This document shows positions 1 through 64,000 of a stretch of DNA of 64,000 nucleotides, one piece after another. The position numbers were made by a program, and so were the translations under genes. Below the pieces are notes generated by a model, which searched no databases, was not told the DNA's origin, and worked only from the letters and a program-made list of their open reading frames with translations. Location: positions 64,001 through 128,000 of IMG/VR virus record IMGVR_UViG_3300025133_000027; one strand, written 5' to 3'. Numbering within the stretch: position 1 is the first letter of the stretch; the number at the start of each line of letters is the position of its first letter. This stretch comes from a virus.

Positions 1-39
1 ACAAAAAAATAGAAGAAATGATAGAAGGGAAGGTTAAAA

Positions 40-870
40 GTGCCAGTCAAAGAAAAAATATCGTATTCTGAATTATCTGATTGGAATTTATGTCCATATA
101 AGAGAAAGCTCGTTTACGATGATAAGAATTATTCTGATGGAAGTATTCATACTTACTTTGGAACAGCAGTCCACGAGGCGGCTGAATATCTCGTTAAGGA
201 TAATAGTGTAGATGGTTTCCAAATCTTCTCAGATAAATATGATGAACTCATCGAAGATGTTAAATTCGAGTTCACTGAGAAAGAATATACAAGGTTTAAA
301 TCCTCCACAGTCAAAGAAGTTATAGAAGTTTTTAGAGAATATGGAAGAGCCATTATTCCAGAAATCTTACCAGCAATGACTGCTACATTCGGTGAATATG
401 AAGTGATCGGAACTGAGTATCGGCTATTTGAGGATATCGAAGGGTTTCCTACTAAGTTCAAAGGGCTTGTAGACCTTGTAATTAAGTCCAATGGTCGGTA
501 TTGTGTTCTTGACTGGAAAACATGTGGTTGGGGCTGGGATGCTGAAAAGAAAGCAGACAAGATGACCAATTACCAGATTGTTCTATACAAGAAATATATT
601 GCCCAGAAATTGGGACTTGATTTAAATATGCTTGATACCTATTTTGGTTTACTAAAGAAATCAGGAAAGCCTGGAAAGTATGTTGAAATCTTTAAGTCCA
701 CCTCGGGTAAGAAGAGAACATCAAACGCTACGGAGCTTTTGTCTAATTGTTTGAAAAATATTAACAGTGGTTTTCATGTGAAAAATAGACTTTCGTGTAA
801 TAGGCCGCTATCAAGAAAGATCAAATTTAATATTAGATGCCAGTTCTATAAGACAGATAAATGCAAATAA
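40..870 (+). CDS. PD-(D/E)XK exonuclease, Cas4/RecB-like
   Basis: SYS...CPYK N-terminus, FGTAVH, E...GLVDL...VLDWKT nuclease motifs, YQIVLY, C-terminal Cys cluster (C..C..C). Confidence 0.85.
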   Translation: MPVKEKISYSELSDWNLCPYKRKLVYDDKNYSDGSIHTYFGTAVHEAAEYLVKDNSVDGFQIFSDKYDELIEDVKFEFTEKEYTRFKSSTVKEVIEVFREYGRAIIPEILPAMTATFGEYEVIGTEYRLFEDIEGFPTKFKGLVDLVIKSNGRYCVLDWKTCGWGWDAEKKADKMTNYQIVLYKKYIAQKLGLDLNMLDTYFGLLKKSGKPGKYVEIFKSTSGKKRTSNATELLSNCLKNINSGFHVKNRLSCNRPLSRKIKFNIRCQFYKTDKCK

Positions 871-915
871 ATGCAAAAATATGTTAACAGAACCTAAATA
901 CATGAAGTAGTCTCT

Positions 916-941
916 AGCTCATAACCACGAGGTGAGCTTTG
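916..941 (+). promoter_or_regulatory. Putative hairpin occluding the Shine-Dalgarno (GAGGTG) of the TTG-initiated glycosyltransferase gene
   Basis: agctca-ta-acc (916-926) pairs with ggtgagct (931-938); TTG start follows at 939. Confidence 0.35.
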
Positions 942-2213
942 AGTGAAAAGAAAATAAAGGTTCTGATGATTGCCGACCATCCATATACCCCATCGGGTGT
1001 CGGAACACAGACAAAATATGTAATTGATGCCCTGATAAAATCAGAACGCTTCAGCATAGTGTCTCTTGCAGGTGCGATGAAGCATAAAAGCATGCAACCA
1101 GTTAAAACAGAGGAATATGGGGATGATTTATTAATCATCCCTGTTGAAGGTTATGGAAATCCTGATATCATAAGGACTGTTCTTAGAAAAGAAAGGCCTG
1201 ATATCTTGTGGTTTATGACCGATCCTCGATATTATGAGTGGCTGTGGGCCATGTCCGACGAAATTCGTCCTTTGGTCCCTATGGTCTATTACCATGTCTG
1301 GGATAATTACCCCCTTCCACAGTTCAACAAGCCATATTATGATTCAACTGACTGTATTGCTACCATTTCAAAGGTAACTGATGATGTTGTTAGGCAGGTT
1401 ACTGATGATAGTCATGCTGTTTATATCCCACACGCAGTTAATTCTGAATTTTTTAAACCTATGACAAAAGAACAGAAAGCAGCAGCTAGGAAAGAAAACT
1501 TTAAAACATGGGAAAATGATAAAACTCTCTTCTTTTGGAATAACAGAAATGCCAGAAGGAAGCTAACAGGTACACTTGTTTGGTGGTTTAAGGAATTCTT
1601 AGAAGAAAATGGTAAGGATAGTGCTGTCCTGTTGATGCATACTGACCCAAATGATAGCCACGGTCAGAATATTGAATACATAATGAAGGAAGCAGGGCTT
1701 ACAAATGGCGAAATTCTTATTTCAAAAGATAAAATGCCAGCAGAACAACTAGCCGTGCTATACAATATGGCAGACTATACAATCAACATCTCAGATGCTG
1801 AAGGTTTTGGGTTGGCGACGCTAGAATCTCTTTCTTGTGGAACCCCAATCATCGTCAACAAGACAGGAGGCCTCACCGAGCAAGTAGAAACCCCAGAAGG
1901 GAAGATGACTGGTATCGGGATAGAACCTTGTGCTAAAGCCATTGTAGGCTCTCAGGCTGTCCCTTATATCTATGAGGATAGAATGTCTAAGGAGGACTTC
2001 TTAGCGGCTCTAAAGAAGGCTCACCTAGCTAAGATTGGAGATACTGCTGAGAGGAAAGAGTGGATTAAGACTGGCCTTGAGCACGCTGCCAAAAATTACA
2101 ATTTTGACACATTCAACAAGCAGTGGTTGGAACTAATGCTAGAAGTTCACGAGCGATACGGTTCATGGGAAACAAGAAAAGAATATAAAGCCTGGACTTG
2201 CGAGGAAGTATAA
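939..2213 (+). CDS. Glycosyltransferase, GT-B/GT4 family
   Basis: SGVG N-terminal loop, NRNARRK, SDAEGFGLATLESLSCGTP (E-x7-E). Confidence 0.9.
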   Translation: MSEKKIKVLMIADHPYTPSGVGTQTKYVIDALIKSERFSIVSLAGAMKHKSMQPVKTEEYGDDLLIIPVEGYGNPDIIRTVLRKERPDILWFMTDPRYYEWLWAMSDEIRPLVPMVYYHVWDNYPLPQFNKPYYDSTDCIATISKVTDDVVRQVTDDSHAVYIPHAVNSEFFKPMTKEQKAAARKENFKTWENDKTLFFWNNRNARRKLTGTLVWWFKEFLEENGKDSAVLLMHTDPNDSHGQNIEYIMKEAGLTNGEILISKDKMPAEQLAVLYNMADYTINISDAEGFGLATLESLSCGTPIIVNKTGGLTEQVETPEGKMTGIGIEPCAKAIVGSQAVPYIYEDRMSKEDFLAALKKAHLAKIGDTAERKEWIKTGLEHAAKNYNFDTFNKQWLELMLEVHERYGSWETRKEYKAWTCEEV

Positions 2214-2758
2214 TGAAGATAGTTATGACAAATGCGGAATACCGCAAGCAAATAATGGCAGAGAGGAAAACCTCCCTTGAAAATTCCTGGGTTCTCTTCC
2301 GAAGTGGTCAAAGAATGACATGGGGACCGTCTATTATTGAAAAATATTTAGATGGAACCCCTGTTTATACATGGGTGCCTGAGAGAATTAGCTGGAGAGA
2401 AAGAATATTGGGGCTTTATACTTCTTTGAAGTCATATCTAGTCGCATTCTTTACCCTTACCACTAAAGAAAAATATGTAAGACCTGCTGGTCAGGTGAAG
2501 TTTATCGATAAGGTTTGGAATCCAAAACATTCAGGTGGGATTGACATCGAATATCACTTTAGGGACTATTTTGACACTAAAAGTTTTAAGAGGCAGTTGG
2601 ATCATTTAAACGATCCAAAGGACTATCCAAAGGCAGGACCACACCGTGTTGGTTATATTCACGGAGTTGACGACTCTTCTTATAGAAAAGTTTATGGAAA
2701 AGCTGGAATCAATCCATTCGCACCAAAAAACTCGCCTGTTACGGCAAAGGAACAATAA
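2213..2758 (+). CDS. Hypothetical protein
   Basis: ORF filling the gap between two GT genes, with TAATG overlaps at both ends (start 2213 preferred over 2198). Confidence 0.7.
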   Translation: MKIVMTNAEYRKQIMAERKTSLENSWVLFRSGQRMTWGPSIIEKYLDGTPVYTWVPERISWRERILGLYTSLKSYLVAFFTLTTKEKYVRPAGQVKFIDKVWNPKHSGGIDIEYHFRDYFDTKSFKRQLDHLNDPKDYPKAGPHRVGYIHGVDDSSYRKVYGKAGINPFAPKNSPVTAKEQ

Positions 2759-4008
2759 TGAAAAAGATACTATTAGTAGGACCGATTCTTACACAAACAG
2801 GTTATGGAGAGCACGCTAGAATGATGGCAAGAGCTCTATTGTCAAGACCAGACCTTGTTGACCTGTATATACATCCGATTAATTGGGGGCAATCATCTTG
2901 GTTGTGGGAAGACGACAACGAAAGAAGGTTGATTGATCAATTGATCAACAAGACCGCTTTTGCAAGACAGCAACGAACACAGTTTGATATCTGCCTAATG
3001 GTTACTATTCCAAACGAATGGGAGCAATATCGAGCAGCTCCTATCAATATTGGTGTCTGTGCGGGCATTGAAACAGACAGGGTAAGTCCTGAGTGGATTA
3101 TCGCAGCCAATAAATTTGCAGATTCAATAATTGTCCCATCAGAGTTCGCAAAGAACATCTTTGAAGGAACAATCTATAACAATAACGGGCAGAACCTACA
3201 GCTCCAAAAGAAGATTGATGTTGTACACTATCCAACAAAGAAGTTTGCAGCGATGCCAGAACTCGACTTGGGTTTAAAGAATGATTTCAACTTCTTGGTG
3301 GTCGCACAATGGGGACCTCGCAAGAATATGGAAGGAACACTCGCTGCATTCTATGAAGAGTTCAAGAATGATGAAGTTGGTTTGGTGCTGAAAACAAGCA
3401 AGGCTAAAAACTCATTGATGGATAAAGAAGTAGTTATGAGAGCTTTGAATAGTGTCAAGGGAGCATTCCCGGATGCCAAGTGTTCTGTGAACCTACTACA
3501 CGGATATTTAACAGACCAAGAAGTAAACAGTCTTTACACTCATTCGAAGATTAAAGCCATTGTAAACCTTGGGCACGGTGAAGGGTTTGGTTTACCACTG
3601 TTTGAGGCAGCATATTCAGGTCTTCCAATCATCACACACGATTTTGGTGGCCAGAAGGACTTCCTATATGCTCCAAACAAAGCTGGCAAGACTAAACCAA
3701 TGTTTCAGAAGGTTTCATACGACGTAGGGCCTATTGCCAAGGATGTTGTTTGGGACGGTGTTCTCGTTGAAGGTTCGAACTGGGCTTATGTTAACAAGCT
3801 TGACGCCAAGAACAAAATGAGAGATACTTATGAAAACTATCACCTCGCTAAGTCAAAGTCAGGAAAGTTAAAGACCTGGGTTCTTGAGAACTTTAAGAGC
3901 GAAACTCTTAGTGAACAGGTTATAGGACTTGTTTGTGGTGAAGCTTCAATAAATGAACTATCTGATGAGGACTGGCTTGAATCTCTTGGAATTGAGGTGC
4001 ATGATTAA
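2758..4008 (+). CDS. Glycosyltransferase, GT-B/GT4 family
   Basis: TGYGEHAR, IIVPSEF, GPRKN, GEGFGLPLFEAAYSGLP. Confidence 0.9.
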   Translation: MKKILLVGPILTQTGYGEHARMMARALLSRPDLVDLYIHPINWGQSSWLWEDDNERRLIDQLINKTAFARQQRTQFDICLMVTIPNEWEQYRAAPINIGVCAGIETDRVSPEWIIAANKFADSIIVPSEFAKNIFEGTIYNNNGQNLQLQKKIDVVHYPTKKFAAMPELDLGLKNDFNFLVVAQWGPRKNMEGTLAAFYEEFKNDEVGLVLKTSKAKNSLMDKEVVMRALNSVKGAFPDAKCSVNLLHGYLTDQEVNSLYTHSKIKAIVNLGHGEGFGLPLFEAAYSGLPIITHDFGGQKDFLYAPNKAGKTKPMFQKVSYDVGPIAKDVVWDGVLVEGSNWAYVNKLDAKNKMRDTYENYHLAKSKSGKLKTWVLENFKSETLSEQVIGLVCGEASINELSDEDWLESLGIEVHD

Positions 4009-4844
4009 TGAAAGTAGCATTTGTAGCCGATTTTTTTGCTAATGAGATTTGTGGAGGTGGAGAATTAAACAATGAAGAATTGATTCAGATGATTAGAGCG
4101 AGTGGGCACCATGTAAGCAAAATTAAAGCAAAAGATTTTGGGATCAAGCATTTTACTCATGATAAATACATAATCTCCAATTACGTTAGTCTATCAAGTG
4201 GTGCAAAAGAAATCCTCCAAGAGAAAGGAAGATATTCAATTCTTGAGCACGATCATCAGTATTTATCGAGCAGAAATCCTGCTGGTTATGAGAATTTCAT
4301 AGCAACATTTGATGATATTATAAATCTTAATTTTTATGAAAAAGCAACTAAAGTTTATTGTCAGAGCCAGTACCATGTAGATATCGTTAAAAGAAATCTT
4401 AATATAGATAATATCGTAAATCTTGGTGGGAATCTATGGAGCCTTGAAACTCTCGATTTCATCGAGAAACTTTCTTTGGAGAAGAAGAGTGATAAAACCG
4501 CCATTTTAAACTCAGTGATTCCAAATAAAAACACATCAACTTGCATTTCCTTTTGTATCCGTGCAAAAAAAGACTATGAACTCATTTCTTCTTCTGACAA
4601 CAGAGAGTTTCTAAGACAAATGAGCCTGTGTAAAGAGTTGGTTTTTTTGCCAAAATCACCCGAAACATTATCAAGGCTTGTTGTTGAAGCAAGGATGCTA
4701 GGACTTACTGTTATAACTAATAAATTAGTTGGCGCAGCAAAAGAAGAGTTTTTTAAAATGAAAGGAAGAGAATTAATTCAATTTTTTAGAGATAAAAGAG
4801 GCGAGATCTTATCGGAAATTTTAAACTTTATTGAGGAAGAATGA
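4008..4844 (+). CDS. Glycosyltransferase, GT-B fold
   Basis: GGGELN N-terminal loop; FLPKSPETLSRLVVEARMLG (E-x7-E). Confidence 0.75.
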   Translation: MKVAFVADFFANEICGGGELNNEELIQMIRASGHHVSKIKAKDFGIKHFTHDKYIISNYVSLSSGAKEILQEKGRYSILEHDHQYLSSRNPAGYENFIATFDDIINLNFYEKATKVYCQSQYHVDIVKRNLNIDNIVNLGGNLWSLETLDFIEKLSLEKKSDKTAILNSVIPNKNTSTCISFCIRAKKDYELISSSDNREFLRQMSLCKELVFLPKSPETLSRLVVEARMLGLTVITNKLVGAAKEEFFKMKGRELIQFFRDKRGEILSEILNFIEEE

Positions 4845-5761
4845 AGATTGCTTTTATAGGAAATTTCACTCAAATATATCATGAAGAAGGAAAGGCTCGT
4901 TCTCTTGCTAGGCTTGGGCATGATGTGTATCGATTTGCGGAAAATACTTTTAATAATGAAGATGTAGAAGAAATTATTAGTCTTAATGTTGATCTATTGA
5001 TATATGCAAAATTAAATATATCAATAGATAAAAAAGATTTTCTTCAAAAAATGGGGCAGCACGGAATAAAACGAGTGTGTTGGCATCCCGACTTGATGTT
5101 CAATACTGAAAAAGAGAGATGGTTAGTTTCGAATCCTACATATACTTTATCTGATTATATATTTACATCTGATGGTGGGCACCAAAAAGACTTTAAGAAG
5201 CTTGGCCTGAATCACTACTGTATACGGCAAGCTATCTACGACAAGTGTTGTTATAGGTCAGAAAAGGAACTTATGTCTTTTAAAGACGTAGAAATTATTT
5301 TTGTTGGTGGGAGCAGTCACGTTTTGCATTCTCATCGCAAAGAGTTTCTTACGATACTATCAGATAAATTTGGAAATAAATTTCGTCATGTCGGGACTTT
5401 TGACGAAGAATGGCGGAATGATGCTTTGAATGATTTATTTAATAGCGTTAGTATCGTTATTGGAGATAGTGTATACTCTCCTTACTACTGGTCGAATAGG
5501 CTATATGAGACAATTGGGCGAGGAGCTTTTATTATTCATAATAAGATTGAAGGTATCGAAGATGAATACGCAAAAGGATTACATTTTGATACCTACGAGA
5601 ATGGAAACTATGATGACTTAATCTCTAAAATAGAGCTTCACTTACAAGACACAGAGGAACTCAAGAAACAAGGAGTTGCTGGTATGGAATATACACGTAG
5701 AAACCACACATTAATGAACAGAGCACAACAAGTTATTTCTATCATCGAGAGGAGAAAATAA
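4841..5761 (+). CDS. Glycosyltransferase, CgeB/Glyco_trans_1_2-like
   Basis: IIFVG...R, WSNRLYETIGRG, C-terminal NHTLMNRAQQV. Confidence 0.8.
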   Translation: MKIAFIGNFTQIYHEEGKARSLARLGHDVYRFAENTFNNEDVEEIISLNVDLLIYAKLNISIDKKDFLQKMGQHGIKRVCWHPDLMFNTEKERWLVSNPTYTLSDYIFTSDGGHQKDFKKLGLNHYCIRQAIYDKCCYRSEKELMSFKDVEIIFVGGSSHVLHSHRKEFLTILSDKFGNKFRHVGTFDEEWRNDALNDLFNSVSIVIGDSVYSPYYWSNRLYETIGRGAFIIHNKIEGIEDEYAKGLHFDTYENGNYDDLISKIELHLQDTEELKKQGVAGMEYTRRNHTLMNRAQQVISIIERRK

Positions 5762-6405
5762 TGGGAGCAGCCAACAATAATAATCGAGCAGAGTTAGAGG
5801 CTTACGAACAAATTGTTAAAAACTTAAATCTCAAACCAAAGACTTTGTTTGAGATTGGTTCTAAGGACGGAGCCGATGCTAAACGACTTGCAACTTTCTT
5901 TGAAATTAATCCTATTAATGTTTACATAATCGAGGCTCACCCTTTCTTTTTTCAGAATATTAAATATTCTTATCCTGAATATAATTGTTTCCATTTGGCA
6001 GCTTCGGACAAAAATGAAGAACTAATCTTCAACGCAGCTCTTAATTACGACGATGGAAGGTCCTCGATTCTTGAGCGAGATATTTACGATTCTAATTCTT
6101 TTAGTAAGGTAAGTGTTTCAGGAGTCCGTTTGGATTCTTTTTTGGATGTTAATAATATTGAAGAAGTAGATTTGTTAAAAATTGATGTTGAAGGAGCCGG
6201 TATGCAAGTGTTAGCTGGTTTTGGAGATGCTTTAACCAAGGTTAAGACACTGCAAATAGAAGCAGAATATAAGAATATTTGGAAGGACTCATCTACTTGG
6301 AACGAGATACGTGATTTCTTATTGAAAGACTTTAATCTTTATTGGAAGAAAGATATTTCTGGTATTCAAATAGATTCTATCTGGGTTAATAAGAGGATCG
6401 TATGA
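5761..6405 (+). CDS. FkbM-family SAM-dependent methyltransferase
   Basis: FEIGSKDG, IEAHP, RLDSF, VDLLKIDVEGA. Confidence 0.9.
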   Translation: MGAANNNNRAELEAYEQIVKNLNLKPKTLFEIGSKDGADAKRLATFFEINPINVYIIEAHPFFFQNIKYSYPEYNCFHLAASDKNEELIFNAALNYDDGRSSILERDIYDSNSFSKVSVSGVRLDSFLDVNNIEEVDLLKIDVEGAGMQVLAGFGDALTKVKTLQIEAEYKNIWKDSSTWNEIRDFLLKDFNLYWKKDISGIQIDSIWVNKRIV

Positions 6406-7427
6406 GAGTAGGAACTATAACATATGCAACGAATACTGGACTTGGTATCTTAGCGAAAGAGTTTTATGATAACAAAATCATTAATGAGGTTTTGATAAAA
6501 ACTCATAGCAGACTTAAGACAAATTATTTTTGGTATCCAAATTCCCCGTCGCTTCCTCCTTCTGAGGATATGATACTTCAAAATTTCCCTTCTAAACATG
6601 ACAATGAGGCTATTGATAATTTCCTAACGAGAATAGATATCCTACTTTTGTTCGAAATCGAATGGTCAAAAGGACTGATTGAGGCAGCAAATCGGGCCGG
6701 GGTCAAAACTGTTTTGATGCCAATGTATGAATGCACTCCCTACCCGTTGAAAGCAGACTGTTACCTAACGGTTTCCGATCTAGACGATATTTATTACAAA
6801 AAGATGTATCCTAGAGGGAACGTTAGAAGGATTAACGTCCCTTCAAACTCAAGAGTAACCTGGAAAGAACGCAAAACAGCCAGGGTATTTATCCACAATG
6901 CAGGTAATACATCTATAAAAGATAGGAACGGCACATCTGCGCTTATTAAAGCAATTCAATATGTCAAAACCAAGAATATAGAGCTTAGGATTCGGACGCA
7001 AGAGGATATATATAAAATCCCAAAGGATTCAAGGGTTAAATTAGAATATAAAGATAAAAAGTTTAGCTCGCTCTGGGAGGACGGTGATGTTTTCCTTTTC
7101 CCAGAAAGTTGGAACGGACTTTCTCTTCCTCTTCAAGAGGCTCACGCATCTGGGCTGCTTGTTATGGCTGGGAATAGGTTCCCTGTGAATAGATGGCTTC
7201 CTCGTGAACCTCTAATACCAGTTTCGGATTATAAAAAGTATAAAGTGTATCCGAGGGTAGAATTATTTGCGGCATGCTATGAACCGAAAGAAATTGCAAA
7301 AAAGATTGATGAGTTCGCTAATACGGATATTACAAGGTTCTCGGAAGCTGGTAAGATATGGGCCGAGAAAAATTCTTGGGAAGTCCTAAAACCCCAGTAT
7401 GAAAAGATTTTTACAGAATTATTATAG
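6402..7427 (+). CDS. Glycosyltransferase, GT-B/GT4-like
   Basis: TGLG N-terminus; DVFLFPESWNGLSLPLQEAHASGL; C-terminal NSW. Confidence 0.8.
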   Translation: MRVGTITYATNTGLGILAKEFYDNKIINEVLIKTHSRLKTNYFWYPNSPSLPPSEDMILQNFPSKHDNEAIDNFLTRIDILLLFEIEWSKGLIEAANRAGVKTVLMPMYECTPYPLKADCYLTVSDLDDIYYKKMYPRGNVRRINVPSNSRVTWKERKTARVFIHNAGNTSIKDRNGTSALIKAIQYVKTKNIELRIRTQEDIYKIPKDSRVKLEYKDKKFSSLWEDGDVFLFPESWNGLSLPLQEAHASGLLVMAGNRFPVNRWLPREPLIPVSDYKKYKVYPRVELFAACYEPKEIAKKIDEFANTDITRFSEAGKIWAEKNSWEVLKPQYEKIFTELL

Positions 7428-7438
7428 AAGGAGAATAA

Positions 7439-8392
7439 ATGAGAATAATTAGAGAGTCAAAAGTTTGTGTAATTGGTGGCGCTGGTTTTTTAGGCTCGCA
7501 CTTAGTAAACCACTTGGTTAACGATAGGAATTGTGAGGTTTTAGTTCTTGATAACCTGATAACAGGCCTTAAAAGCTATATTAATGATAAGGCAAAGTTT
7601 GTTTGGTTTGATATTCGAGATGAGCAAAGTGAATTAGCGAATATTTTAAAAAAACATAATATAGAATATGTTTTTAACTACGCCGCAGAACCATACATTC
7701 CAGAATGTTTTGAGAGGCCAATGCATTTTTTTGATATTAATGCAACATCTGTACTGCGAGTATTAAATGCTTGCCAACTTGCTGAAGTAAAGGGACTATT
7801 ACAAGTTTCTTCGGCAGAGATATACGGGGACATGAAGGGAAAAATTACAGAAGAAGATCCAGTTGTGCCTCATTCGACATACGGCGTGTCAAAAGCTGCC
7901 GCTGATGGATTAGTTCAGGTTCGTTGGAAAGAGGCAGGAGTCCCTGCTATTGCTATGAGGCAGTTCAATTGTGTTGGCGAGCGTGAGACTCACGAATATG
8001 TAATTCCAGAGATTATTAATCAACTAGATAAAACCAATAAAATTAAGTTAGGAAATAATTCCTTTAGAGATTTCCAATATGCAGGGGATGCTGTTGCGAT
8101 GGCGGTTCTCCTACTTGAAAAAGGCGAATTTGGTGAGGTCTATAACATGGGAAGTGAAGGTGGAATCCAAATTTATGATCTTGCAAGATTAATTGGAAGT
8201 TTGATGGGGCACGAGACAGTTGACATCATCGTGGACAAGAAACGAGTTCGTCCTTGGGAAATTTGGCATTTACAGTCAGATAATACTAAATTATATTCTG
8301 TAATTGGTAAGAGAGAACCTACCTCTCTAGAAGAATCTCTACGAAAAACTATTAAGTATTATTATGAGAATAACAAGAAGTGGGACTGGTAA
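7439..8392 (+). CDS. NAD-dependent NDP-sugar epimerase/4,6-dehydratase (extended SDR)
   Basis: GGAGFLG Rossmann motif, SSAEIYG, YGVSK (YxxxK), RDF, RPWE. Confidence 0.9.
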   Translation: MRIIRESKVCVIGGAGFLGSHLVNHLVNDRNCEVLVLDNLITGLKSYINDKAKFVWFDIRDEQSELANILKKHNIEYVFNYAAEPYIPECFERPMHFFDINATSVLRVLNACQLAEVKGLLQVSSAEIYGDMKGKITEEDPVVPHSTYGVSKAAADGLVQVRWKEAGVPAIAMRQFNCVGERETHEYVIPEIINQLDKTNKIKLGNNSFRDFQYAGDAVAMAVLLLEKGEFGEVYNMGSEGGIQIYDLARLIGSLMGHETVDIIVDKKRVRPWEIWHLQSDNTKLYSVIGKREPTSLEESLRKTIKYYYENNKKWDW

Positions 8393-9369
8393 TGTTTCCA
8401 TACCAGATATTAGAAAGAAAATTTTCAGAGTATATCGGAGTTTCTGACTCTGTTGCAGTGAGTACCGGCACGGCTGCCCTACATGTAGCACTAGAGGCGC
8501 TTGAGTTACCGAAAGACTCCGAGGTCTTAGTTCCAGAGTACACGATGATAGCAACAGCGTGGGCTGTCACCTATGCAGGACTTAAACCTGTATTCGTTGA
8601 TTGTGATGATGACTTGCTTATAGATATTTCTAAGATTGAAGCCTTGATAACAGAAAAGACTAAAGTGCTTATGCTTACTCATATATATGGAAGGGTCGTT
8701 GATATGGATGCTATTATGGAGATAGCAAGAAAATATAAACTAAGAGTAATTGAAGATGCTGCGGAAGCCCATGGGTGTGAATGGAGAGGGCGAAAAGTCG
8801 GGTCATATGATATTGGATGTTTCAGTTTTTATCGAAACAAGATAGTCTGTGGAGAAGAGGGGGGGATTGTAACTTCGGATGATAAAAATTTTATATCAAT
8901 AGTAAATGATATGAAGAGTATGTCTTTCGGTAGTGAGCATAATTATCACCATAAAAGAATAGGTTTTAATTATCGAATGACAGACAGTCAGGCCAATCTG
9001 ATTATTAAATCACTTAAAAACGTTGAGAAAAACATAAGCCTGAGAAGGAAAAAACAAGAACTTTATGACAACTTGATTGATAATACATATCATATGGGAA
9101 CAAGAGATGTTCCATGGGTTTATGATATTTGTGTTCCGAAAAACAAGAAGAATTTATTAGTTAAAAGACTTCAGGAGGCTGGTATTGCAGCAAGGCATGG
9201 ATTCAAACCTGTTTCAAGTTCCGCACCGTTTTATAAAAATGGATTGCCAAACTCACTTAAATATTCTGAGAATATATTGTATCTTCCTCTCGGGGAAAAT
9301 GAGACAGAGGAGAGAATAGCTAAGATTGCTGAAGTAGTAAATACCTGGCTAGAGGTGATGAATGTATAA
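8392..9369 (+). CDS. DegT/DnrJ/EryC1/StrS sugar aminotransferase (perosamine synthase-like)
   Basis: SxGTAALH, IEDAAEAHG, FSFYRNK with PLP lysine, EGG, GFNYRM; start 8392 by TAATG overlap. Confidence 0.92.
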   Translation: MFPYQILERKFSEYIGVSDSVAVSTGTAALHVALEALELPKDSEVLVPEYTMIATAWAVTYAGLKPVFVDCDDDLLIDISKIEALITEKTKVLMLTHIYGRVVDMDAIMEIARKYKLRVIEDAAEAHGCEWRGRKVGSYDIGCFSFYRNKIVCGEEGGIVTSDDKNFISIVNDMKSMSFGSEHNYHHKRIGFNYRMTDSQANLIIKSLKNVEKNISLRRKKQELYDNLIDNTYHMGTRDVPWVYDICVPKNKKNLLVKRLQEAGIAARHGFKPVSSSAPFYKNGLPNSLKYSENILYLPLGENETEERIAKIAEVVNTWLEVMNV

Positions 9370-9751
9370 ATTAATTAAATCAACAGAGTTAGAAACTTAT
9401 AAAAATTCAATTTATTATAAAACATTGAAAACTTACCTTACCAATCAAAAACTTTTGAGTCATAATATAATACATACTAGTAAGCCAACTACTATGATTT
9501 TTTATGGAAATAAAAATAAAGACGTAAAGTCAATACCTGTAAAGGTAACTGGTGAGTCAAGGATGAAAGATCTCCCACGAGATAAATTTTTCATTGTGAA
9601 TATACTCGATAGTGAGAGAAAAAGAATGCGGTTGATGATTCTTAATAGAATAGCTAACAAAGAAAGTGAATTCTCTGATGAAGAAATGCATAAGATATCT
9701 GAAAACTTGATTTACAGATATGTAGAAGTTAAAGAATTTATAGAAGAATAA
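9362..9751 (+). CDS. Hypothetical protein
   Basis: 129-aa ORF with GAGG RBS, overlapping the upstream stop. Confidence 0.65.
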   Translation: MYKLIKSTELETYKNSIYYKTLKTYLTNQKLLSHNIIHTSKPTTMIFYGNKNKDVKSIPVKVTGESRMKDLPRDKFFIVNILDSERKRMRLMILNRIANKESEFSDEEMHKISENLIYRYVEVKEFIEE

Positions 9752-9767
9752 ACAATAAGGACAAAAA

Positions 9768-10121
9768 ATGAAAACCGAAATAAAATTTGTCTCGAAAGGT
9801 TGGGGTTTTGAAAAGTGGATTGTAAATAAAGAAGAATATTGTGGTAAGCTTTTATTCTTCGCAAAAGGAAAGAAGTGTTCGTGGCACTTTCACAAATTAA
9901 AAGACGAAGTTTTTTATATCCAATCTGGGAAAGTAACTGTTCATTTTTCTAGCGGAGATGATCTTACCAAGTCAGAAAATCTTCTCCTTCGCAAAGGAGA
10001 TAACTTTCACGTACCAATTGGAATGCGACACCGGATAGAAGCTCACGAAGATTCCGAAGTGTTTGAGTTTTCAACCCAGCATTTCGATACAGATAGCCAT
10101 AGAATAGAAAAAGGAGATTAA
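9768..10121 (+). CDS. Cupin (mannose-6-phosphate isomerase/sugar isomerase-like)
   Basis: KGWGFE, SWHFHKLKDE metal motif, PIGMRH. Confidence 0.85.
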   Translation: MKTEIKFVSKGWGFEKWIVNKEEYCGKLLFFAKGKKCSWHFHKLKDEVFYIQSGKVTVHFSSGDDLTKSENLLLRKGDNFHVPIGMRHRIEAHEDSEVFEFSTQHFDTDSHRIEKGD

Positions 10122-10122
10122 A

Positions 10123-10350
10123 ATGGATACTAAAATGGAATTTAAGGAAATGAAGCTATCGACTCAAGCACTAGGTGCCTTGATGATGGCACTACAAAAG
10201 TCCCTACTTGAGCAATCGGACATTACCCCCGTCCTACAAGGCTTTAGCTTTGTCGATACAGAAGAGGGTCTCTGGATTAAGAACCCGCCTCTAGTCAAGT
10301 TTGACTGGCTCAAGGTCGATGAGAATGGAGACGAAGTACAGGATGCCTAA
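10123..10350 (+). CDS. Hypothetical protein
   Basis: ORF with AGGAG RBS, contiguous with neighbours. Confidence 0.65.
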   Translation: MDTKMEFKEMKLSTQALGALMMALQKSLLEQSDITPVLQGFSFVDTEEGLWIKNPPLVKFDWLKVDENGDEVQDA

Positions 10351-10573
10351 GTATTCTTACGAATGTGAAGAGTGCTCCCATACGTGGGAAGAGAGGTGCA
10401 GGATGGGAAAGTCTCCTAAGGGCTGCCCATCCTGCACCTCTCTTTTTTTTACAAAACTTCCACCTACGATGACATATGTAAAAAGTAAGAGAGTCGATGT
10501 TGTCAACCTGATTGATAAGTCAACCGAAGAGCTCAAAGCACAAAAAGACAATTTTAAAAGGAGAGAGTTATAA
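10343..10573 (+). CDS. FmdB-family zinc-ribbon protein
   Basis: MPKYSYECEECSH...CPSC; start 10343 (MPxY). Confidence 0.85.
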   Translation: MPKYSYECEECSHTWEERCRMGKSPKGCPSCTSLFFTKLPPTMTYVKSKRVDVVNLIDKSTEELKAQKDNFKRREL

Positions 10574-10908
10574 TGACATTTTTAATAGTAATGTTAGTTT
10601 TGACAACAGTGTTTCTCATACTTTCACTTGCAATAAACATCGCAGCATTTTGGTATCTTAAGCAGTTGCTTAAATCTTATCGAAATATGGGTAATGCTAT
10701 TCTTAAGATGAGAGACGTGATGCATGAATTCGCAGAACACATTAGTTCCATGTATAAGAAAGAATTATATCGAGGAGATCCAACTATTCGAGGAATAGTT
10801 GCCCATGCTAAAGAGGTGGTCGAAGAAATCAATCTTTTCGCTGGTTCAATAGTAATAGAGGAAAACGAGGAGAGACCCAATGGCGGCAACGACACCGAAG
10901 AAGACTAA
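10573..10908 (+). CDS. Membrane-anchored hypothetical protein
   Basis: N-terminal hydrophobic helix followed by an amphipathic/coiled region. Confidence 0.65.
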   Translation: MTFLIVMLVLTTVFLILSLAINIAAFWYLKQLLKSYRNMGNAILKMRDVMHEFAEHISSMYKKELYRGDPTIRGIVAHAKEVVEEINLFAGSIVIEENEERPNGGNDTEED

Positions 10909-11584
10909 GACCAAAAAGAACATGTATTTTACAATGGTGCATGAACAAGCAATTCTGGACTATGTGAAGTCTGAAGATAAAGACGAAAAGGAGCGGCTCT
11001 ATATTTCACTCTTAGAGCCCGCCTTTACAGAGATGATTGATAAGATTGTCTATACTTTTAAGTTTAATTCCCTCCCGAATATTGATGTATTAAAACACGA
11101 CTGCCTCTTGCAAGTTGTAAATGTGTTGTGCAAGTATGATAAAGATAGAGGCTCCAAAGCCTTTGCATATTTCTCAGTCATCGTAAAAAATTGGTTTATC
11201 CAACAGACTAAGAAAAATAAGAAACGAATGATTATAGAGCAAGACTCTGATGATAAAATCAGAGAAGCTTATCATAGCCAACTCATAGTCCATAATCCCT
11301 ATCATAAAACAAGAGAACAGCAAGAGTTCATTGACGGCTTAGGTAAACAAATTGTTAACTGGAAAGAAATGCCAAATCTTGGAGTTAATGAATTAAAAGT
11401 TATTCATGCTATCGAACACCTCTTTGCAAATATAAATGAAATAGAATTTTTTAGTAAGAAAGCTATTTATCTATACCTGAGAGAGTTAACTGGGCTTACT
11501 ACAAAAGAGATAGTTGCCGAGTTGACAAAGTTGCGAAAAAGCTATAAAGTCTTTAAAAAAGGGTGGGAACGGTCAGCAGTATGA
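10880..11584 (+). CDS. Late transcription sigma factor, T4 gp55-like
   Basis: N-terminal YF motif, D..L...KYD...KAFAYFSVIVKNWF resembling the gp55 region-2 NPFAYFT motif, C-terminal HTH-like segment. Confidence 0.7.
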   Translation: MAATTPKKTKTKKNMYFTMVHEQAILDYVKSEDKDEKERLYISLLEPAFTEMIDKIVYTFKFNSLPNIDVLKHDCLLQVVNVLCKYDKDRGSKAFAYFSVIVKNWFIQQTKKNKKRMIIEQDSDDKIREAYHSQLIVHNPYHKTREQQEFIDGLGKQIVNWKEMPNLGVNELKVIHAIEHLFANINEIEFFSKKAIYLYLRELTGLTTKEIVAELTKLRKSYKVFKKGWERSAV

Positions 11585-11898
11585 GTAACATGGCAAAACT
11601 AGTAGAAGAAGTAATCGATAATATCAGAGAAGATCGAAATCTCGGAAGAGAGTTGATTGAGGAAATTAGAGAGAAGGTAGATAAAAAATCAGTTCGTTCT
11701 GAAGATGTAGGCCAGACTCTCGGAAAATATCTAGATGTTATGCAGAAATCTAATGAACAACTAGTTAAGTTAACAACCTCTTTATCAAAAAAGATTGATC
11801 CCGAAGATCTTTCTTTATCAAAAGAAGATATGCGCAGTATTTATGATGAAATAAAGAAAGAGGAGAAAGATAAAGAAGAGGCTAAGAGTGAGGATTAA
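11581..11898 (+). CDS. Helical hypothetical protein, possible gp16-like small terminase
   Basis: ATGA overlap with the sigma gene; MQKSNEQLVKL resembles T4 gp16 MTTTNREILKL. Confidence 0.4.
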   Translation: MSNMAKLVEEVIDNIREDRNLGRELIEEIREKVDKKSVRSEDVGQTLGKYLDVMQKSNEQLVKLTTSLSKKIDPEDLSLSKEDMRSIYDEIKKEEKDKEEAKSED

Positions 11899-11901
11899 CA
11901 T

Positions 11902-12519
11902 TTGTCATTTAAGAAGAAAAATAAATTATTTGGTTTAATATCTGGGCATGACGGTGCATATGCAGATATTACAGAATTTCTTATTAAAGAAAGCTTTGTA
12001 AAAGACAAAGATCTCGGAATTACCAAGAAAGTTGGTGTAGTAGTTGACATATCTAGTCCTAATTCCGATGGCGCTGTAGATCCTTTCATATCGATCGCGG
12101 TTGAGCAAATACGAAAACAATCAAACAAGAAGAGAAAAATCTCTACTAGAACAGTGTATGTTCATGTTTTTGATCACTCAACTAAAGAAATTGGTAATTA
12201 TGAATCAGTAGAAATCGACAAACACTTCTGTTTAGCGATCGAATACTTTGGAAAGAAAGCAATTGATGTTGGAAGCCTTGTTCTTGTTGATTTACAAGGC
12301 GGAAGTTCTGTAACTATTTCTGATGTCTATCCAAATACAATGAAATATCAAGCATCTTTAGCTAAAACTAAAAAGAATCCAAAGCAACTTGCAACTTCTG
12401 GTATCTCAATCTCGGATCTCATGGCAGTAAATAAGACTGGTGAGCCTATCACATCTGTTTTTGTGGTTCTAGGAAATGTTAAAACTGAGAATGACCCGAA
12501 ACCGGAGCCTAAGAAATGA
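11902..12519 (+). CDS. Hypothetical protein, probably baseplate hub associated
   Basis: 205-aa TTG-start ORF with GAGG RBS directly upstream of the spike gene. Confidence 0.5.
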   Translation: MSFKKKNKLFGLISGHDGAYADITEFLIKESFVKDKDLGITKKVGVVVDISSPNSDGAVDPFISIAVEQIRKQSNKKRKISTRTVYVHVFDHSTKEIGNYESVEIDKHFCLAIEYFGKKAIDVGSLVLVDLQGGSSVTISDVYPNTMKYQASLAKTKKNPKQLATSGISISDLMAVNKTGEPITSVFVVLGNVKTENDPKPEPKK

Positions 12520-13388
12520 TTAAATTATCACCTAGAAGATTAAATCTAGGCTTTCAAGACGCTGTTGACAATATCAGAGATGAACTTGAAGCTTCTTCAA
12601 ACTATAAAGGCTCTGGTCTTGAAGGTAGTATTTCTACTTATGAAAGTCCAAAGTTAATCAGGCTAGAAAACCAAATACTATACGAACATGTAGACAACCC
12701 AGCAGGGCTTTTGTTAGGAAATGACAAGTTTTACAGAGATAAGAAAGGTAGTCCGGCTCCTGTAACGACTCTTTTTGCAGTAAGTGAGGCATCTGAAGGC
12801 GATGTAGACCTCCGAGATAAGGAATCTCTCCAATTCTCAGCTAGACTTGATGTATCGAGCATGACAGATATAAAAACACCAACTTTACTTGGAGATTTTA
12901 ATGCTAGATCAGCTATAGAAGCATCTGCCGATGTCCTTAATCTCAAGGGCACAGAGTTCGTCCAGATTAAAGCAGGCGGTCGCAGGTATAATTCCAGGGG
13001 CGCACGGGTCGATTCTAGGGCTGAAATCCATCTCTTCACCGAGGGAGCAGGAGAGGTTCAATCTCTACCTATGGGGGATAGCTTAGTGTCCGTTCTTGAA
13101 GATATTATTGAAAGAGTAAGTGAACTTACTGCTACTGTCCAAAAATTACACAGCGAAAGCTTAACATTTAAGACAACCTTGGCAGCACACACTCATATCG
13201 CTCCACTTATCGGGCCAACAACACCTAGCATAGAGCTAATGACAGCAACAATTGCTGGAGCTGTTAATGATGCAACATCAGTTGCAAACATCATTGGTAA
13301 CGTTGCAAATAATATGTTTGTTCCCCAAAAATATCTGAAGCCATACTCACCGAAGAATATCCTCAGCAAAAATGTGAAGATTAACTAA
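12516..13388 (+). CDS. Baseplate central spike-like protein (gp5/gpV C-terminal type)
   Basis: Beta-rich middle region, MGDSL...L helix and AHTH...GPT..P apex (HxH) motif; lies upstream of gp25/gp6. Confidence 0.6.
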   Translation: MIKLSPRRLNLGFQDAVDNIRDELEASSNYKGSGLEGSISTYESPKLIRLENQILYEHVDNPAGLLLGNDKFYRDKKGSPAPVTTLFAVSEASEGDVDLRDKESLQFSARLDVSSMTDIKTPTLLGDFNARSAIEASADVLNLKGTEFVQIKAGGRRYNSRGARVDSRAEIHLFTEGAGEVQSLPMGDSLVSVLEDIIERVSELTATVQKLHSESLTFKTTLAAHTHIAPLIGPTTPSIELMTATIAGAVNDATSVANIIGNVANNMFVPQKYLKPYSPKNILSKNVKIN

Positions 13389-13389
13389 T

Positions 13390-16300
13390 ATGCCTAAACC
13401 AACTATACCAACAGTAACATTTGAAGAAATAAGAGAAATCACTAATAAAAGTGCCTTCTTCAAAGATGAACCATATAAAAGTGGCAAAGATGGCTTAATT
13501 CTTATAAGTGATCCTTTAAAAGAGAGAGATAAACTCGAAGCTCTTACCTTAGTTACAAACTGCCTTAATAGTATTTGGAACTTTAAGCATGTAGAGTTAT
13601 TTACAAATATTGAATACAAAAGCGGTAGTGATAAAGACGTAGTAATGACGCCAGCGTTAGAGACTACAATAAGAAAGATTCAACTTGGAGAATACGAGAC
13701 TCCTTTCTCGCAAGCATTGTCTAAATTTTATAAAATAACAGATGATAATTTAGGTATAATAGATAAAAGAACCTATAATTCAATAGTTTCACACTCTCTA
13801 TATAAGTGGTTTAGAGAGACTTACTTAACCGGGACGAACCTAGGTGACTACCTATCAGAAGGAAAGGCTTCTGACTTGTCTGCTATCAGTTGGGAAAAGA
13901 CTGAAATGGCTTTGGGTGAATCAAGAATCTTTATCGAAAAAAAAGAAGAGCAACCAAAAATTCTTGTTGTATTCAAACAAGCAAAATCTGTTGACGATAT
14001 AAAAGAGAATATAAAAATATACACAGATTGGGCTAGTGACCTTGTAAGAGGTTTTGTTTTTAGAGATACTAAAGACATTAAACCAGAAGTCTTTTACAGA
14101 ACATCACTTAGAGAAGGCACAGATATAACTAAAATCTGTGTCTCATATAACTTTGTTGATGTTTTATTATCTAAGCAAGATGATAGCAGTCAATCGATTG
14201 AGGAAGAAGAGCTTATTAAATTAATTACGAGTTCCAAGGTTTCTATGTATAAAACTTCCTTTAAAGGGGAACTAGGCGTAGACTCAATTAAGACAATTAG
14301 TGAAAAAACCCTAAGACTCTCAGAAAAACTAAAGAGTGAGGTTTCTAACGAGTTTAAGACTGTAGACTTGTTCCTAAAAGAGAAAGAAGACTTAGCAGAA
14401 GAACTAAACAACTATGGAATGGCAGATAAAGAAGAAGCCGTTGCTATAATAGAGAGCGAAGAATACCCATTAAGTATCCCAAATTGGGGAGATGCCCTGG
14501 TAAGTTTATATACAAGAATCTTTGAGATCTATGTTAAGGAAAAGAAAAGAAATCTAAAATTCCTAAACTTCAATAACAAATTGCATGAAGAAGCTATTGA
14601 ATTTTATTACGATAAGAATAGAAACTTGACAGGTATTCTAGCAGAGCCTATTTCTGGTTCAAAAATTAGCTCCAAGAAACCAGAAAAACAATCTATAACA
14701 ATACCTTTTGATGCAACAAACCCAAAATATCAGATTAAAGTTCCAGATTCTAAAAAAGAAAAAAAAGTAATACTTGTTACTGATATTGCACTCAAGAGTG
14801 AAGACTCTAAGAACGATATATTGGTTGTTAATGAGGGAGAGATCTTTCCAAAGCTTAGAGATAACCTATCTTATGTTCTTAAGAGTGAGGAACAGATTAG
14901 TTTTATAAGCAATTATAGTTATCACTTCCCGCTTGTGCCACTAAAATCTATACATAATCTGTTTATGATTAACCAGTCTTTTCTAAAAGAAGATAAACTT
15001 GGTTGGGATACTTTTCTAAGTAAATATCACTACCCATTATTAAACATCCACCCATCAGGAAAGAAAAAAGAAAAAAAAGCAGACCCTTTTGATCTAGATG
15101 GAGCACCAGATTCTAATAAAATAGGGAAGAAAGACTTCGATAAGTCATATGCATATAAGGTTGCATTGGTTCCCGCACTAGTTTCTAAGTATAATTGTTA
15201 TGATGATCTACTTGAGATTATTGACGGAGGGGATCTTCATAGTATCCTTAACTTCTTTTTCGTTAAGTTTCCATGGCAAGAACTCTTGATGAGAGCCATC
15301 ATCGAACATAGAGATCGTCTAGAGTCTCTTGGGGTATCATCTGGCGTGATGGATTGCATTGAGGGAATAGATTTAAATAAGATATTAGCAGCCTATAGAA
15401 ATCTTCTAGCTCTCTGGGACAATAAAGAGAATATTTTAGTTGGCTTGGTTCCTACTTCGCCAACGATTCCGTTCTTAGAATATGTTCAACTAATTGACTT
15501 TACTGCTGAAATGCGCCAGCGTCTTGTTGAAGTAATCGCAGAAGCTCTTCTCACTGCTCTTGAATCCCTTATTGGTTTTGGTGTAAGAGATCTATTGAAT
15601 ATGTGTGACTTAGATCTAGAAGAAATCAATGCCTTGGCTCGTTCAAGAGATAAAAGTGAATCCTTTTCAAAGAATCCGAACCCCAATGGTGGAGGCGCTG
15701 GTGATCCTGGGTATGAAAATAAGGTGAATCACTTTAGTTGTTCTCTTATGGAGATGCTAAAGGATTCTAATACTGATTTTAGTATCATTTTTGGTGAGTT
15801 GAAAACCAGAGCCTTGATTTCAGGTGAAACTGACATATGCGATTTTAAAAAGTATTTAGATTTAGTATCGAAAACCCTAGACGCTACTGAATTACGAAAA
15901 TTACTATCAGGTTCTGCAAATGCAGACACAGTAGATATAGCAATTTCTTTAACGAAAGGAATATTGGCTGGTCCAACTGCTTATAGAACTGGTTCACAGA
16001 GGTTCTTTAAGTATATTGGAAGCTTAGTTAGTACTAAGAAGTGTATTGTAGATGAAGCTAACAGTTTGAATTTTGAAGTTGGAGTCTGCCCGGAAGACAA
16101 ACTTCTTAAGAACAAAAAGCGTATCGAAGGAATGATCAAGAATAAGAATCTTGGGGACGATTACTTAGCTGATATCACAAATGATGCACTAGATGGACTC
16201 GCTCTGCTTTGTAGGCAGTTTAATAACTTAACTGGCGATGTTTTCGAGATATCAGCAAAACTTCCATCTATCATAAATGAATTCGGTAAGAACACTCTCC

Positions 16301-17016
16301 AAAAATCAGTAGACTTTCCCATTTCTAGCTTTAAAGGGCTTAATACCATTCTGAGAGAACAAACCAACCAAGGCTTTAGCTCTAATCCCGATACTCCTGG
16401 CGGCCTTTATGCTATACTCAATAAGATCTATAACCATGATATTGTTAGTGTAACGAAAGTACCCAAGACAGATGTTTTCTATCCTCTGATAGATTTAGAT
16501 AAAAAATATCAGAGTATTAGTGAAGATATATCTATATCTTCAAGCGGGACTATTGTTTTTGGGAAAACGCTCACTGTTGATAAAGATGGTGTTTTAAGGC
16601 ACAACAAAGAAGATACTGAGGTTGAATTGGCACCTGTTATAGTAAATAATGAAGAATATGGCGTTTGTGAGTTTATCATCGAATCAACCTCAAGTGCTCT
16701 TAAGTTGAATAAGGAAGGTGTTCCAAAGTATAATGATTATGTAGACCGTCAAGTAAAAACGACAAATCTTAAAATGTCATCTTTATCATTAGAAGAAGAT
16801 GTTTTAGATATTCTAGGTGATGAGGTACGATTGTCTGAATTGCTAGATAAACTATTTGATCCAAAAAAACATGAAAAAGATTCAGATTATCACAAGAAAT
16901 TTAAAAATGTGGTTCAAGACTCAGGTAAAGACCCGTCAAGAGAAATTGGAAATTTAATGCTTTATAAAAAAATATTAGAGGAAAGTAAGATTTGTGAAAA
17001 AAAGGTGGAGAAATAA
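13390..17016 (+). CDS. Large hypothetical virion protein (1208 aa), possible degenerate N-terminal peptidoglycan-binding domain
   Basis: ETTIRKIQ...GIIDKRTY resembles the PG_binding_1 consensus; baseplate context. Confidence 0.5.
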   Translation: MPKPTIPTVTFEEIREITNKSAFFKDEPYKSGKDGLILISDPLKERDKLEALTLVTNCLNSIWNFKHVELFTNIEYKSGSDKDVVMTPALETTIRKIQLGEYETPFSQALSKFYKITDDNLGIIDKRTYNSIVSHSLYKWFRETYLTGTNLGDYLSEGKASDLSAISWEKTEMALGESRIFIEKKEEQPKILVVFKQAKSVDDIKENIKIYTDWASDLVRGFVFRDTKDIKPEVFYRTSLREGTDITKICVSYNFVDVLLSKQDDSSQSIEEEELIKLITSSKVSMYKTSFKGELGVDSIKTISEKTLRLSEKLKSEVSNEFKTVDLFLKEKEDLAEELNNYGMADKEEAVAIIESEEYPLSIPNWGDALVSLYTRIFEIYVKEKKRNLKFLNFNNKLHEEAIEFYYDKNRNLTGILAEPISGSKISSKKPEKQSITIPFDATNPKYQIKVPDSKKEKKVILVTDIALKSEDSKNDILVVNEGEIFPKLRDNLSYVLKSEEQISFISNYSYHFPLVPLKSIHNLFMINQSFLKEDKLGWDTFLSKYHYPLLNIHPSGKKKEKKADPFDLDGAPDSNKIGKKDFDKSYAYKVALVPALVSKYNCYDDLLEIIDGGDLHSILNFFFVKFPWQELLMRAIIEHRDRLESLGVSSGVMDCIEGIDLNKILAAYRNLLALWDNKENILVGLVPTSPTIPFLEYVQLIDFTAEMRQRLVEVIAEALLTALESLIGFGVRDLLNMCDLDLEEINALARSRDKSESFSKNPNPNGGGAGDPGYENKVNHFSCSLMEMLKDSNTDFSIIFGELKTRALISGETDICDFKKYLDLVSKTLDATELRKLLSGSANADTVDIAISLTKGILAGPTAYRTGSQRFFKYIGSLVSTKKCIVDEANSLNFEVGVCPEDKLLKNKKRIEGMIKNKNLGDDYLADITNDALDGLALLCRQFNNLTGDVFEISAKLPSIINEFGKNTLQKSVDFPISSFKGLNTILREQTNQGFSSNPDTPGGLYAILNKIYNHDIVSVTKVPKTDVFYPLIDLDKKYQSISEDISISSSGTIVFGKTLTVDKDGVLRHNKEDTEVELAPVIVNNEEYGVCEFIIESTSSALKLNKEGVPKYNDYVDRQVKTTNLKMSSLSLEEDVLDILGDEVRLSELLDKLFDPKKHEKDSDYHKKFKNVVQDSGKDPSREIGNLMLYKKILEESKICEKKVEK

Positions 17017-18588
17017 ATGTTAGGATATGACGCAGTAAACGCAGCCCTACAATCTTTAGGAGTAAGAGAACACATATCCTCTTATTTGTCTTTGTATTTC
17101 CTGTTTTCTTTTCCTTCATTCAGCATGATTGAAAAAGAATCTCAGGCAATCAACAAGATTACTGATTATTACATAAAAAAATTCAAAGAAGAATTTAAAC
17201 CAAACTTAAACCTTTTATACTTGGCTGCAATCTTTGATATAGATCCAAAGTATGATTTCGCTAAATATGGGGAAGATGAGAAAGCTTCTTGTAAAATACT
17301 AAAAGAAGGAGAAGGCTACTTAAACCAGATCTTTCAAGAAGTATTAAACGGCTTAATTTCTAAATCAATTATTGGTAAAGAAGGTTTGCCTTCCTACCAG
17401 AGTTATTTGGAAAGCCTCACCCTAATGAATATCCCAACATCTAAGTTCATCACCTATGAACAAGAGTTGACCTATACAACCTCTGCCCCTGGCAAACCGT
17501 TTGTAAATGGTCACTTTTTCAAGTGGGCAAACCCGGTGCCAGCCTTAAGTCATGTGTCAACAATTCTTGAAGGATACCCAGATACTTTCAATTCGATACA
17601 AAGACCGGGTATTAATTTTAATCTTGAAAAATTCAACTTTTTCAATAGTGCATCTTTACCTTCTACGTCTGATCTTTCTTTCTTAGAGTCAAATCAGAAG
17701 TTCTTTTTTGAGTTTTATTTCTTTGGAGATCGTAACTTAAGGAAGGAACGATATCTTTCTTTTGAAGAAGTTTTTATGATGAAAGAGTGGGACAGAAAAT
17801 TTGTGGTGACGGGCATGGGAGTGAGGCTTATGACTTTTATCTCCCCTGAAGAATTTAGTGGCACTCCATATAACACTTGGTTCAAAAACAATTTTTCAAT
17901 TTGGAATATAAATTCTTTTAATGTTTCTTACGAGAAAACAGATTTAGGATACAAGTCAAAGAAAAAGACACAAAGAGATCACATTATAGAAAAAGGAACT
18001 TTCTCTGAAATACTCAAGCAAAAACCCAAGACAGCTATAAATATCATTTCAGAAGAAGAAGGATTAATTTACGATAAGGCAATGGTTGTAAATTATGATA
18101 CATCTGGTTCTCTCGATAAAGAGGGAAAAGCAACCATACCAACAATTCATACGCGATTCCCAGCAATTTTGGTGAATAAGGAAGAGTTTGGCATAGATAG
18201 TTTATTTAATAAAGCGTTTGAGGAAATAGACAAGCTTTCACTTGACAAAATAAACAAATTCCCAGTAGGCGCACCTGGGCAAATGCTAAAAAGCAATATT
18301 GATAATGTGGTAGCCGGGAAGATTGCGGAGACACTTTACAATGATCTTCTTAAGAAAGCAGAAGGATTAACTAGTTTGATTATATCAGATGATAAGACTA
18401 AGAAGTATTTTACAAAAATAATTCCAATCGAAACATTACTTACACTCGGGCCTATTTACTATAGCAGTCTCGCTGAGGAGACTGGTATACGCGAGGAGCT
18501 TAAGAACTTAGATGGTTTTGTGTATAAGGATTACTTAAAGAGTATTAACGATTTATTAGAAAACCTATCTAAATTTGATGAATATTAA
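17017..18588 (+). CDS. Hypothetical protein (baseplate region)
   Basis: 523-aa ORF with GGAG RBS, abutting the previous gene. Confidence 0.65.
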   Translation: MLGYDAVNAALQSLGVREHISSYLSLYFLFSFPSFSMIEKESQAINKITDYYIKKFKEEFKPNLNLLYLAAIFDIDPKYDFAKYGEDEKASCKILKEGEGYLNQIFQEVLNGLISKSIIGKEGLPSYQSYLESLTLMNIPTSKFITYEQELTYTTSAPGKPFVNGHFFKWANPVPALSHVSTILEGYPDTFNSIQRPGINFNLEKFNFFNSASLPSTSDLSFLESNQKFFFEFYFFGDRNLRKERYLSFEEVFMMKEWDRKFVVTGMGVRLMTFISPEEFSGTPYNTWFKNNFSIWNINSFNVSYEKTDLGYKSKKKTQRDHIIEKGTFSEILKQKPKTAINIISEEEGLIYDKAMVVNYDTSGSLDKEGKATIPTIHTRFPAILVNKEEFGIDSLFNKAFEEIDKLSLDKINKFPVGAPGQMLKSNIDNVVAGKIAETLYNDLLKKAEGLTSLIISDDKTKKYFTKIIPIETLLTLGPIYYSSLAEETGIREELKNLDGFVYKDYLKSINDLLENLSKFDEY

Positions 18589-18590
18589 TT

Positions 18591-18980
18591 ATGGCACAAG
18601 GAATATCACTAGACTTACCAATAAGGACTGACAAAATCGATGGACACTATGTGCTCACCAAATCCCTAGAAGATACAGTCCGTAATAATTTCAAAAACCT
18701 AATCTTAACCGTAAGAGGCGAACGTATAATGGATCCTGAATTTGGTGTCGGGGTTCATCAGTTGTTGTTTGAAAACTCATCTACTTCGCTATTGGATGCT
18801 CTGGAAGGTGCAATTATTTCGCAGACAGCCAGATACTTGCCATTCGTTCAGATTATAAACGTAGAAATAAATAATTTATCGGATGATAATAAGCTTGAGT
18901 TACGGATTAATTATCTAATTAAACCGTTGAGTGTTAACGATGTATTAGCTATTAATATTTCTAAAGGAACAATTAGATAA
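18591..18980 (+). CDS. gp25: Baseplate wedge subunit, gp25-like
   Basis: NFKNLILTVRGERIMDPEFGVG..LLFE, YLPFV. Confidence 0.92.
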   Translation: MAQGISLDLPIRTDKIDGHYVLTKSLEDTVRNNFKNLILTVRGERIMDPEFGVGVHQLLFENSSTSLLDALEGAIISQTARYLPFVQIINVEINNLSDDNKLELRINYLIKPLSVNDVLAINISKGTIR

Positions 18981-20773
18981 TGCCAAAACAAAAACCACCA
19001 GTATCATATACGAACAGAGACTTCTCTTCAATTAAGAAGGATTTGATTAACTATGCCAAAGTATATTATCCAGAGACATACAAAGACTTTAACGACGCCT
19101 CTTTCGGCTCGTTGTTGTTTGATTTAGTGTCTTATGTTGGCGACTCAATGTCGTTTTATATCGATTATCAAATGAACGAATCGATGATGGATACTGTGTT
19201 AGACCCAGACACGGCCATTAAGGTCGCTAAAAGAAGAGGTTATAAATTAAGTGGCTCTCCATCCTCAACCGGAACTGCTGCTTTTTATGTAACCGTGCCC
19301 GCGACTTCCGATGGAACCCAGCCAGAAACTGACCTTATCCCAATTCTAAAGAAAGGCTCGACACTTTCCTCAACCTCTGGAGCGAGCTTCATATTAAGTG
19401 AGGATGTAGATTTTTCAAAAGCATCAACTTTAATCACAGTTGCAGAGGTAGCTAACGACGGGTCGGTATCATCTTATGCTATGAAGGCTTACGGAGAAAT
19501 CCTATCAGGTGAGTTAAAGAGTGAATTCTTTACGGTTGGTTCTTATGAAAAATTTAGGAAACTTACTCTTGATGATGATAATGTTACTGAGATTTTACTA
19601 GTGACTGATTCTGAAGGTAGGCAATATTACGAAGTTGATTACTTGGCGCAAGATACGGTAATGAAGCCAATAAGAAATCTTGGAACTGATTTTGAACAAG
19701 CACCTTTCATAATTAAAGAGATGCAGGTGCCAAGAAGGTTTACTGTTGATTATGATTTAGAAGGTGTGGCAACAATCCAGTTTGGACATGGTTCTGAACA
19801 AGAACTGATTGATAAAACATTTCCAGACCCAAGAGATGCAGTCCTTCAATTACACGGCAGGGATTATATATCAGATACTTCTTTTGACCCAAACCTAGTT
19901 AGCAAAACTGAAAAGTTTGGAATATCTCCAACAGATACTACTCTCTTGGTTGAGTATCGTAAGAACACCGAAGCTGTTTTAAATATAGCTGTTGGGGGTA
20001 TCGACTTAGTATCTAATGCTATTATTGAATTCCGACAAAGTAATACTTACTCGAAACAACAAGCACTTTCGTTAATATCAGAATTTGAGGTTGAGAATGA
20101 AGAAAGAATTGTTGGTCAAGTATCTTTATTGAATGTTGATGAAATAAGAGAACTAGCTCTTGCAGCAAACGCAGCGCAAAATAGAGCTGTGACAAAGAAT
20201 GACTATGTTTCTGTTATCTATAGAATGCCTGCTAAGTATGGCAATTTAAAAAGAGCCAATGTTTTACAAGATAAAGACTCTTTCAAGCGTAACTTAAATA
20301 TATATGTGTTGGCAGAAGATGAAAATGGAAAGTTAGTAAAAGCGAGCACGACCCTTAAAAGAAATCTTAAGGCTTGGATCTCAAACTACAAGATGATGAA
20401 TGATACAATTGATATCTTGGATGGAAATATTGTTAATATTGGACTTGAGTTTGAAGTAATTTCTAGTATCGGGGAGAACAAGACTAGGGTCTTAAATGAT
20501 TGCCTACGTGCTCTTAAGGAAAATTTAGGTAGTAAACTAAATATGGGAGAGCCTCTCATCCTTGGTAGGTTATATAAAATCCTAAATGATGTTGATGGGG
20601 TAGAAGATACCAAGTCTGTTAATATAGTAAAGAAGACAGGTTCTTCTTATAGCAACGTAGTTTATGAGGTTAAAGAGAGACTTAAGTCTTCTGGAAGAAT
20701 TTTAACAGTTGCAGAGAATGCTGTTCTAGAAATAAAATATTTCGACACAGATGTAACCGGGGTGGTAATGTAA
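18980..20773 (+). CDS. gp6: Baseplate wedge subunit, gp6-like
   Basis: YTNRDFSSIKKDL, DFN.AS.G, QNRAVTKNDY. Confidence 0.9.
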   Translation: MPKQKPPVSYTNRDFSSIKKDLINYAKVYYPETYKDFNDASFGSLLFDLVSYVGDSMSFYIDYQMNESMMDTVLDPDTAIKVAKRRGYKLSGSPSSTGTAAFYVTVPATSDGTQPETDLIPILKKGSTLSSTSGASFILSEDVDFSKASTLITVAEVANDGSVSSYAMKAYGEILSGELKSEFFTVGSYEKFRKLTLDDDNVTEILLVTDSEGRQYYEVDYLAQDTVMKPIRNLGTDFEQAPFIIKEMQVPRRFTVDYDLEGVATIQFGHGSEQELIDKTFPDPRDAVLQLHGRDYISDTSFDPNLVSKTEKFGISPTDTTLLVEYRKNTEAVLNIAVGGIDLVSNAIIEFRQSNTYSKQQALSLISEFEVENEERIVGQVSLLNVDEIRELALAANAAQNRAVTKNDYVSVIYRMPAKYGNLKRANVLQDKDSFKRNLNIYVLAEDENGKLVKASTTLKRNLKAWISNYKMMNDTIDILDGNIVNIGLEFEVISSIGENKTRVLNDCLRALKENLGSKLNMGEPLILGRLYKILNDVDGVEDTKSVNIVKKTGSSYSNVVYEVKERLKSSGRILTVAENAVLEIKYFDTDVTGVVM

Positions 20774-22215
20774 TGGGCGTAAAGAGATTTTATTCTACAA
20801 AAGATAATACAATTACAAATGCTTTTAAGGCAGGCTTGACTATACGAGGAACTGGCTCTAATATGGGCGAATCAGATATTCTTGAGGTATACTCAATCTA
20901 TGGACAAGCATCTTCGGCTTCCTCTGAGAAGTCAAGAATTTTAATTGATTTTCCTATTTTAACAACTATCGCTCAAAGTAGGGATTCTGGAGAACTACCT
21001 ACTAGTGGAACTGATAATCTATCTTTCTACTTGAGGCTCTATAATGCAGAACACTCTCAAACACTCCCAAAACAATTTACACTTGTGGTTGCGCAAGCAT
21101 CAAGTTCCTGGAATGAGGGAACTGGTCTTGATATGGATGAGTTTTCTGACAGTGGCTACTCCAACTGGATATACCGCAGTAGCTCGGCACCATGGGTTGA
21201 CGAAGGTGGTGATATATTATCGGGTTCGGCAGACACCACAGGTTCACAGCTCTTTGAACTAGGAACCGAAGACTTGCTTATCAATGTAACACCTATTGTT
21301 GAAGACTGGCTAAGTGGTGATAGTTCTTCAAATGGATTTGCTGTTTTCTTGACATCCTCGCAGGAAACTGCTACCGAGTCTTATTATACAAAGAAATTTT
21401 TTGCTAGGAATAGTGAATTTCATATGAAAAGACCTTGTCTAGAAGCAAGGTGGAATTCTTCAAGGGGAGATGATTCCGAGACTTTTTATAAGAGTAGCTC
21501 GTTAGCACCGGCAGCAGATAATCTAAACACTTTATATCTTTACAACAAGATTAGAGGACAATTAGTTGATATTCCATCTGTTGCTCAGGGTGAGATCCTT
21601 GTGTCAGTTCACGAAACTGTTGGGACCCCTGCTCTGCCCTTGCCTGTTGGTGGGGGTGTGGTAGCTGGTGCTGACACTAATGTGACCGGCTCATGGGCTT
21701 CTACGGGCATTTATGAGGCTACTTTTGCGATGAGCCACTCAATCTCTAGCTTCGTGCCTGTATGGAAAACTAATACGGAAGAGTTTCACACCGGCTCAAG
21801 TATAACTGTAAACTCATTTGATTCACAAGACTACTACCCTGATAGAGAATATATATTTAAAATTAAGAATCTTAAAAAATCTTACAGTGAAGACGAAAAG
21901 ATGAGATTAAGACTCTTTGTAAGACATAAAAATTGGTGCCCTACTAATTATACAGTATCTAACACAACAGCTTCTAATGAAATACTTGAAGATGTATTTT
22001 GGAAAGTTGAACGTGTTGTTGATAAGTTTGATATCATTGACTATGGAACTGGTAGTACTCAACACACTCTACTTTCATATGATAGTGAAGGGAACTACTT
22101 TGATTTTGACACAAGCATTCTTGAAAAAGGTTATCAATATGCATTTAAATTTATATATAACATTGCAGGTGAGTATCATGAAGCAAAGAATGAGTTTAGA
22201 TTTAGGGTTGAGTGA
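20773..22215 (+). CDS. Putative baseplate/tail structural protein (DNRLRE-like beta domain)
   Basis: KDNTI...SRILIDF...W.EG.G...W...GGD...NVT.IV.DW...NGF...RP.LE pattern; lies between gp6 and the gp7-like gene. Confidence 0.6.
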   Translation: MGVKRFYSTKDNTITNAFKAGLTIRGTGSNMGESDILEVYSIYGQASSASSEKSRILIDFPILTTIAQSRDSGELPTSGTDNLSFYLRLYNAEHSQTLPKQFTLVVAQASSSWNEGTGLDMDEFSDSGYSNWIYRSSSAPWVDEGGDILSGSADTTGSQLFELGTEDLLINVTPIVEDWLSGDSSSNGFAVFLTSSQETATESYYTKKFFARNSEFHMKRPCLEARWNSSRGDDSETFYKSSSLAPAADNLNTLYLYNKIRGQLVDIPSVAQGEILVSVHETVGTPALPLPVGGGVVAGADTNVTGSWASTGIYEATFAMSHSISSFVPVWKTNTEEFHTGSSITVNSFDSQDYYPDREYIFKIKNLKKSYSEDEKMRLRLFVRHKNWCPTNYTVSNTTASNEILEDVFWKVERVVDKFDIIDYGTGSTQHTLLSYDSEGNYFDFDTSILEKGYQYAFKFIYNIAGEYHEAKNEFRFRVE

Positions 22216-22217
22216 TA

Positions 22218-25200
22218 ATGAGCATTAAAAATCTGTTTAAAAAACAAAATGAAAATAGTAGTCTAAAAAGTCTTCTAAAGAAGAACATCGATGGCTTTTC
22301 AGATGATGTTGAATCTCAAGCACTTATTGAGGAAACAGCAATTGCTTCAAAAATTTATATTCCAGATGTTGACTATTCTACTGCCTCAAATTTTTCAAAA
22401 TTCGGCTCTTCTGAGCTTTATTATGATGCTGCAATCAAAAGAATTTACACACAATATCCTTATGATGGGTCGGCTGCTGAGAAGAAGGCTTATGATAATA
22501 GCTTAACTCCACTTGAAAAACACATTGTAGATAATGAATACCCAAGATATCTAGGACATGCAGTGTTTGGAGAGACTTGGGGAGAAACCGCAGTTAGTGA
22601 TGTGGGTTTTTATTCTTCATCTAATCCTGAATATATTTCATGTTTCAGCCACGCAAGGACACAGACTCTTGATACCTCTTCAAACCAAGCTGGAAGCTTC
22701 CAGCTTGATTGGGACGTAGGCGCAACTATTGAGTTCTGGATGAAAAAGAATAGTTTCGAAGGAGTCTATAATTCAGCAGAAACAATTTTTGATATTAGAA
22801 ATACTTTAGGCACCGCAAAATTTATGATGTGGGCTAGTGTAGCTACGGATCCTGTTATTTATTTAGATTATAAACTTAGTACAGATTCATTTGCATCAAT
22901 TGCTACTTCTGAATTCCAAATGCCTTTTAACACTGGGCTTACTACTATTGCAGATGGTGAGTGGCATCATTATGCTTTTGTCCTAAATAAAAACTCAGGT
23001 GATTATCAGGTTGAGCTCTATGTGGATGGAGTCTACAATAGTACACAAACACAAACACCGACTACAACCACAATAAATTTAACAGGTTCTGCTATTGCAA
23101 CCATTGGTTCCCTAGGAGGTGCCTATGCGACAGGGGTTGTTTCTGCTGGTTATGGAAAACTATCAGGTTCCTTAGACGAATTTAGATTTTGGCAAACAGA
23201 TAGAACTGCAAAAGATATCTCTAAAAATTACTTTACGAAAGTTCATGGTGGCGGAAATACTGATTCTTCAAAAATAAACTCTAATAGGCCACTAGCCCTT
23301 ACCGCTTACTTTAGATTTAATGAACCAAGCATAGGTATTACCGCAGTTGACGATATTGTACTAGATTACTCTGGTCGCCTTGTGAATGGTACGTGGCACG
23401 GACATAATACAAGTTCCCGAGCCACAGGCTCTGCTATTTCTGATACTGGTGATTTAATCATTTACAGTGGTAGTAGCGATGTCCAGACATATATTGAAAA
23501 CAAGAGAGCTTCTGGGCGGTTCTATGATGCTTCAAACAACGCATCTTTAGCAAACTCTATTCCTGCTTGGATTCTAGATGAAGATAGAGAAAATGGAAAT
23601 GAACTAAGTAATTTATTGCAGATTATTGGTTCATATCTTGATACTGTATATTTGCAAATTGAAAATATCAATAAGACTAAGGACTTAGAATATAAGTCTT
23701 CTACGGTTAAGAGCTTTCCTCACAATAATAAGATACTAAACTCTTTAGGGTTTGAGACGCCAGAATTGTTTGTAGACAATAGTGTTCTTGAAGTGATTGC
23801 AGCTCAAGATAATAAAAGATTATTTGAAAATAGATTGGAAGAAGTTAAAGGGTTGATCTATAAAAATATCCATAACAATCTAAATTATATCTACAAATCA
23901 AAAGGAACTGAGAAAGCTTTTAGGAACCTTGTTAGGTGCTATGGTGTTGACGACTCCCTATTCAATATTGCGATCCATGCTAATAACCACGAGCAAGAAG
24001 TTGTTAGTGCATACGAGTATATCCATAATAAATTTTCAACAATAGACTTCACTAATTTTTCAAGTGGTGATAATAAAAGTGCAGTTATCTATTCATACGG
24101 GTCAGCAAGCAGTGATGTTTCTGGTTATATCTCTGGTAGTGCCTTCGAGTACATGGGGAATACTCTCGAAGTATCTGCTTTGTTTCCAAAATACCCAAAG
24201 TCTTCTGAAGAGTCGTTATATCCACCAACTTCTTTTATGTCTCAGTCACTATTTGGAATAGTTGAGGCGGCAGCAGACTCTACAGATTTAACTTATCAAA
24301 CTACCGATAACGCAAATATAAGCGTATTTGCTGTTAATCGAGACAATATAACCAAATTTGTATTAACTTCTTCACTTGGATTTTATTTAGAATCTGATCC
24401 TATTAGCAATGTTTACGAAGATACTACCTGGAATATCTCATATCGAATTAATGCTGAACAAGATGAGTTTGCAGATAATGCAACAGCATCAGCAAACTCA
24501 ACAATTAGTTTTAATGGATACAACTATAACGCTGGTATTTTACAAGATTCTTTTGAGATTACTGGCTCTACAACCAGAGCAATCCATACAGCATTCAATG
24601 CTGCACCTAAACGTATCTGGGCTGGTGCGAAGCGCACCAACGTAACTGGGGCTATCGCCAATAATTCAAACTATAGGTTGATAAATCTTAATTATTGGTC
24701 AGATGGAATTGATAATGATGAGCTGAAAGCACACGCTTTAGATCTTGAAAATATGGGTAGAAGAAGTCCGGGCGAGAATACATTCTCATTCCAAACCGGA
24801 CTATCAGCTAGTTATATTCCTAAAATTGATACTTTAAGTTTAAGTTGGAACTTTGACAGTGTGACAGGTTCTGATTCGTCAGGTGAATTTGTCCTACAAG
24901 ACGTATCTTCGGGCTCTCTTGCAAGAAATACTGCGTATGAGACTGCGTATGGTAAACTTGCCAAAACAAAACACACGGGTTACGGATATGGATTCGAAGT
25001 AAGCTCTGAAATAAAAAAGGTTGAGTTCTTAGAGACCTCAAGAAGGAACACTCCTGAAGAAATTAGTTCTGAGGAGTTGATCTCTATCTTGGAAACAGAC
25101 GATGACGTTCTTGAGAAGTCAACTAGGCCAACTAGTTTTTACTTTTCGTTTGAAGCTAATATGTTTAGGATCATCTCTAAGCGCATGCTTCAATATTTTG

Positions 25201-28200
25201 CTAGCATTGAAGATTTTAATAATCTTATTGGTGAACCAACAAATAGGTATGCAATAAGATACAAAAAACTTGAGAAATTAAAAGAAATTTTCTATGAAAG
25301 AGTTGAGAATACTCCTGATATTGAGAAGTTTGTTTCACTTTATAAATGGTTGGACTCTTCACTCGACGCGATTGTTAAAAACCTCATCCCGGCATCTGCC
25401 GATACTAACGATGAAGTAGCTACAATCATCGAGAGTCACGTATTAGAGAGGAGTTCTCATGAGGGAAGCCTTGGATTAAAAGGAGTTTATAATTACAAGA
25501 AGAAAGAAATAAATGATAATATGAACGCAGGAGCTTTTGTTGATAGCAAGATCAAAAAACAAGCTGGTAAATATCCTATCTCGACAGACTATTCTAATAC
25601 TGAAGCTTATACACCGCCTGTCTATGGGAAAGGGGATGAGGAACTCGGTGGAACGAAATTCTCTGACACACTACACCCAGAAACAAGAGCAGAAAAAGTT
25701 ACCACAATTGCTGGTGGTATTCAGAGAGTTCCTGCTCATCTAAAGAAGCGATTTAATATCCCAAGAAAAGATCAAGCATTATTGGACTCTACTCTCAACT
25801 CATATAGTGAAAATCGTTATGATTCTTCAAATTCTAATAACGTCTGGAGTAATCTTAGAGAAGAAAAAGATCCTTCGGTAAATACCAGAGTCCAGATTCA
25901 CGATGCAATAAACCGCTCTTATGCACTCCAGGCTAGAAGCGCTAACAACTTTGAAATGGAAGATCCTGAATTTGTTTCTGGAATTAATAGAAATAAAAAT
26001 ATTTTCAAAGGGTATTTTAGACCATTTATCAAAAGAACTAGTACAGCAGAGATTGCCGATAATTACTTTAGTTTAGGGTTTGACGATATTCAGAGTTACT
26101 TATCGTCATCAACATTGACATTTAAGAATATTGAAAAACTTGATATCTTTTTCAACATAAATGGTGTTCTAGATGCAACAGATGTTGAATCATACGCTGT
26201 CTTACCATTCACTGCATATAGTAGTTCTGTTGAAAAAGGCTACCAGAAAGATCTAACCGAATTATCGCACCCAATTACTATTATCGGGCACCACGATGAT
26301 ACAGAGTATTTAAACGGCTCTCCTGGGTTGCAATCTCCTTTTAACAAGGCTCATGTTGGTGGGTTTAACCATCGAAGCCAGCCTGTTAACCGAGGGAGTG
26401 ACGACGCTAGCTCTAGAGCAGAACAGTTTAAGATTCTTAGCAATGCTACTGGTTTTGGCCTATACCCACCGTGGCAGGCAGCAGAACTAGCTTTCGCTCG
26501 GCCAATATTTAATCTGAATTTTCCTACAGCTATTTTTTCGAAAGAAGAATATGTTCGAAGGGTTGTCAATACAAGAAATATTAGCTATAACTCAAGTTCT
26601 CTTATTCTTGGAAACTACAGAAAGAATTATGAGGTAGTGTCTGCTGGTTCCAGGGCAACTCACAACCTTGCCTTTATAGACCAAAATGGCTTTACACAAA
26701 CAACCAGCAGTTCTCCTGTAATCTCTGGTGATATTGAATATGCGAATCCTACAAGGACTGTGGAAAATGGTACTTCAACAAAGTCATTTTTCGTAACAAA
26801 GTTTAGTTCACCGGGTGGAGCAGAGACTGAAGGTGCATTCTTAGATATTCATTCAGGACAGTATAGTGTTTATAACAATCTTAACTATAGAAATCTTGGA
26901 GTAAGAAAGTCATTAAACAATATATTCTTAGCTAGCCCTTCTGCTTTAGGAGGACTAGTCGAGGGCTCAACAACAACAGGTTCATACCACAAGGTTAATC
27001 GTAATAACGCTACTAGGGTAAAAGAAGTAACGAGAGCAACACCTGTCTATTCGCCAACTTATGATGAATCAGATAAAATAAGTAACAATTTTCATGTTCA
27101 AAGTTCAATCCCTAGAACTGATTATGGTTACAAGTGGATTCACGACAGTCTAAATACAGCTTCCTCGACGCAAGCCTACCTAGGCCACGTCAAACCATCT
27201 GGTATTTCAGGTGGCGTGACCCTGACTAACTTTCATACAGGAAGTTCTTACTTTACAAATAATGCTATCTTAACTCGTTCTTTTGGCTACCCTTCTTGGA
27301 AACAAGTAAGAGTTGGTCAGACAAATTCTGCTAGCCTGCAAAGAAGAGCAAATATCTATGAAAACAGAGTAGTCAGTAAAGTCTTTAGGGAGAGGGATGA
27401 ATATACGATCAAAACAGTTACACATCCTCCGGTAACAAGTAAGTTTAAACCTATTTATCATAAAGCTGTTATGGACGGTGAAGAAGTAGAATTTGAATAT
27501 GCATACGCAAGTTCTTATAACTTCTTTGGTGATAATTATGACGAGTCCACTGGCAAGAATGTTAACTTTCTTGGTAAGAATAATGCAATAAACTTAAAAA
27601 AGAATACCCTTTTAGAAAAGATTGCACAGAATGAGTCTATTAGGACAAAAGCTATAACCTATAAAGAGGTCGTCTGGCCTAAAGAATCAAGAACTTATCT
27701 CAAAACGTCAAGAGAAAGGGCAGATTATCTTCATCCATGGAGAGACGACGAAACCGACAGGATTACTCAGTCTGAAACTGTTTTTGGCCTAAATGTTTAT
27801 AATCCAGACTTGTTTTCAACTTGGCCGCTAGACACGACTGCAACTGGTTTTAATGGAGAATTAATGCAGGGCGATAGTGATGATTATTATTTGTCTGCCA
27901 GTATTACTAGCATGCCTGTTGGTGGGTTAACATATTTTGTTATTGGTGCTCGCTATACTAGGCTTCAAGGAATCACCACTCCTAAATGTACAGTACATGG
28001 TTCTGGAAGTCCTTTCTATGACTCTTATGAAGATTTTAATGAGGATATAAGAAGGATTGGTAAAGATTACTCTATTATTCCTGAATATAATTTTACAAAT
28101 AAAGCTTCAGAGTATTTTGAAAGTGGCGGCTCTGATATACTTGAAGAAACAAACCAATTATTCCTATCCGGCACGCTAGGCGAAACAAGCTCACTGTTTA

Positions 28201-30116
28201 TAGAAAACTTTGTAAACAGCGATCAGCTTAGTTCACACGTAGACATTGAAAGACTAATTGGAAAGCCAACAAGGTTTAAGCTTAGTTTTAGTGGAATCAA
28301 AAAAGTTCTTCCGTATAAAGGGTTCTATCCCCAAGAAAGAACCTTACAATTAGCAAGAATTTTTGAAACGTCCCACAAAATCCTGAATGTATTTCAACCT
28401 AGCGCAACCGGAACGGAAGCTACGTTCAGAACTGCACTTGCTCCTTTTTACTCACCAGGAATTTGTTATAACTCAATTAAAGCCGGGATTGCTGTAGATT
28501 ATCCGATTTTGAACCCTGATAGCCTCACTGCCTTTAGCAGATTAACAGATCTGACAAACTCTCCATTCCGAACAGCTCAAAAAGCTCTTCCCTTTGAAGC
28601 GATCTTAGATCCTATTAAGGGCTTGCTTTCATCTACCTCTTCGTTACTCGTCAGTGACGCTGACAGTGATATACAAGTTGATTCAACAGCTTCCTTTTCG
28701 TCAGGCTCCGATGCTCTTTATAAGAAGGCAGCAAACAATTGGTATGGTTCAGTACCTGACTTGTTCTTAAGAGGTGGAGGCTTAACATCACTTGAATCTG
28801 CAAAGGAAGAAGATTGGGTTTTTGATAATGTATCAAGTTCTTCTGGAATAACCAAATATGTTGGTTATATTAAACTTAATAAAACAACAGGCTTCGCTAA
28901 CTATCGGGGAGGAAACGCATTCGGGCCATCGGCATCTACCGGCGTTAATCTTCACCATGTGCCCCCTTATTGGAGAGGTGATGAGGAGTTCGACAATACC
29001 AGTGCTAGTATTGGTTATGCAAGAATTGAGTTCGATCCTGCCCCAATTGAAATAAACGATCCTGATAGATTTTACAATGGAAAGTTCACTCTTGATGATA
29101 TTATAAAATACTCTACAATTACTTACGGAAATAAATCCCAAGACGATATTCCTGCTGACAACTATATGACACTTTCTGCGAGTGTTAACATGTTTAACAA
29201 GCAAGATTCGAGATGGAAGATTCAGACAAAGTGGGAGTGCCCAAACCTTAACTTTGCAGAAGCGACTGGATACACAACAGGGTCAGTTACCTCTGATGAG
29301 GTTATGATTGGTATGTGGCATCAGTATGGTACGATCCCAGAAGATAGAGAAGGCCTGCTTCTTGAAGCGGCTCCTTCCGAGGCTACCGATAGTTCTTACC
29401 AGATTGCTGCTGGAACCTCTTCCTTAATGGAAGCCTGTGGTTTTAAAAATGTTTCAAAGAGAATTGGAGAAATTGCGGATAGAAAAGATCTATCAGAATA
29501 CATTGCTGTGATTCCTTATTATACTAATGAGAGAGGCAAGGATGTATTCTTAACACTCGACCTAAGAGAATTTGAGGCTTCTTACACTAACTTAAAAGCT
29601 GGAACAAACAATTCTAGCCTTGACGACATGTTGTTCAAGATGAGTGATGTAATGTTGCCACCAAGATTTAATTTCTTAAAGAAGAGAAAGGAAAAAAGAG
29701 GTCCCCTTTCTAAAGAGGAGTATAACCCAATATTGGCACCATTCGCTCTTTACTTATTCGAGTTTACTCACAGTTATAGTCAACTTGACTTATCACATTG
29801 GTGGCAAGGGATCCTGCCAGAGTCTGGCAAGATTGCAACGAAGGAAGATATTTCAATCGATCATGATATAAAAGCTGGCGAAATATTAAGCCCACGCACA
29901 CTAGCCGCTAATGGACTAACTAGCCTTCCTGAGAACTTGAGGTTTAAGATAATAAAGCTTAAAAAGAAAGCAGTCTCAGATTTCAATTATTTGAAAACAG
30001 GCAAAGATAGTGAGGAATATTCCTATAACTGGCCTTATGATTTCTTCTCACTAGTGGAAATGGGTAAACTAAGCATAGAACTTGAATACGGAGACGATGA
30101 TGACGTTTCAGAATAA
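22218..30116 (+). CDS. Giant baseplate wedge protein (gp7/tail protein I-like) with LamG/concanavalin A domain
   Basis: TIEFWMK...DGEWHHYAFV...LYVDG...GSLDEFRFW (LamG); IYKSKGTEKAFRNL.RCYG (gp7/gpI KGT motif); 2.6k aa. Confidence 0.75.
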   Translation: MSIKNLFKKQNENSSLKSLLKKNIDGFSDDVESQALIEETAIASKIYIPDVDYSTASNFSKFGSSELYYDAAIKRIYTQYPYDGSAAEKKAYDNSLTPLEKHIVDNEYPRYLGHAVFGETWGETAVSDVGFYSSSNPEYISCFSHARTQTLDTSSNQAGSFQLDWDVGATIEFWMKKNSFEGVYNSAETIFDIRNTLGTAKFMMWASVATDPVIYLDYKLSTDSFASIATSEFQMPFNTGLTTIADGEWHHYAFVLNKNSGDYQVELYVDGVYNSTQTQTPTTTTINLTGSAIATIGSLGGAYATGVVSAGYGKLSGSLDEFRFWQTDRTAKDISKNYFTKVHGGGNTDSSKINSNRPLALTAYFRFNEPSIGITAVDDIVLDYSGRLVNGTWHGHNTSSRATGSAISDTGDLIIYSGSSDVQTYIENKRASGRFYDASNNASLANSIPAWILDEDRENGNELSNLLQIIGSYLDTVYLQIENINKTKDLEYKSSTVKSFPHNNKILNSLGFETPELFVDNSVLEVIAAQDNKRLFENRLEEVKGLIYKNIHNNLNYIYKSKGTEKAFRNLVRCYGVDDSLFNIAIHANNHEQEVVSAYEYIHNKFSTIDFTNFSSGDNKSAVIYSYGSASSDVSGYISGSAFEYMGNTLEVSALFPKYPKSSEESLYPPTSFMSQSLFGIVEAAADSTDLTYQTTDNANISVFAVNRDNITKFVLTSSLGFYLESDPISNVYEDTTWNISYRINAEQDEFADNATASANSTISFNGYNYNAGILQDSFEITGSTTRAIHTAFNAAPKRIWAGAKRTNVTGAIANNSNYRLINLNYWSDGIDNDELKAHALDLENMGRRSPGENTFSFQTGLSASYIPKIDTLSLSWNFDSVTGSDSSGEFVLQDVSSGSLARNTAYETAYGKLAKTKHTGYGYGFEVSSEIKKVEFLETSRRNTPEEISSEELISILETDDDVLEKSTRPTSFYFSFEANMFRIISKRMLQYFASIEDFNNLIGEPTNRYAIRYKKLEKLKEIFYERVENTPDIEKFVSLYKWLDSSLDAIVKNLIPASADTNDEVATIIESHVLERSSHEGSLGLKGVYNYKKKEINDNMNAGAFVDSKIKKQAGKYPISTDYSNTEAYTPPVYGKGDEELGGTKFSDTLHPETRAEKVTTIAGGIQRVPAHLKKRFNIPRKDQALLDSTLNSYSENRYDSSNSNNVWSNLREEKDPSVNTRVQIHDAINRSYALQARSANNFEMEDPEFVSGINRNKNIFKGYFRPFIKRTSTAEIADNYFSLGFDDIQSYLSSSTLTFKNIEKLDIFFNINGVLDATDVESYAVLPFTAYSSSVEKGYQKDLTELSHPITIIGHHDDTEYLNGSPGLQSPFNKAHVGGFNHRSQPVNRGSDDASSRAEQFKILSNATGFGLYPPWQAAELAFARPIFNLNFPTAIFSKEEYVRRVVNTRNISYNSSSLILGNYRKNYEVVSAGSRATHNLAFIDQNGFTQTTSSSPVISGDIEYANPTRTVENGTSTKSFFVTKFSSPGGAETEGAFLDIHSGQYSVYNNLNYRNLGVRKSLNNIFLASPSALGGLVEGSTTTGSYHKVNRNNATRVKEVTRATPVYSPTYDESDKISNNFHVQSSIPRTDYGYKWIHDSLNTASSTQAYLGHVKPSGISGGVTLTNFHTGSSYFTNNAILTRSFGYPSWKQVRVGQTNSASLQRRANIYENRVVSKVFRERDEYTIKTVTHPPVTSKFKPIYHKAVMDGEEVEFEYAYASSYNFFGDNYDESTGKNVNFLGKNNAINLKKNTLLEKIAQNESIRTKAITYKEVVWPKESRTYLKTSRERADYLHPWRDDETDRITQSETVFGLNVYNPDLFSTWPLDTTATGFNGELMQGDSDDYYLSASITSMPVGGLTYFVIGARYTRLQGITTPKCTVHGSGSPFYDSYEDFNEDIRRIGKDYSIIPEYNFTNKASEYFESGGSDILEETNQLFLSGTLGETSSLFIENFVNSDQLSSHVDIERLIGKPTRFKLSFSGIKKVLPYKGFYPQERTLQLARIFETSHKILNVFQPSATGTEATFRTALAPFYSPGICYNSIKAGIAVDYPILNPDSLTAFSRLTDLTNSPFRTAQKALPFEAILDPIKGLLSSTSSLLVSDADSDIQVDSTASFSSGSDALYKKAANNWYGSVPDLFLRGGGLTSLESAKEEDWVFDNVSSSSGITKYVGYIKLNKTTGFANYRGGNAFGPSASTGVNLHHVPPYWRGDEEFDNTSASIGYARIEFDPAPIEINDPDRFYNGKFTLDDIIKYSTITYGNKSQDDIPADNYMTLSASVNMFNKQDSRWKIQTKWECPNLNFAEATGYTTGSVTSDEVMIGMWHQYGTIPEDREGLLLEAAPSEATDSSYQIAAGTSSLMEACGFKNVSKRIGEIADRKDLSEYIAVIPYYTNERGKDVFLTLDLREFEASYTNLKAGTNNSSLDDMLFKMSDVMLPPRFNFLKKRKEKRGPLSKEEYNPILAPFALYLFEFTHSYSQLDLSHWWQGILPESGKIATKEDISIDHDIKAGEILSPRTLAANGLTSLPENLRFKIIKLKKKAVSDFNYLKTGKDSEEYSYNWPYDFFSLVEMGKLSIELEYGDDDDVSE

Positions 30117-30900
30117 GAAAGAAGATGTTATTGAACTAAGAATAACAAAGACTGGTAGGGAGAAACTTTCAAAAGGGATATTCCAGCCAGACTCCTATGC
30201 TTTTTTTGATAGTGATATTATTTATGATGATGGAAGTTCTACGGAGCAAAATAATATCGAAGAAAGAATCAAGTCAGATCTTAAACTTAGAACCCTATCT
30301 TCAAACAAAACCTCTGAGCCTGCAAAGGTGAATACTGCTGACTACAAATTTTATAGTGAGATCGGAACAGTTGACCTCGTAACGAGTAGCGTCCCTGCTT
30401 GGAAGATAAAAGCACTAGAAGGTGAATTTGACCTATCTAATTTTAATCATTACCCAAACACAATTAAAACACTTCCGACTTCTGAGACTGTTGCTAATAT
30501 TGAAAGGATTCCACAATTAAACATTGAAATGGTATATAATCTTTATAATGAAATAGTTGAAGTAGATCCTGGTGATGGAAAGACGGTCTCCCCTACTAAC
30601 AAATTAGTTTCCTATTTTGGAAAAGAGTCAGAAGATATCTTAATAGACGTGGACGAACTGAACTCGGTGTACTTGGGCGAAGATGCTGAATATGAAATTG
30701 AGGTTTATAAGATAAACTATAATAACGATACTGGTTCTTTGGTTCTTTTAGAACCTGATGGAGATATCTATGACCCAAAGAGTGCTAGTCATTATATAAA
30801 AATATCTCTTGATGATCAAATACATAAGACAGAGAAAGATAAGACAAAGAATATTTATGGGGAATCACTAATCCAAGATATTGATAAGTGTGAGGACTAA
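30100..30900 (+). CDS. Baseplate/tail-collar-like structural protein
   Basis: LRITKTGREKLSKG...YAFFDSDIIY, paralogous to the N-terminus of 33964; GGAG RBS. Confidence 0.55.
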   Translation: MTFQNKKEDVIELRITKTGREKLSKGIFQPDSYAFFDSDIIYDDGSSTEQNNIEERIKSDLKLRTLSSNKTSEPAKVNTADYKFYSEIGTVDLVTSSVPAWKIKALEGEFDLSNFNHYPNTIKTLPTSETVANIERIPQLNIEMVYNLYNEIVEVDPGDGKTVSPTNKLVSYFGKESEDILIDVDELNSVYLGEDAEYEIEVYKINYNNDTGSLVLLEPDGDIYDPKSASHYIKISLDDQIHKTEKDKTKNIYGESLIQDIDKCED

Positions 30901-30902
30901 TA

Positions 30903-32228
30903 ATGACTATAGAAATTAGCGCAAAATCAGGAAGAGTAGGGGACTTATTCGTATTAGAGCAGGAATACTTTACAGAACTATATACTTCGATCACCCCGGC
31001 AAGAGAGTTAAATATTATATGTGGTTTCAATCTTGCAGTTTTTGCTAAGGACAAGTCTTTGTACCCAGAGGTTGTTGAGATTGACAGTTTTTGGGAAGAG
31101 AACAAAGGCTCATATATCAAGGACTTCTATGTTGAATTATACAATAAAAGAGGGTCTATAATAGCAAACATGTCACCACTGTATGAGAAAGATGGGCATG
31201 TTTTCTATTCTAGTCAAATAAGGCTTACAGATATTAAACTAAAAAAAGATATAACTTGCAAAGCTAAGATTACTTTTATAGATCCTACTGTAAATTATGT
31301 AAAGAGTCTATTGACAGCAAACCCGAGCCGACAAGAGATCGAACTTTATAGAAACTTACATAATAAACAGAAGATCTTGAATTTAAATTCCAAGTTCAGA
31401 CTTTCAGAGGTTGAACATACTTATCAAGCAATAAAGTCGATTACTCACAAAGAAGTTTTACACTCAGTTATTGGAGAGACAATTGAGATTAGTAATACAT
31501 CGATGCTAGAACGTATTAGTTATGAAGAAGAGAAGTTTGGGGATTCAATGGAGTCTGTAATCTTATCCCCAAAAGCTTTTTTATTCGGAAATCGAAGAGT
31601 TGATAACCTTTTAGACAATCATAATTTACAGAAAGAAGTGATCATCAGAGAGTTTCTTAATAGCGAAGTAATTCAATATAGCCTTGGGACCTATTCAACT
31701 GATGTTTCTGGTTTAACTCTAGGTAAAACGAAAGAGATTGTTGAGGATGGCAACTCTGGCAGATCGTCAATAACCCGCTCCGCTTTACCCTCAGCTATGA
31801 ATAGCGGTGCTCAAAGAGAGTTTGGTTCATCGGTCAAGACTACTAGCTTACCAATGCATAATATTCAGCTCTACGATGCTGTTACAAAATCTGTTACGAG
31901 TATTGAAGAATCTGTCTTGAATATGAGTAAAGAAGATACTGCCCCCATCCAGGTAAAGTTTTATAAAGAAACAGATTCTTTGCTTTCTGATATGAATACG
32001 TTTTCAACGATATGGAATAATTCTAAGGAACTATATATTATATATTACATTACAGAAGTCAAGTCTTCTGGGGAAATTGTCTGGGAGATTTTGACAAAGG
32101 AAGATTTGTTAGGCTCTAATGAACCTTTTCTATGCAAGATATTAAAATATAATAGTCAAAAGTATGGAGTGCTTCCACTAAAAGGTTTAAATTATACAAC
32201 AACAAATGAGTTTTTTATTATAAGATGA
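30903..32228 (+). CDS. Hypothetical protein (tail region)
   Basis: 441-aa ORF with GAGG RBS. Confidence 0.65.
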   Translation: MTIEISAKSGRVGDLFVLEQEYFTELYTSITPARELNIICGFNLAVFAKDKSLYPEVVEIDSFWEENKGSYIKDFYVELYNKRGSIIANMSPLYEKDGHVFYSSQIRLTDIKLKKDITCKAKITFIDPTVNYVKSLLTANPSRQEIELYRNLHNKQKILNLNSKFRLSEVEHTYQAIKSITHKEVLHSVIGETIEISNTSMLERISYEEEKFGDSMESVILSPKAFLFGNRRVDNLLDNHNLQKEVIIREFLNSEVIQYSLGTYSTDVSGLTLGKTKEIVEDGNSGRSSITRSALPSAMNSGAQREFGSSVKTTSLPMHNIQLYDAVTKSVTSIEESVLNMSKEDTAPIQVKFYKETDSLLSDMNTFSTIWNNSKELYIIYYITEVKSSGEIVWEILTKEDLLGSNEPFLCKILKYNSQKYGVLPLKGLNYTTTNEFFIIR

Positions 32229-33946
32229 TTGATTTTACAAACACAAATAGTGCATCTGGGATTGGTGAGTCCCTTACTTCAAAGACTTCTGAATTAGTTG
32301 AATCTATTTCTGATTCTCAAAAGAATATTATAGAAAGAAAAGCTAAAAAACTAAGGCAAATAGATAAAGATATAATCGAAGAAGAATCTGCGCAATTGTT
32401 TGGCCTTGGCGACTTTCTGAAGAAAATAGAAACATCTTCTCAGGCAGAAAACACTAAGAACGTAATCATAGCGCAGTCAGGAGGACCACAAGAAATAGAA
32501 AATCTTCCAGTCGCTAAGAAGGTTATAGATAACATTACCCCTAAAGTAATCACACCAGAAGTATTTACCCCCGAAATAAACGCTTTCGATCCTTCTCAAA
32601 CAACTAAAACAGTTACAAACGTTAAAATTGTAACTAAAAAATCTATAGATGATGAAATTACTAAAACTAAAGCTGCCGAAGTTAAAGAAACAGTAATCAC
32701 TACAGAAAACATAGAAGAGGCCGCAAAGGTAGAATTAAAAAAGAAAATTAAAGAACTTGATATCTCACAAACACTTGGAGAGCTTGCAGATAAAGCAAGA
32801 TTATTGTTTGTTAGCAAACCCTTAATCAAACCTAGTGTTAAGCCAATTACCGCTAATGATATAAAATATGTAATGTATCGTTATGATATTTTAACTACAA
32901 ACAAATTTAAAGATCTAGAAGCATACTCTGGAAGACTTGTTGTTGATAAGAAACTAGAAAAATATCTTGATGAGTCTTCTATTCTTTTTAACACAGAAAA
33001 AGTTTTAGAAAACAAAACCATGGCTTTCGTAGTTAACTTAAAAGTCCCACTGAGTGAAAAGTTAGAGATAGAAGACGCAAAACTAATTCTAAAGACCCAT
33101 ATATTCCCGTTCGGACCAGATAATCCAGGCACAGAGACAGATTTCTTAAACGAAAAACCGGAACAAGAGACTTTTGGAGAAGTGAGCGATTCTATTATTT
33201 TTGATTTTTCCACAGTCGAGAAACCAGAAGCACCTGATATCGAGATAGTTTCTTATCGAGGAAATAGTTCAAAGCTTATATTTAATTTTTGGCCAAGATA
33301 TGTTATTGAGAATTATAATTTTACTAACTACTACCTTAAAGAATACATTATTGAACGCTCAATAGACACTACTAATTGGGAATTCGTAGGAAAAACCGAG
33401 TCTAATGAAGACACATACGTCGAAACCAACACTATTATAAATACTAAGGTATATTACAGGTTCTCATCTAAAGATACTGTTGAACAAGTCAGTAAGAAAT
33501 CGCCTATATATGAGGTAGTATTTCGGGAGTTCCACGGAACTCTTTTCTTAGAAGTAGAAATTCATAAAGAAGAGACTATAATCCCTTCTAGATTAAAGAT
33601 GAAATCACGGATTAAGATTGAACCATCTTCGATACAGAAGGAATTAATAGAAGACCCTAAAGGACTTTCCGTTGTGAGAAAGTATGAGGTTGGGAAAAAA
33701 AGTAAAGGCTCTCTTTGGTATGACAAGCCTAATATCAAAATAAGAGTAACTTCTAAGAAGACGAGAAGAAAGTTTGATTTGAATATAAACTTCAATCTTA
33801 TTGAAAAAGATTCAATAGATAAAAAACTTCCTGTAAAAGAGATATTAAAAGAAGCTGTCTATGAAACAGATTTGTTAGATAAAAAACTTCCTGTAAAAGA
33901 AACTACAAAAGAAGTAATAAAAGTTTTAGAAACACTAGTTATATAG
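32225..33946 (+). CDS. Hypothetical virion protein with FN3/Ig-like C-terminal domain
   Basis: PEAP...YIIERS...YYRF...S.KSP pattern of fibronectin type III domains. Confidence 0.5.
   Translation: MIDFTNTNSASGIGESLTSKTSELVESISDSQKNIIERKAKKLRQIDKDIIEEESAQLFGLGDFLKKIETSSQAENTKNVIIAQSGGPQEIENLPVAKKVIDNITPKVITPEVFTPEINAFDPSQTTKTVTNVKIVTKKSIDDEITKTKAAEVKETVITTENIEEAAKVELKKKIKELDISQTLGELADKARLLFVSKPLIKPSVKPITANDIKYVMYRYDILTTNKFKDLEAYSGRLVVDKKLEKYLDESSILFNTEKVLENKTMAFVVNLKVPLSEKLEIEDAKLILKTHIFPFGPDNPGTETDFLNEKPEQETFGEVSDSIIFDFSTVEKPEAPDIEIVSYRGNSSKLIFNFWPRYVIENYNFTNYYLKEYIIERSIDTTNWEFVGKTESNEDTYVETNTIINTKVYYRFSSKDTVEQVSKKSPIYEVVFREFHGTLFLEVEIHKEETIIPSRLKMKSRIKIEPSSIQKELIEDPKGLSVVRKYEVGKKSKGSLWYDKPNIKIRVTSKKTRRKFDLNINFNLIEKDSIDKKLPVKEILKEAVYETDLLDKKLPVKETTKEVIKVLETLVI
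33816..33914 (+). repeat. 60-bp-period tandem duplication in the 3' end of a CDS
   Basis: tagataaaaaacttcctgtaaaaga exact at 33816-33840 and 33876-33900 (DKKLPVKE twice). Confidence 0.9.
33934..33943 (+). promoter_or_regulatory. Putative late promoter variant (ACTAGTTATA)
   Basis: One mismatch to the recurrent ACTATTTATA; 20 nt before the ATG at 33964. Confidence 0.5.
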
Positions 33947-33963
33947 ATTAATGGAGAAATATA

Positions 33964-34899
33964 ATGGCATTTTTAGGTAACGATGGAGACATAATTTTAG
34001 ACGCAGTTTTAACTGACGCTGGACGAAAACGATTGGCGGCTGGTGATGGAACTTTCCGAATTTCAAAGTTTGCGCTAGGTGATGATGAGATTAATTATGC
34101 TCTGTATGATTCAACAAATGCAAATGGCAGTGCTTATTATGATCTTGATCTGCTTAAAACCCCAGTTTTTGAGGCGATAACTCACTCTGGAGCTGGTTTA
34201 TCAAGCAAGCTATTGACGATTCCAAACTCTGAGCTATTGTTCTTACCATTATTAAAACTAAATGTGAAAAGAGCTCCTTTGTCATCACTTAATAACTACA
34301 TCCTTGTTGTAAATGATACTTTGGCAGAGGCTCTTACTGGTGGAGCTACTTTACCAAACTATAGAACAATCTTTAGTGGACAAACAGGCTATATTGATGG
34401 CAGAAGCTCTGCAAAGGCTGCGGAAACTTTAACGGCACGAGTTGACCAGGGGCTTGACAACCAAGAAGCTGGTGGTGCCGGAACCGCAATGCTTGAATCT
34501 CTTGAAGAGTCAAGATACTTAGTGTCTATGGACAACAGGTTTTGTGAGCTAACATCAGTCGGTGAAAACCCAGAAGCCGCAGAAATAGTATATGTCTCAG
34601 CAGATAAAACAAGCACATACTACATCTCAAGTGCGGCAAACCCTGAGTATTTTGCTCCTGCTCCAAGCAAGGAAAATACAAACATTGCAGGACCAGTTGG
34701 AAGACAGTTCCAATTCAGTATCAAGGGTTCTCCATCAATCCTGAACAATACAGAATATCTTTTTAATACATACGGAAGAAGTGTTGTGGATTATAATGGA
34801 ACAGGAGAGACTGTTAACGTTATCGATACAAATATCAAGATTCAAGGCGGAACACAGGGATCTACAATCAATATCCCAGTCCAACTCGTATCACAATAA
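33964..34899 (+). CDS. Baseplate/tail-collar-like structural protein
   Basis: ILDAVLTDAGRKRLA...ISKFALGDDEINY resembles the N-terminal half of tail-collar (DUF3751-like) domains. Confidence 0.6.
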   Translation: MAFLGNDGDIILDAVLTDAGRKRLAAGDGTFRISKFALGDDEINYALYDSTNANGSAYYDLDLLKTPVFEAITHSGAGLSSKLLTIPNSELLFLPLLKLNVKRAPLSSLNNYILVVNDTLAEALTGGATLPNYRTIFSGQTGYIDGRSSAKAAETLTARVDQGLDNQEAGGAGTAMLESLEESRYLVSMDNRFCELTSVGENPEAAEIVYVSADKTSTYYISSAANPEYFAPAPSKENTNIAGPVGRQFQFSIKGSPSILNNTEYLFNTYGRSVVDYNGTGETVNVIDTNIKIQGGTQGSTINIPVQLVSQ

Positions 34900-34908
34900 G
34901 GAATAAAA

Positions 34909-35979
34909 ATGGCAGCAAGTATTTATAAAACAATCAAACCAGCAGATAAAACAAGTCAGAAAACTGTATTGCACGAATCAATCCCTATTACTGGATCGTT
35001 AGTATCTGGCACATATGGAACATGGCCAGACGATACAAACGTCAAATTTTATAGTCATGGATATTTCCAATCAGTTTATGATTATCCATATCTTAGTTCT
35101 TCAGCAAACCACATGTTTGATCTTAGTTTTGGTCTTGCACCCACGTATGCAACACAACCATCGGCAAGTGGTGAAGAAGGCACAATAAAAAATGCAATCT
35201 GGAATCAAATGTCCCAGGTTACATATGGCTATGACCCAACAGGTTCTATCATTCCTATCAATCGCTCTGGCTCACTAACTCCCTCTGGTGTCGGTCTTGC
35301 AGGACCTATCATGGAAGATATTGTTGTTATCAATTTTAGTAGGCTTCTTGCTAAAGATGAAATTAAGAAAGAATCGTTTAGCATGGTTCTTGGGACTGGG
35401 AATTATGCAACACCGTTTGACGCAGAAGGAGTAACTCTTTCAGACCTAGGAGCTTCAACTGCTTACAAAAACAACTCTCCACTTGGAGAATATTCGATTC
35501 TATACTCAGGTTCCACTGCTACTAGTATGGGAGCACAAGGGCTTTTATTTTACCAAGCAGGATTTGCTGTAGTTGCGGGTGCAGCAGTATTTTCGAATGC
35601 CGACGCTTTTGCTTCTTCAAGCATTCTAGGCACTCAAACATATGAAAACTCTATTGTTTCTCAAAGTTGCGATGATCTTAGTTCTGGGCTAAGGCGAAGA
35701 ATCCAAAATATCTCGTTTAACAATACGACAGAACTGAACTCATCTATTTATTTCTGCAAAGTAGACCATGGTGATTTCAACTATTCATCTAATCCTACTT
35801 ATGTTTCTGGTTCGAAGATTCGGGTCAAAGAAACAATTGGTGACTCTCCGATGACTTATATTACGACAGTTGGATTGTATTCAGAAGATAATGAACTACT
35901 TGCAGTTGCAAAGCTTTCGGAACCAATCAAAAATTCAGCGACAGATGCTTCAACTTTCAGAGTAAGACTTGACTACTAA
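34909..35979 (+). CDS. Baseplate/tail-collar-like structural protein
   Basis: FNYSSNPT...YITTVGLYSEDNELLAVAKLSEPIK...RLDY C-terminus. Confidence 0.65.
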   Translation: MAASIYKTIKPADKTSQKTVLHESIPITGSLVSGTYGTWPDDTNVKFYSHGYFQSVYDYPYLSSSANHMFDLSFGLAPTYATQPSASGEEGTIKNAIWNQMSQVTYGYDPTGSIIPINRSGSLTPSGVGLAGPIMEDIVVINFSRLLAKDEIKKESFSMVLGTGNYATPFDAEGVTLSDLGASTAYKNNSPLGEYSILYSGSTATSMGAQGLLFYQAGFAVVAGAAVFSNADAFASSSILGTQTYENSIVSQSCDDLSSGLRRRIQNISFNNTTELNSSIYFCKVDHGDFNYSSNPTYVSGSKIRVKETIGDSPMTYITTVGLYSEDNELLAVAKLSEPIKNSATDASTFRVRLDY

Positions 35980-35991
35980 GGTTCTAAACCT

Positions 35992-37914
35992 ATGTTTAAA
36001 ATAAAACAAAATGAGGTATTTAACAACATCTTGAAAACATACCCAAAATATGTTTTCAAGATGTTCAATAACAAATGTGTTTTAAATGATTCGAATGATG
36101 AGGGAATTCATTCTAGCGACGAGGGCAAGCTTTATTTAAATGACTTGAACCTAAAAGCTCCAGTAAGTAATAATTCTCTTTATTACGATAAGACAGGATC
36201 GTGTATTGTTTCAGGAGGTATTCCTGATTTACTTTCATCAGATGGAACCTCTATAAACGATGGCAATTTGGCAATCTCAATGTGGGTCTATGTAGAGACT
36301 GGCTCAATTCCTGGAAACCCAACCTTAGTACAAATAGGAACTCAGTCACTTTCTGTTGAAGATGGTCGTGATGTTCTATACTTCAACGGAACAAGTTCGA
36401 TAAATCCATTCTCTTTGGTTTATAGCATTGGAACACCCTCAGGAGAGAAAAGATACCGAACAGAGAAGAATATACTTCCTCTTGAAGAATGGACCCATGT
36501 TGCTGTAACCAAAGTTCAGTTTGATAAGGCGTATTTTTATGTAAATGGTGAAAGACTCACTACTATCAAAGAAGTTGACACAGCAACAGCCGGTGGGGTG
36601 TTTACAAAGTTAACTGCCTCTATAGGTAATAATGCAAATGACGGAAGTGTATTTCCTGGCTATATAGATGAAGTGAGTTTATTTTCAAAGAAGCTAAGAT
36701 CATCAGACGCCTCTTATCTCTATAACGAAGGCCAACCAAGAGACTATCTAAATCTTAATAGCACCCTATCCCCAAAGATAGTTTCTCACTGGACCATGGG
36801 GGACGGGGACACCGCTCCTACCGTTTCTGATAAAATATCCACAAACGATCTTATAATGTCAGGGTTTTCTACAAACTATGGAATCTCAAACAAGGTTCCT
36901 TTAGGCTCACAAGTCTCTATCAGCGATGGGAATCTAAAACAAAATAAAAAGAATCCAGATGGATTTACGTTTAGACGAGAGTATATTCATAAAACAGATA
37001 GTGCTGGGTATAATTCATACGATGAGACATACACTTCAACAAAAACGATGTTTAAGATGTTAACTCTTAAAAACGCAATGGACCGCTATCTTGTTATGTC
37101 TGATGCTTTTAAGTTTGAGAACTTTCTTTTAAGCGGTGGATTACCAACGAATACAAATACAGACACTAGCACTGGCTTAGTGACTAGAATGATCCATCCA
37201 TCTGGTAGTATTAACATTCTTAGCATTCCAAAGATGTTTTATGAAAACAGAATTAAGCCCGGAAGTGTGAGTCTTAATTTTTATACATCAGGAAGTCTTA
37301 TTGCGACTGCGCAGGACTTATATAAGAACGGAGCAATGGTCAGCACCCTGGGCATGGACTCAGGTTCGGTCGTCGGAACCGTCCTTTACAGCGAGGGATA
37401 TATCCTTTTGACGGGCTCCACAGTCCTAGACGCCTCTCACTCCGAGCCATATATGAAGCCTCTTAGAACGGAAGACAGCGCTGGATATGATAATCCGAAA
37501 TGGATCCACTTTGGCTCTTACGAGTCCGCAACAGGAAGCAACCTACCTTCGTCTTCATATAAGATGGAATTCAAAGGTGAGAACTCTATAAATACATTGA
37601 TGTTCTTTGCTCATGCAAGAAAGAATGAATTAAATTATAGTAACAACCCCTCATACCTAGAAGCTGGCAATGGTGGTAAATGGATAATAAGTACTGGTTC
37701 TAAGTTGTATCTAGAAAACGAAAGTCTACCAATTAAGAATACAATTTCCAGTTCAGTCTCACATCATTCAGAGTCTTTTCAACAGCAAGTTTTTATTGAT
37801 AGAATTGGAGTTTATGATAAAGATGGTGATATGATTATGGTCGCTTCCCTTGCCAACCCACTTAAAAAAAGGACAGATTTAAGCTATACTTTTAAACTCA
37901 AAATGGATATGTAA
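35992..37914 (+). CDS. Tail structural protein with inserted LamG domain
   Basis: ISMWVY...WTHVAVT...YVNG...GYIDEV (LamG); C-terminus LNYSNNPS...IGVYDKDG..IMVASLANPLKK paralogous to 34909. Confidence 0.7.
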   Translation: MFKIKQNEVFNNILKTYPKYVFKMFNNKCVLNDSNDEGIHSSDEGKLYLNDLNLKAPVSNNSLYYDKTGSCIVSGGIPDLLSSDGTSINDGNLAISMWVYVETGSIPGNPTLVQIGTQSLSVEDGRDVLYFNGTSSINPFSLVYSIGTPSGEKRYRTEKNILPLEEWTHVAVTKVQFDKAYFYVNGERLTTIKEVDTATAGGVFTKLTASIGNNANDGSVFPGYIDEVSLFSKKLRSSDASYLYNEGQPRDYLNLNSTLSPKIVSHWTMGDGDTAPTVSDKISTNDLIMSGFSTNYGISNKVPLGSQVSISDGNLKQNKKNPDGFTFRREYIHKTDSAGYNSYDETYTSTKTMFKMLTLKNAMDRYLVMSDAFKFENFLLSGGLPTNTNTDTSTGLVTRMIHPSGSINILSIPKMFYENRIKPGSVSLNFYTSGSLIATAQDLYKNGAMVSTLGMDSGSVVGTVLYSEGYILLTGSTVLDASHSEPYMKPLRTEDSAGYDNPKWIHFGSYESATGSNLPSSSYKMEFKGENSINTLMFFAHARKNELNYSNNPSYLEAGNGGKWIISTGSKLYLENESLPIKNTISSSVSHHSESFQQQVFIDRIGVYDKDGDMIMVASLANPLKKRTDLSYTFKLKMDM

Positions 37915-37915
37915 A

Positions 37916-38467
37916 ATGATTTTAGGTTTAGATTTAAGTACAACTTGTTCTGGAATTACCATCTTAGATGCCTCTGGCAAGATTATACTTTGTGATGCTA
38001 TGATGTTATCGAAGTATAAAGATTTCTATGCAAAAGTATCATACGTTCAAGATTACTTAGCAAAAGTAAGGGTAGAGTACCCTGAGATAACACATATCTA
38101 CATTGAGAAGTCCTTACAAATGTTTGCCCCTGGAAGATCCTCAGCAAGAACGATTGACCTTTTATCAAGATTTAATGCCACTATAACGTGGATATGTTAT
38201 ATCATATTTCAAATTAAACCAGAACATCTAGCAGCGGGCTCTGCTAGAAAAAGTGCAGGAATTACAATTAAGAGAGGCATGAAAGCCAAGAAGATTGTTA
38301 TCGCCCACCTCATTGACACAGAGCCAGATTTCGAGGTAGAATATACCATCCACGGAAACCCACGACCAAGAGAGTTTGATCGTGCGGATAGCCTTGTAAT
38401 CGCAAAAGCAGGATTGGTAAATGTCAACGAAGAAAAAGAAAAAAATCCTAGTGGAAGTTCTAGGTGA
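37916..38467 (+). CDS. RuvC-like Holliday junction resolvase
   Basis: MILGLDLS, IYIE, DRADSLVIA acidic tetrad pattern. Confidence 0.85.
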   Translation: MILGLDLSTTCSGITILDASGKIILCDAMMLSKYKDFYAKVSYVQDYLAKVRVEYPEITHIYIEKSLQMFAPGRSSARTIDLLSRFNATITWICYIIFQIKPEHLAAGSARKSAGITIKRGMKAKKIVIAHLIDTEPDFEVEYTIHGNPRPREFDRADSLVIAKAGLVNVNEEKEKNPSGSSR

Positions 38468-39380
38468 GTCTCAAAAGGTAGGGAATGAATATTTGTTTTA
38501 TTGCCCTTACTGCTCCCACGAAAAAAAGAAATTATCTATAAATTTGAATAAAAATAAATATAAGTGCTGGATTTGTGAAAAGTCCGGCTCTTCTATTTCC
38601 TATTTGATTAAAAGATTTGGCTCAACAACTCAATATATGGAATGGTCAAGCTTTGACGATAGCATTGATATGTCTATTGACAAGACTTTGATTGAAGATA
38701 TATATAAATTAGGAAAAGAAAAGAAAACTAAGACCAAAGTAAGCCTCCCAAAAGAGTTTATATCACTTACAGGAAAAAAACTAGCACCAACCGCAAGTAG
38801 AGCAATGGCTTATTTGCGCGGACGTAATTTAAATAAGAATGATATTCTAGCTTGGAAGATAGGATATTGTTCTAGTGGAGAATATGCAGGCAGGATTGTT
38901 ATTCCATCTTTCGATCTAGACGGTGATTTGTCTTACTTTATAGCTAGGAGTTATACAAGCGAAGCCTTTCCCCCATATAACAACTCAAACGCTAGCAAAG
39001 ATATTGTATTCAATGAACTATTTCAAAACATCGAGAAAGAAATAATTCTAGTTGAAGGAGTTTTCGATGCAATAATTGCAGGAGAGACTGCTATTCCGCT
39101 ATTAGGCTCAAGCCTTAGAAGCAATACTGAGTTATTCAATCGAATTTTAGAGTATTCCCCGAAGGTATATTTTGGTTTAGATCCTGACGCCATTAAAAAA
39201 GAAGACAAGATTATTAAAATGTTTCTTGAATATGGGCTTGAAGTTTATAAAATTAATGTAGAACCGTATCAGGATGTTGGTTCAATGACAAAATCAGTAT
39301 TTAAGAGAAGAAAAGACAAGGCGGAAAGAGTCACTATGGACTCTTTCCTTGAATATAGTTTTGATCACATGGAGATATAA
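38421..39380 (+). CDS. DNA primase (Zn finger + TOPRIM)
   Basis: CPYC...CWIC, YL.GR, RIVIP, VEGVFDA, LLG, DPD, DVG. Confidence 0.9.
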   Translation: MSTKKKKKILVEVLGESQKVGNEYLFYCPYCSHEKKKLSINLNKNKYKCWICEKSGSSISYLIKRFGSTTQYMEWSSFDDSIDMSIDKTLIEDIYKLGKEKKTKTKVSLPKEFISLTGKKLAPTASRAMAYLRGRNLNKNDILAWKIGYCSSGEYAGRIVIPSFDLDGDLSYFIARSYTSEAFPPYNNSNASKDIVFNELFQNIEKEIILVEGVFDAIIAGETAIPLLGSSLRSNTELFNRILEYSPKVYFGLDPDAIKKEDKIIKMFLEYGLEVYKINVEPYQDVGSMTKSVFKRRKDKAERVTMDSFLEYSFDHMEI

Positions 39381-39700
39381 TGAATAGAAAGTTTAAAGTA
39401 AAGTTTTACGTTCCAGGAGTTGAAGGTCAAGGAGACATTTTCTCAGCAGAGATGGAGTTACCTTCCGGGCCTAGGATTTTCAACTCTCTTTCGGAAGAAA
39501 AGAAGCGAAAAGAATGTAAGTTTATTATAGATTATATTAGCAAGCAAATTTTAACAGAAAAAAAGGTATATCAAATACTTAGTTCGATGGAGACTAGCGA
39601 TTTTGACAGGGTCTTATCCGAGCAGAATGTTAATAACATCATTCAAAGATGTGTAAACGGTGAATTTAAAGAAATAACAACAGAACAAGAGGATAAATAA
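39380..39700 (+). CDS. Hypothetical protein
   Basis: TAATG-coupled ORF with GGAG RBS. Confidence 0.65.
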   Translation: MNRKFKVKFYVPGVEGQGDIFSAEMELPSGPRIFNSLSEEKKRKECKFIIDYISKQILTEKKVYQILSSMETSDFDRVLSEQNVNNIIQRCVNGEFKEITTEQEDK

Positions 39701-39945
39701 TGATATTTGAAGAACATGACGATGGATCGGAGCAGAAAGAAGCTGTAGACCATCCTTCACATTATAACGCTGGCAAGTTTGAAGTAATTGATGTAATTGA
39801 AGATTGGCAGCTAGGCTTTAATCTCGGTAACACAGTCAAGTATTTAGCAAGAGCAAAACACAAAGGGAAGGAAAAAGAGGATCTTAAAAAGGCCCTCTGG
39901 TATTTGACCAGAGAATTAGAAGAGTTAGAAAGAAGGAAGGTATAA
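39700..39945 (+). CDS. DUF3310 protein (T7 gp1.7-like nucleotide kinase family)
   Basis: VDHPSHY...GNTVKYLAR..HKG...EDLKKALWYL. Confidence 0.9.
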   Translation: MIFEEHDDGSEQKEAVDHPSHYNAGKFEVIDVIEDWQLGFNLGNTVKYLARAKHKGKEKEDLKKALWYLTRELEELERRKV

Positions 39946-42900
39946 TGACCCGTATTGCACATATAGCAGACACACACATCCATAACTTTAGATATCATAA
40001 AGAATACAAGAAAGTATTTGAAATGATCTATACGAGTTTACGAAAAGAACAACCTGATTTGATCGTTCATTGTGGAGATATCGCACACACCAAAACACAG
40101 ATCTCACCAGAGTATATTGATACTTGTAAGGATTTCCTTGAGGGACTAGCAAACATTGCTCCCTTGGTTGTTATCTTAGGGAACCATGATGGCAATCTAA
40201 AGAATCTGAGTAGGCAAGATGCAATTTCACCTATCATTAGTTCCTTGAAGACTAAAAATCCTGTATATTTCTCAAGAGATACACAGACTTATAAATTTGA
40301 TGATGTCGCAATTCATGCCATCTCAGTTTTCGATGATGCTCCGTGGCCAGAACCTAGTGATAAACATATTAATATCGCTCTCTACCATGGATGTATGTCC
40401 GAAGCTAAGACTGACCTTGGTTTTGCTTTAAGTTCAGAAATGAATGCTGATGAAATCTTTAAGGCATATGATTACACTCTTCTTGGAGATATTCATAAGA
40501 AGCAGTTCTTAGGAGAGCGTATTGCTTATTGTGGCTCAACTATCCAGCAAAATTTTGGAGAAGTTAAGAATAAAGGCTATTTATTATGGGACATAGATTC
40601 AGCGACGGACTTTACTTGTGATTATCGCACGTTTGAAAACCCAAAAGCATTTGAAACTATTATCGTTGAAAAAGATTTTGACGTAAGCCAGATATCGATT
40701 TCAAATAACAGCAGAGTAAGGTTAAAAATTAAAAAAGACCTTACTATAAAAGAGGTTGAGGAAATTAAGATTGAGCTTAGAAATAAGTTTGATGTTGAAT
40801 CAATTATTGATATTAAGGAATACTTTGGTAATAATATCACAGAAGATGGTGAGATCGAGGATCTATCATCCCTGGATGTTCAAAGGGAGCACCTTGAATC
40901 TTATTTAGAGCCAGGACTTGACAAGGAAGTCAAAAAGGCTGTATTTGAGTTCGCAAAAAGGTTTCATAAAGAAGCTGATTATCAAAAAGTCTTTACGGGT
41001 TCAACATGGAATTTAAATTCATTAGATTGGTCTAACCTCTTTTCTTATGGAGAAGACAATGAGATTGATTTTAAATCTTACGAAGGTATCGTGGGCATAT
41101 TTGGAAAGAATTATACTGGTAAGTCTAGTATTGTTGATAGTTTACTTTATACGATTTTTAATTCTAATTCGAAAGGCATTAGGAAGACATACGATGTTAT
41201 CAATAATGCAAAGACCTCATGTTCTGGGGAAGTTTCAATTGAGGCTGGTGGCCAAAATATTAAGATACTCCGAAAGACAGAAAAGAAAGATCGCAAAGAT
41301 AAATCAGGAAATATTCTCAACGAAACAAAATCGACTCTAACTGTTACTCGTGACGGAAAGACTCTTAATGAACTCTCTAAGAGAGACACTGATAAACTTC
41401 TATCTAGAATGTTTGGCACGAAAGATGATTTTCTATTAACAACGTTATCTTCTCAGTCAGATCCGTTCAATTTCATTAGTCAAGGGAACACGGTGCGTCG
41501 TGAGATTCTATCAAGATTCCTGGGTCTTGATGCTTTCGAGCCTGTTCATAAGTTAGCAAAGAAAGAGCTTAACCTAGCTAAGAAGCAAGTTAATAAATAT
41601 AACCTTGAAGATTTGAATACTTCTATTAAAAGCCTTAAGGATGAATCCTTAAGGAAAGAAGCTCTTTTCCTTTCTAAGAAAAATGAAAATGATAAGAGAG
41701 CAAAGGATATTGAAGAATTATCTCACGATATTATAAAGATTAATGCAGGCATGAAGCCAGTCCCGAAGCTCCTTAACAGAAAAGAATTAAATCGACAACT
41801 CCGAGTTGCTAAGGAGTATCAAAAAAATCTTGAAAATGCTGTTAAAAAGTATCGTATTTACATAGATAGCTGGAAGGATGAGATAGCAGATTCGAAAACC
41901 ACAATGGACTCAATCGACGTAATCAATCTCAATAATGTTCTTTTAGAACATGAGACAAGTGAGCTTGAATTAAAAGCAGCTAGAGTAAAACTAGACAAAG
42001 CCCTAGTTGACCAAGCAAATATTGTTAAAGATAAAACGATTTTATGTGGTGTTCCTTGTGACAAAAAACTACATTCTAGTTGTAAATTTGTAAAAAATGC
42101 TTCTAATAATGTAGCTAAAACTTCAGAGGTTGAAGAGAGCATAATTCGCCTTGAAGCTTTGATTTCAGAGATTGAAGAAAAGAAACAGAAACTAGACTCG
42201 CAAGAGGGTGCAAAATCTTCTTTAGAGTTGAGAAAGTCTCTTTTTTCCTGTATTAATGACACTAATGCTCGCATCCGAACAGAGCATCTTGTCATTGAAA
42301 GCAAGGAGAAGGATATTAAAGCTTCGGCATTAGAACAGGAAAGAATTAAGGAGCAGCTTGCAGAGTTGACAGCAAACGAGGAGAGTATTCTCTTCAATGA
42401 AGAGATTTCTAGCAAAGTAGAGGCTCTTGAAAAGACTTTGAAAATACTGAAGATGACGCAGACTGATAACGAGATAATTTCTATTTCTAGAGAACTTGCA
42501 AGAATTGAGGTTAGGATCGAAACCGAAGAGGCTAACCTTGAAACTTATGAAAAGCTCAGTCAAGAATCAAAAGCCCTGGAAATATATTCAGCAGCTACTC
42601 ACAGCACTGGCATTCCATTATTGCTAATCAAGAAGCATCTCTCTCTAATCAATCAGAGAATCAACGAAGCTCTATCTACTATTGTAGACTTTACTTGTAA
42701 TTTTGTAATTGATGGTCCTAATCTAGAAATTAAGATTAAACACCCTGGGCAAGTAGAGCGAAGTATCGAATCTGGCTCCGGTGCGGAAAAGACTCTGGCC
42801 TCAATGGCAATTAGGATAGCTCTAACATCCCTAACTAAGATTGCTAAACCAAATATGCTTATCCTTGATGAACCAGCAGTTGCTTTAGATAAGGATAATA

Positions 42901-43046
42901 TGTTGAAGTTTTCTGATCTTTTAACGATGCTCAAGGACTATTTCAAGATAATCTTACTAATTACTCATGTAGACGAATTAAAAGATGTTGTTGACACTGT
43001 AATAAATGTGAACAAAAATTCGGAGGGATTCGCTACTTTAACTTAG
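39945..43046 (+). CDS. Fused SbcD/Mre11 nuclease - SbcC/Rad50 ATPase (T4 gp47-gp46 equivalent)
   Basis: ADTH, GD, GNHD, HG, GDIH phosphoesterase motifs, then Walker A GKNYTGKSS, coiled coil, SGAE, LILDEP, LITH in one 1033-aa ORF. Confidence 0.92.
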   Translation: MTRIAHIADTHIHNFRYHKEYKKVFEMIYTSLRKEQPDLIVHCGDIAHTKTQISPEYIDTCKDFLEGLANIAPLVVILGNHDGNLKNLSRQDAISPIISSLKTKNPVYFSRDTQTYKFDDVAIHAISVFDDAPWPEPSDKHINIALYHGCMSEAKTDLGFALSSEMNADEIFKAYDYTLLGDIHKKQFLGERIAYCGSTIQQNFGEVKNKGYLLWDIDSATDFTCDYRTFENPKAFETIIVEKDFDVSQISISNNSRVRLKIKKDLTIKEVEEIKIELRNKFDVESIIDIKEYFGNNITEDGEIEDLSSLDVQREHLESYLEPGLDKEVKKAVFEFAKRFHKEADYQKVFTGSTWNLNSLDWSNLFSYGEDNEIDFKSYEGIVGIFGKNYTGKSSIVDSLLYTIFNSNSKGIRKTYDVINNAKTSCSGEVSIEAGGQNIKILRKTEKKDRKDKSGNILNETKSTLTVTRDGKTLNELSKRDTDKLLSRMFGTKDDFLLTTLSSQSDPFNFISQGNTVRREILSRFLGLDAFEPVHKLAKKELNLAKKQVNKYNLEDLNTSIKSLKDESLRKEALFLSKKNENDKRAKDIEELSHDIIKINAGMKPVPKLLNRKELNRQLRVAKEYQKNLENAVKKYRIYIDSWKDEIADSKTTMDSIDVINLNNVLLEHETSELELKAARVKLDKALVDQANIVKDKTILCGVPCDKKLHSSCKFVKNASNNVAKTSEVEESIIRLEALISEIEEKKQKLDSQEGAKSSLELRKSLFSCINDTNARIRTEHLVIESKEKDIKASALEQERIKEQLAELTANEESILFNEEISSKVEALEKTLKILKMTQTDNEIISISRELARIEVRIETEEANLETYEKLSQESKALEIYSAATHSTGIPLLLIKKHLSLINQRINEALSTIVDFTCNFVIDGPNLEIKIKHPGQVERSIESGSGAEKTLASMAIRIALTSLTKIAKPNMLILDEPAVALDKDNMLKFSDLLTMLKDYFKIILLITHVDELKDVVDTVINVNKNSEGFATLT

Positions 43047-43056
43047 GAGTAAGAAA

Positions 43057-43392
43057 ATGGAAATACCATATATACTTATATTAATTTTTCTCACATGTGG
43101 AAATCTTGTCGGAGGAGCTTTATCTTGGAGGCTTACAAAAGTATTAAATGCTTATGATGAAGAAAGAAACTATTCTGATTATAAAGAAGCTTGGGTTTTA
43201 TTAGCAATCCAAGTAGGAGTAGCTCTTTTGGCAGCCGTCCTCGCGGGGCTTGTTTCCCTTGAAGTGGTGGGTATTGGTTATATGGTAGCCGGCGGTTCAG
43301 CCTTTGTCGGCGGCTTAATGGCCCCATTCTGGTTCAAAGCAGCCAGAGATGCCGGCAAGAGAGTTATTTCGAAAAAGGCAGAGTCTCTCTAA
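43057..43392 (+). CDS. Three-TM membrane protein, holin-like
   Basis: Three hydrophobic segments and a basic C-terminal tail. Confidence 0.5.
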   Translation: MEIPYILILIFLTCGNLVGGALSWRLTKVLNAYDEERNYSDYKEAWVLLAIQVGVALLAAVLAGLVSLEVVGIGYMVAGGSAFVGGLMAPFWFKAARDAGKRVISKKAESL

Positions 43393-43793
43393 TGTGGCTT
43401 ATAAAATTAAAATATTGGGCTAAGAAGTTAGCAATATTGGGCAAGAATTACTGGTGGGTTTTCCCATTGGTAGTTCTTGCCTTTTTTTTATCCAAATATA
43501 AACCTTATAGTTTGGCTGGTTTGTATACGAAAAAGAAAGACATTGCAAAGAAAGAACTGGAGGAACTTGAAAGTATTCACGCCGAGGAGGTAAAAGAAAT
43601 ACTTGAGGTTGAAAAACACACCAGTGAACAGATCTCTTTAGTAGAAAAAAAGCTTGTAGAGAAGAAAGAAACCTTGAAACGTGAGCATAAGAAACGTATC
43701 AAAGAGATTGTCAAAGAATCCAAAGATGAGCCCGATGAGATGGCAAAAAAGATTGCTGATGAATTTGGATTTACTGTTACGGAGATAGAATGA
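43392..43793 (+). CDS. N-anchored coiled-coil membrane protein (i-spanin-like)
   Basis: Basic N-terminus, one TM segment, K/E-rich coiled coil. Confidence 0.45.
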   Translation: MWLIKLKYWAKKLAILGKNYWWVFPLVVLAFFLSKYKPYSLAGLYTKKKDIAKKELEELESIHAEEVKEILEVEKHTSEQISLVEKKLVEKKETLKREHKKRIKEIVKESKDEPDEMAKKIADEFGFTVTEIE

Positions 43794-44230
43794 GAAAAGT
43801 TCTTGTTGTAATTATTATTTGTAGTTTCATCACCACACCTGTTTTCGGTCAAGGAAAGGTTGGGAGTATTCAAAAAGGACAAACAGCACCATACTCAGGC
43901 CTTCTATATGACTTCGAGGCAAACGCCGAACTTTTAGACAGGGCTCGAAGCCACAGAAAACTTGTTGAGATGGAGAGAGAAGTTGCCGTAGAAAAAGCAA
44001 CGCTTACCTGTAAAAAAGACTTAGCTATTTGTGGTATAAGACTCAAGAAGCTAGAAGAGAAATATAAGTTTCGAATTTCATCTAAAGATAAAGAAATCGC
44101 AATGCTTGAATCAAAACTCCAAAGTGAATGGAAGGCCACAACCTATGTCGCTGGTGGAGTATTAATTGGAGCTGGATTAACTCTTCTGGTATTTTACTTA
44201 ACAATAAAGGTTGATAATGAAAAAAATTGA
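43790..44230 (+). CDS. Exported coiled-coil protein with C-terminal TM anchor
   Basis: Signal peptide MRKVLVVIIICSFITTPVFG, KGQTAPYSGLL, coiled coil, C-terminal GGVLIGAGLTLLVF. Confidence 0.55.
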   Translation: MRKVLVVIIICSFITTPVFGQGKVGSIQKGQTAPYSGLLYDFEANAELLDRARSHRKLVEMEREVAVEKATLTCKKDLAICGIRLKKLEEKYKFRISSKDKEIAMLESKLQSEWKATTYVAGGVLIGAGLTLLVFYLTIKVDNEKN

Positions 44231-44561
44231 TTTAGATAGGATTGCAGCTCTTGAGCTGGCAATCAAAGAAAAGTATGGAGATCTTGCAACTAGAAATCCC
44301 GCTTCTTTCTGGAATGAAGAAAAGGAAGCTAATTACTTAGAAGAGAGTAAATTAGAAGAGGAATCTTCTAATCAAAAACCAAAGATAAAAATAGGTGAAT
44401 TTTTTGTAACAAAAAAACTATTTAATAAGAGTAAGATCAAAAGTTGTCCATCATGTGAGAAACTTTTGATGAAAACTAGAGACGATTTATATTTAAATAA
44501 ATATGGCATGTGTGAAGTTTGTTTTTATTTACATGTCGATGGGAGAGAGATAAATGGGTAA
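44217..44561 (+). CDS. Hypothetical zinc-finger protein
   Basis: CPSC...CEVC. Confidence 0.65.
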   Translation: MKKIDLDRIAALELAIKEKYGDLATRNPASFWNEEKEANYLEESKLEEESSNQKPKIKIGEFFVTKKLFNKSKIKSCPSCEKLLMKTRDDLYLNKYGMCEVCFYLHVDGREING

Positions 44562-45117
44562 GTCAACATATGAAATCATACAAGCCATTAAGCAAGCGGA
44601 AGCAAATGCTTATGATGGAGCCAAAAATGAGAAGGGTGAAGACCTAAAAGTCGGACTTAAAAGAGAAAAGGGTGATGTAATCTTAGATACCAGGATTATG
44701 GATGCTTTCGGTTTAAAGATTGTTGGTAATCTCTTAATGCTTAATTATAGTACAGAAGCTAAGATTAAAGAAATTCATCAAATGGGGCTTGCTAAGTATA
44801 AGACAGAGACAGAGAGCACCCTCAAATCTATTGTTTCCTATCTTAAGAAGGAATACAAGAAGATAACTGGCGATGCTTTGACTTTAACTAAGCATGGTGA
44901 AGTTGATATTCGAATTGACCCAATTTCAAAAATAAGAAACAGTATCAAAGCTAACTGTTCCTATAAGATTGGTGGCATCAAAGAAGTGGAACAAAGTAAG
45001 GGTGCAAAGAGTTGGGAGGATGCTGTAAAGGATATGTATTCAACACTGAAGAAAGAATCCTTTGACAAATCCATGGCTAAAGACCAAGGCAATAAATTAT
45101 TTAGAAACCTTGGATAA
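44554..45117 (+). CDS. Hypothetical protein
   Basis: 187-aa ORF immediately upstream of the terminase gene. Confidence 0.7.
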   Translation: MGKSTYEIIQAIKQAEANAYDGAKNEKGEDLKVGLKREKGDVILDTRIMDAFGLKIVGNLLMLNYSTEAKIKEIHQMGLAKYKTETESTLKSIVSYLKKEYKKITGDALTLTKHGEVDIRIDPISKIRNSIKANCSYKIGGIKEVEQSKGAKSWEDAVKDMYSTLKKESFDKSMAKDQGNKLFRNLG

Positions 45118-45120
45118 CAA

Positions 45121-46710
45121 ATGAGTTACAGACTTACAAAAGCCCAGAAAAAAGCAGAGCTTCTTAAGTGTGGTAAAGACCCTAAATATTTTATTACAAA
45201 TTTTGTTAGAGCACCACACCCTCTTCTTGGTTTAATTCCATTAGCATTGTATGATTTTCAAAACGATGTTGTTGATGATTTAACAGACCATCGTTTCAAT
45301 ATCGTATTAAAATCAAGACAGCTTGGAATCTCAACTGTCACATCAGCATATGTTTTGTGGATTATGCTTTTTCATGAAGAAAAAGCAATTATGACAGTTG
45401 CTACTAAGCTTGGTGTCGCAGCAAATATTTTAAGAAAAGTTGTCAAGATGTATGACTCTATTCCTGATTTTTTTAAAGACGAAGTAGTCGTTAAAAGGAA
45501 TGAGCATAGGTTTGAACTAGGAAACGGTTCTTTCATTTACGCATCTGCCACTGGACCTGATGCAGGACGTTCCGAAGCCTTGTCTCTTCTGATTATTGAT
45601 GAAGCTGCTGTTGTAGACGGCTTAGATGAGATGTGGGAGTCTTTAGGGCCCACCTTGACACGAGGAGGTAGTTGTATTGCTATCGCTACCCCAAAGGGCG
45701 CACAGGGGTGGTTCTATGAAAAATGGATTGAAGCTGAGGATGGTGCGAATCTATTCAACCCAATTAAGCTTCCATGGTATGTCCACCCGGAACAGACAAA
45801 GGAATGGTACGAGCACGAAACCAAGAACATGAGTTCGAAGCAAAGAGCTCAAGAGTATGAGTGTGATTTTTCCTTATCTGGTGACACATTTATCGATCCA
45901 GTTTATCGTGAAAGAATTGAAAAAAAACAAGTAATGACACCTAAGAAGAAGATTGGTCCTGGGGGCAACTATTGGATCTGGGATGAACCCGAAGACGGGG
46001 AGACATATTTGATCTCTTCAGACGTTGCTCGTGGAGATGGTGGGGACAACTCAACAGCAGTAATCGTAAAACTTAGCAATATGGTTCAAGTTGCAGAATT
46101 TACTGGACAAGTTGCACAAGAAGAACTGCCTCGTTTACTGTTTGATATTGGTGTTGATTATAACAATGCTTTATTAATTGTAGAAAATAATACTTTTGGT
46201 TGGGCGGTTTGTAAAGAATTAGAAGCTATGAACTATCCAAACCTTTATTATCAAGATAGGAGCACTTACCAGTATGTTAATCCAATCAAAGCAAAACGCT
46301 CGTCTGGTTGTATAATAGGGTTTTCGCAAAAAGGCGAGATTATTCGAAACTTGTCTTTAGGTAAATTAGAAGAGATGGTTAGAAATAATCACATTACGAT
46401 TAGGTCAGAAAGAGTTACGAAAGAAATGCAGGCTTTCATTTGGAAGAATGGTAAGGCACAGGCAGCTAAGGGTAGGAAAGACGATCTTATGATGTCTCTT
46501 GCTATGATCTGCTGGGTTAAAGAAAATGGTGCGCTCACTACATCTACTCTAAAAAACAAAAAAACTGCTGCGATGAGAGCTGTCCTTGCTGTAAACAGAA
46601 CCTTTAACACTGCAATTCCTGGCATGGTAGGATACAAAGCAAGAAATTCTAATCGACAACATACCGAAGCTCAAAGAATTGCAGCAAAATATAAATGGGT
46701 ACTTAAATAA
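45121..46710 (+). CDS. gp17: Terminase large subunit, T4 gp17-like
   Basis: LYDFQ (Q motif), KSRQLGIST Walker A, IIDEAA Walker B, ATP.G, QEYEC.F, SDVARG, VENN, DDLMM. Confidence 0.95.
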   Translation: MSYRLTKAQKKAELLKCGKDPKYFITNFVRAPHPLLGLIPLALYDFQNDVVDDLTDHRFNIVLKSRQLGISTVTSAYVLWIMLFHEEKAIMTVATKLGVAANILRKVVKMYDSIPDFFKDEVVVKRNEHRFELGNGSFIYASATGPDAGRSEALSLLIIDEAAVVDGLDEMWESLGPTLTRGGSCIAIATPKGAQGWFYEKWIEAEDGANLFNPIKLPWYVHPEQTKEWYEHETKNMSSKQRAQEYECDFSLSGDTFIDPVYRERIEKKQVMTPKKKIGPGGNYWIWDEPEDGETYLISSDVARGDGGDNSTAVIVKLSNMVQVAEFTGQVAQEELPRLLFDIGVDYNNALLIVENNTFGWAVCKELEAMNYPNLYYQDRSTYQYVNPIKAKRSSGCIIGFSQKGEIIRNLSLGKLEEMVRNNHITIRSERVTKEMQAFIWKNGKAQAAKGRKDDLMMSLAMICWVKENGALTTSTLKNKKTAAMRAVLAVNRTFNTAIPGMVGYKARNSNRQHTEAQRIAAKYKWVLK

Positions 46711-48656
46711 TGGCTGATCAAAGACAAAATCCGAAAAATGAAGTGTCACCACTTTTTAAAAAGTTAACTAAAATGTTTTCCGGGCCGCTTGTAAACTACA
46801 AGTCCCAAATCCCAAGAAACAATAAAAAGAGAAAGCTTGATAAACATGGAAGTGATTTTCGTTCTCTTGAAGGTTATAAATTTAAAAGGCGAGCATACAA
46901 CGCTTTTGATAACTTAAATACAAAACATATGAACCAGATTGGTAGAGCGGAGCGTTACTCTGACTTTGACCAAATGGAGTTTTATCCCTTACTACACTCA
47001 GCGATGGATATCTATGCTGATGAAATGACGACTCATAACGAGTTGGTCAAACTTCTCAAGATTGATTGCCCAAACGACGAGATTAAAGACGTATTGGATG
47101 TTCTTTTTTACAACGTTCTAAATATTAATGACAACCTATTCGAATGGTGTCGAACTATGTGCAAGAATGGAGATTTCTTCATGTATTTAGATGTCAATGA
47201 TGACATGGGTGTTAAAAACGTAATCGGGCTTCCACCAGAAGAAATCGAAAGACTTGAGGGCGAAGACCAGACCAATGCTAATTATGTTCAGTTTCAATGG
47301 AATGCCGGTGGGTTAACTTTTGAAAACTGGCAAATTGCTCACTTTCGTATCCTAGGAAATGATCGCTATGCTCCTTACGGAACCTCAGTTCTTGAAGGAG
47401 CAAGACGTATCTGGCGTCAGTTAACTATGATGGAAGATGCGATGATGGCGTATCGTATCGTTAGGGCACCAGAAAGGCGTGTGTTCAAGATTAACGTGTC
47501 TGGTATCCCTGATGAAGACGTTGAACAGTTCGTTCAGAGTATTATCACAAATACTAAACGACACCAAGTTGTAGATCCTGATAGTGGCCGTGTTGACTTA
47601 CGTTATAATCCCCTGGGAGTTGAAGAAGATATCTATCTACCATTCGTTGAAGGCAGTGAGCACTCAATCGATGTCCTACCTTCTGGTCAGAACACTGCAC
47701 ATATTGAAGATGTTGAGTATCTTAAGAATATGCTTCTATCTGCAATCAAGATTCCCAAGGCCTATCTTTCAATGGGTGACGATGGGGGAGAGGACGGTTC
47801 AACTTTATCCCAGAAAGATATTAGGTTTGCAAGAACGATCCAAAGATTACAAAGAAATGTAGTTGCACAACTTGAAAAAATTGCAATCGTTCATTTATTT
47901 ACTCTTGGATATAGAGGTGAGGATGTAATCTCATTTACTCTATCTCTAAATAATCCTTCAAAACTATCGCAACTTCAAGAGCTTGAGCACTGGAGAACCA
48001 AATTAGAAGTAGGATCCTCAGCCAAGGAAAGTTTCTTTTCTGAAGCATGGGTTGCTCGTAATATCTTTAATCTTTCTGACGATGAGTTTGAAAGAAACCA
48101 CTACGAGAAATTCTCAGATAAGAAGTTTGAGATGCAGATCGCTGCAATCGAAAAAGAACCAAACTTTGCAGGCGGTGGTCACGGCACAAGTCTTGGTGGA
48201 GCAGGCGCAGGTGGGGAAATTGGCGACGAATTCGCTACAGGAACTACATTAAGCCCAGAAGCAGAAGAAACAGAAATGATGGGATCCGAAGAGATGGGTG
48301 GGGACGCCGCTCCCGCTGCTGAGGAAGAAAAGAGTCCTTTACTGGCAGCTCCTGGTGAAGAAGCTCCAGCGAAAAGAGTTCCTGATGGATATACTACTAC
48401 TTTAAGATCTAAAGGTAAGAATTATAAACCAGCTATTTCAGATCGAAGAAAAAGTTCAGGCCCTCGTGAAAAGAATTATAGAGCTATGAGTGGTACGAAA
48501 ACCTCTCTTCCAAGAGCAACAACTACAAAAAACTTTAGTAGAGTTCAGTATGGATTAATGGAGAGTAAAGATACTATTTATAGTAAGCTTTTGAAGCTAG
48601 AACAGCGTCAAGAGGATATTCTGGAGAATCATAAAGATGAAGATACGACACAATAA
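46710..48656 (+). CDS. gp20: Portal protein, T4 gp20-like, with acidic/Gly-rich C-terminal extension
   Basis: QLTMMEDAMMAYRIVRAPERRVFKINV, ED..LP, DVEY....L...KIP, DIRFARTIQRLQ. Confidence 0.95.
   Translation: MADQRQNPKNEVSPLFKKLTKMFSGPLVNYKSQIPRNNKKRKLDKHGSDFRSLEGYKFKRRAYNAFDNLNTKHMNQIGRAERYSDFDQMEFYPLLHSAMDIYADEMTTHNELVKLLKIDCPNDEIKDVLDVLFYNVLNINDNLFEWCRTMCKNGDFFMYLDVNDDMGVKNVIGLPPEEIERLEGEDQTNANYVQFQWNAGGLTFENWQIAHFRILGNDRYAPYGTSVLEGARRIWRQLTMMEDAMMAYRIVRAPERRVFKINVSGIPDEDVEQFVQSIITNTKRHQVVDPDSGRVDLRYNPLGVEEDIYLPFVEGSEHSIDVLPSGQNTAHIEDVEYLKNMLLSAIKIPKAYLSMGDDGGEDGSTLSQKDIRFARTIQRLQRNVVAQLEKIAIVHLFTLGYRGEDVISFTLSLNNPSKLSQLQELEHWRTKLEVGSSAKESFFSEAWVARNIFNLSDDEFERNHYEKFSDKKFEMQIAAIEKEPNFAGGGHGTSLGGAGAGGEIGDEFATGTTLSPEAEETEMMGSEEMGGDAAPAAEEEKSPLLAAPGEEAPAKRVPDGYTTTLRSKGKNYKPAISDRRKSSGPREKNYRAMSGTKTSLPRATTTKNFSRVQYGLMESKDTIYSKLLKLEQRQEDILENHKDEDTTQ
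48573..48582 (+). promoter_or_regulatory. Putative late promoter ACTATTTATA
   Basis: Exact copy of the recurrent motif, ~55 nt before the ATG at 48637. Confidence 0.55.
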
Positions 48657-49455
48657 GAAAAGAAATACCGCTTTTCTTTACGAAGCTTTAATCAGAGAAA
48701 TGGTCAAAGCTTCTATCAAGAACGATAAAAAACGAGCTAAGTTAATAAAAGATATTATTTTAGAATACTTTAATACAAACAGTATACTCGGTAAAGAGTT
48801 GCTAGCTTATAAGGCGATTAATGAAGCCAAAGGGATGCACCCTATCGATGCAGAAAAAGTCATCCACGAGTGTAAGAGAGTTTTTGCCAATCTTGATCGT
48901 AAAGAATCATTTAATGTAAACAGCAATCTTATCTCTAAAATCAATAAAGAGCTAGGCGCTAATGTTTATTCTAATCATGTTCCTAACTATAAATTTATTG
49001 CGTCGTTGAATCACATATTCAACGACTCAGCTTCAATCAGTTCAAAAGTATTGATGGAGCGAAGAATCTTGAAAAAGATGACTGGCGTAGTTGAAAAGAA
49101 AGAAACAAAGCAGAAAGCAGTAGATGAACTTGTAATTAAGTCTTACACAAAATCATATAATAAGAAATACAAGGCAATGCTTCCAGAGCAGAAAGAAATG
49201 GTAAAGTTTTTTATTAATGAGAGACTAGATACTATTGAGTTTAAAGTTTTTCTAAATGAACAACTGGACAAGATTAAAAAGACCGTTCGTGATGGTTTGA
49301 AACTAGAAGAAGTGAAAGCTGATTCTAATATGCTTGAGAACTCTATGAAGGTATTGAATATCTTAGAGAGCTTCCGTGGGAAGCAAGAATATACAAAAGA
49401 AGACTTTTCAACAATAATGCATATGCAAGATCTAGCAAAGGAAATTACTAGCTAA
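48637..49455 (+). CDS. Hypothetical head-module protein
   Basis: HNKKRNTAFLYEAL N-terminus; helical; directly after portal. Confidence 0.7.
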   Translation: MKIRHNKKRNTAFLYEALIREMVKASIKNDKKRAKLIKDIILEYFNTNSILGKELLAYKAINEAKGMHPIDAEKVIHECKRVFANLDRKESFNVNSNLISKINKELGANVYSNHVPNYKFIASLNHIFNDSASISSKVLMERRILKKMTGVVEKKETKQKAVDELVIKSYTKSYNKKYKAMLPEQKEMVKFFINERLDTIEFKVFLNEQLDKIKKTVRDGLKLEEVKADSNMLENSMKVLNILESFRGKQEYTKEDFSTIMHMQDLAKEITS

Positions 49456-50033
49456 TGGCAATACAAGTAACCATAAACAAGAACGTAGTAGATGCCCTCG
49501 GAGGCCCAACTGAATCCGAGGCTCCTGATATTGTTGTTGATATTAAAGGTGCTTTTCTAAAGATTAAGCTCAATGCGAGAAAAACCCTAGACGGCAATAT
49601 CATAATTTATGATCATAAGCACCTAGACATCATCATTATTCCTTTTAAGAATAAGATCCTTACCTTACCGAAGAAGAATAGAAGCACCGATTCATTCTAT
49701 GTTCAGAAAAGATATTTTGATTTTTTAAAGAACAAAGGTGTTATTGTATATGACTCGGTGAGAGGCGGTTCTGTATATGGCTCTCTTGAGGCGTTCTATC
49801 CAGTAAACAAACAAGTAGATGCTCTACAGGTTGTGTTGTTGGTAACAAAAAGATTTTTAGAACAGGACAAGAATAAATATCAGACTTTTGATGAGTATCA
49901 AGAAGACGTTGACAACATGTTCTTAGAGCCAGAAGATGACGATTCGACAGAACTAGGTGAGGTTCCACACTCAGAAGAAAAAGGAACGATTGATCCAAAC
50001 TTCAAGCCTTACGGCATCTTATATAGGATATGA
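49455..50033 (+). CDS. Hypothetical head-module protein
   Basis: TAATG-coupled ORF with acidic C-terminus STELGEVPH. Confidence 0.7.
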   Translation: MAIQVTINKNVVDALGGPTESEAPDIVVDIKGAFLKIKLNARKTLDGNIIIYDHKHLDIIIIPFKNKILTLPKKNRSTDSFYVQKRYFDFLKNKGVIVYDSVRGGSVYGSLEAFYPVNKQVDALQVVLLVTKRFLEQDKNKYQTFDEYQEDVDNMFLEPEDDDSTELGEVPHSEEKGTIDPNFKPYGILYRI

Positions 50034-50036
50034 ATA

Positions 50037-50222
50037 ATGATAGGATTCAGTAATAAAAAAGGTTTGGATTCTCCACCAAGCATGTGGGACGCTAATGCTA
50101 GTGCAAATGTAAAAATTGCTTCATTTCTTGTTAAAAACGATAGGCTTGAGGTTTTATATCGTGATGTTCTGACAGAACATCGTTTCATCTTTCAAGGCTA
50201 CAAAGAGACAACCTTATACTAA
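50037..50222 (+). CDS. Small hypothetical protein
   Basis: 61-aa ORF with AGGA upstream, filling the gap. Confidence 0.5.
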   Translation: MIGFSNKKGLDSPPSMWDANASANVKIASFLVKNDRLEVLYRDVLTEHRFIFQGYKETTLY

Positions 50223-50243
50223 ACTACTGATCCGATCAGTAGT
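50223..50243. repeat. Perfect intergenic palindrome (10-1-10)
   Basis: actactgatc-c-gatcagtagt. Confidence 0.9.
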
Positions 50244-50248
50244 AAGAT

Positions 50249-50536
50249 ATGTTTATGATTGAATTTATATTATTTACCTTTGGCCTAACACAAATATTAT
50301 TATACGGCTCTATTTTTGATAGAATTCGTCCTGATTGGAATCTGTTTAAGTGTCCTCTTTGTATGGGATTTCATACCGGATGGTTCGGATATTTATTTTT
50401 ATACACTATTAGTATATTCCCTATATTGTCATTACCACATTTATTTGTCTATGCTTTCATAAGTGCTGGTATTAATTATGTATTGGATAGAGTGTTTGAC
50501 GATGATGGAATAAAAATAGATTTAAGCAAACAATAA
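50249..50536 (+). CDS. Small membrane protein with CxxC (DUF1360-like)
   Basis: Hydrophobic helices; SIFDRIR...LFKCPLCMGFH.G. Confidence 0.65.
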   Translation: MFMIEFILFTFGLTQILLYGSIFDRIRPDWNLFKCPLCMGFHTGWFGYLFLYTISIFPILSLPHLFVYAFISAGINYVLDRVFDDDGIKIDLSKQ

Positions 50537-50546
50537 ACTATTTATA
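50537..50546 (+). promoter_or_regulatory. Putative late promoter ACTATTTATA
   Basis: Exact motif, intergenic, followed by AGGA and the ATG at 50557. Confidence 0.65.
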
Positions 50547-50556
50547 AGGAAGAACA

Positions 50557-50682
50557 ATGAATAATCATGTAGAGATAAAATGGTTCCTTCAACCACCAAG
50601 GCTTTGTAAAAAAGGTTGTTATATCGTGCGGGTAACGCCCGCTGGAGAAGTGAATGTCCAAAATCAAACTAAAAGTCTCTGA
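50557..50682 (+). CDS. Small 41-aa ORF not in the ORF track (MNNHVEIKWFLQPPRLCKKGCYIVRVTPAGEVNVQNQTKSL)
   Basis: AAGGA RBS and promoter motif directly upstream; translated by hand. Confidence 0.5.
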   Translation: MNNHVEIKWFLQPPRLCKKGCYIVRVTPAGEVNVQNQTKSL

Positions 50683-50866
50683 CCTAAGAAGGTTGATCAA
50701 AGAAGAGACAGAGAACCTTCATGCGGAAATCCGCAATAACAAAGAAGCCTTACTTGAGTCGCTTGGCGAATTTGAACAAATCGAAACCCAAGAACTTCTT
50801 AGCGAGGCTATCAAGATCATGAGCAACGAGCAGGTTGCTATCTTACTAGGGATGTCAGATGAGTAA
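50654..50866 (+). CDS. Small acidic prohead-associated protein
   Basis: MSKIKLKVSDLRRLIKEE leader and several L/I-x-E sites. Confidence 0.6.
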   Translation: MSKIKLKVSDLRRLIKEETENLHAEIRNNKEALLESLGEFEQIETQELLSEAIKIMSNEQVAILLGMSDE

Positions 50867-51464
50867 TAAATATGTTCTTACAGAGTATCGAGTGTTCGAT
50901 AATAGCCACCCAGAACTATTAACCGAAGCTGAAAAGCTTGAAATGGCTAATGGTTCCGTTATGTATCTCACTGGTGTTATGCAGAGAGCAGACGCTGAGA
51001 ATGGAAATGGAAGAGTCTACCCGATGGAGATTCTTGAGCGTGAAGTTGAGAACTATAAGAAACTCGTAAAAGAGCATCGCTCATATGGTGAATTAGATCA
51101 CCCTGATAGTCCTATTGTAGAACTACAAAAAGCTTCTCACTTCGTAACTCACATTGAGATGAAAGGTAAAGAAGTCATTGGCAAGATTAAGTTGATGGAT
51201 ACCGATACAGGCAGGAACGCTCAAGGTATTGTAAGAAGTGGCGGAATGCTTTCGATTTCATCACGAGGACTTGGCTCTACAACTCAGAAGAATGGTAAGA
51301 CTTATGTTCAAGATGATTACCAATTAGTATGTTTTGATCTTGTCTCAGAGCCTTCAACGGCTGGTGCTTACATGCTTAAGGAAGGAAAAGTTCCTTCAAT
51401 AGATAATAAAGGGGACCGAATCAATAGAGCCCTAAACAACGTATTGCGTTCATGGAATAAATAA
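50859..51464 (+). CDS. gp21: Prohead core protease, T4 gp21-like
   Basis: NGNGRVY, GELDHP, ISSRGLGS, FDLVSEPST. Confidence 0.95.
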   Translation: MSNKYVLTEYRVFDNSHPELLTEAEKLEMANGSVMYLTGVMQRADAENGNGRVYPMEILEREVENYKKLVKEHRSYGELDHPDSPIVELQKASHFVTHIEMKGKEVIGKIKLMDTDTGRNAQGIVRSGGMLSISSRGLGSTTQKNGKTYVQDDYQLVCFDLVSEPSTAGAYMLKEGKVPSIDNKGDRINRALNNVLRSWNK

Positions 51465-51961
51465 TGACCAGTAAGAGAGCTAAAATGAAGATGATGATGA
51501 AGCCGATTATCAAGGAATTGATTGCAGAGCTTCTATTTGAAGAAGGTGTCCTATCTTCTATTATTAGAGAAGTCGCTATTGCTTCTGGTCCAGTTCTCAC
51601 AGAATCAAGAAGCGCTCCTCAACGAAGAGCCAAGGAGCTTCCAGAAGGTGCACAGGCTAGAGAATCTAGAGAAGCCAGTGAGGCTATGATTCGTAAGATT
51701 AGAAACGAAGGCTCAAGAGAAGTAACTTCCTCAAGAGCACGAGACCAGTTTGAAAAATCAGGTATGGGAAGTTTCTTTGAGGGCACTGCACCTCTCAAAA
51801 CAAAGGGTGTTGTCAATGAAGGACGAAGTGGCGGCGGTGGCTTAACTGCTCCAAGCCCACTCGCAGGCATAGACCCTGATGACGAAGGTGTCAACATCGA
51901 CGCGCTTGACAAACTACTCGGAAATAAATGGGGTGAAATCGCTAAAAGGTTGGAGGACTAA
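51464..51961 (+). CDS. Hypothetical prohead core protein
   Basis: KPIIKELIAE/LFEE/VLTE sites; FFEGTAPL, DPDDEGVNI. Confidence 0.6.
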   Translation: MTSKRAKMKMMMKPIIKELIAELLFEEGVLSSIIREVAIASGPVLTESRSAPQRRAKELPEGAQARESREASEAMIRKIRNEGSREVTSSRARDQFEKSGMGSFFEGTAPLKTKGVVNEGRSGGGGLTAPSPLAGIDPDDEGVNIDALDKLLGNKWGEIAKRLED

Positions 51962-52204
51962 TTGAGTAACGAAAGAAAAACACATAAAAAAGCACCTGTT
52001 AACGTTGAGGTTATCAATCATGGACGTGACAGTTTTAAGGTGATCCGAAGATTTATGAAGAAAGTCAAGAATGAAGGACTGATGCAAGAGCTAAGAGATC
52101 GTAGATATTATGAAAAACCATCAGAAAAAAGACGTAAGCGCAAATTAAGAAGGATTAAAGTTCTTAAAAAATTAAGAAAGGAGACAGAAAAAAATGCCGG
52201 ATAG
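51962..52204 (+). CDS. rpsU: Ribosomal protein bS21 (phage-encoded)
   Basis: V.V...S...IRRF.KKV..EG...ELR.RRYYEKPSEKRRKRK; TTG start with GGAGG RBS. Confidence 0.92.
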   Translation: MSNERKTHKKAPVNVEVINHGRDSFKVIRRFMKKVKNEGLMQELRDRRYYEKPSEKRRKRKLRRIKVLKKLRKETEKNAG

Positions 52205-52607
52205 CAATATACAAGTAAGAGTTGGTCTTGGAAATGTTGGTTCTTACCAAGTTAGTGGAGTTCCGTTTGCTTCAAGCTCAATCGCCTGTGCGATAAATTC
52301 TTCAGCACCAACACAAGTTTCATTTCCAAATGTAACTAAAGAAATTATAATTAAAAACACCAGTGGAGTAAGTGTAGATTTGCGTGTCGGGTTTAGTGAA
52401 AATGGAGTATTTGACGCTCTTGGCGAGAAGTATTTCTTTACTCTTGCAAATGGAGAATCTTACAGCTCTTCAGTAAGATGCACAAGTGTATTCTTATTAT
52501 CAGACAGTGGAACTATCCCAGCATCAGCTAGTGTAATAGCCGCTTTAACCGGAATCCCTGCGAGTAGACTACCTGAAAACTGGTCAGGCTCAGTTGGAAT
52601 TGGATAG
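52194..52607 (+). CDS. Small beta-rich Ser/Gly-rich protein, possible capsid-associated
   Basis: GLGNVGSYQVSGVPF; head-module location. Confidence 0.55.
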   Translation: MPDSNIQVRVGLGNVGSYQVSGVPFASSSIACAINSSAPTQVSFPNVTKEIIIKNTSGVSVDLRVGFSENGVFDALGEKYFFTLANGESYSSSVRCTSVFLLSDSGTIPASASVIAALTGIPASRLPENWSGSVGIG

Positions 52608-52632
52608 TTCTGTGGAATTAAAGATTTTGTTA

Positions 52633-52642
52633 ACTATTTATA
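52633..52642 (+). promoter_or_regulatory. Putative late promoter ACTATTTATA
   Basis: Exact motif in the gap before the scaffold/capsid genes, embedded in the inverted repeat taactatt-tat-aatagtta. Confidence 0.65.
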
Positions 52643-52667
52643 ATAGTTATTTAAGGAGAAAATATTA

Positions 52668-53939
52668 ATGTCTTCAATGTTAGGCCAAGCGATAATAGAT
52701 GTAGAAGAACTAAAAAGAATTGCCAAAGAAAAGGCAGAGCAAGATATTATCGAGCAATATTCTTCTAAAGTAAAAAATGTTATGGAGGAGCTTCTTCAGA
52801 AGAGTCTTCTTAACGAAGATGAAACCCCTTTCGAGGATGAAGACCTAGGCGGCATGGACGATATGGGCGGCATGGACGATATGGGTGGCATGGACGATAT
52901 GGGTGGAGAAGCTGGTGGTGATGCTGGCGGGCCTATCGAGTTTGGCGACGGTGGCGACGGTGAAGTCGGTGGAAAAGAAATTGGTGCTAGTGATGATGGT
53001 GATAGCACGCCTTCACTTCCACTTGCTGCTCTTGACGGCGAAACAATCGGAAGCACAACTTTTCCTAGCGAAGATGAGATGATTGAGATTGACTTAGATA
53101 ACATTGGAGAAGAAGAGTTCGGAACCTCCGAGAATGAATTTGGTCAAAAAAGCCCATGGGGACATGATAATGATGACTCTGGTGAAGGCGAGAACGGCGG
53201 AAGCTTCCTGAATGAAAGCGCTGATGGCGTAACCGAAGACAGGATATTTGATCCAAACAAAGAAGAAGACAAAGAAGAAGACAAAGAAGAAGTCCAAGAA
53301 GAAGGCGTTGAAGTAGATTACCAAAATGTAAAAACTCCACATGCTCCCTTCGGCTCCAACAATGAAGAAGACGAGATTAACTTAATGCTCTCACAACTAT
53401 GTGATGAAGCAGAAGAGTTGGAAAGCAAGAACAAAACAATCAAAAAAGAAAGTCGTGCTAAGAGTCAAAAGCTCGCAGAAACTATGAAAACTAACGATAA
53501 TCTTAGGAAAGATATTAAAAAACTAGTTGAAGCTATGAAAATGGTAAACAAGGAACTAGTTACTATAACGAACAATTATGAAAAAAGCAATAAAACTGTA
53601 AAGTCACTTAAAGCTAATTTCAATATGTTACAATCAGAGAGCAAGAAATTGTTCTTTAAAAACCAAGTTCTAGAAGATAGGACCTTGAATGCAAGACAGC
53701 GAAAGCAGATTGTCGAGGCTATTGAAAGAGCGAAGTCAGGTGAAGAAGCGAAAATCGTTTACGAAACGCTTCAAAGCACAGTGGAAGGAAGACGAGTACG
53801 CTCCGAACCGAAATCACTTAGCGAGGCCATGGATAAGAGAGCTTCACCATTGTTGTCAATTAAATCTAGACAACGACCTCTAGAGCCGCCAAAGACAAAC
53901 CATCGTATTACTCGATGGAAAGAATTAGCGGGTATCTAA
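52668..53939 (+). CDS. Prohead scaffolding/core protein (gp22-like)
   Basis: Highly acidic middle, C-terminal coiled coil, RWKELAGI end, many L-x-E sites, directly before the capsid gene. Confidence 0.8.
   Translation: MSSMLGQAIIDVEELKRIAKEKAEQDIIEQYSSKVKNVMEELLQKSLLNEDETPFEDEDLGGMDDMGGMDDMGGMDDMGGEAGGDAGGPIEFGDGGDGEVGGKEIGASDDGDSTPSLPLAALDGETIGSTTFPSEDEMIEIDLDNIGEEEFGTSENEFGQKSPWGHDNDDSGEGENGGSFLNESADGVTEDRIFDPNKEEDKEEDKEEVQEEGVEVDYQNVKTPHAPFGSNNEEDEINLMLSQLCDEAEELESKNKTIKKESRAKSQKLAETMKTNDNLRKDIKKLVEAMKMVNKELVTITNNYEKSNKTVKSLKANFNMLQSESKKLFFKNQVLEDRTLNARQRKQIVEAIERAKSGEEAKIVYETLQSTVEGRRVRSEPKSLSEAMDKRASPLLSIKSRQRPLEPPKTNHRITRWKELAGI
52848..52907 (+). repeat. 18-bp tandem repeat x3 encoding GGMDDM
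   Basis: gg(c/t)ggcatggacgatatg at 52848, 52866 and 52884. Confidence 0.9.
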
Positions 53940-53968
53940 CTAACCAACTTTAAGGAGTTAAATTTATT

Positions 53969-55804
53969 ATGAGTACAATCGTAGAAGCATTAACTCGTGA
54001 TGTTGTACATACAGACCGTAAGGCAGAAGGCGCAGCTCTCATCAAGAAATGGGAGAAAGTCGGCTTGCTAGAAGGTCTTTCAACAGAGCGAAGCAAAATT
54101 AACATGTCGGTTCTATTAGAGAACCAAGCTAAGGAACTTCTTCGTGAAGCTTCCTCAATGAGTGCCGGTGACGTAGAAGGTTTCGCATCAGTTGCGTTCC
54201 CAATCGTCCGTAGGGTATTCGGTGGTCTTATTGCAAACGAGCTAGTCTCGGTTCAACCAATGAGTCTTCCATCTGGTCTTATCTTCTTCCTAGACTTTGT
54301 CTACAGTGGTAACACACCTGAGAAACTACACAACGGCGCAGTTGCCGGTGCATCACTATTCGGTGGTGGCGTAGTTGGTAAGGGAATCACTGGTGGTGTT
54401 GACCTTTCAGGTGATAACGCTGAGACTTCTTTTTATGGCCTTAACAACGGCTTTTCAACTGCTACAGGTAGTATTAATGCGGGTGAAGCAGACACTAACG
54501 TCCAGAATGTCGCTCTCCTTGGAACAGAGACTCTTGTTAGCGATCTATCAGCTCTTGACAAGAAAGTTCTTCGTTATGATCCTGATGTTCTAGGTTCAAC
54601 ACCAAGCGATATTATCGCTGCTGTAGTTGTTACCCTATCTACTGCTGAGATGGCTCAGATTGATGGTAGCAACTTAGTTACTATCGACCTAGTATCTTCA
54701 AGTACAACATCCGACGTTCGTGTTCCTGTTGACGGAGCTCTTGGAGCTACTGAGACTAAGGTTATTCGTAGATTAACTCACAAGGGTGCCTGGGATGCTA
54801 CAGCAACTACACTTTCAGATGAAGATACGAAGATTACTTTTTATCTACAATCCACTACTGCTGGTGGATTGGTTGCTGCTAATGTTGCTGGCAACCCTGG
54901 CTTAGGCAATACACTTAAGTTCTCACGTAAGGATTCGTGGGGTCAGGGTAACTCAGTAGGTTCAGTTCTAGCCGAACTTCTAGTCCAAGAAGGGGCGGGT
55001 TCTAGTTCGGTAGCTGGTGATGAAAAAGATGGTCACAACCGTACCATCTCAGAAATCGACATTAAGCTTGACTCTATCTCGGTAGACGTTAAGACTAAGA
55101 AGTTGAAGGCTAAGTGGACTCCTGAGCTTGCTCAAGACATCAACGCTTACCACAACATCGATGCTGAAGTTGAGCTAACTGGTATTCTTTCAGAGCACGT
55201 TGCTCTTGAAATCGACCAAGAAATCCTTAACGAGCTCGTTTCCGGTGGAACTGGCGGAACTCTTTACTGGAGTCGTCACGCTGGTAACTTCTTGAACCGT
55301 GAAACTGGTGCATCTGTTGTATCAGCTACTGCACCACCTGACTTCACAGGTAACGTGTCAGAATGGTACGAGACTCTTATTGAGACAATCAATGATGTGT
55401 CTGCACGTATCCACAGAAAGACACTTCGCGGTGGAGCTAACTTCCTAGTAACCTCACCTGAAATTGCTAACATTCTTGAGTTCACTAGTGGATTCAGAGC
55501 AACTGTAAACATGGAAGACCTCAAGGGTGGCTCCGTTGGTGCAGAGAAGGTTGGTTCACTTTCACGCAAGTGGGATGTGTATGTTGACCCTTACTTCTAC
55601 CGTAACGTAATTCTGGTAGGACGTAAAGGCAAGTCATTCCTAGAGTCTGGCTTTGTATACGCACCTTACGTGCCACTACAGACTACACCTACTATCTTCG
55701 GAACAGAGGACTTCGTACCACGCAAGGGTATGATGACTCGTTACGCCAAGAAGATGGTTCGTCCTGACATGTATGGCCTTGTTGTAGTGCAAGACTTAGT
55801 ATAA
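53969..55804 (+). CDS. gp23: Major capsid protein, T4 gp23-like
   Basis: KW...LLEG, LLENQ, PIVRR, VQPMSLPSGLIF, KLKAKWTPELAQD, EIDQEI, GANF, YAPYVPL, PRKGMMTRY. Confidence 0.97.
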   Translation: MSTIVEALTRDVVHTDRKAEGAALIKKWEKVGLLEGLSTERSKINMSVLLENQAKELLREASSMSAGDVEGFASVAFPIVRRVFGGLIANELVSVQPMSLPSGLIFFLDFVYSGNTPEKLHNGAVAGASLFGGGVVGKGITGGVDLSGDNAETSFYGLNNGFSTATGSINAGEADTNVQNVALLGTETLVSDLSALDKKVLRYDPDVLGSTPSDIIAAVVVTLSTAEMAQIDGSNLVTIDLVSSSTTSDVRVPVDGALGATETKVIRRLTHKGAWDATATTLSDEDTKITFYLQSTTAGGLVAANVAGNPGLGNTLKFSRKDSWGQGNSVGSVLAELLVQEGAGSSSVAGDEKDGHNRTISEIDIKLDSISVDVKTKKLKAKWTPELAQDINAYHNIDAEVELTGILSEHVALEIDQEILNELVSGGTGGTLYWSRHAGNFLNRETGASVVSATAPPDFTGNVSEWYETLIETINDVSARIHRKTLRGGANFLVTSPEIANILEFTSGFRATVNMEDLKGGSVGAEKVGSLSRKWDVYVDPYFYRNVILVGRKGKSFLESGFVYAPYVPLQTTPTIFGTEDFVPRKGMMTRYAKKMVRPDMYGLVVVQDLV

Positions 55805-55820
55805 TCTAAGATAAACTAAC

Positions 55821-55856
55821 AGAAAAGCCCCTTGGAGAAATCCAAGGGGCTTTTCT
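55821..55856 (+). terminator. Rho-independent terminator (probably bidirectional) after the capsid gene
   Basis: agaaaagccccttgga-gaaa-tccaaggggcttttct: perfect 16-bp stem, GAAA loop, flanking A/T runs. Confidence 0.92.
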
Positions 55857-55876
55857 TGTATTAGGGCTCCTAGCAA

Positions 55877-55886
55877 ACTATTTATA
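55877..55886 (+). promoter_or_regulatory. Putative late promoter ACTATTTATA
   Basis: Exact motif right after the terminator, 16 nt before the ATG at 55903. Confidence 0.7.
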
Positions 55887-55902
55887 TCACTAGAGGACTT
55901 CA

Positions 55903-58254
55903 ATGCTAAAATTAACAATCAATAACAAAAAAAAACTAATAAGTGAAATTAAGGGTAACAACCAAAAACTAGAACAAGTTGTTTCTAGAATGGATAAAGG
56001 ATACCTTGAAGACTATCTTGTAGATATTTTTGGTGATAAAAACAGGTTTGCTGTCCGGTCAGAAGTTAGTCTTGGCCTAACACACCCTGTATGGAAAAAT
56101 ATACTTTCATCGTTTGAGATTGATAAAAAAGGAATTTCTAGGTGGTGGTATTATAATGAATATACTAAAAATACGGAAACTAAAAGTAAAAAACTTGGTA
56201 AGCACTTAACAGATCTTGTTAGGGTGTCTAAGCCTCTGCTGGCAATTCGTGAAAAGAGAGACGAGGACTTTTTCAAGTTGTCGGACTTGAGATTTAATCT
56301 GAGGAAAGTTGCGCAAGATCTTAGGGATGAGGCCATTAATACTTTAAGGTATCCTGGGTCAAGGGCAACCTTGGAGCGGGATGCTGGTGTTCCTTTTAAT
56401 GCAAGAGCGGAAGGTGCCATTATACAATTTTTTGAAATCAATAGAGAAGAATTATACGAAGTTTTTGCTTTCTTTGACAAAATCGCTTTTGGTGCGTTTA
56501 AAGATAATTATGAAGTTTATGCAGAAACAAAAGCTCAAGAAGAGAAAGCTCTTACTCTTATCGGGTTCGTTATTGAAGAGTTTGATTACATTATCGATAA
56601 TCCACAATTATATAATGCATCAATTATGAAACAAAAACTAGGCGCATTAGAGAAGGAAATAGTTAAGAGAAGAGAATGGCTTGCAAGAAATGAAAAACAT
56701 GAAGAGGAAGAGATATCGGCTATAAAAAAGTTTAAAAACTTTGGTGGCGAAAATCGGCTATTAAAAAAGTATCAAACAATGTTAGATTGGTGGAATAAAA
56801 ACTCAGAAGAAGCACTTAGAGATCTCAATGGTGAATCAACTAAAGACCCTGGGTTTGTCTATATCTTTTCAAAACATCCAATTGATGTCCTGAGAATGGG
56901 CGATCATGATGGTATTACATCATGCCACTCCCCATCACAAGGATATTTTAAATGCGCAGTAGCTGATGCGAAAGGTGGCGGTGCTGTCGTATATTTAATC
57001 AACTCAGACCAATATGATGTGCTTAACAGGGTTAATAGCAATTGGGAGAGGAGCAAAGAAGAAATCTTCTTTGATAAAGATCGCCCAGATAACCAAAACA
57101 TGGAAGACGAAATCTCGAAAGGTAAGCTTGTTCCAAGTGCAAGATTCAGAATCCGAAGAATTGTTCATTATGAAAATGGAAGACCTGCAAGAGATTTTGG
57201 CGTGCCAGAGCTTCGAATTTATTCAAATAAGTTTACAGAGATAGGCGAAACTGTTCGGGCGAAGTTTCTAAAAGAAATAACAATAATTCTTAGAGATTTA
57301 CAGAAAGAAGTCTTTCAGGCAGGTTTACCAGATGAAGAAGATCTAAAACTAGCTGGTGGTGATTATCAAGATACACCTCCTTCCAAACTATTCAAAAACT
57401 TCTTTGGATTAGAGTATGTGTCATCATATGTTCTTGATAATCATCCACTTGAGAATAAGGCAAATAGCACAAAACACTTATTTGCTCACTTTAAGAAAAT
57501 ATACGCCATTAATGAGGAATCCGAAGCTCATTCTAACCATACAACTTATAATTTTTATTCAAGCTTTGCCGAACACCCAGAGGATCGGGTATATCCAAAC
57601 GAAACGGGGATGCCTTGGCGGGTGCAGTATTTTGAAGGAGGAAACAATGGAGATTCTCTTCAATTTGACATTGAAGACCCATTTCCAGGACTTGGAACTA
57701 AAGTTGGCTTTCTGATGCCACTCAACAAACACCAATCCAATAGATTTATTATGAGCTCCTATGTTGATCAGGAATTCCGAGGCTTTGTTATTGAACAATT
57801 TGTTAAATCTATATCATCTAAACCTTCTTATCTTAGAGCTAGGTGTTATAACCTAGAAGAAAACAATATTTTTGCTATTGATTTTGATGGAGATAAACAA
57901 GTCTTTAGTTTTCGTGGTATTGAGTTTTCATTTTCAGATTCTAAAGAAGACATATTAAGCAAATTGATAGAACATAGAGATAGCGAAATCAAGGCTTACG
58001 ACAAGGTTAGTCAAAAATCGAAAAGAATTCTGGCCAAAAAGAATATAAACCCGACAAGCATAGTCAATAAAAATTTCGCATCAATCATTGCAACTTTCGA
58101 AAGCACCGACGAGTATTATCTTAAAAGTTTCTTCACTTCACTCGTTCAGAACTATAGAAACTTTAAGAAACAAGAAGCAATTCTTAGAGACGTTATTTTT
58201 GCTATCCAAAAACTTAATCCAGACTTTAGATTTGAATATAAATATTTAGAATGA
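55903..58254 (+). CDS. Hypothetical 783-aa protein, candidate capsid-internal protein
   Basis: N-terminal KKLISE processing-like site; SKHPIDVLRMGDH..ITSCHS...YFKCA motif block. Confidence 0.65.
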   Translation: MLKLTINNKKKLISEIKGNNQKLEQVVSRMDKGYLEDYLVDIFGDKNRFAVRSEVSLGLTHPVWKNILSSFEIDKKGISRWWYYNEYTKNTETKSKKLGKHLTDLVRVSKPLLAIREKRDEDFFKLSDLRFNLRKVAQDLRDEAINTLRYPGSRATLERDAGVPFNARAEGAIIQFFEINREELYEVFAFFDKIAFGAFKDNYEVYAETKAQEEKALTLIGFVIEEFDYIIDNPQLYNASIMKQKLGALEKEIVKRREWLARNEKHEEEEISAIKKFKNFGGENRLLKKYQTMLDWWNKNSEEALRDLNGESTKDPGFVYIFSKHPIDVLRMGDHDGITSCHSPSQGYFKCAVADAKGGGAVVYLINSDQYDVLNRVNSNWERSKEEIFFDKDRPDNQNMEDEISKGKLVPSARFRIRRIVHYENGRPARDFGVPELRIYSNKFTEIGETVRAKFLKEITIILRDLQKEVFQAGLPDEEDLKLAGGDYQDTPPSKLFKNFFGLEYVSSYVLDNHPLENKANSTKHLFAHFKKIYAINEESEAHSNHTTYNFYSSFAEHPEDRVYPNETGMPWRVQYFEGGNNGDSLQFDIEDPFPGLGTKVGFLMPLNKHQSNRFIMSSYVDQEFRGFVIEQFVKSISSKPSYLRARCYNLEENNIFAIDFDGDKQVFSFRGIEFSFSDSKEDILSKLIEHRDSEIKAYDKVSQKSKRILAKKNINPTSIVNKNFASIIATFESTDEYYLKSFFTSLVQNYRNFKKQEAILRDVIFAIQKLNPDFRFEYKYLE

Positions 58255-58264
58255 TCTAGTTATA
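58255..58264 (+). promoter_or_regulatory. Putative late promoter variant (TCTAGTTATA)
   Basis: Intergenic, before the neck gene RBS. Confidence 0.45.
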
Positions 58265-58279
58265 AAAGAGGGACCATAG

Positions 58280-59527
58280 ATGTCACAACCAATATTAACT
58301 CCAGCGAGTACAACAAGTACCACAATTTTATCAGCTTCAGCAACGCCTGCGGAGGCTGCTGCTTATGCTTTTAAAGCAGACGCTTATGCAGCAAATCAAT
58401 ATTTTTTATCAGGAGCGGCGGATCAGGTATCTTATACATATAAGAGATTGGGTGGCGATGTTCTTGATATCGAAATTGTTAATGATATGGTCTTCGAAGC
58501 ATATGAAGAAGCAGTTGTGGAATATAGTTATCTTGTTAATATTCATCAAGCAAAAAATGCACTCCCGAGTCTTCTTGGAGACACTACAGGAAGTTTTGAT
58601 CATACAGGACAATTAATATCAGGCGATTCCCTTGAAAACATTAATGTCGAGTTAAAGTATCCAAGGTTTGAAATGCCACATCCAAAAAGAGTCGGAATTG
58701 GACTTGGACGAGAAGGCGGGTTCGGTGGCGACGCTCAAATTCACACAGGTTCTTTTACTCCGGTGGTAAGACAGCAAGAATACGATCTACAGGCTTTAGT
58801 GTCTGATAGCCATCCAACTCTTGATATTGGAAATAAAAGAATTGTTATTCAAACAGTATATTATAAGACTCCAAGAACTATGTGGAGGTTCTTTTCATAT
58901 TATGGTGGCTTGAATGTTGTTGGAAACCTTATGGACTATGGACAATACTCAGACCGCTCTACATATGAGATTGTTCCAACTTGGCAAAATAAGTTGCAGG
59001 CCATGCAGTTTGAAGACTCTTTATATACAAGAACTTCACACTACTCTTATGATGTGATTAATAATAGGTTGAGAATATTTCCAACTCCAGAAGCTTCATT
59101 GTATCCAGATAAGATTTATTTTAGATTTTATGTCCCAGCAGATGCTTGGGTTGAAGAGGCTGATCGCCAAACTGGCACTTCTGGTATCAACAATATGAAT
59201 ACACTTCCTTTTGCTAACGTACCATATACAAGCATCAACTCAATTGGCAAGCAGTGGATTCGTAGATATGGCTTTTCTGTGGCTAAAAGGATGCTTGGAC
59301 GGGTGCGCTCCAAATTGGACAGCCTCCCCTTCTCAGGGCAAGATGTGACCCTGGATGGGAAAGACCTCATTTCAGAGGCAACAGAGGAACAAGAAAAGCT
59401 CAGAGAAGAGCTTAAAACTGTTCTTGACGAGCTTACTTATAATCAAGTGGCAGAGAATCAAGCAAAGATGGTCGAGGATTCCAGGAAGGCTATACGCGGA
59501 ACACCTCTTAAGATTTACGTGGGATAA
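58280..59527 (+). CDS. Neck protein / head-tail adaptor, gp13-like
   Basis: RLGG.VLDIEI N-terminal motif; QWIRRY...K.MLG.VRSK...VTLDG..L..EA..E...LREEL. Confidence 0.85.
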   Translation: MSQPILTPASTTSTTILSASATPAEAAAYAFKADAYAANQYFLSGAADQVSYTYKRLGGDVLDIEIVNDMVFEAYEEAVVEYSYLVNIHQAKNALPSLLGDTTGSFDHTGQLISGDSLENINVELKYPRFEMPHPKRVGIGLGREGGFGGDAQIHTGSFTPVVRQQEYDLQALVSDSHPTLDIGNKRIVIQTVYYKTPRTMWRFFSYYGGLNVVGNLMDYGQYSDRSTYEIVPTWQNKLQAMQFEDSLYTRTSHYSYDVINNRLRIFPTPEASLYPDKIYFRFYVPADAWVEEADRQTGTSGINNMNTLPFANVPYTSINSIGKQWIRRYGFSVAKRMLGRVRSKLDSLPFSGQDVTLDGKDLISEATEEQEKLREELKTVLDELTYNQVAENQAKMVEDSRKAIRGTPLKIYVG

Positions 59528-59532
59528 AAGTT

Positions 59533-59733
59533 ATGTTTGAAAAGTGGAAACTATTTCTCGAAGCAAAATGCAAGACTCCTGGCGCAATCTATCACTTTAA
59601 TATTAATAATAAAAGTGTTGGAGTTGAGGTAGAGTTGCCCTCTGAAATCGATCTTGATGAAGAGAAGGCTAAAGAACTTGAAAATGAAATACATGATGCA
59701 CTAGAGAACATATTAGCGAGGTTTTTTGAATAA
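59533..59733 (+). CDS. Small acidic protein with capsid-targeting-like leader
   Basis: MFEKWKLFLE resembles T4 internal-protein leaders (MKTYQEFIAE). Confidence 0.55.
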   Translation: MFEKWKLFLEAKCKTPGAIYHFNINNKSVGVEVELPSEIDLDEEKAKELENEIHDALENILARFFE

Positions 59734-60218
59734 TGGCAGACGAATGGACACAACCAGCAGCACCTCCTTCACCTCTTTTTACTGGAAAGAAAGAAAAGGA
59801 TTTTGTTAAACAAGTAGCTGACGAAGTTATAGAAAGAGTTATTGGGCAAGCAATTATGTATTACCCAATAAGTATTGAAGATACCAACTTTCATCCCCTA
59901 TATGGTGAAGCGATCGAAAAAACATTCCTTCCACCAGTCAGAGTGTATGCATTGGTTGAGTTAACAGAATATGTAACAGAAACAACAGATTTGGGTGTTG
60001 ACCATAGGTCTTCCATTGTTGTTAACTTTCATAAGCGACGCTTAACTGAGGATCAAAATCTGTATGTCAGAGAAGGTGATTTCGTGCTCTATGACGATAT
60101 CTATTATGAAATTGTAATGATCGGGGAACCAAGAAGGCTATTTGGTCAGATGGACTCCCGAATTGAAATCTCAGCAACCTGTATTAGAGCTAGAGATGGG
60201 AAGTTTAACGCGAAATGA
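59733..60218 (+). CDS. Neck/head-closure protein, gp14-like
   Basis: E.IE..IGQ.I.YY, LYGEA..K.F, REGDFV...YYEI. Confidence 0.8.
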   Translation: MADEWTQPAAPPSPLFTGKKEKDFVKQVADEVIERVIGQAIMYYPISIEDTNFHPLYGEAIEKTFLPPVRVYALVELTEYVTETTDLGVDHRSSIVVNFHKRRLTEDQNLYVREGDFVLYDDIYYEIVMIGEPRRLFGQMDSRIEISATCIRARDGKFNAK

Positions 60219-61006
60219 AAACACTAGTTTATGTGCCATCAACAATAGAAACAGTAGATTACGCTCTGTATGACTGGTTAGAAGGTCTCAATATCAAAAC
60301 GAGAACTAATAGTGGAGTCAGAGTGGTTCCGTTGGTATGGCTTTCCTCAGAAAGAGTCTTTCAGGTTAAGAATGATAAAGATTTACGAGAAGTAGATTCA
60401 AATTCAATTATCTTGCCAATTATAACAATTGAAAGAACATCTATGTCTAAAACTCCTGCCGGTGAGAGAGCTTTTCCTGGAAACGTGTTTCCGGTTAATG
60501 ACCATCGCAAAGGGGCTGTAACTATATATAAGAAAATAGTTCAAGATAAGACTGCCAACTTTGCGAATGCAGATTCAAAACGAGTATATGGGCAAAACAA
60601 CTTCCCTTTTGACAACAAGAAGGTGGTTAATAAGGCTATCTCCATCCCATATCCAGTCTTTATGAATATGAACTATACGATTAAGATTAGAACAGATTAC
60701 TTACAACAGATGAATGAAGCAACAACTCCGTTTTATAGATATACAAGTGGTATCAATCAGTTTATTGTAAAACGTGATGGACATCGATATGAGGCCTTTC
60801 TTGATGATGACTTTCCGATTGAAAGTAATGCCTCTGGTTTAGGTGAGGAAGAAAAGAAGTTTGAAGCAACAATATCGATTAAGGTTTTAGGTTATTTAAG
60901 CTCAGACGATACTAATCAAGAATCCCCAGAAGTCGTAGTAAGAGAAAATGCAGTTCAAGTAAGAATGCAAAGAGAACGGAGCGTCCTAGACAGCGAATCT
61001 TTTTAG
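60215..61006 (+). CDS. Tail terminator/sheath stabiliser, gp15-like
   Basis: VPLVW.SSER, LPIITIER, P.PV...MNY.I.I.T.Y..QMN, KVLGYL. Confidence 0.8.
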   Translation: MKTLVYVPSTIETVDYALYDWLEGLNIKTRTNSGVRVVPLVWLSSERVFQVKNDKDLREVDSNSIILPIITIERTSMSKTPAGERAFPGNVFPVNDHRKGAVTIYKKIVQDKTANFANADSKRVYGQNNFPFDNKKVVNKAISIPYPVFMNMNYTIKIRTDYLQQMNEATTPFYRYTSGINQFIVKRDGHRYEAFLDDDFPIESNASGLGEEEKKFEATISIKVLGYLSSDDTNQESPEVVVRENAVQVRMQRERSVLDSESF

Positions 61007-61033
61007 ATGTTATCGAAATTGAGTCTTTATCAA

Positions 61034-61043
61034 ACTATTTATT
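61034..61043 (+). promoter_or_regulatory. Putative late promoter (ACTATTTATT)
   Basis: Intergenic before the sheath gene; a second variant tctattta lies at 61063. Confidence 0.6.
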
Positions 61044-61083
61044 GTAGTGATTGCACACGAGATCTATTTAGGAGCAATTTATA

Positions 61084-64000
61084 ATGGCAGAATCAGCAAA
61101 GAATTTTCATTTCAGATCCCCTGGGATTAAGACACAAGAAATCGACCAATCGGAGATCCCAAACGCTGCGGAAGCACTTGGACCCGTAATTATTGGACGT
61201 GCAAAACGCGGACCAGCGTTTAAACCTGTTAAAGTCAACTCCTTTGATGAGTTTGTTAAGATCTTTGGCGAGCCTGTTGCTGGTGGAACTTCAAATGATG
61301 TTTGGAGAGACGGCAATCTTACCTCCCCAATGTATGGAGTCTATGGCGCACAGTCTTGGTTAAAGAATGGTGAAGCTCTTACCTATGTTAGAGTTCTTGG
61401 TGATGCAAGTCCACAAGCAACTTCAGCCGGAAAGGCTGGTTGGACTGCTGGAGCTATTGGGACAGCGAAAGAGGCTGGTGGAGCTTACGGACTGTTTGTA
61501 TTCCCATCTTCAAGTGCTGGCAACGTAGCTACTGCTCATTTGACAGGTGCTCTTGCTGCTGTCTTTTACATGGCCACAGGCTCAGGTGCTCCACAACTAT
61601 CTGGTAACATCTATGCTGCACCAGGGCCAGTCGGTGCTACAACAGCAAGCAACTCTATCCTAATCGAAAGTAATAATTCAGGAGATTTTGTAATTCAATT
61701 TACAGGCTCTAACTTACCATCAAGTAAGACAACTTTTTCGATGACAAAGACGAAAGGCAACTTCATCAGAAAGGTATTTAATACCAACCCAACTCTTCTT
61801 GGAAGAAACAGTGAAACAGATGGTCAAGTTAACTATTTCCTAGGTGAAACCTACGAAGATACTTACAAGAGCGCAGTTTCAACAGGCTCTTATTTTACTG
61901 GTAGCGGTACTATCAGTTCTACTAAGTATGTCGGTGTTATCTTAGGCCTAATGAGTGGAAGTTCGGTAGCAAACCACTCTATTAATCAAAACAGAGCACT
62001 ACAAAGCTCAACTCTTCCAAAATCAGGTTGGTTCTTTACTCAGCATTTGTCACAAGATACTGGTAGTTTTGATCCATCTAGCACAACTTTCTTTACAGAT
62101 GGTACTGTAAAGAAGTTATTCAGATTCGTAGGTTTAGATACTGGCGAAGATCTTCAGAATAACTTCAAAGTATCTATCGCTAACATTAAGCCATCATCTA
62201 ATGAAGATGTAGAGCCTTATGGAACTTTCGATGTTGAAGTTCGTAGAATTCACGACACTGATGAAAATATTTCCATGGTTGAAAGATACGTTGGGTGCAC
62301 TCTGGACGTAAGCGCAGAATCTTACATTCTTAATGTAATCGGTGATAAGTACACAGAATACGACGATACAAAAGCTCGACTTATCGAGAAAGGCTCCTAC
62401 CCAAATAAGTCTAAATACATTAGAGTTGAAATCAACTCAGAGTTTGAGAGTGGTTTCGAGCCATCATATGTTCCTTTCGGAATTACAGGTCCTACAAAGT
62501 ATAAAAACATTGACATCGATTCCGATAGTGCATTACGCGATGCAACTACTGCTTGGGTTACTGGTGGAACTAGCGCAGTATATGGAGCTTCGGCAGATGC
62601 AATAGTCACAGGCTCGGGTGCTGACATTCCTAACTTAAAGATTATGTTCCCAGAAGTTCCTGTTAGAACATCAACCTCGACACTTACTAATATTAGACAA
62701 GGATATTGGGGTGCATACTTAACTCCTGATGGAACAGACGCTTTTAACAATTCAGTAAAAGACCACATTAGGTGCAAGCCAACTAATGTTGCTAACCATG
62801 ATGAAGATACTTCAACAGTTTATCAATGGGTTATCTCACTTGACAACGTTAAGTATGATACAGCACCTGCTGCTAGTGCAAAAGGAGTTGGGACACTTGT
62901 TTACAGCAACTCTGCTAGGTATGATGGTTATTCGCTAACAGCAACAGCATCATTGCCAACTAACTACCCTGATAGTAGCGATGCCCTGCTTTCTTACAAA
63001 GCACCACTCGCTCTTGGAGTTGGTAATCTTACTTCAGTATTCTATGGTGGAACTAACGGCTTTGATATTACAGAGTCCGACCCTCTGAGAAATTCAAAGA
63101 TTGCAACATCACCAACTTTAACAACAGATCCAGTTTATTACTCTTACAGAAGAGCGATTGACACGGTAAAGCATCCAGAAATTGCAGAGTATCACTTGAT
63201 TGCAATCCCTGGAATGAATAACGAGAGTCTAAACAAAACTTTGGTAAACAACTCTGCTGAGAGATCTGATGCTCTTGCTGTCATCGACATTGAAGAGAGT
63301 TACTTGCCTCCTCATGAGAGACTTTATGATTCTAGTGATAGAAATGCTGCTCAAATGGGTGATATTCAAACAGCTCTTGAAACATTTAAGAGTTGGAAGA
63401 TGAACTCAAGTTATGGCGCTGCTTATTACCCATGGGTTCAGATTAGAGACTCAATTAGTGAGAAATCTGTATGGGTCCCACCTTCTGTTGCTGCCCTAGG
63501 AGCTCTGGCTTACACTGACAAGGTTGGTGGTCAATGGCAAGCTCCTGCTGGTTTCAACCGAGCAGGCCTCTCAAGTGGCGAAGCTGGTCTTCCAGTAAGC
63601 AACGTAGCTCTTAAACTCTTTAGTTCTGATAGAGATGACCTATATGACATCAATATCAACCCAATCGCTTCATTCCCAAACCAGGGTGTTGTAATTTGGG
63701 GTCAAAAGACTTTGCAGGTTAAGAGAAGTGGACTTGATAGAGTTAACGTCAGAAGACTAATGTTGCACCTTAAGAGAGGAATCTCACTTATCGGTGACAC
63801 AGTTTTGTTTGAGCCAAACCTTGATGACACTTGGAAGAACTTCAAGAGACAAGCAGAGCCATTTTTGGCAGAAATTAAGGCGAAATTCGGCTTGGTAGAT
63901 TATAAGCTTGTTCTCGATGAAACAACAACAACACCTGATCTAGTCGATCAGAACATAATGTATGTTCAAATTTGGGTTAAACCAGCGAAATCAATTGAAT
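61084..64000 (+). CDS. gp18: Tail sheath protein, gp18-like (3' truncated by window end)
   Basis: Hand translation: FRSPGIKTQEID, GPAFKPVKV...F..IFG, YYPWV, PPS, WQAPAGFNR, INPIASFP, WGQKTLQ, LDRVNVRRL, FEPN; AGGAG RBS. Confidence 0.95.
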   Translation, partial: MAESAKNFHFRSPGIKTQEIDQSEIPNAAEALGPVIIGRAKRGPAFKPVKVNSFDEFVKIFGEPVAGGTSNDVWRDGNLTSPMYGVYGAQSWLKNGEALTYVRVLGDASPQATSAGKAGWTAGAIGTAKEAGGAYGLFVFPSSSAGNVATAHLTGALAAVFYMATGSGAPQLSGNIYAAPGPVGATTASNSILIESNNSGDFVIQFTGSNLPSSKTTFSMTKTKGNFIRKVFNTNPTLLGRNSETDGQVNYFLGETYEDTYKSAVSTGSYFTGSGTISSTKYVGVILGLMSGSSVANHSINQNRALQSSTLPKSGWFFTQHLSQDTGSFDPSSTTFFTDGTVKKLFRFVGLDTGEDLQNNFKVSIANIKPSSNEDVEPYGTFDVEVRRIHDTDENISMVERYVGCTLDVSAESYILNVIGDKYTEYDDTKARLIEKGSYPNKSKYIRVEINSEFESGFEPSYVPFGITGPTKYKNIDIDSDSALRDATTAWVTGGTSAVYGASADAIVTGSGADIPNLKIMFPEVPVRTSTSTLTNIRQGYWGAYLTPDGTDAFNNSVKDHIRCKPTNVANHDEDTSTVYQWVISLDNVKYDTAPAASAKGVGTLVYSNSARYDGYSLTATASLPTNYPDSSDALLSYKAPLALGVGNLTSVFYGGTNGFDITESDPLRNSKIATSPTLTTDPVYYSYRRAIDTVKHPEIAEYHLIAIPGMNNESLNKTLVNNSAERSDALAVIDIEESYLPPHERLYDSSDRNAAQMGDIQTALETFKSWKMNSSYGAAYYPWVQIRDSISEKSVWVPPSVAALGALAYTDKVGGQWQAPAGFNRAGLSSGEAGLPVSNVALKLFSSDRDDLYDININPIASFPNQGVVIWGQKTLQVKRSGLDRVNVRRLMLHLKRGISLIGDTVLFEPNLDDTWKNFKRQAEPFLAEIKAKFGLVDYKLVLDETTTTPDLVDQNIMYVQIWVKPAKSIE

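Follow-up and report, generated by a model that had tools for sequence, protein, structure and literature searches.

An island of ~9 kb in an uncultured marine T4-like phage may coat the phage's own virion proteins, mainly those of the tail, with sugars that vary between strains; we put the probability of this reading at roughly 0.45. The most likely acceptors are tail, baseplate and sheath proteins, and the putative system would act in the cytoplasm, with no need for a lipid carrier. The window analyzed (64,000 nucleotides) corresponds to positions 64,001 to 128,000 of IMG/VR record IMGVR_UViG_3300025133_000027, which is 176,254 bp long and 97% complete; the "jumbo phage" of the first-pass annotation thus proved to have a genome of only 176 kb. 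The features discussed below are as follows (window coordinates, strand):

40..870, +, PD-(D/E)XK (Cas4-like) nuclease, head of the syntenic trio (PF12705, 2.6e-12)
939..2213, +, GT4a (Glycos_transf_1, 1.5e-11; phrog_2170, 1.5e-27)
2198..2758, +, no-family ORF of 186 aa between GT4a and GT4b (Atlas model, pLDDT 0.54)
2758..4008, +, GT4b (Glycos_transf_1, 1.6e-7; phrog_2170)
4008..4844, +, compact GT-B of 278 aa (AF2 pLDDT 85; Foldseek probability 1.0 to GT-B enzymes)
4841..5761, +, GT-B, Glyco_trans_1_2 (PF13524, 8e-15; phrog_28745, 1e-29)
5761..6405, +, FkbM methyltransferase (PF05050, 4e-17; TIGR01444, 8.5e-18)
6402..7427, +, weak GT-B-like protein (Pfam E 0.0045; phrog_2170, 4e-5)
7439..8392, +, NDP-sugar SDR (Epimerase, 1.6e-48; TIGR01181, 160 bits, under its cut-off)
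8380..9369, +, DegT PLP sugar aminotransferase (PF01041, 3.7e-81)
9362..9751, +, unknown-family ORF of 129 aa within the operon (no family match)
9768..10121, +, small cupin (Cupin_2, 9e-9; phrog_7851, full length, 1.7e-55)
10123..10350, +, no-family ORF (no match)
10880..11584, +, gp55-like late sigma factor, downstream edge of the variable slot (phrog_234, 4e-7)
11463..11470, +, candidate late-promoter core CTATTTAT, first copy downstream of the island
20773..37914, +, baseplate/tail proteins rich in [S/T]-G-S, candidate acceptors
61084..64000 (+53 nt beyond the window), +, tail sheath, candidate acceptor (phrog_23, 6.5e-58)

All island ORFs are located on the + strand, at the positions given by the first-pass annotation, and are separated by gaps of -16 to +16 nt, with many junctions formed by ATGA or TAATG overlaps. 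The ORF positions, the junctions and the family matches agree with the earlier description of a one-strand, tightly packed enzyme block that contains five GT-B glycosyltransferases, an FkbM methyltransferase, an NDP-sugar SDR, a DegT aminotransferase and a cupin. Four of the five GT-B assignments stand, three by Pfam and one by predicted fold, and the match of the protein encoded at 6402-7427 is only weak. The island enzymes are soluble: scanning with 19-residue windows revealed no transmembrane-level hydrophobicity in any island protein.

The 278-aa GT-B (4008-4844), which has no Pfam match, retains GGGE and E-x7-E motifs, and its Foldseek matches with a probability of 1.0 include BshA, PimA, Gtf3 and T4 AGT. 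It follows the GT4a/GT4b pair in eight relatives, being a frequent third member, and in one relative (L014) its homologue and that of the next gene form one fused gene. The same relative encodes a 50% identical homologue of the 6402-7427 protein, which hhalign aligned to GT4b with a probability of 18% (E 1.4e-3), placing N238..E246 on the EX7E motif. The product annotated as an NDP-sugar dehydratase (7439-8392) does belong to the SDR family, and its nearest solved structure is the dTDP-glucose 4,6-dehydratase 6bi4, but S-A-E replaces the T-D-E of RmlB; it is predicted to be of the 4,6-dehydratase or decarboxylase type and to make a 4-keto sugar. The solved structures nearest to DegT are the sugar aminotransferase 7b0m and the perosamine synthetases 3dr7 and 3bn1; the protein is shorter than its homologues, with ~30 N-terminal residues missing. 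The FkbM enzyme is a probable sugar O-methyltransferase. The cupin, possibly a keto-sugar isomerase or epimerase, has copies 62-67% identical to it in the cassettes of two relatives (L005 and L017), with no DegT match in either. No family could be assigned to ORFs 2198-2758 (searched in Pfam, PHROG and NCBIfam), 9362-9751 (searched in Pfam, PHROGs, NCBIfam and PDB) and 10123-10350. The first of these is missing from all relatives, where GT4a abuts GT4b, and is possibly non-functional.

Comparison with relatives revealed a conserved core in the order nuclease, GT4a, GT4b. This trio is found in thousands of marine phage contigs, as well as in Flavobacterium phage immuto and Microcystis phage Mel-JY01, while Rhodothermus phage RM378 carries the GT pair alone. 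The nuclease directly precedes GT4a in 12/13 IMG/VR relatives, in 11/12 MAG contigs, and in immuto, Mel-JY01 and LR756508. The order of all three genes is kept in 11 of the 13 IMG/VR relatives (the remaining two contigs end at the pair) and, as far as each contig extends, in the 12 MAG contigs; since the taxon labels of the latter are inconsistent, these copies are phage DNA rather than a cellular system. Clustering GT4a sequences from marine metagenomes at 90% identity gives no fewer than 7,760 clusters, and a GT4b orthologue adjoins it in 15/15 records searched, the RM378 match being weak (E 1.2e-4). The R/K motif and E288-x7-E296 of GT4a are invariant, as are R188-K189 and E275-x7-E283 of GT4b, and both proteins are apparently active enzymes.

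Everything downstream of GT4b is a swappable cassette that varies like a surface-glycan locus. In other relatives it encodes NeuB, a CMP-sugar cytidylyltransferase and a PseB-type dehydratase, i.e., nonulosonic-acid chemistry, and in two (L011 and L013) the pair has no cassette and a gp55-like sigma gene lies about 1 kb or less downstream of it. What had first been read as a fixed nine-enzyme pathway is therefore a conserved GT4a/GT4b pair followed by a hypervariable cassette.

Modelling predicts that GT4a and GT4b bind each other. The complex model scored 0.85, a value that may be partly due to resemblance to solved GT-B dimers, and the best of three controls scored 0.00. The 0.85 mark is reached by 58/80 solved complexes and 2/110 mismatched pairs, counts that are only approximate because the alignments were made in this analysis. 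At least 94% of contacts agree between runs, and the pLDDT of the partner is at least 89. The modelled interface involves the near-invariant C-terminal tail of GT4a (W419, E423) and the invariant K241, C242, H248 and G249 of GT4b.

The excess of [S/T]-G-S, the proposed acceptor sequon, in exterior structural proteins is real and specific. In an unbiased scan of the structural module, no tripeptide was more over-represented than TGS (32 occurrences vs 6.3 expected, p 3e-13), and SGS was fourth, with SGT, TGT, GSG and AGS at expectation; outside the module the motif occurs about as often as expected. The excess falls on sheath, baseplate and fibre-like proteins. Observed and expected numbers are 6/0.9 for the gene at 20773-22215, 13/3.4 for 22212-30116, 5/0.9 for 34909-35979 and 8/1.2 for 35992-37914. 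The sheath contains seven copies vs 1.5 expected, all between residues 165 and 509, a region that does not include the conserved C-terminal core. Terminase, portal and capsid are not enriched, and the whole-virion glycan shield suggested earlier shrinks accordingly: any coat would cover tail and baseplate.

Distant carriers of the pair show the excess as well. SGS and TGS rank first and fourth in the immuto proteome and fourth and eighth in that of RM378; SGS ranks fourth in Mel-JY01, where the excess is strong even though GT4a is annotated in two frames. Across 80 related loci [S/T]-G-S is 3.1-fold enriched, vs 1.2-1.6-fold for control motifs. No excess was found in LR756511, Syn33 or Acinetobacter phage Morttis; the first two gave no GT4a match and Morttis is not among the GT4a matches either. 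In LR756508, where GT4a is present and GT4b absent, the excess is weak. Pair and motif go together in that distant carriers of both GT4 genes show the excess and three phages without them do not, but by capsid similarity the carriers belong to a single clade, so the link is not independent and may be a matter of common descent; the close relatives included no clean non-carrier. The motif has hydrophobic, beta-turn-like flanks, and part of its positions are conserved between homologues with 30% identity, so it may instead have a structural (beta-turn) origin.

The candidate late-promoter core CTATTTAT occurs 20 times on the + strand of the genome and twice on the - strand, including sites 16-50 nt upstream of the sheath gene, of both genes flanking the capsid gene and of others. 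It is absent from genome positions 50417-75463, the stretch containing the island, and the first copy after the island lies at 11463-11470, near the end of the sigma gene. Judged by this motif, the island seems to precede the late promoters. Adjacency to the baseplate genes, part of the original argument, is weak evidence, because no candidate late promoter precedes the island and because in RM378 and Mel-JY01 the pair is located among replication genes. Both observations count against a virion target, as does the fact that the GT4 family also contains enzymes acting on lipids, small molecules and polysaccharides.

It is highly improbable that the GTs glycosylate phage DNA bases, like T4 alpha-/beta-glucosyltransferases or TET-linked glycosyltransferases. 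One could point to the adjoining nuclease, the nearby replication genes, the fold match between the 278-aa GT-B and T4 alpha-glucosyltransferase, and the diverse DNA glycans already known to be made by phage GTs (10.1101/2023.12.21.572611). The GT-B proteins of the island, like the T4 enzymes, are phage-encoded and apparently expressed ahead of late genes. However, the T4 enzymes need 5-hydroxymethylcytosine synthesis, and the whole 176,254-bp record encodes no ThyA/hydroxymethylase family member, TGT/DpdA or C5-methylase; ThyX is present. A Tet_JBP search gave no match either, but its control was silent too, which makes that result uninformative. In addition, DNA of immuto, which carries a syntenic island, contained only dA, dC, dT and fdPreQ1 by LC-UV-MS, with no glycosylated nucleoside (10.1101/2023.04.13.536721). 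DNA is therefore an unlikely target.

Host envelope remodelling is an unlikely function too, though far less so than DNA modification. Here, soluble GTs would modify undecaprenyl-linked or lipid intermediates at the inner face of the host membrane and rely on the host for the initiating transferase, flippase and ligase. LPS, capsule or EPS of the infected cell would change as a result, for instance to exclude superinfection or to block readsorption of progeny. In its variability the cassette matches an O-antigen locus, the island is located upstream of candidate late promoters, and the nearest NCBIfam models of GT4a and of the long paralogue include EPS, LPS and glycolipid GT4s, all far under their cut-offs. 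Marine T4-like cyanophages carry large, variable LPS-type sugar-gene clusters whose target and role are unknown, located near hli and phoH genes and tRNAs (PMC3037559); one of these phages, Syn33, is without the nuclease-GT4a-GT4b head and the [S/T]-G-S excess. Against the envelope, the entire record, and not just the window, lacks Bac_transf, a WecA-type initiating transferase, Wzx, the polymerase Wzy and any GtrAB-type component, as the first-pass annotation had noted for Wzx, Wzy, GtrAB and the hydroxymethylase. Two relatives have the pair without sugar-synthesis genes, and the pair keeps invariant residues across Flavobacterium, Rhodothermus and Microcystis phages, the envelope glycans of whose hosts differ. 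The carriers infect both Bacteroidota and Cyanobacteria, so that, if the acceptor is conserved, a product of the phage itself is a better candidate than an envelope glycan particular to one host. The tail-specific motif excess would also be left unexplained. We are equally doubtful of another cytoplasmic acceptor, which could be a phage protein outside the virion, a host protein that is conserved, or a lipid or other small compound (BshA, MshA or MGlcDAG-synthase types), with the excess being an unrelated structural trait of the clade's tail folds. The linkage to a nuclease and to replication genes in distant relatives, the hydrophobic, partly conserved flanks and the best GT4a family matches (weak; BshA, MshA and sucrose-phosphate-synthase types) are consistent with it. 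Yet these family matches are all far under cut-offs, a small-molecule product would hardly call for several GTs along with amino, methyl and nonulosonic sugars in the cassette, and the excess is missing in pair-less phages and weak without GT4b.

Under virion glycosylation, we infer the acceptor, sugars and order of steps as follows. GT4a and GT4b would form a heterocomplex that draws on host nucleotide sugars and starts the glycan, placing one or two sugars on the Ser/Thr of exposed [S/T]-G-S in newly made tail proteins. The strain-variable cassette would extend and decorate this primer, here via three further GT-B enzymes; SDR and DegT would supply it with a 4-amino-deoxy sugar (perosamine/viosamine class), and the cupin and the FkbM methyltransferase could cap the glycan.

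Virion glycosylation was reportedly described in mycobacteriophages by Freeman et al. in Cell Host Microbe in 2023. According to a citing paper (PMC12619734), those glycans are located on the C-termini of capsid and tail-tube subunits. In both systems, soluble GTs encoded by the phage are proposed to act in the cytoplasm on structural proteins of the same phage; unlike there, the capsid is not enriched here, the candidate sites are internal [S/T]-G-S of sheath, baseplate and fibre-like proteins, and a conserved GT4 pair with a swappable sugar-synthesis cassette belongs to another phage lineage with other hosts. Maf flagellin O-glycosyltransferases with Pse/Leg pathways likewise carry out cytoplasmic Ser/Thr O-glycosylation of a self-assembling surface protein (PMC4065374; 10.1101/2020.06.03.131540). 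In sister phages the same slot has NeuB, cytidylyltransferase, PseB-type dehydratase and faint MptE-like domains, the latter under Pfam's cut-off and not borne out by the fold test, whereas the window is without nonulosonic-acid genes. Autonomous glycosylation is also known in giant viruses, namely chloroviruses and Megavirinae, whose fibril glycans contain viosamine-type sugars (PMC10117803, PMC9614988). They too encode a 4,6-dehydratase, an aminotransferase, methylation and several GTs, with clade-specific sugar sets. GT4a matches the chlorovirus GT4 B736L (3oy2, 1.3e-7), but these are eukaryotic viruses with other acceptors and enzymes, and the kinship is only at the generic GT4 level.

In serine-rich repeat adhesins, the cytoplasmic two-protein GT-B complex GtfA/GtfB primes Ser/Thr in short Ser-rich motifs, GtfB being the non-catalytic partner. 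In contrast, GT4b keeps the EX7E and R/K motifs, there is no detectable orthology, and the acceptors of GtfA/GtfB are secreted adhesins rather than the candidate phage tail proteins. The small GT-Bs that then extend the adhesin glycan, Gtf3/GtfC, both rank near the top of the fold matches to the 278-aa protein.

Eleven co-oriented ORFs lie between window positions 939 and 10121, which confirms the block of sugar-enzyme genes (hereafter, the island) noticed in the first-pass annotation. The island gene junctions range from -16 to +16 nt, and ATGA or TAATG overlaps are frequent. Assignment of the ORFs to families using Pfam, PHROGs and NCBIfam gave the following features:

939-2213, + strand, GT4 glycosyltransferase (GT4a)
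2758-4008, + strand, GT4 glycosyltransferase (GT4b)
4008-4844, + strand, compact GT-B protein of 278 aa (no family match; predicted fold)
4841-5761, + strand, Glyco_trans_1_2 enzyme
5761-6405, + strand, FkbM methyltransferase
6402-7427, + strand, weak GT-B-like protein
7439-8392, + strand, NDP-sugar SDR
8380-9369, + strand, DegT aminotransferase
9768-10121, + strand, cupin

Two further ORFs, 2198-2758 and 9362-9751, have no family, PDB or Atlas relatives. The former, encoding 186 aa, constitutes a 560-nt insertion between GT4a and GT4b that is seen in this genome only and in none of the relatives; a 3.2-kb insertion is located at the same junction in the L119 locus. The GT4a/GT4b junction thus seems to be insertion-tolerant. 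No membrane segments were found in any island protein. Neither a megablast search of a phage collection with the island nor a tblastn search with a neighbouring 1208-aa protein produced a match, and an Rfam scan of window positions 1-12000 returned one chance-level miRNA match and nothing else. The window covers positions 64001-128000 of the source record, which is 176,254 bp long and 97% complete (IMG/VR); since the threshold for jumbo phages is 200 kb, the earlier designation of this virus as a jumbo phage has to be dropped.

The hallmarks of GT4 enzymes are a conserved EX7E motif and a basic R/K phosphate-binding motif. Both proteins of the pair match Glycos_transf_1 above the Pfam gathering cut-off of 26.4 bits (44.6 for GT4a and 31.5 for GT4b). 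R207-K208 and E288..E296 of GT4a are invariant in 20 sequences, and R188-K189 and E275..E283 of GT4b are invariant in 12 sequences. It follows that GT4b is not a dead chaperone, and a GtfB-like role as an inactive partner was rejected. When the two proteins were modelled as a complex, a score of 0.85 was obtained, compared to 0.00 for the best of three controls. Of 80 solved complexes 58 attain the 0.85 mark, as do 2 of 110 mismatched pairs, figures that are approximate here since we used our own alignments. The model runs share at least 94% of contacts, with partner pLDDT of at least 89. In the modelled interface, GT4b contributes strand 243-251 and nearby invariant residues, and these pair with the C-terminal tail of GT4a (residues 418-424), in which W419 and E423 are near-invariant. 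The model supports the binding of GT4a to GT4b, the score expressing model confidence rather than a measured interaction and possibly reflecting likeness to solved GT-B dimers. GtfA and GtfB likewise make up a complex of two GT-B proteins, an arrangement predicted here by modelling; in that system, however, one subunit is inactive and binds the acceptor, whereas here both subunits keep catalytic-type motifs.

The 278-aa product of 4008-4844 is predicted with a pLDDT of 85 (AF2) to be a compact GT-B protein with two Rossmann-like domains. Foldseek matched it with a probability of 1.0 to BshA, PimA, MshA, Gtf3/GtfC and T4 AGT (TM up to 0.66 for the first three and Gtf3), and the GGGE and E-x7-E motifs are kept. 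In one relative (L014), its homologue is fused to that of the next gene. The product of 6402-7427 scored against GT-B profiles at an E value of 0.0045 in Pfam (below the cut-off) and 4e-5 with phrog_2170, with an hhalign probability of 18%. Given the fold of the 278-aa protein and the family matches, the count of five GT-B enzymes made in the initial annotation holds, with the qualification that one of the five (6402-7427) is weak.

GT4a was found in 13 IMG/VR relatives (49-56% identity). The gene order PD-(D/E)XK nuclease, GT4a, GT4b is present in 11 of them, and the contigs of the other two are cut at the pair. Where the loci extend far enough, the pair is followed by a variable stretch, a small ORF and a gp55-like sigma gene. 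Nothing separates the pair from the sigma module in L011 and L013, while L014 has most of the cassette of this window in common. The cassettes of nine relatives (70 ORFs) encode NeuB (5), CMP-sugar cytidylyltransferases (4), PseB-type dehydratases (5), GDP-mannose dehydratases (6), RmlD-type reductases (7), FkbM and others. The nearest records by capsid similarity are Flavobacterium phage immuto, Rhodothermus phage RM378, Microcystis phage Mel-JY01 and the uncultured phage LR756508. Immuto has the same nuclease-GT4a-GT4b head with a different cassette behind it; the head is also present in Mel-JY01, and RM378 has the pair only. The 12 matches to GT4a in species-representative genomes all show the same phage synteny and come from MAG contigs with inconsistent taxon labels. 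We conclude with high confidence that the unit is a soluble, phage-restricted glycosylation module, in which a conserved GT4 pair is combined with a swappable cassette. In Mel-JY01, the annotation divides the GT4a orthologue (L018:7998-9489) between two CDS that are not in frame with each other, as a result of a frameshift or of an error in sequencing.

One of these cassettes, L015:2067-10576, contains a third GT4 gene beside two NeuB genes and genes for a GNAT, a CMP-sugar cytidylyltransferase and a PseB-type dehydratase. The cassette encodes the greater part of a pathway of the pseudaminic/legionaminic type, and no aminotransferase was found in L015. Judging by its gene content, this cassette places a putative nonulosonic-acid pathway, encoded by the phage, at the position of the window's cassette. 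In L015, L006, L010 and L017, the third GT4 (660-690 aa) carries a fused domain with faint MptE-like (Maf-like) similarity. With 28.7 and 23.7 bits, the MptE-like domains of sister cassettes fall short of the 34.6-bit cut-off, and the Maf lead was not counted as evidence. Searches of PDB sequences and NCBIfam with the MptE-like proteins gave no match; a stand-alone 268-aa MptE-like protein was poorly predicted (AF2 pLDDT of 57) and had no significant PDB match.

The nearest relatives of the SDR (7439-8392) are dTDP-glucose 4,6-dehydratases. It cannot be assigned as RmlB, since it scores 160 bits with TIGR01181 against an equivalog cut-off of 365 and has S-A-E aligned with the T-D-E triad of the RmlB-type structure 6bi4. 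With its retained Glu, the protein would be an SDR of the 4-keto-forming dehydratase or decarboxylase type. The nearest solved structures to the DegT protein are perosamine synthetases and the sugar aminotransferase 7b0m; together, the two enzymes should produce a 4-amino-deoxy sugar. The DegT protein (329 aa) begins ca. 30 residues into the Pfam model; the L014 homologue is equally short, which points to a naturally N-terminally shortened subfamily. There is no nucleotidyltransferase in the genome; therefore, host pools would have to provide the starting material for nucleotide sugars.

All tripeptides were counted without preselection and corrected for the composition of each protein. TGS is the most over-represented tripeptide in the structural module (32 versus 6.3 expected, p 3e-13), which bears out the [S/T]-G-S excess described earlier, and SGS is fourth (23 versus 9.1 expected). 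Both are at expectation in the rest of the genome, and SGT, TGT, GSG and AGS are at expectation throughout. The excess is located in the sheath, three baseplate/tail proteins and one 2634-aa protein; terminase, portal and capsid show none. In the sheath, the motif falls within residues 165-509 and does not reach the conserved C-terminal core; most of these sites are not positionally conserved. Across 80 related baseplate loci, [S/T]-G-S is 3.1-fold enriched versus 1.2-1.6-fold for control motifs. The motif flanks are hydrophobic, and in one paralogue family some positions are deeply conserved; a structural motif of the beta-turn kind would show these features too.

When whole proteomes of pair carriers were ranked, SGS and TGS came 1st and 4th in immuto and 4th and 8th in RM378, and SGS came 4th in Mel-JY01. 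No motif excess was found in three phages without a GT4a match, namely LR756511 (the nearest capsid relative lacking GT4a, and devoid of GT4b as well), cyanophage Syn33 and Acinetobacter phage Morttis. Carriers form one clade, so that the co-occurrence of the pair and the motif is not independent. Among close relatives, 17 of 40 records lack GT4a, the majority of them not extending to the site; all 23 that reach it have the pair. Of the records without GT4a, the three with the longest upstream stretch (G017, G022 and G025) end inside or short of the cassette. In the 484-kb uncultured phage LR756508 (303801-306604), the nuclease and GT4a are kept and GT4b is not detectable. This phage shows a weak motif excess only, its sheath proteins have no [S/T]-G-S, and it is possibly a case of natural partial loss of the pair.

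As the best single reading, at a probability of roughly 0.45, [S/T]-G-S sites in tail proteins of the phage itself would be the acceptor, ahead of the host envelope, another cytoplasmic acceptor and DNA. Remodelling of the host envelope by the island enzymes appears unlikely. Systems of the Wzx/Wzy or GtrAB type have their own initiating transferase, flippase or polymerase, and none is phage-encoded here: the whole genome contains no gene of PF02397, PF00953, PF01943 or PF04932 (Bac_transf, WecA-type, Wzx and Wzy), with positive controls found in 10-13 genomes, in agreement with the initial annotation. Host-encoded counterparts could serve instead. Glycosylation of phage DNA is highly improbable, because the T4/TET type of base glycosylation requires a 5-hydroxymethylpyrimidine route, supplied either by a ThyA-family hydroxymethylase or by a C5-methylase together with a TET enzyme. 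As noted previously from the window, no hydroxymethylase or base-modification gene is apparent: PF00303 (ThyA/hydroxymethylase family), PF00145 (C5-methylase) and TGT/DpdA are absent genome-wide, and ThyX is present. A Tet_JBP search was negative, but its control was also silent, making it uninformative. Published LC-UV-MS data on immuto DNA show canonical dA, dC and dT and a complete substitution of fdPreQ1 (324 Da) for dG; no glycosylated nucleoside was reported (10.1101/2023.04.13.536721).

That the pair acts on another cytoplasmic acceptor is about as doubtful as the envelope reading. No enrichment was seen for TATAAATA, the late-promoter consensus of T4 (9 copies versus 5.9 expected), and sigma-70 and terminator scans performed no better than shuffles. 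A strand-biased motif, (A)CTATTTAT(A), occurs genome-wide 20 times on the + strand and twice on the - strand. CTATTTAT is present at window positions 11463, 48574, 50538, 52634, 55878 and 61035 and at 14 more sites in the genome; copies precede the sheath gene, the genes flanking the capsid gene and other genes by 16-50 nt. We consider CTATTTAT a candidate late promoter of this phage lineage, with TATTTATA replacing TATAAATA of T4. No copy precedes the island, and downstream of it the first copy falls within the 3′-terminal part of the sigma gene; thus, island and sigma gene seem to form a pre-late transcription unit. Such a unit fits any target, and the GT pair sits among replication genes in RM378 and Mel-JY01. 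The adjacency of the island to the late sigma and baseplate genes, noted earlier, is consequently weakened as an argument.

Tail proteins remain the preferred acceptor, and virus-encoded virion glycosylation is a kind already known, of which this system would be a variant. In the mycobacteriophage type, the GT genes are in the late structural operon, whereas here the island precedes the sigma gene without a candidate late promoter. We found no proteomic or glycan data on virions of this lineage in the literature. A broader proposal, conceivable though more tentative than the acceptor assignment, is that this very abundant marine T4-like clade has a dedicated heterodimeric GT4 priming enzyme, for which [S/T]-G-S on the assembled-surface tail proteins would be a short recognition sequon. 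Cassettes behind the primer, swapped like O-antigen loci, would supply amino, methylated and nonulosonic sugars, and the tails would carry strain-specific glycan coats evolving like bacterial surface antigens.

GT4a sequences fall into at least 7,760 clusters when grouped at 90% identity, mainly from marine metagenomes, so this would, if true, be among the commonest protein-glycosylation systems in the sea. Glycan-coated tails could change adsorption, host range, aggregation, stickiness to marine gels and recognition by host defences or grazers, and phage strains would have, in the hypervariable cassette, a new dimension along which to diversify. The pair of priming enzymes, with a sequon of three residues, could then also find use as a compact tool in glyco-engineering. 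Since immuto, RM378 and Mel-JY01 are cultured and have the pair, the question is directly testable.

Two other proteins of the window deserve mention. The major capsid protein (611 aa, 53969-55804) matches the T4-type capsid family only from residue ~327, preceded by an N-terminal extension of ~320 residues without an assigned family. Within the structural gene block, 39945-43046 encodes an SbcC-like protein of 1033 aa with an N-terminal metallophosphoesterase-like match, which may be an SbcD-SbcC fusion.

What the first reader, a model, noticed from the sequence alone, without database searches (positions are those of the whole stretch)
20773..37914. Strong excess of the tripeptide [S/T]-G-S in exterior virion proteins: a putative sequon
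Hand counts of [ST]GS: 6 in ORF 20773 (480 aa), 13 in 22218 (~2630 aa), 5 in 34909 (356 aa), 8 in 35992 (640 aa) and 7 in the sheath (~970 aa read), about 39 in ~5100 aa. The similar control [ST]GT occurs only about 5 times in the same proteins. Mre11-Rad50, terminase, portal, primase, the two GT4s, the scaffold and ORF 55903 together have about 3 in ~4600 aa. SAS, SSS and TAS also look frequent. The asymmetry and restriction to outward-facing proteins suggest selection for a short modification motif rather than general Ser/Gly richness (inference).
Basis: partly seen in the sequence, partly recalled or inferred. Interest (0 to 1): 0.8.

Follow-up and report, generated by a model that had tools for sequence, protein, structure and literature searches.

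The report
Ser/Thr-Gly-Ser tag on phage tail
Five tail, baseplate and sheath proteins of this uncultured marine T4-like phage carry the tripeptide Ser/Thr-Gly-Ser five times more often than chance, as do thousands of relatives that share a phage-specific pair of sugar-transferase genes. It is probably an attachment site for a phage-made sugar coat, but no chemistry shows this yet.

Summary
The counts are exact: 39 [ST]GS in five proteins (5,082 aa) against 8.0±2.7 in shuffles. TGS alone is 25 vs 3.2 (p 1e-14), the top of all 8,000 tripeptides. [ST]GT (5 vs 5.5) and the reversed SGT (4) are not enriched. Codons vary, so this is not a DNA motif. These five ORFs are the top five of 177 in the genome; the major capsid protein is not enriched.

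The excess recurs in 80 IMG/VR relatives, in Microcystis phage Mel-JY01 and in Flavobacterium phage immuto. It is absent from T4 and cyanophage Syn33, and weak in RM378 and a 484-kb phage. In two protein families, TGS and SGS are the two most enriched tripeptides in non-conserved columns, and sites come and go across the tree. Modelled sites lie at hairpin tips, strand ends and loops with hydrophobic flanks.

Strongly positive phages share a GT4 pair (ORFs 939 and 2758) leading a sugar-synthesis block. An O-glycosylation sequon is the best reading (about 0.5). No chemistry exists, and the "outward-facing" claim is supported (by inference) only for the sheath.

This scan has noted the same motif at least eight times on other Far-T4 genomes. 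I found no published report.

The parts
20773..22215 (+). 480-aa baseplate-region protein just after the gp6-like wedge gene. It has 6 [ST]GS sites (residues 27, 150, 156, 305, 340, 426).
   Evidence: 6 vs 0.88 expected; p 3e-4. No Pfam, PHROG or PDB match.
22212..30116 (+). 2,634-aa giant tail/baseplate protein with 13 [ST]GS sites.
   Evidence: 13 vs 3.44. Orthologue fragments in 80 relatives: 101 vs 26.6.
34909..35979 (+). 356-aa tail/baseplate protein from a large uncharacterised family (2,198 representatives at E<=1e-3). It has 5 sites (residues 28, 111, 120, 200, 300).
   Evidence: AF2 model has pLDDT 88, with sites at strand ends and loops. 79 orthologues: 278 vs 50.1.
35992..37914 (+). 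640-aa paralogue of ORF 34909 with an inserted Laminin_G_3 (ConA-like) domain. It has 8 sites (residues 68, 103, 404, 433, 457, 474, 514, 568).
   Evidence: hhalign A1 vs A2 gives 99.5% probability. Sites 433, 457 and 474 lie at hairpin tips or strand ends in the region with pLDDT >90. 77 orthologues: 405 vs 54.7.
61084..64000 (+). Tail sheath (989 aa in the whole genome; it runs off the window). It has 7 sites, all in residues 165-509.
   Evidence: PHROG_23 at 6.5e-58 and Pfam sheath domains at residues 699-972. Residues 151-520: 7 vs 0.92. Elsewhere: 0 vs 0.63.
939..2213 (+). GT4 glycosyltransferase, first of the conserved pair (candidate modifying enzyme; inferred).
   Evidence: Pfam Glycos_transf_1 at 1.5e-11. 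E-x7-E motif is visible. Homologues occur in immuto, Mel-JY01, RM378 and LR756508.1.
2758..4008 (+). GT4 glycosyltransferase, second of the pair. Its presence tracks the motif best (inferred link).
   Evidence: Pfam at 1.6e-7. Among 50,697 phage records it is found only in immuto and Mel-JY01. It is present in 9 of 9 long IMG/VR relatives. More than 5,400 metagenomic clusters match.
4008..9369 (+). Rest of the sugar block: a Glyco_trans_1_2 GT (4841-5761), an FkbM methyltransferase (5761-6405), an NDP-sugar 4,6-dehydratase (7439-8392), a DegT/LegC/PseC-type aminotransferase (8380-9369) and two unassigned ORFs.

Best explanation
The motif, with hydrophobic residues on both sides of [Ser/Thr]-Gly-Ser, is a selected and positionally fluid tag. 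It sits on loops, hairpin tips and strand ends of tail, baseplate and outer-sheath proteins of Far-T4 phages.

Most likely it is the acceptor site (sequon) for O-glycosylation. The modification would be made in the infected cell's cytoplasm, on folded or folding tail proteins, by soluble phage-encoded GT4 enzymes (ORFs 939 and 2758). Further transferases and a methyltransferase would extend it, using an amino-deoxy sugar made by the adjacent dehydratase and aminotransferase. The result would be a glycan coat on the tail.

Shown: the enrichment, its specificity, its turnover, its clade distribution and its loop location in models. Inferred: that it is modified, by which enzyme, with which sugar, and what the coat does.
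For: 1. Specificity. TGS is 25 vs 3.2 and is the only outlier of 8,000 tripeptides. Other turn-formers on the same scaffold are at expectation: [ST]GT 5/5.5, [ST]GN 2/4.6, [ST]GD 6/4.2, [ST]GA 4/4.7, and [ANDG]GS. Reversed SGT is 4.
2. Same folds, different clade. T4 virion proteins (26 proteins): 8 vs 13.0. Syn33: 29 vs 20.9.
3. Replication. Mel-JY01 tail module, e.g. 9 vs 0.6 and 11 vs 1.4. Immuto tail spikes, 26 vs 5.9 and 12 vs 1.3. 80 IMG/VR relatives, 3.8-7.4x in four orthogroups and 2.4x in a fifth (33964).
4. Fluid position. In non-conserved columns of two families, SGS and TGS rank first and second of all tripeptides (5.3x and 4.9x; 7.2x and 8.1x), while TGT is 1.0-1.7x by threshold. 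No column exceeds about 40% occupancy in the 34909 family. Site presence changes on the tree almost as often as it occurs, e.g. 26 carriers and 19 changes.
5. Location. In the 34909 family, 59% of sites are in coil and 5% in strand, against 41% and 36% of all residues. In 35992, sites sit at hairpin tips at 433 and 457 and a strand end at 474. A semi-conserved site lies in a low-pLDDT loop after the NYSSNPTY motif. Sheath sites lie only outside the core domain.
6. Enzymes. The GT4 pair and sugar block lie directly upstream of the baseplate genes. The block is syntenic after a PD-(D/E)XK nuclease gene in Mel-JY01 and immuto. The ORF2758-type GT occurs only in those phages among cultured records and in 9 of 9 long relatives. 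It was not found in bacterial genomes.
7. The genome has no thymidylate-synthase-family hydroxymethylase, so the classical route to glycosylated hydroxymethyl bases has no support.
8. Precedent. Phage-encoded GTs glycosylate mycobacteriophage capsid and tail-tube proteins (Freeman 2023, as described in PMC12619734). GT4 GtfA/GtfB glycosylate Ser-rich acceptors inside the cell (PMC5796085).
Against: - There is no chemical evidence of any modification in any of these phages.
- The GT link rests on few independent lineages and is confounded with phylogeny.
- RM378 has both GTs (the second only as a weak N-terminal homologue), but its excess is not significant.
- LR756508.1 has the first GT, but only its 34909 homologue is enriched (3 vs 0.34).
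- The major capsid proteins, the most exposed virion proteins, are not enriched.
- Some sites behave as structural positions. One column reads TGS 48, TGT 40, TGA 8.
- Many immuto and Mel-JY01 sites sit in fibre-type 'SGSFxGSFxGDGSxLTG' repeats.
- The virion position of four of the five proteins is unknown.
- The GT block could instead serve host-surface or DNA modification.
Confidence: 0.5

Rival explanations
1. Purely structural motif. Hydrophobic-[ST]-G-S-hydrophobic would be a preferred strand-cap or hairpin-tip in the beta-rich tail folds and fibre shafts of this clade. It would be inherited and re-invented because it folds well, with no modification.
For: - Sites sit at hairpin tips and strand ends with hydrophobic flanks.
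- One site is a conserved T-G-x position.
- Immuto and Mel-JY01 have periodic SGSF/TGSF runs in fibre-type N-terminal repeats.
- The capsid is not enriched.
- RM378 and LR756508.1 carry GT homologues but have a weak motif.
Against: - Homologous folds in T4 and Syn33 (sheath, gp6/gp25-type wedge, large S/G/T-rich fibres) show no excess.
- Classical turn residues at the third position (N, D, T) and at the first (D, N, G) are not enriched.
- Alternatives at hot columns often lack Gly altogether: VSA, GAA, SAS.
- Sites turn over rapidly while density is kept.
Confidence: 0.3
2. The tag serves another enzyme or partner. It could be a different modification (phosphorylation, acylation), or a docking site for an assembly chaperone or for a host-surface ligand. 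The GT block would serve something else, such as host envelope or DNA modification.
For: The motif's specificity and turnover indicate recognition by something. Nothing ties the GTs to proteins directly. Both GT4s most resemble generic GT4 enzymes and the chlorovirus GT B736L.
Against: The only motif-correlated genes I tested and found were the GT pair. The other unassigned cluster ORF I tested (6402) has no homologue in the cultured phages. I did not search for a kinase or acyltransferase. There is no hydroxymethylase for DNA glycosylation.
Confidence: 0.15
3. Artefact of composition, low-complexity patches, duplicated segments or a DNA-level word.
For: The five proteins are richer in Ser, Gly and Thr than the rest of the genome.
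Against: - Shuffles and a Markov expectation already account for composition.
- Same-composition permutations are not enriched.
- Contexts are unrelated apart from two short pairs.
- The 39 sites use 29 codon strings.
- The result is replicated in independent genomes.
Confidence: 0.02

Closest known systems
Virion glycosylation of mycobacteriophages by phage-encoded glycosyltransferases (Freeman et al. 2023, Cell Host Microbe; known here only through its description in PMC12619734 and PMC12801897)
   Same: The phage carries its own glycosyltransferases next to structural genes. Virion proteins are the proposed targets, and a glycan shield on the particle is the proposed role.
   Different: There, glycans are shown chemically and sit at the C-termini of capsid and tail-tube subunits. 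Here nothing is shown chemically and the capsid protein is not enriched. The candidate sites are dispersed tripeptides in loops of tail, baseplate and sheath proteins. The phages are myoviruses whose known hosts are Gram-negative bacteria or cyanobacteria; this phage's own host is unknown.
GtfA/GtfB O-GlcNAc priming of serine-rich-repeat adhesins and Lactobacillus glycoproteins (PMC5796085)
   Same: Two adjacent GT4-type (GT-B) proteins act inside the cell on Ser/Thr of a protein that later ends up outside. Acceptors are Ser-small-Ser contexts.
   Different: GtfA and GtfB share an N-terminal DUF1975, and GtfB is a non-catalytic chaperone. Here no DUF1975 was found, and both proteins keep the E-x7-E motif. 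SRRP acceptors are long disordered Ser-rich repeats, not isolated tripeptides in folded domains.
Bacterial autotransporter heptosyltransferases (Aah/AIDA-I, TibC/TibA), cited from my own knowledge and not read here
   Same: Cytoplasmic O-glycosylation of a beta-rich surface protein. The acceptor is defined structurally as a short loop between two short beta-strands, as at sites 433 and 457 here (474 sits at a strand end).
   Different: The enzyme family is unrelated and the sugar is heptose. The acceptor repeats are 19-residue units of one beta-helix. No BAHT homologue was looked for or seen here.
Chlorovirus capsid glycosylation machinery (GT B736L of chlorovirus NY-2A, PDB 3oy2)
   Same: It is the best solved-structure match of ORF 2758 and the third best of ORF 939. 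It is a virus-encoded soluble GT4 from a virus that glycosylates its own virion protein in the cytoplasm (my knowledge).
   Different: The matches are weak (E 1e-7 and 5e-4). Chlorovirus glycans are N-linked to the capsid protein at atypical sites. The role of B736L itself is not established.

Membership tests
Phage virion glycosylation of the mycobacteriophage type | Phage-encoded glycosyltransferases beside the structural genes | tested here: met
   Three Pfam-supported GTs plus sugar-synthesis genes lie at 939-9369, directly upstream of the baseplate genes.
Phage virion glycosylation of the mycobacteriophage type | Glycan chemically detected on virion proteins | not testable with these tools
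   Needs mass spectrometry or glycan staining of virions. Papers that mention immuto turned up in one search but I did not read them for such data. No paper on Mel-JY01 is held.
Phage virion glycosylation of the mycobacteriophage type | Targets are the C-termini of capsid and tail-tube subunits | tested here: not met
   The major capsid protein ORF 53969 has 1 site vs 0.89 expected. Candidate sites are internal loops of tail proteins.
GtfA/GtfB priming pair | GT4 (GT-B) fold with a catalytic E-x7-E motif | tested here: met
   Glycos_transf_1 matches in both ORFs. EGFGLATLE and EGFGLPLFE are visible.
GtfA/GtfB priming pair | N-terminal DUF1975 that mediates partner and acceptor binding | tested here: not met
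   No such Pfam match at E<=0.001 in ORFs 939 or 2758.
GtfA/GtfB priming pair | Acceptor is a long Ser-rich dipeptide repeat region | tested here: not met
   The 39 sites are isolated and have unrelated flanks.
Generic type II' / I' beta-hairpin turn (structural reading) | Gly in the turn, with interchangeable N, D, S or T beside it (established turn statistics, my knowledge) | tested here: not met
   [ST]GN 2/4.6, [ST]GD 6/4.2, [ST]GT 5/5.5, [DN]GS 3/5.2, against [ST]GS 39/8.0.
Bacteroidetes general O-glycosylation sequon D-(S/T)-(A/I/L/V/M/T) | Asp before the modified Ser/Thr, and a methyl-bearing residue after it (PMC5796085) | tested here: not met
   Position -1 is hydrophobic and polar residues are depleted there (0.27-0.57x). 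Position +1 is Gly.
Far-T4 phages (Roux et al. 2015, PMC4360716) | T4-type capsid, portal, terminase and sheath genes, with the nearest cultured relatives being RM378-group phages rather than Tevenvirinae or cyanophages | tested here: inconclusive
   Sheath, tail-protein and GT homologues are found only in Mel-JY01, immuto, RM378 and LR756508.1. No capsid-protein tree was built.

The most novel reading that the evidence does not exclude
The abundant aquatic Far-T4 phages coat their tails with a phage-made glycan. A phage-specific cytoplasmic GT4 pair would attach it at a defined three-residue sequon, [S/T]-G-S between hydrophobic residues at loop tips. This would be the first sequon described for virion glycosylation in phages. 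Sites would be gained and lost quickly while their density is kept, like glycan shields of animal viruses.
Probability: 0.45. Interest if true: 0.85.

Novelty: new variant of a known kind. Interest (0 to 1): 0.7.

Why it matters
If the tag is a glycosylation site, a large and globally abundant group of marine and freshwater phages would carry a self-made sugar coat on the tail. The group is large: over 2,000 representatives of the tail-protein family at 50% identity, and over 5,400 clusters of the transferase.

Such a coat would bear on host recognition, particle stability, stickiness to marine gels, grazing and antibody or lectin binding. It would also provide a short, portable acceptor motif with a soluble enzyme pair for glyco-engineering.

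The idea is directly testable, because two carriers are in culture: Flavobacterium phage immuto and Microcystis phage Mel-JY01. If it turns out to be purely structural, it is still an unusually sharp clade-specific sequence rule for beta-hairpin tips.

Tried and rejected
- DNA-level word: rejected, because the 39 sites use 29 codon strings.
- Composition or low-complexity artefact: rejected.
- Duplicated modules: contexts are unrelated, apart from 'FHTGSS' (20773 and 22212) and 'TGSNLPSS' (35992 and sheath).
- Close relatives of ORFs 35992 and 20773 in IMG/VR by single-sequence patterns: none found. Relatives were reached instead through protein searches.
- Sequence search of PDB with ORFs 34909, 35992 and 20773: nothing.
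- Foldseek and VIA-align on both models: best Z 4.3 and 5.1, to small beta domains of phage baseplate and tail proteins (phi812 9euf_b, Bxb1 tail tip, HFTV1 tail). This is too weak to place the proteins in the virion.
- hhalign of the two families against T4 gp48 and gp54, suggested by gene order, length and composition: no similarity.
- ESM Atlas: only unnamed viral clusters.
Secondary structure and pLDDT were used as proxies.
- Apparent depletion in replication enzymes of relatives (15 vs 37.4): not taken as sequon avoidance. This genome's non-virion ORFs sit at expectation (17 vs 16.7), as do T4 enzymes (3 vs 3.0).
- ORF 2758 homologues in bacterial genomes: none by single-sequence patterns.
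- ORF 4841-type GT: homologues only in Streptomyces phages, so it does not track the motif.
- ORF 6402: no phage homologue.
- The Freeman 2023 paper itself is not held.
Full report
**Observation**

I translated the 52 long plus-strand ORFs of the window and counted the motif. ORFs 20773, 22212, 34909, 35992 and 61084 (the sheath) hold 6, 13, 5, 8 and 7 [ST]GS, and 5 [ST]GT between them. The eight named control proteins hold 3.

- Composition-preserving shuffles of the five proteins give 8.0±2.7, and none of 1000 reaches 39.
- An unbiased scan of all tripeptides puts TGS (25 vs 3.2, p 1.4e-14) alone at the top. The runner-up has p about 2e-4, which is what 8,000 tests give by chance.
- SGS is 14 vs 4.7.
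- A first-order Markov expectation (7.5 for TGS) does not remove the excess.
- The third residue must be Ser and the first must be Ser or Thr. [ST]GT, [ST]GN, [ST]GD, [ST]GA and A/N/D/G-GS are all at expectation.
- The motif is directional: TGS 25 against its reversal SGT 4.
- The 39 sites use 29 different codon strings.
- In the whole 176-kb genome, the five ORFs are the top five of 177.
- The virion gene blocks hold 52 vs 15.7, and the rest of the genome 17 vs 16.7.

**What the proteins are**

- ORF 61084 is the tail sheath.
- ORF 18591 is gp25-like and ORF 18980 gp6-like. This places ORFs 20773 and 22212 in the baseplate module.
- ORFs 34909 and 35992 are paralogues (hhalign 99.5%) from a large uncharacterised family. 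ORF 35992 carries an inserted ConA-like domain.
- The major capsid protein (ORF 53969) is not enriched.
- The phage is an uncultured marine T4-like phage. Its tail-protein and GT homologues among cultured or deposited phages are found only in Microcystis phage Mel-JY01, Flavobacterium phage immuto, Rhodothermus phage RM378 and a 484-kb metagenomic phage; Mel-JY01 and the 484-kb phage also hold its closest sheaths. That is the 'Far-T4' neighbourhood of PMC4360716.

**Replication and controls**

| Phage or set | [ST]GS result |
|---|---|
| Two metagenomic relatives | Excess in orthologues of 34909 and 35992 |
| 80 IMG/VR relatives, 35992 orthologues | 405 vs 54.7 |
| 80 IMG/VR relatives, 34909 orthologues | 278 vs 50.1 |
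| 80 IMG/VR relatives, 30082 orthologues | 50 vs 9.1 |
| 80 IMG/VR relatives, 22212 orthologues | 101 vs 26.6 |
| Same 80 relatives, four enzyme groups | 15 vs 37.4 |
| Mel-JY01 tail module | e.g. 9 vs 0.6 and 11 vs 1.4; [ST]GT near zero |
| Immuto tail spikes | 26 vs 5.9 and 12 vs 1.3 |
| T4, 26 virion proteins | 8 vs 13.0 |
| Cyanophage Syn33, very S/G/T-rich virion proteins | 29 vs 20.9 |
| RM378 | No significant excess |
| 50 kb of LR756508.1 | Only the 34909 homologue (3 vs 0.34) |

The motif is therefore not a general property of T4-type tail folds or of Ser/Gly/Thr-rich fibres. It is a clade trait.

**Evolutionary behaviour**

- Among 150 representatives of the 34909 family, no column carries the motif in more than about 40% of sequences. 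440 sites are spread over 98 columns.
- At hot columns, TGS or SGS is the commonest tripeptide among very diverse alternatives, many of them without Gly.
- One column is a plain structural T-G-x position: TGS 48, TGT 40.
- I then restricted counting to columns where no residue reaches 50% (or 30%). SGS and TGS are the two most enriched of all tripeptides in both the 34909 family (5.3x, 4.9x) and the 35992 family (7.2x, 8.1x). TGT is 1.0-1.7x by threshold.
- On a quick maximum-likelihood tree, presence of a site changes nearly as often as it occurs, for example 26 carriers and 19 changes. The tree is only a quick one, so this count is an upper bound.

**Structural context**

- Flanks are hydrophobic and polar residues are depleted at position -1.
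- The AF2 model of ORF 34909 (pLDDT 88) puts its sites at a strand end or helix cap (28), in loops (111, 120), at a strand end (200) and in a low-confidence loop (300).
- Over the family, 59% of sites map to coil and 5% to strand, against 41% and 36% of all residues.
- In ORF 35992, the well-modelled stretch 410-490 is a beta-meander. Sites 433 and 457 sit in its 1-2 and 3-4 loops and 474 directly after strand 5, so by my reading of the topology they lie on the same edge. The alternate loops hold invariant residues.
- All seven sheath sites lie in residues 151-520 (7 vs 0.92), and none lies in the conserved C-terminal core. In T4 gp18 the equivalent insertions face outward. That is established knowledge about T4, but applying it here is inference.
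- Fold searches were too weak to place the other proteins in the virion.

**Candidate enzymes**

- Window 939-9369 encodes two GT4 enzymes, a Glyco_trans_1_2 GT, an FkbM methyltransferase, an NDP-sugar 4,6-dehydratase and a LegC/PseC-type aminotransferase.
- Both GT4s keep the E-x7-E motif. Among solved structures, the chlorovirus GT B736L is the best match of ORF 2758 and the third best of ORF 939.
- The block follows a PD-(D/E)XK nuclease gene here, in Mel-JY01 and in immuto.
- ORF 939 homologues occur in all four deposited relatives.
- ORF 2758 homologues occur only in immuto and Mel-JY01, the two with a strong motif. They also occur in 9 of 9 long IMG/VR relatives. RM378 p014 is a weak N-terminal homologue.
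- The ORF 2758 family has more than 5,400 metagenomic clusters, on contigs no longer than phage size among those listed. No bacterial match was found.
- The genome (97% complete) has no thymidylate-synthase-family gene, so the usual route to glycosylated DNA bases is unsupported.

**Reading**

The specificity, direction, turnover, loop location and clade restriction together argue that something recognises this tripeptide. The co-distributed, phage-specific GT pair makes O-glycosylation the best candidate, at about 0.5.

The main rival is a clade-specific structural preference, at about 0.3. It is supported by the conserved T-G-x site, by the periodic SGSF/TGSF runs inside fibre-type repeats of immuto and Mel-JY01, and by the weak motif in RM378 and LR756508.1 despite their GT homologues.

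No chemistry exists. I found no paper that mentions this motif or virion glycosylation in Far-T4 phages.

**Earlier notes of this scan**

At least eight earlier notes describe the same motif on other Far-T4 genomes and reach the same tentative reading. I treated them as leads. The tests that I ran in response to them here were the GT-pair association and the hairpin-tip location. Both hold in part, with the exceptions named above.

Noticed in passing
window 35992-37914 (residues 84-238): ORF 35992 carries a Laminin_G_3 / ConA-like lectin insertion. 74 of 77 orthologues are under 480 aa and so appear to lack it; most are 380-440 aa. Only P0002 and one IMG/VR relative (L089) match its length. 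It looks like a recently acquired carbohydrate-binding module on a baseplate protein.
   Followed up: partly
window 34909-37914; Mel-JY01 172-180 kb: ORFs 34909 and 35992 are paralogues that share a C-terminal domain ending in '...NYSSNPTY...VAKLSEP...RVRLDY' (hhalign 99.5%). Mel-JY01 has at least four copies in a row. The family has no Pfam, PHROG or PDB assignment despite more than 2,000 representatives.
   Followed up: partly
window 2758-4008 and relatives P0194, P0204, P0208 etc.: In many relatives the ORF 2758-type GT4 is fused to a GT2 domain (PF00535), giving proteins of 640-700 aa. This suggests the two act on the same substrate in succession.
   Followed up: no
window 939-4008: Among solved structures, the chlorovirus NY-2A glycosyltransferase B736L (3oy2) is the best match of ORF 2758 and the third best of ORF 939. 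It is a virus-encoded GT4.
   Followed up: no
window 4841-5761: The Glyco_trans_1_2 protein has homologues, among cultured phages, only in Streptomyces siphophages. There it sits at about 25 kb of roughly 69-kb genomes.
   Followed up: no
window 39945-43046: A single 1,033-aa ORF joins Mre11-type (Metallophos) and Rad50-type (SMC_N) parts. The orthologue in L001 shows both Pfam families.
   Followed up: no
whole genome G000: No thymidylate-synthase / hydroxymethylase family gene is present in a genome estimated 97% complete.
   Followed up: partly
Mel-JY01 (L005) 635-3052 and 9152-9986, plus strand: Plus-strand open frames show extreme [ST]GT counts (75 vs 12.6). At 635-3052 and 9444-9986 they overlap annotated minus-strand genes and are probably shadow frames; 9152-9658 only partly does. 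They are unrelated to the finding.
   Followed up: no
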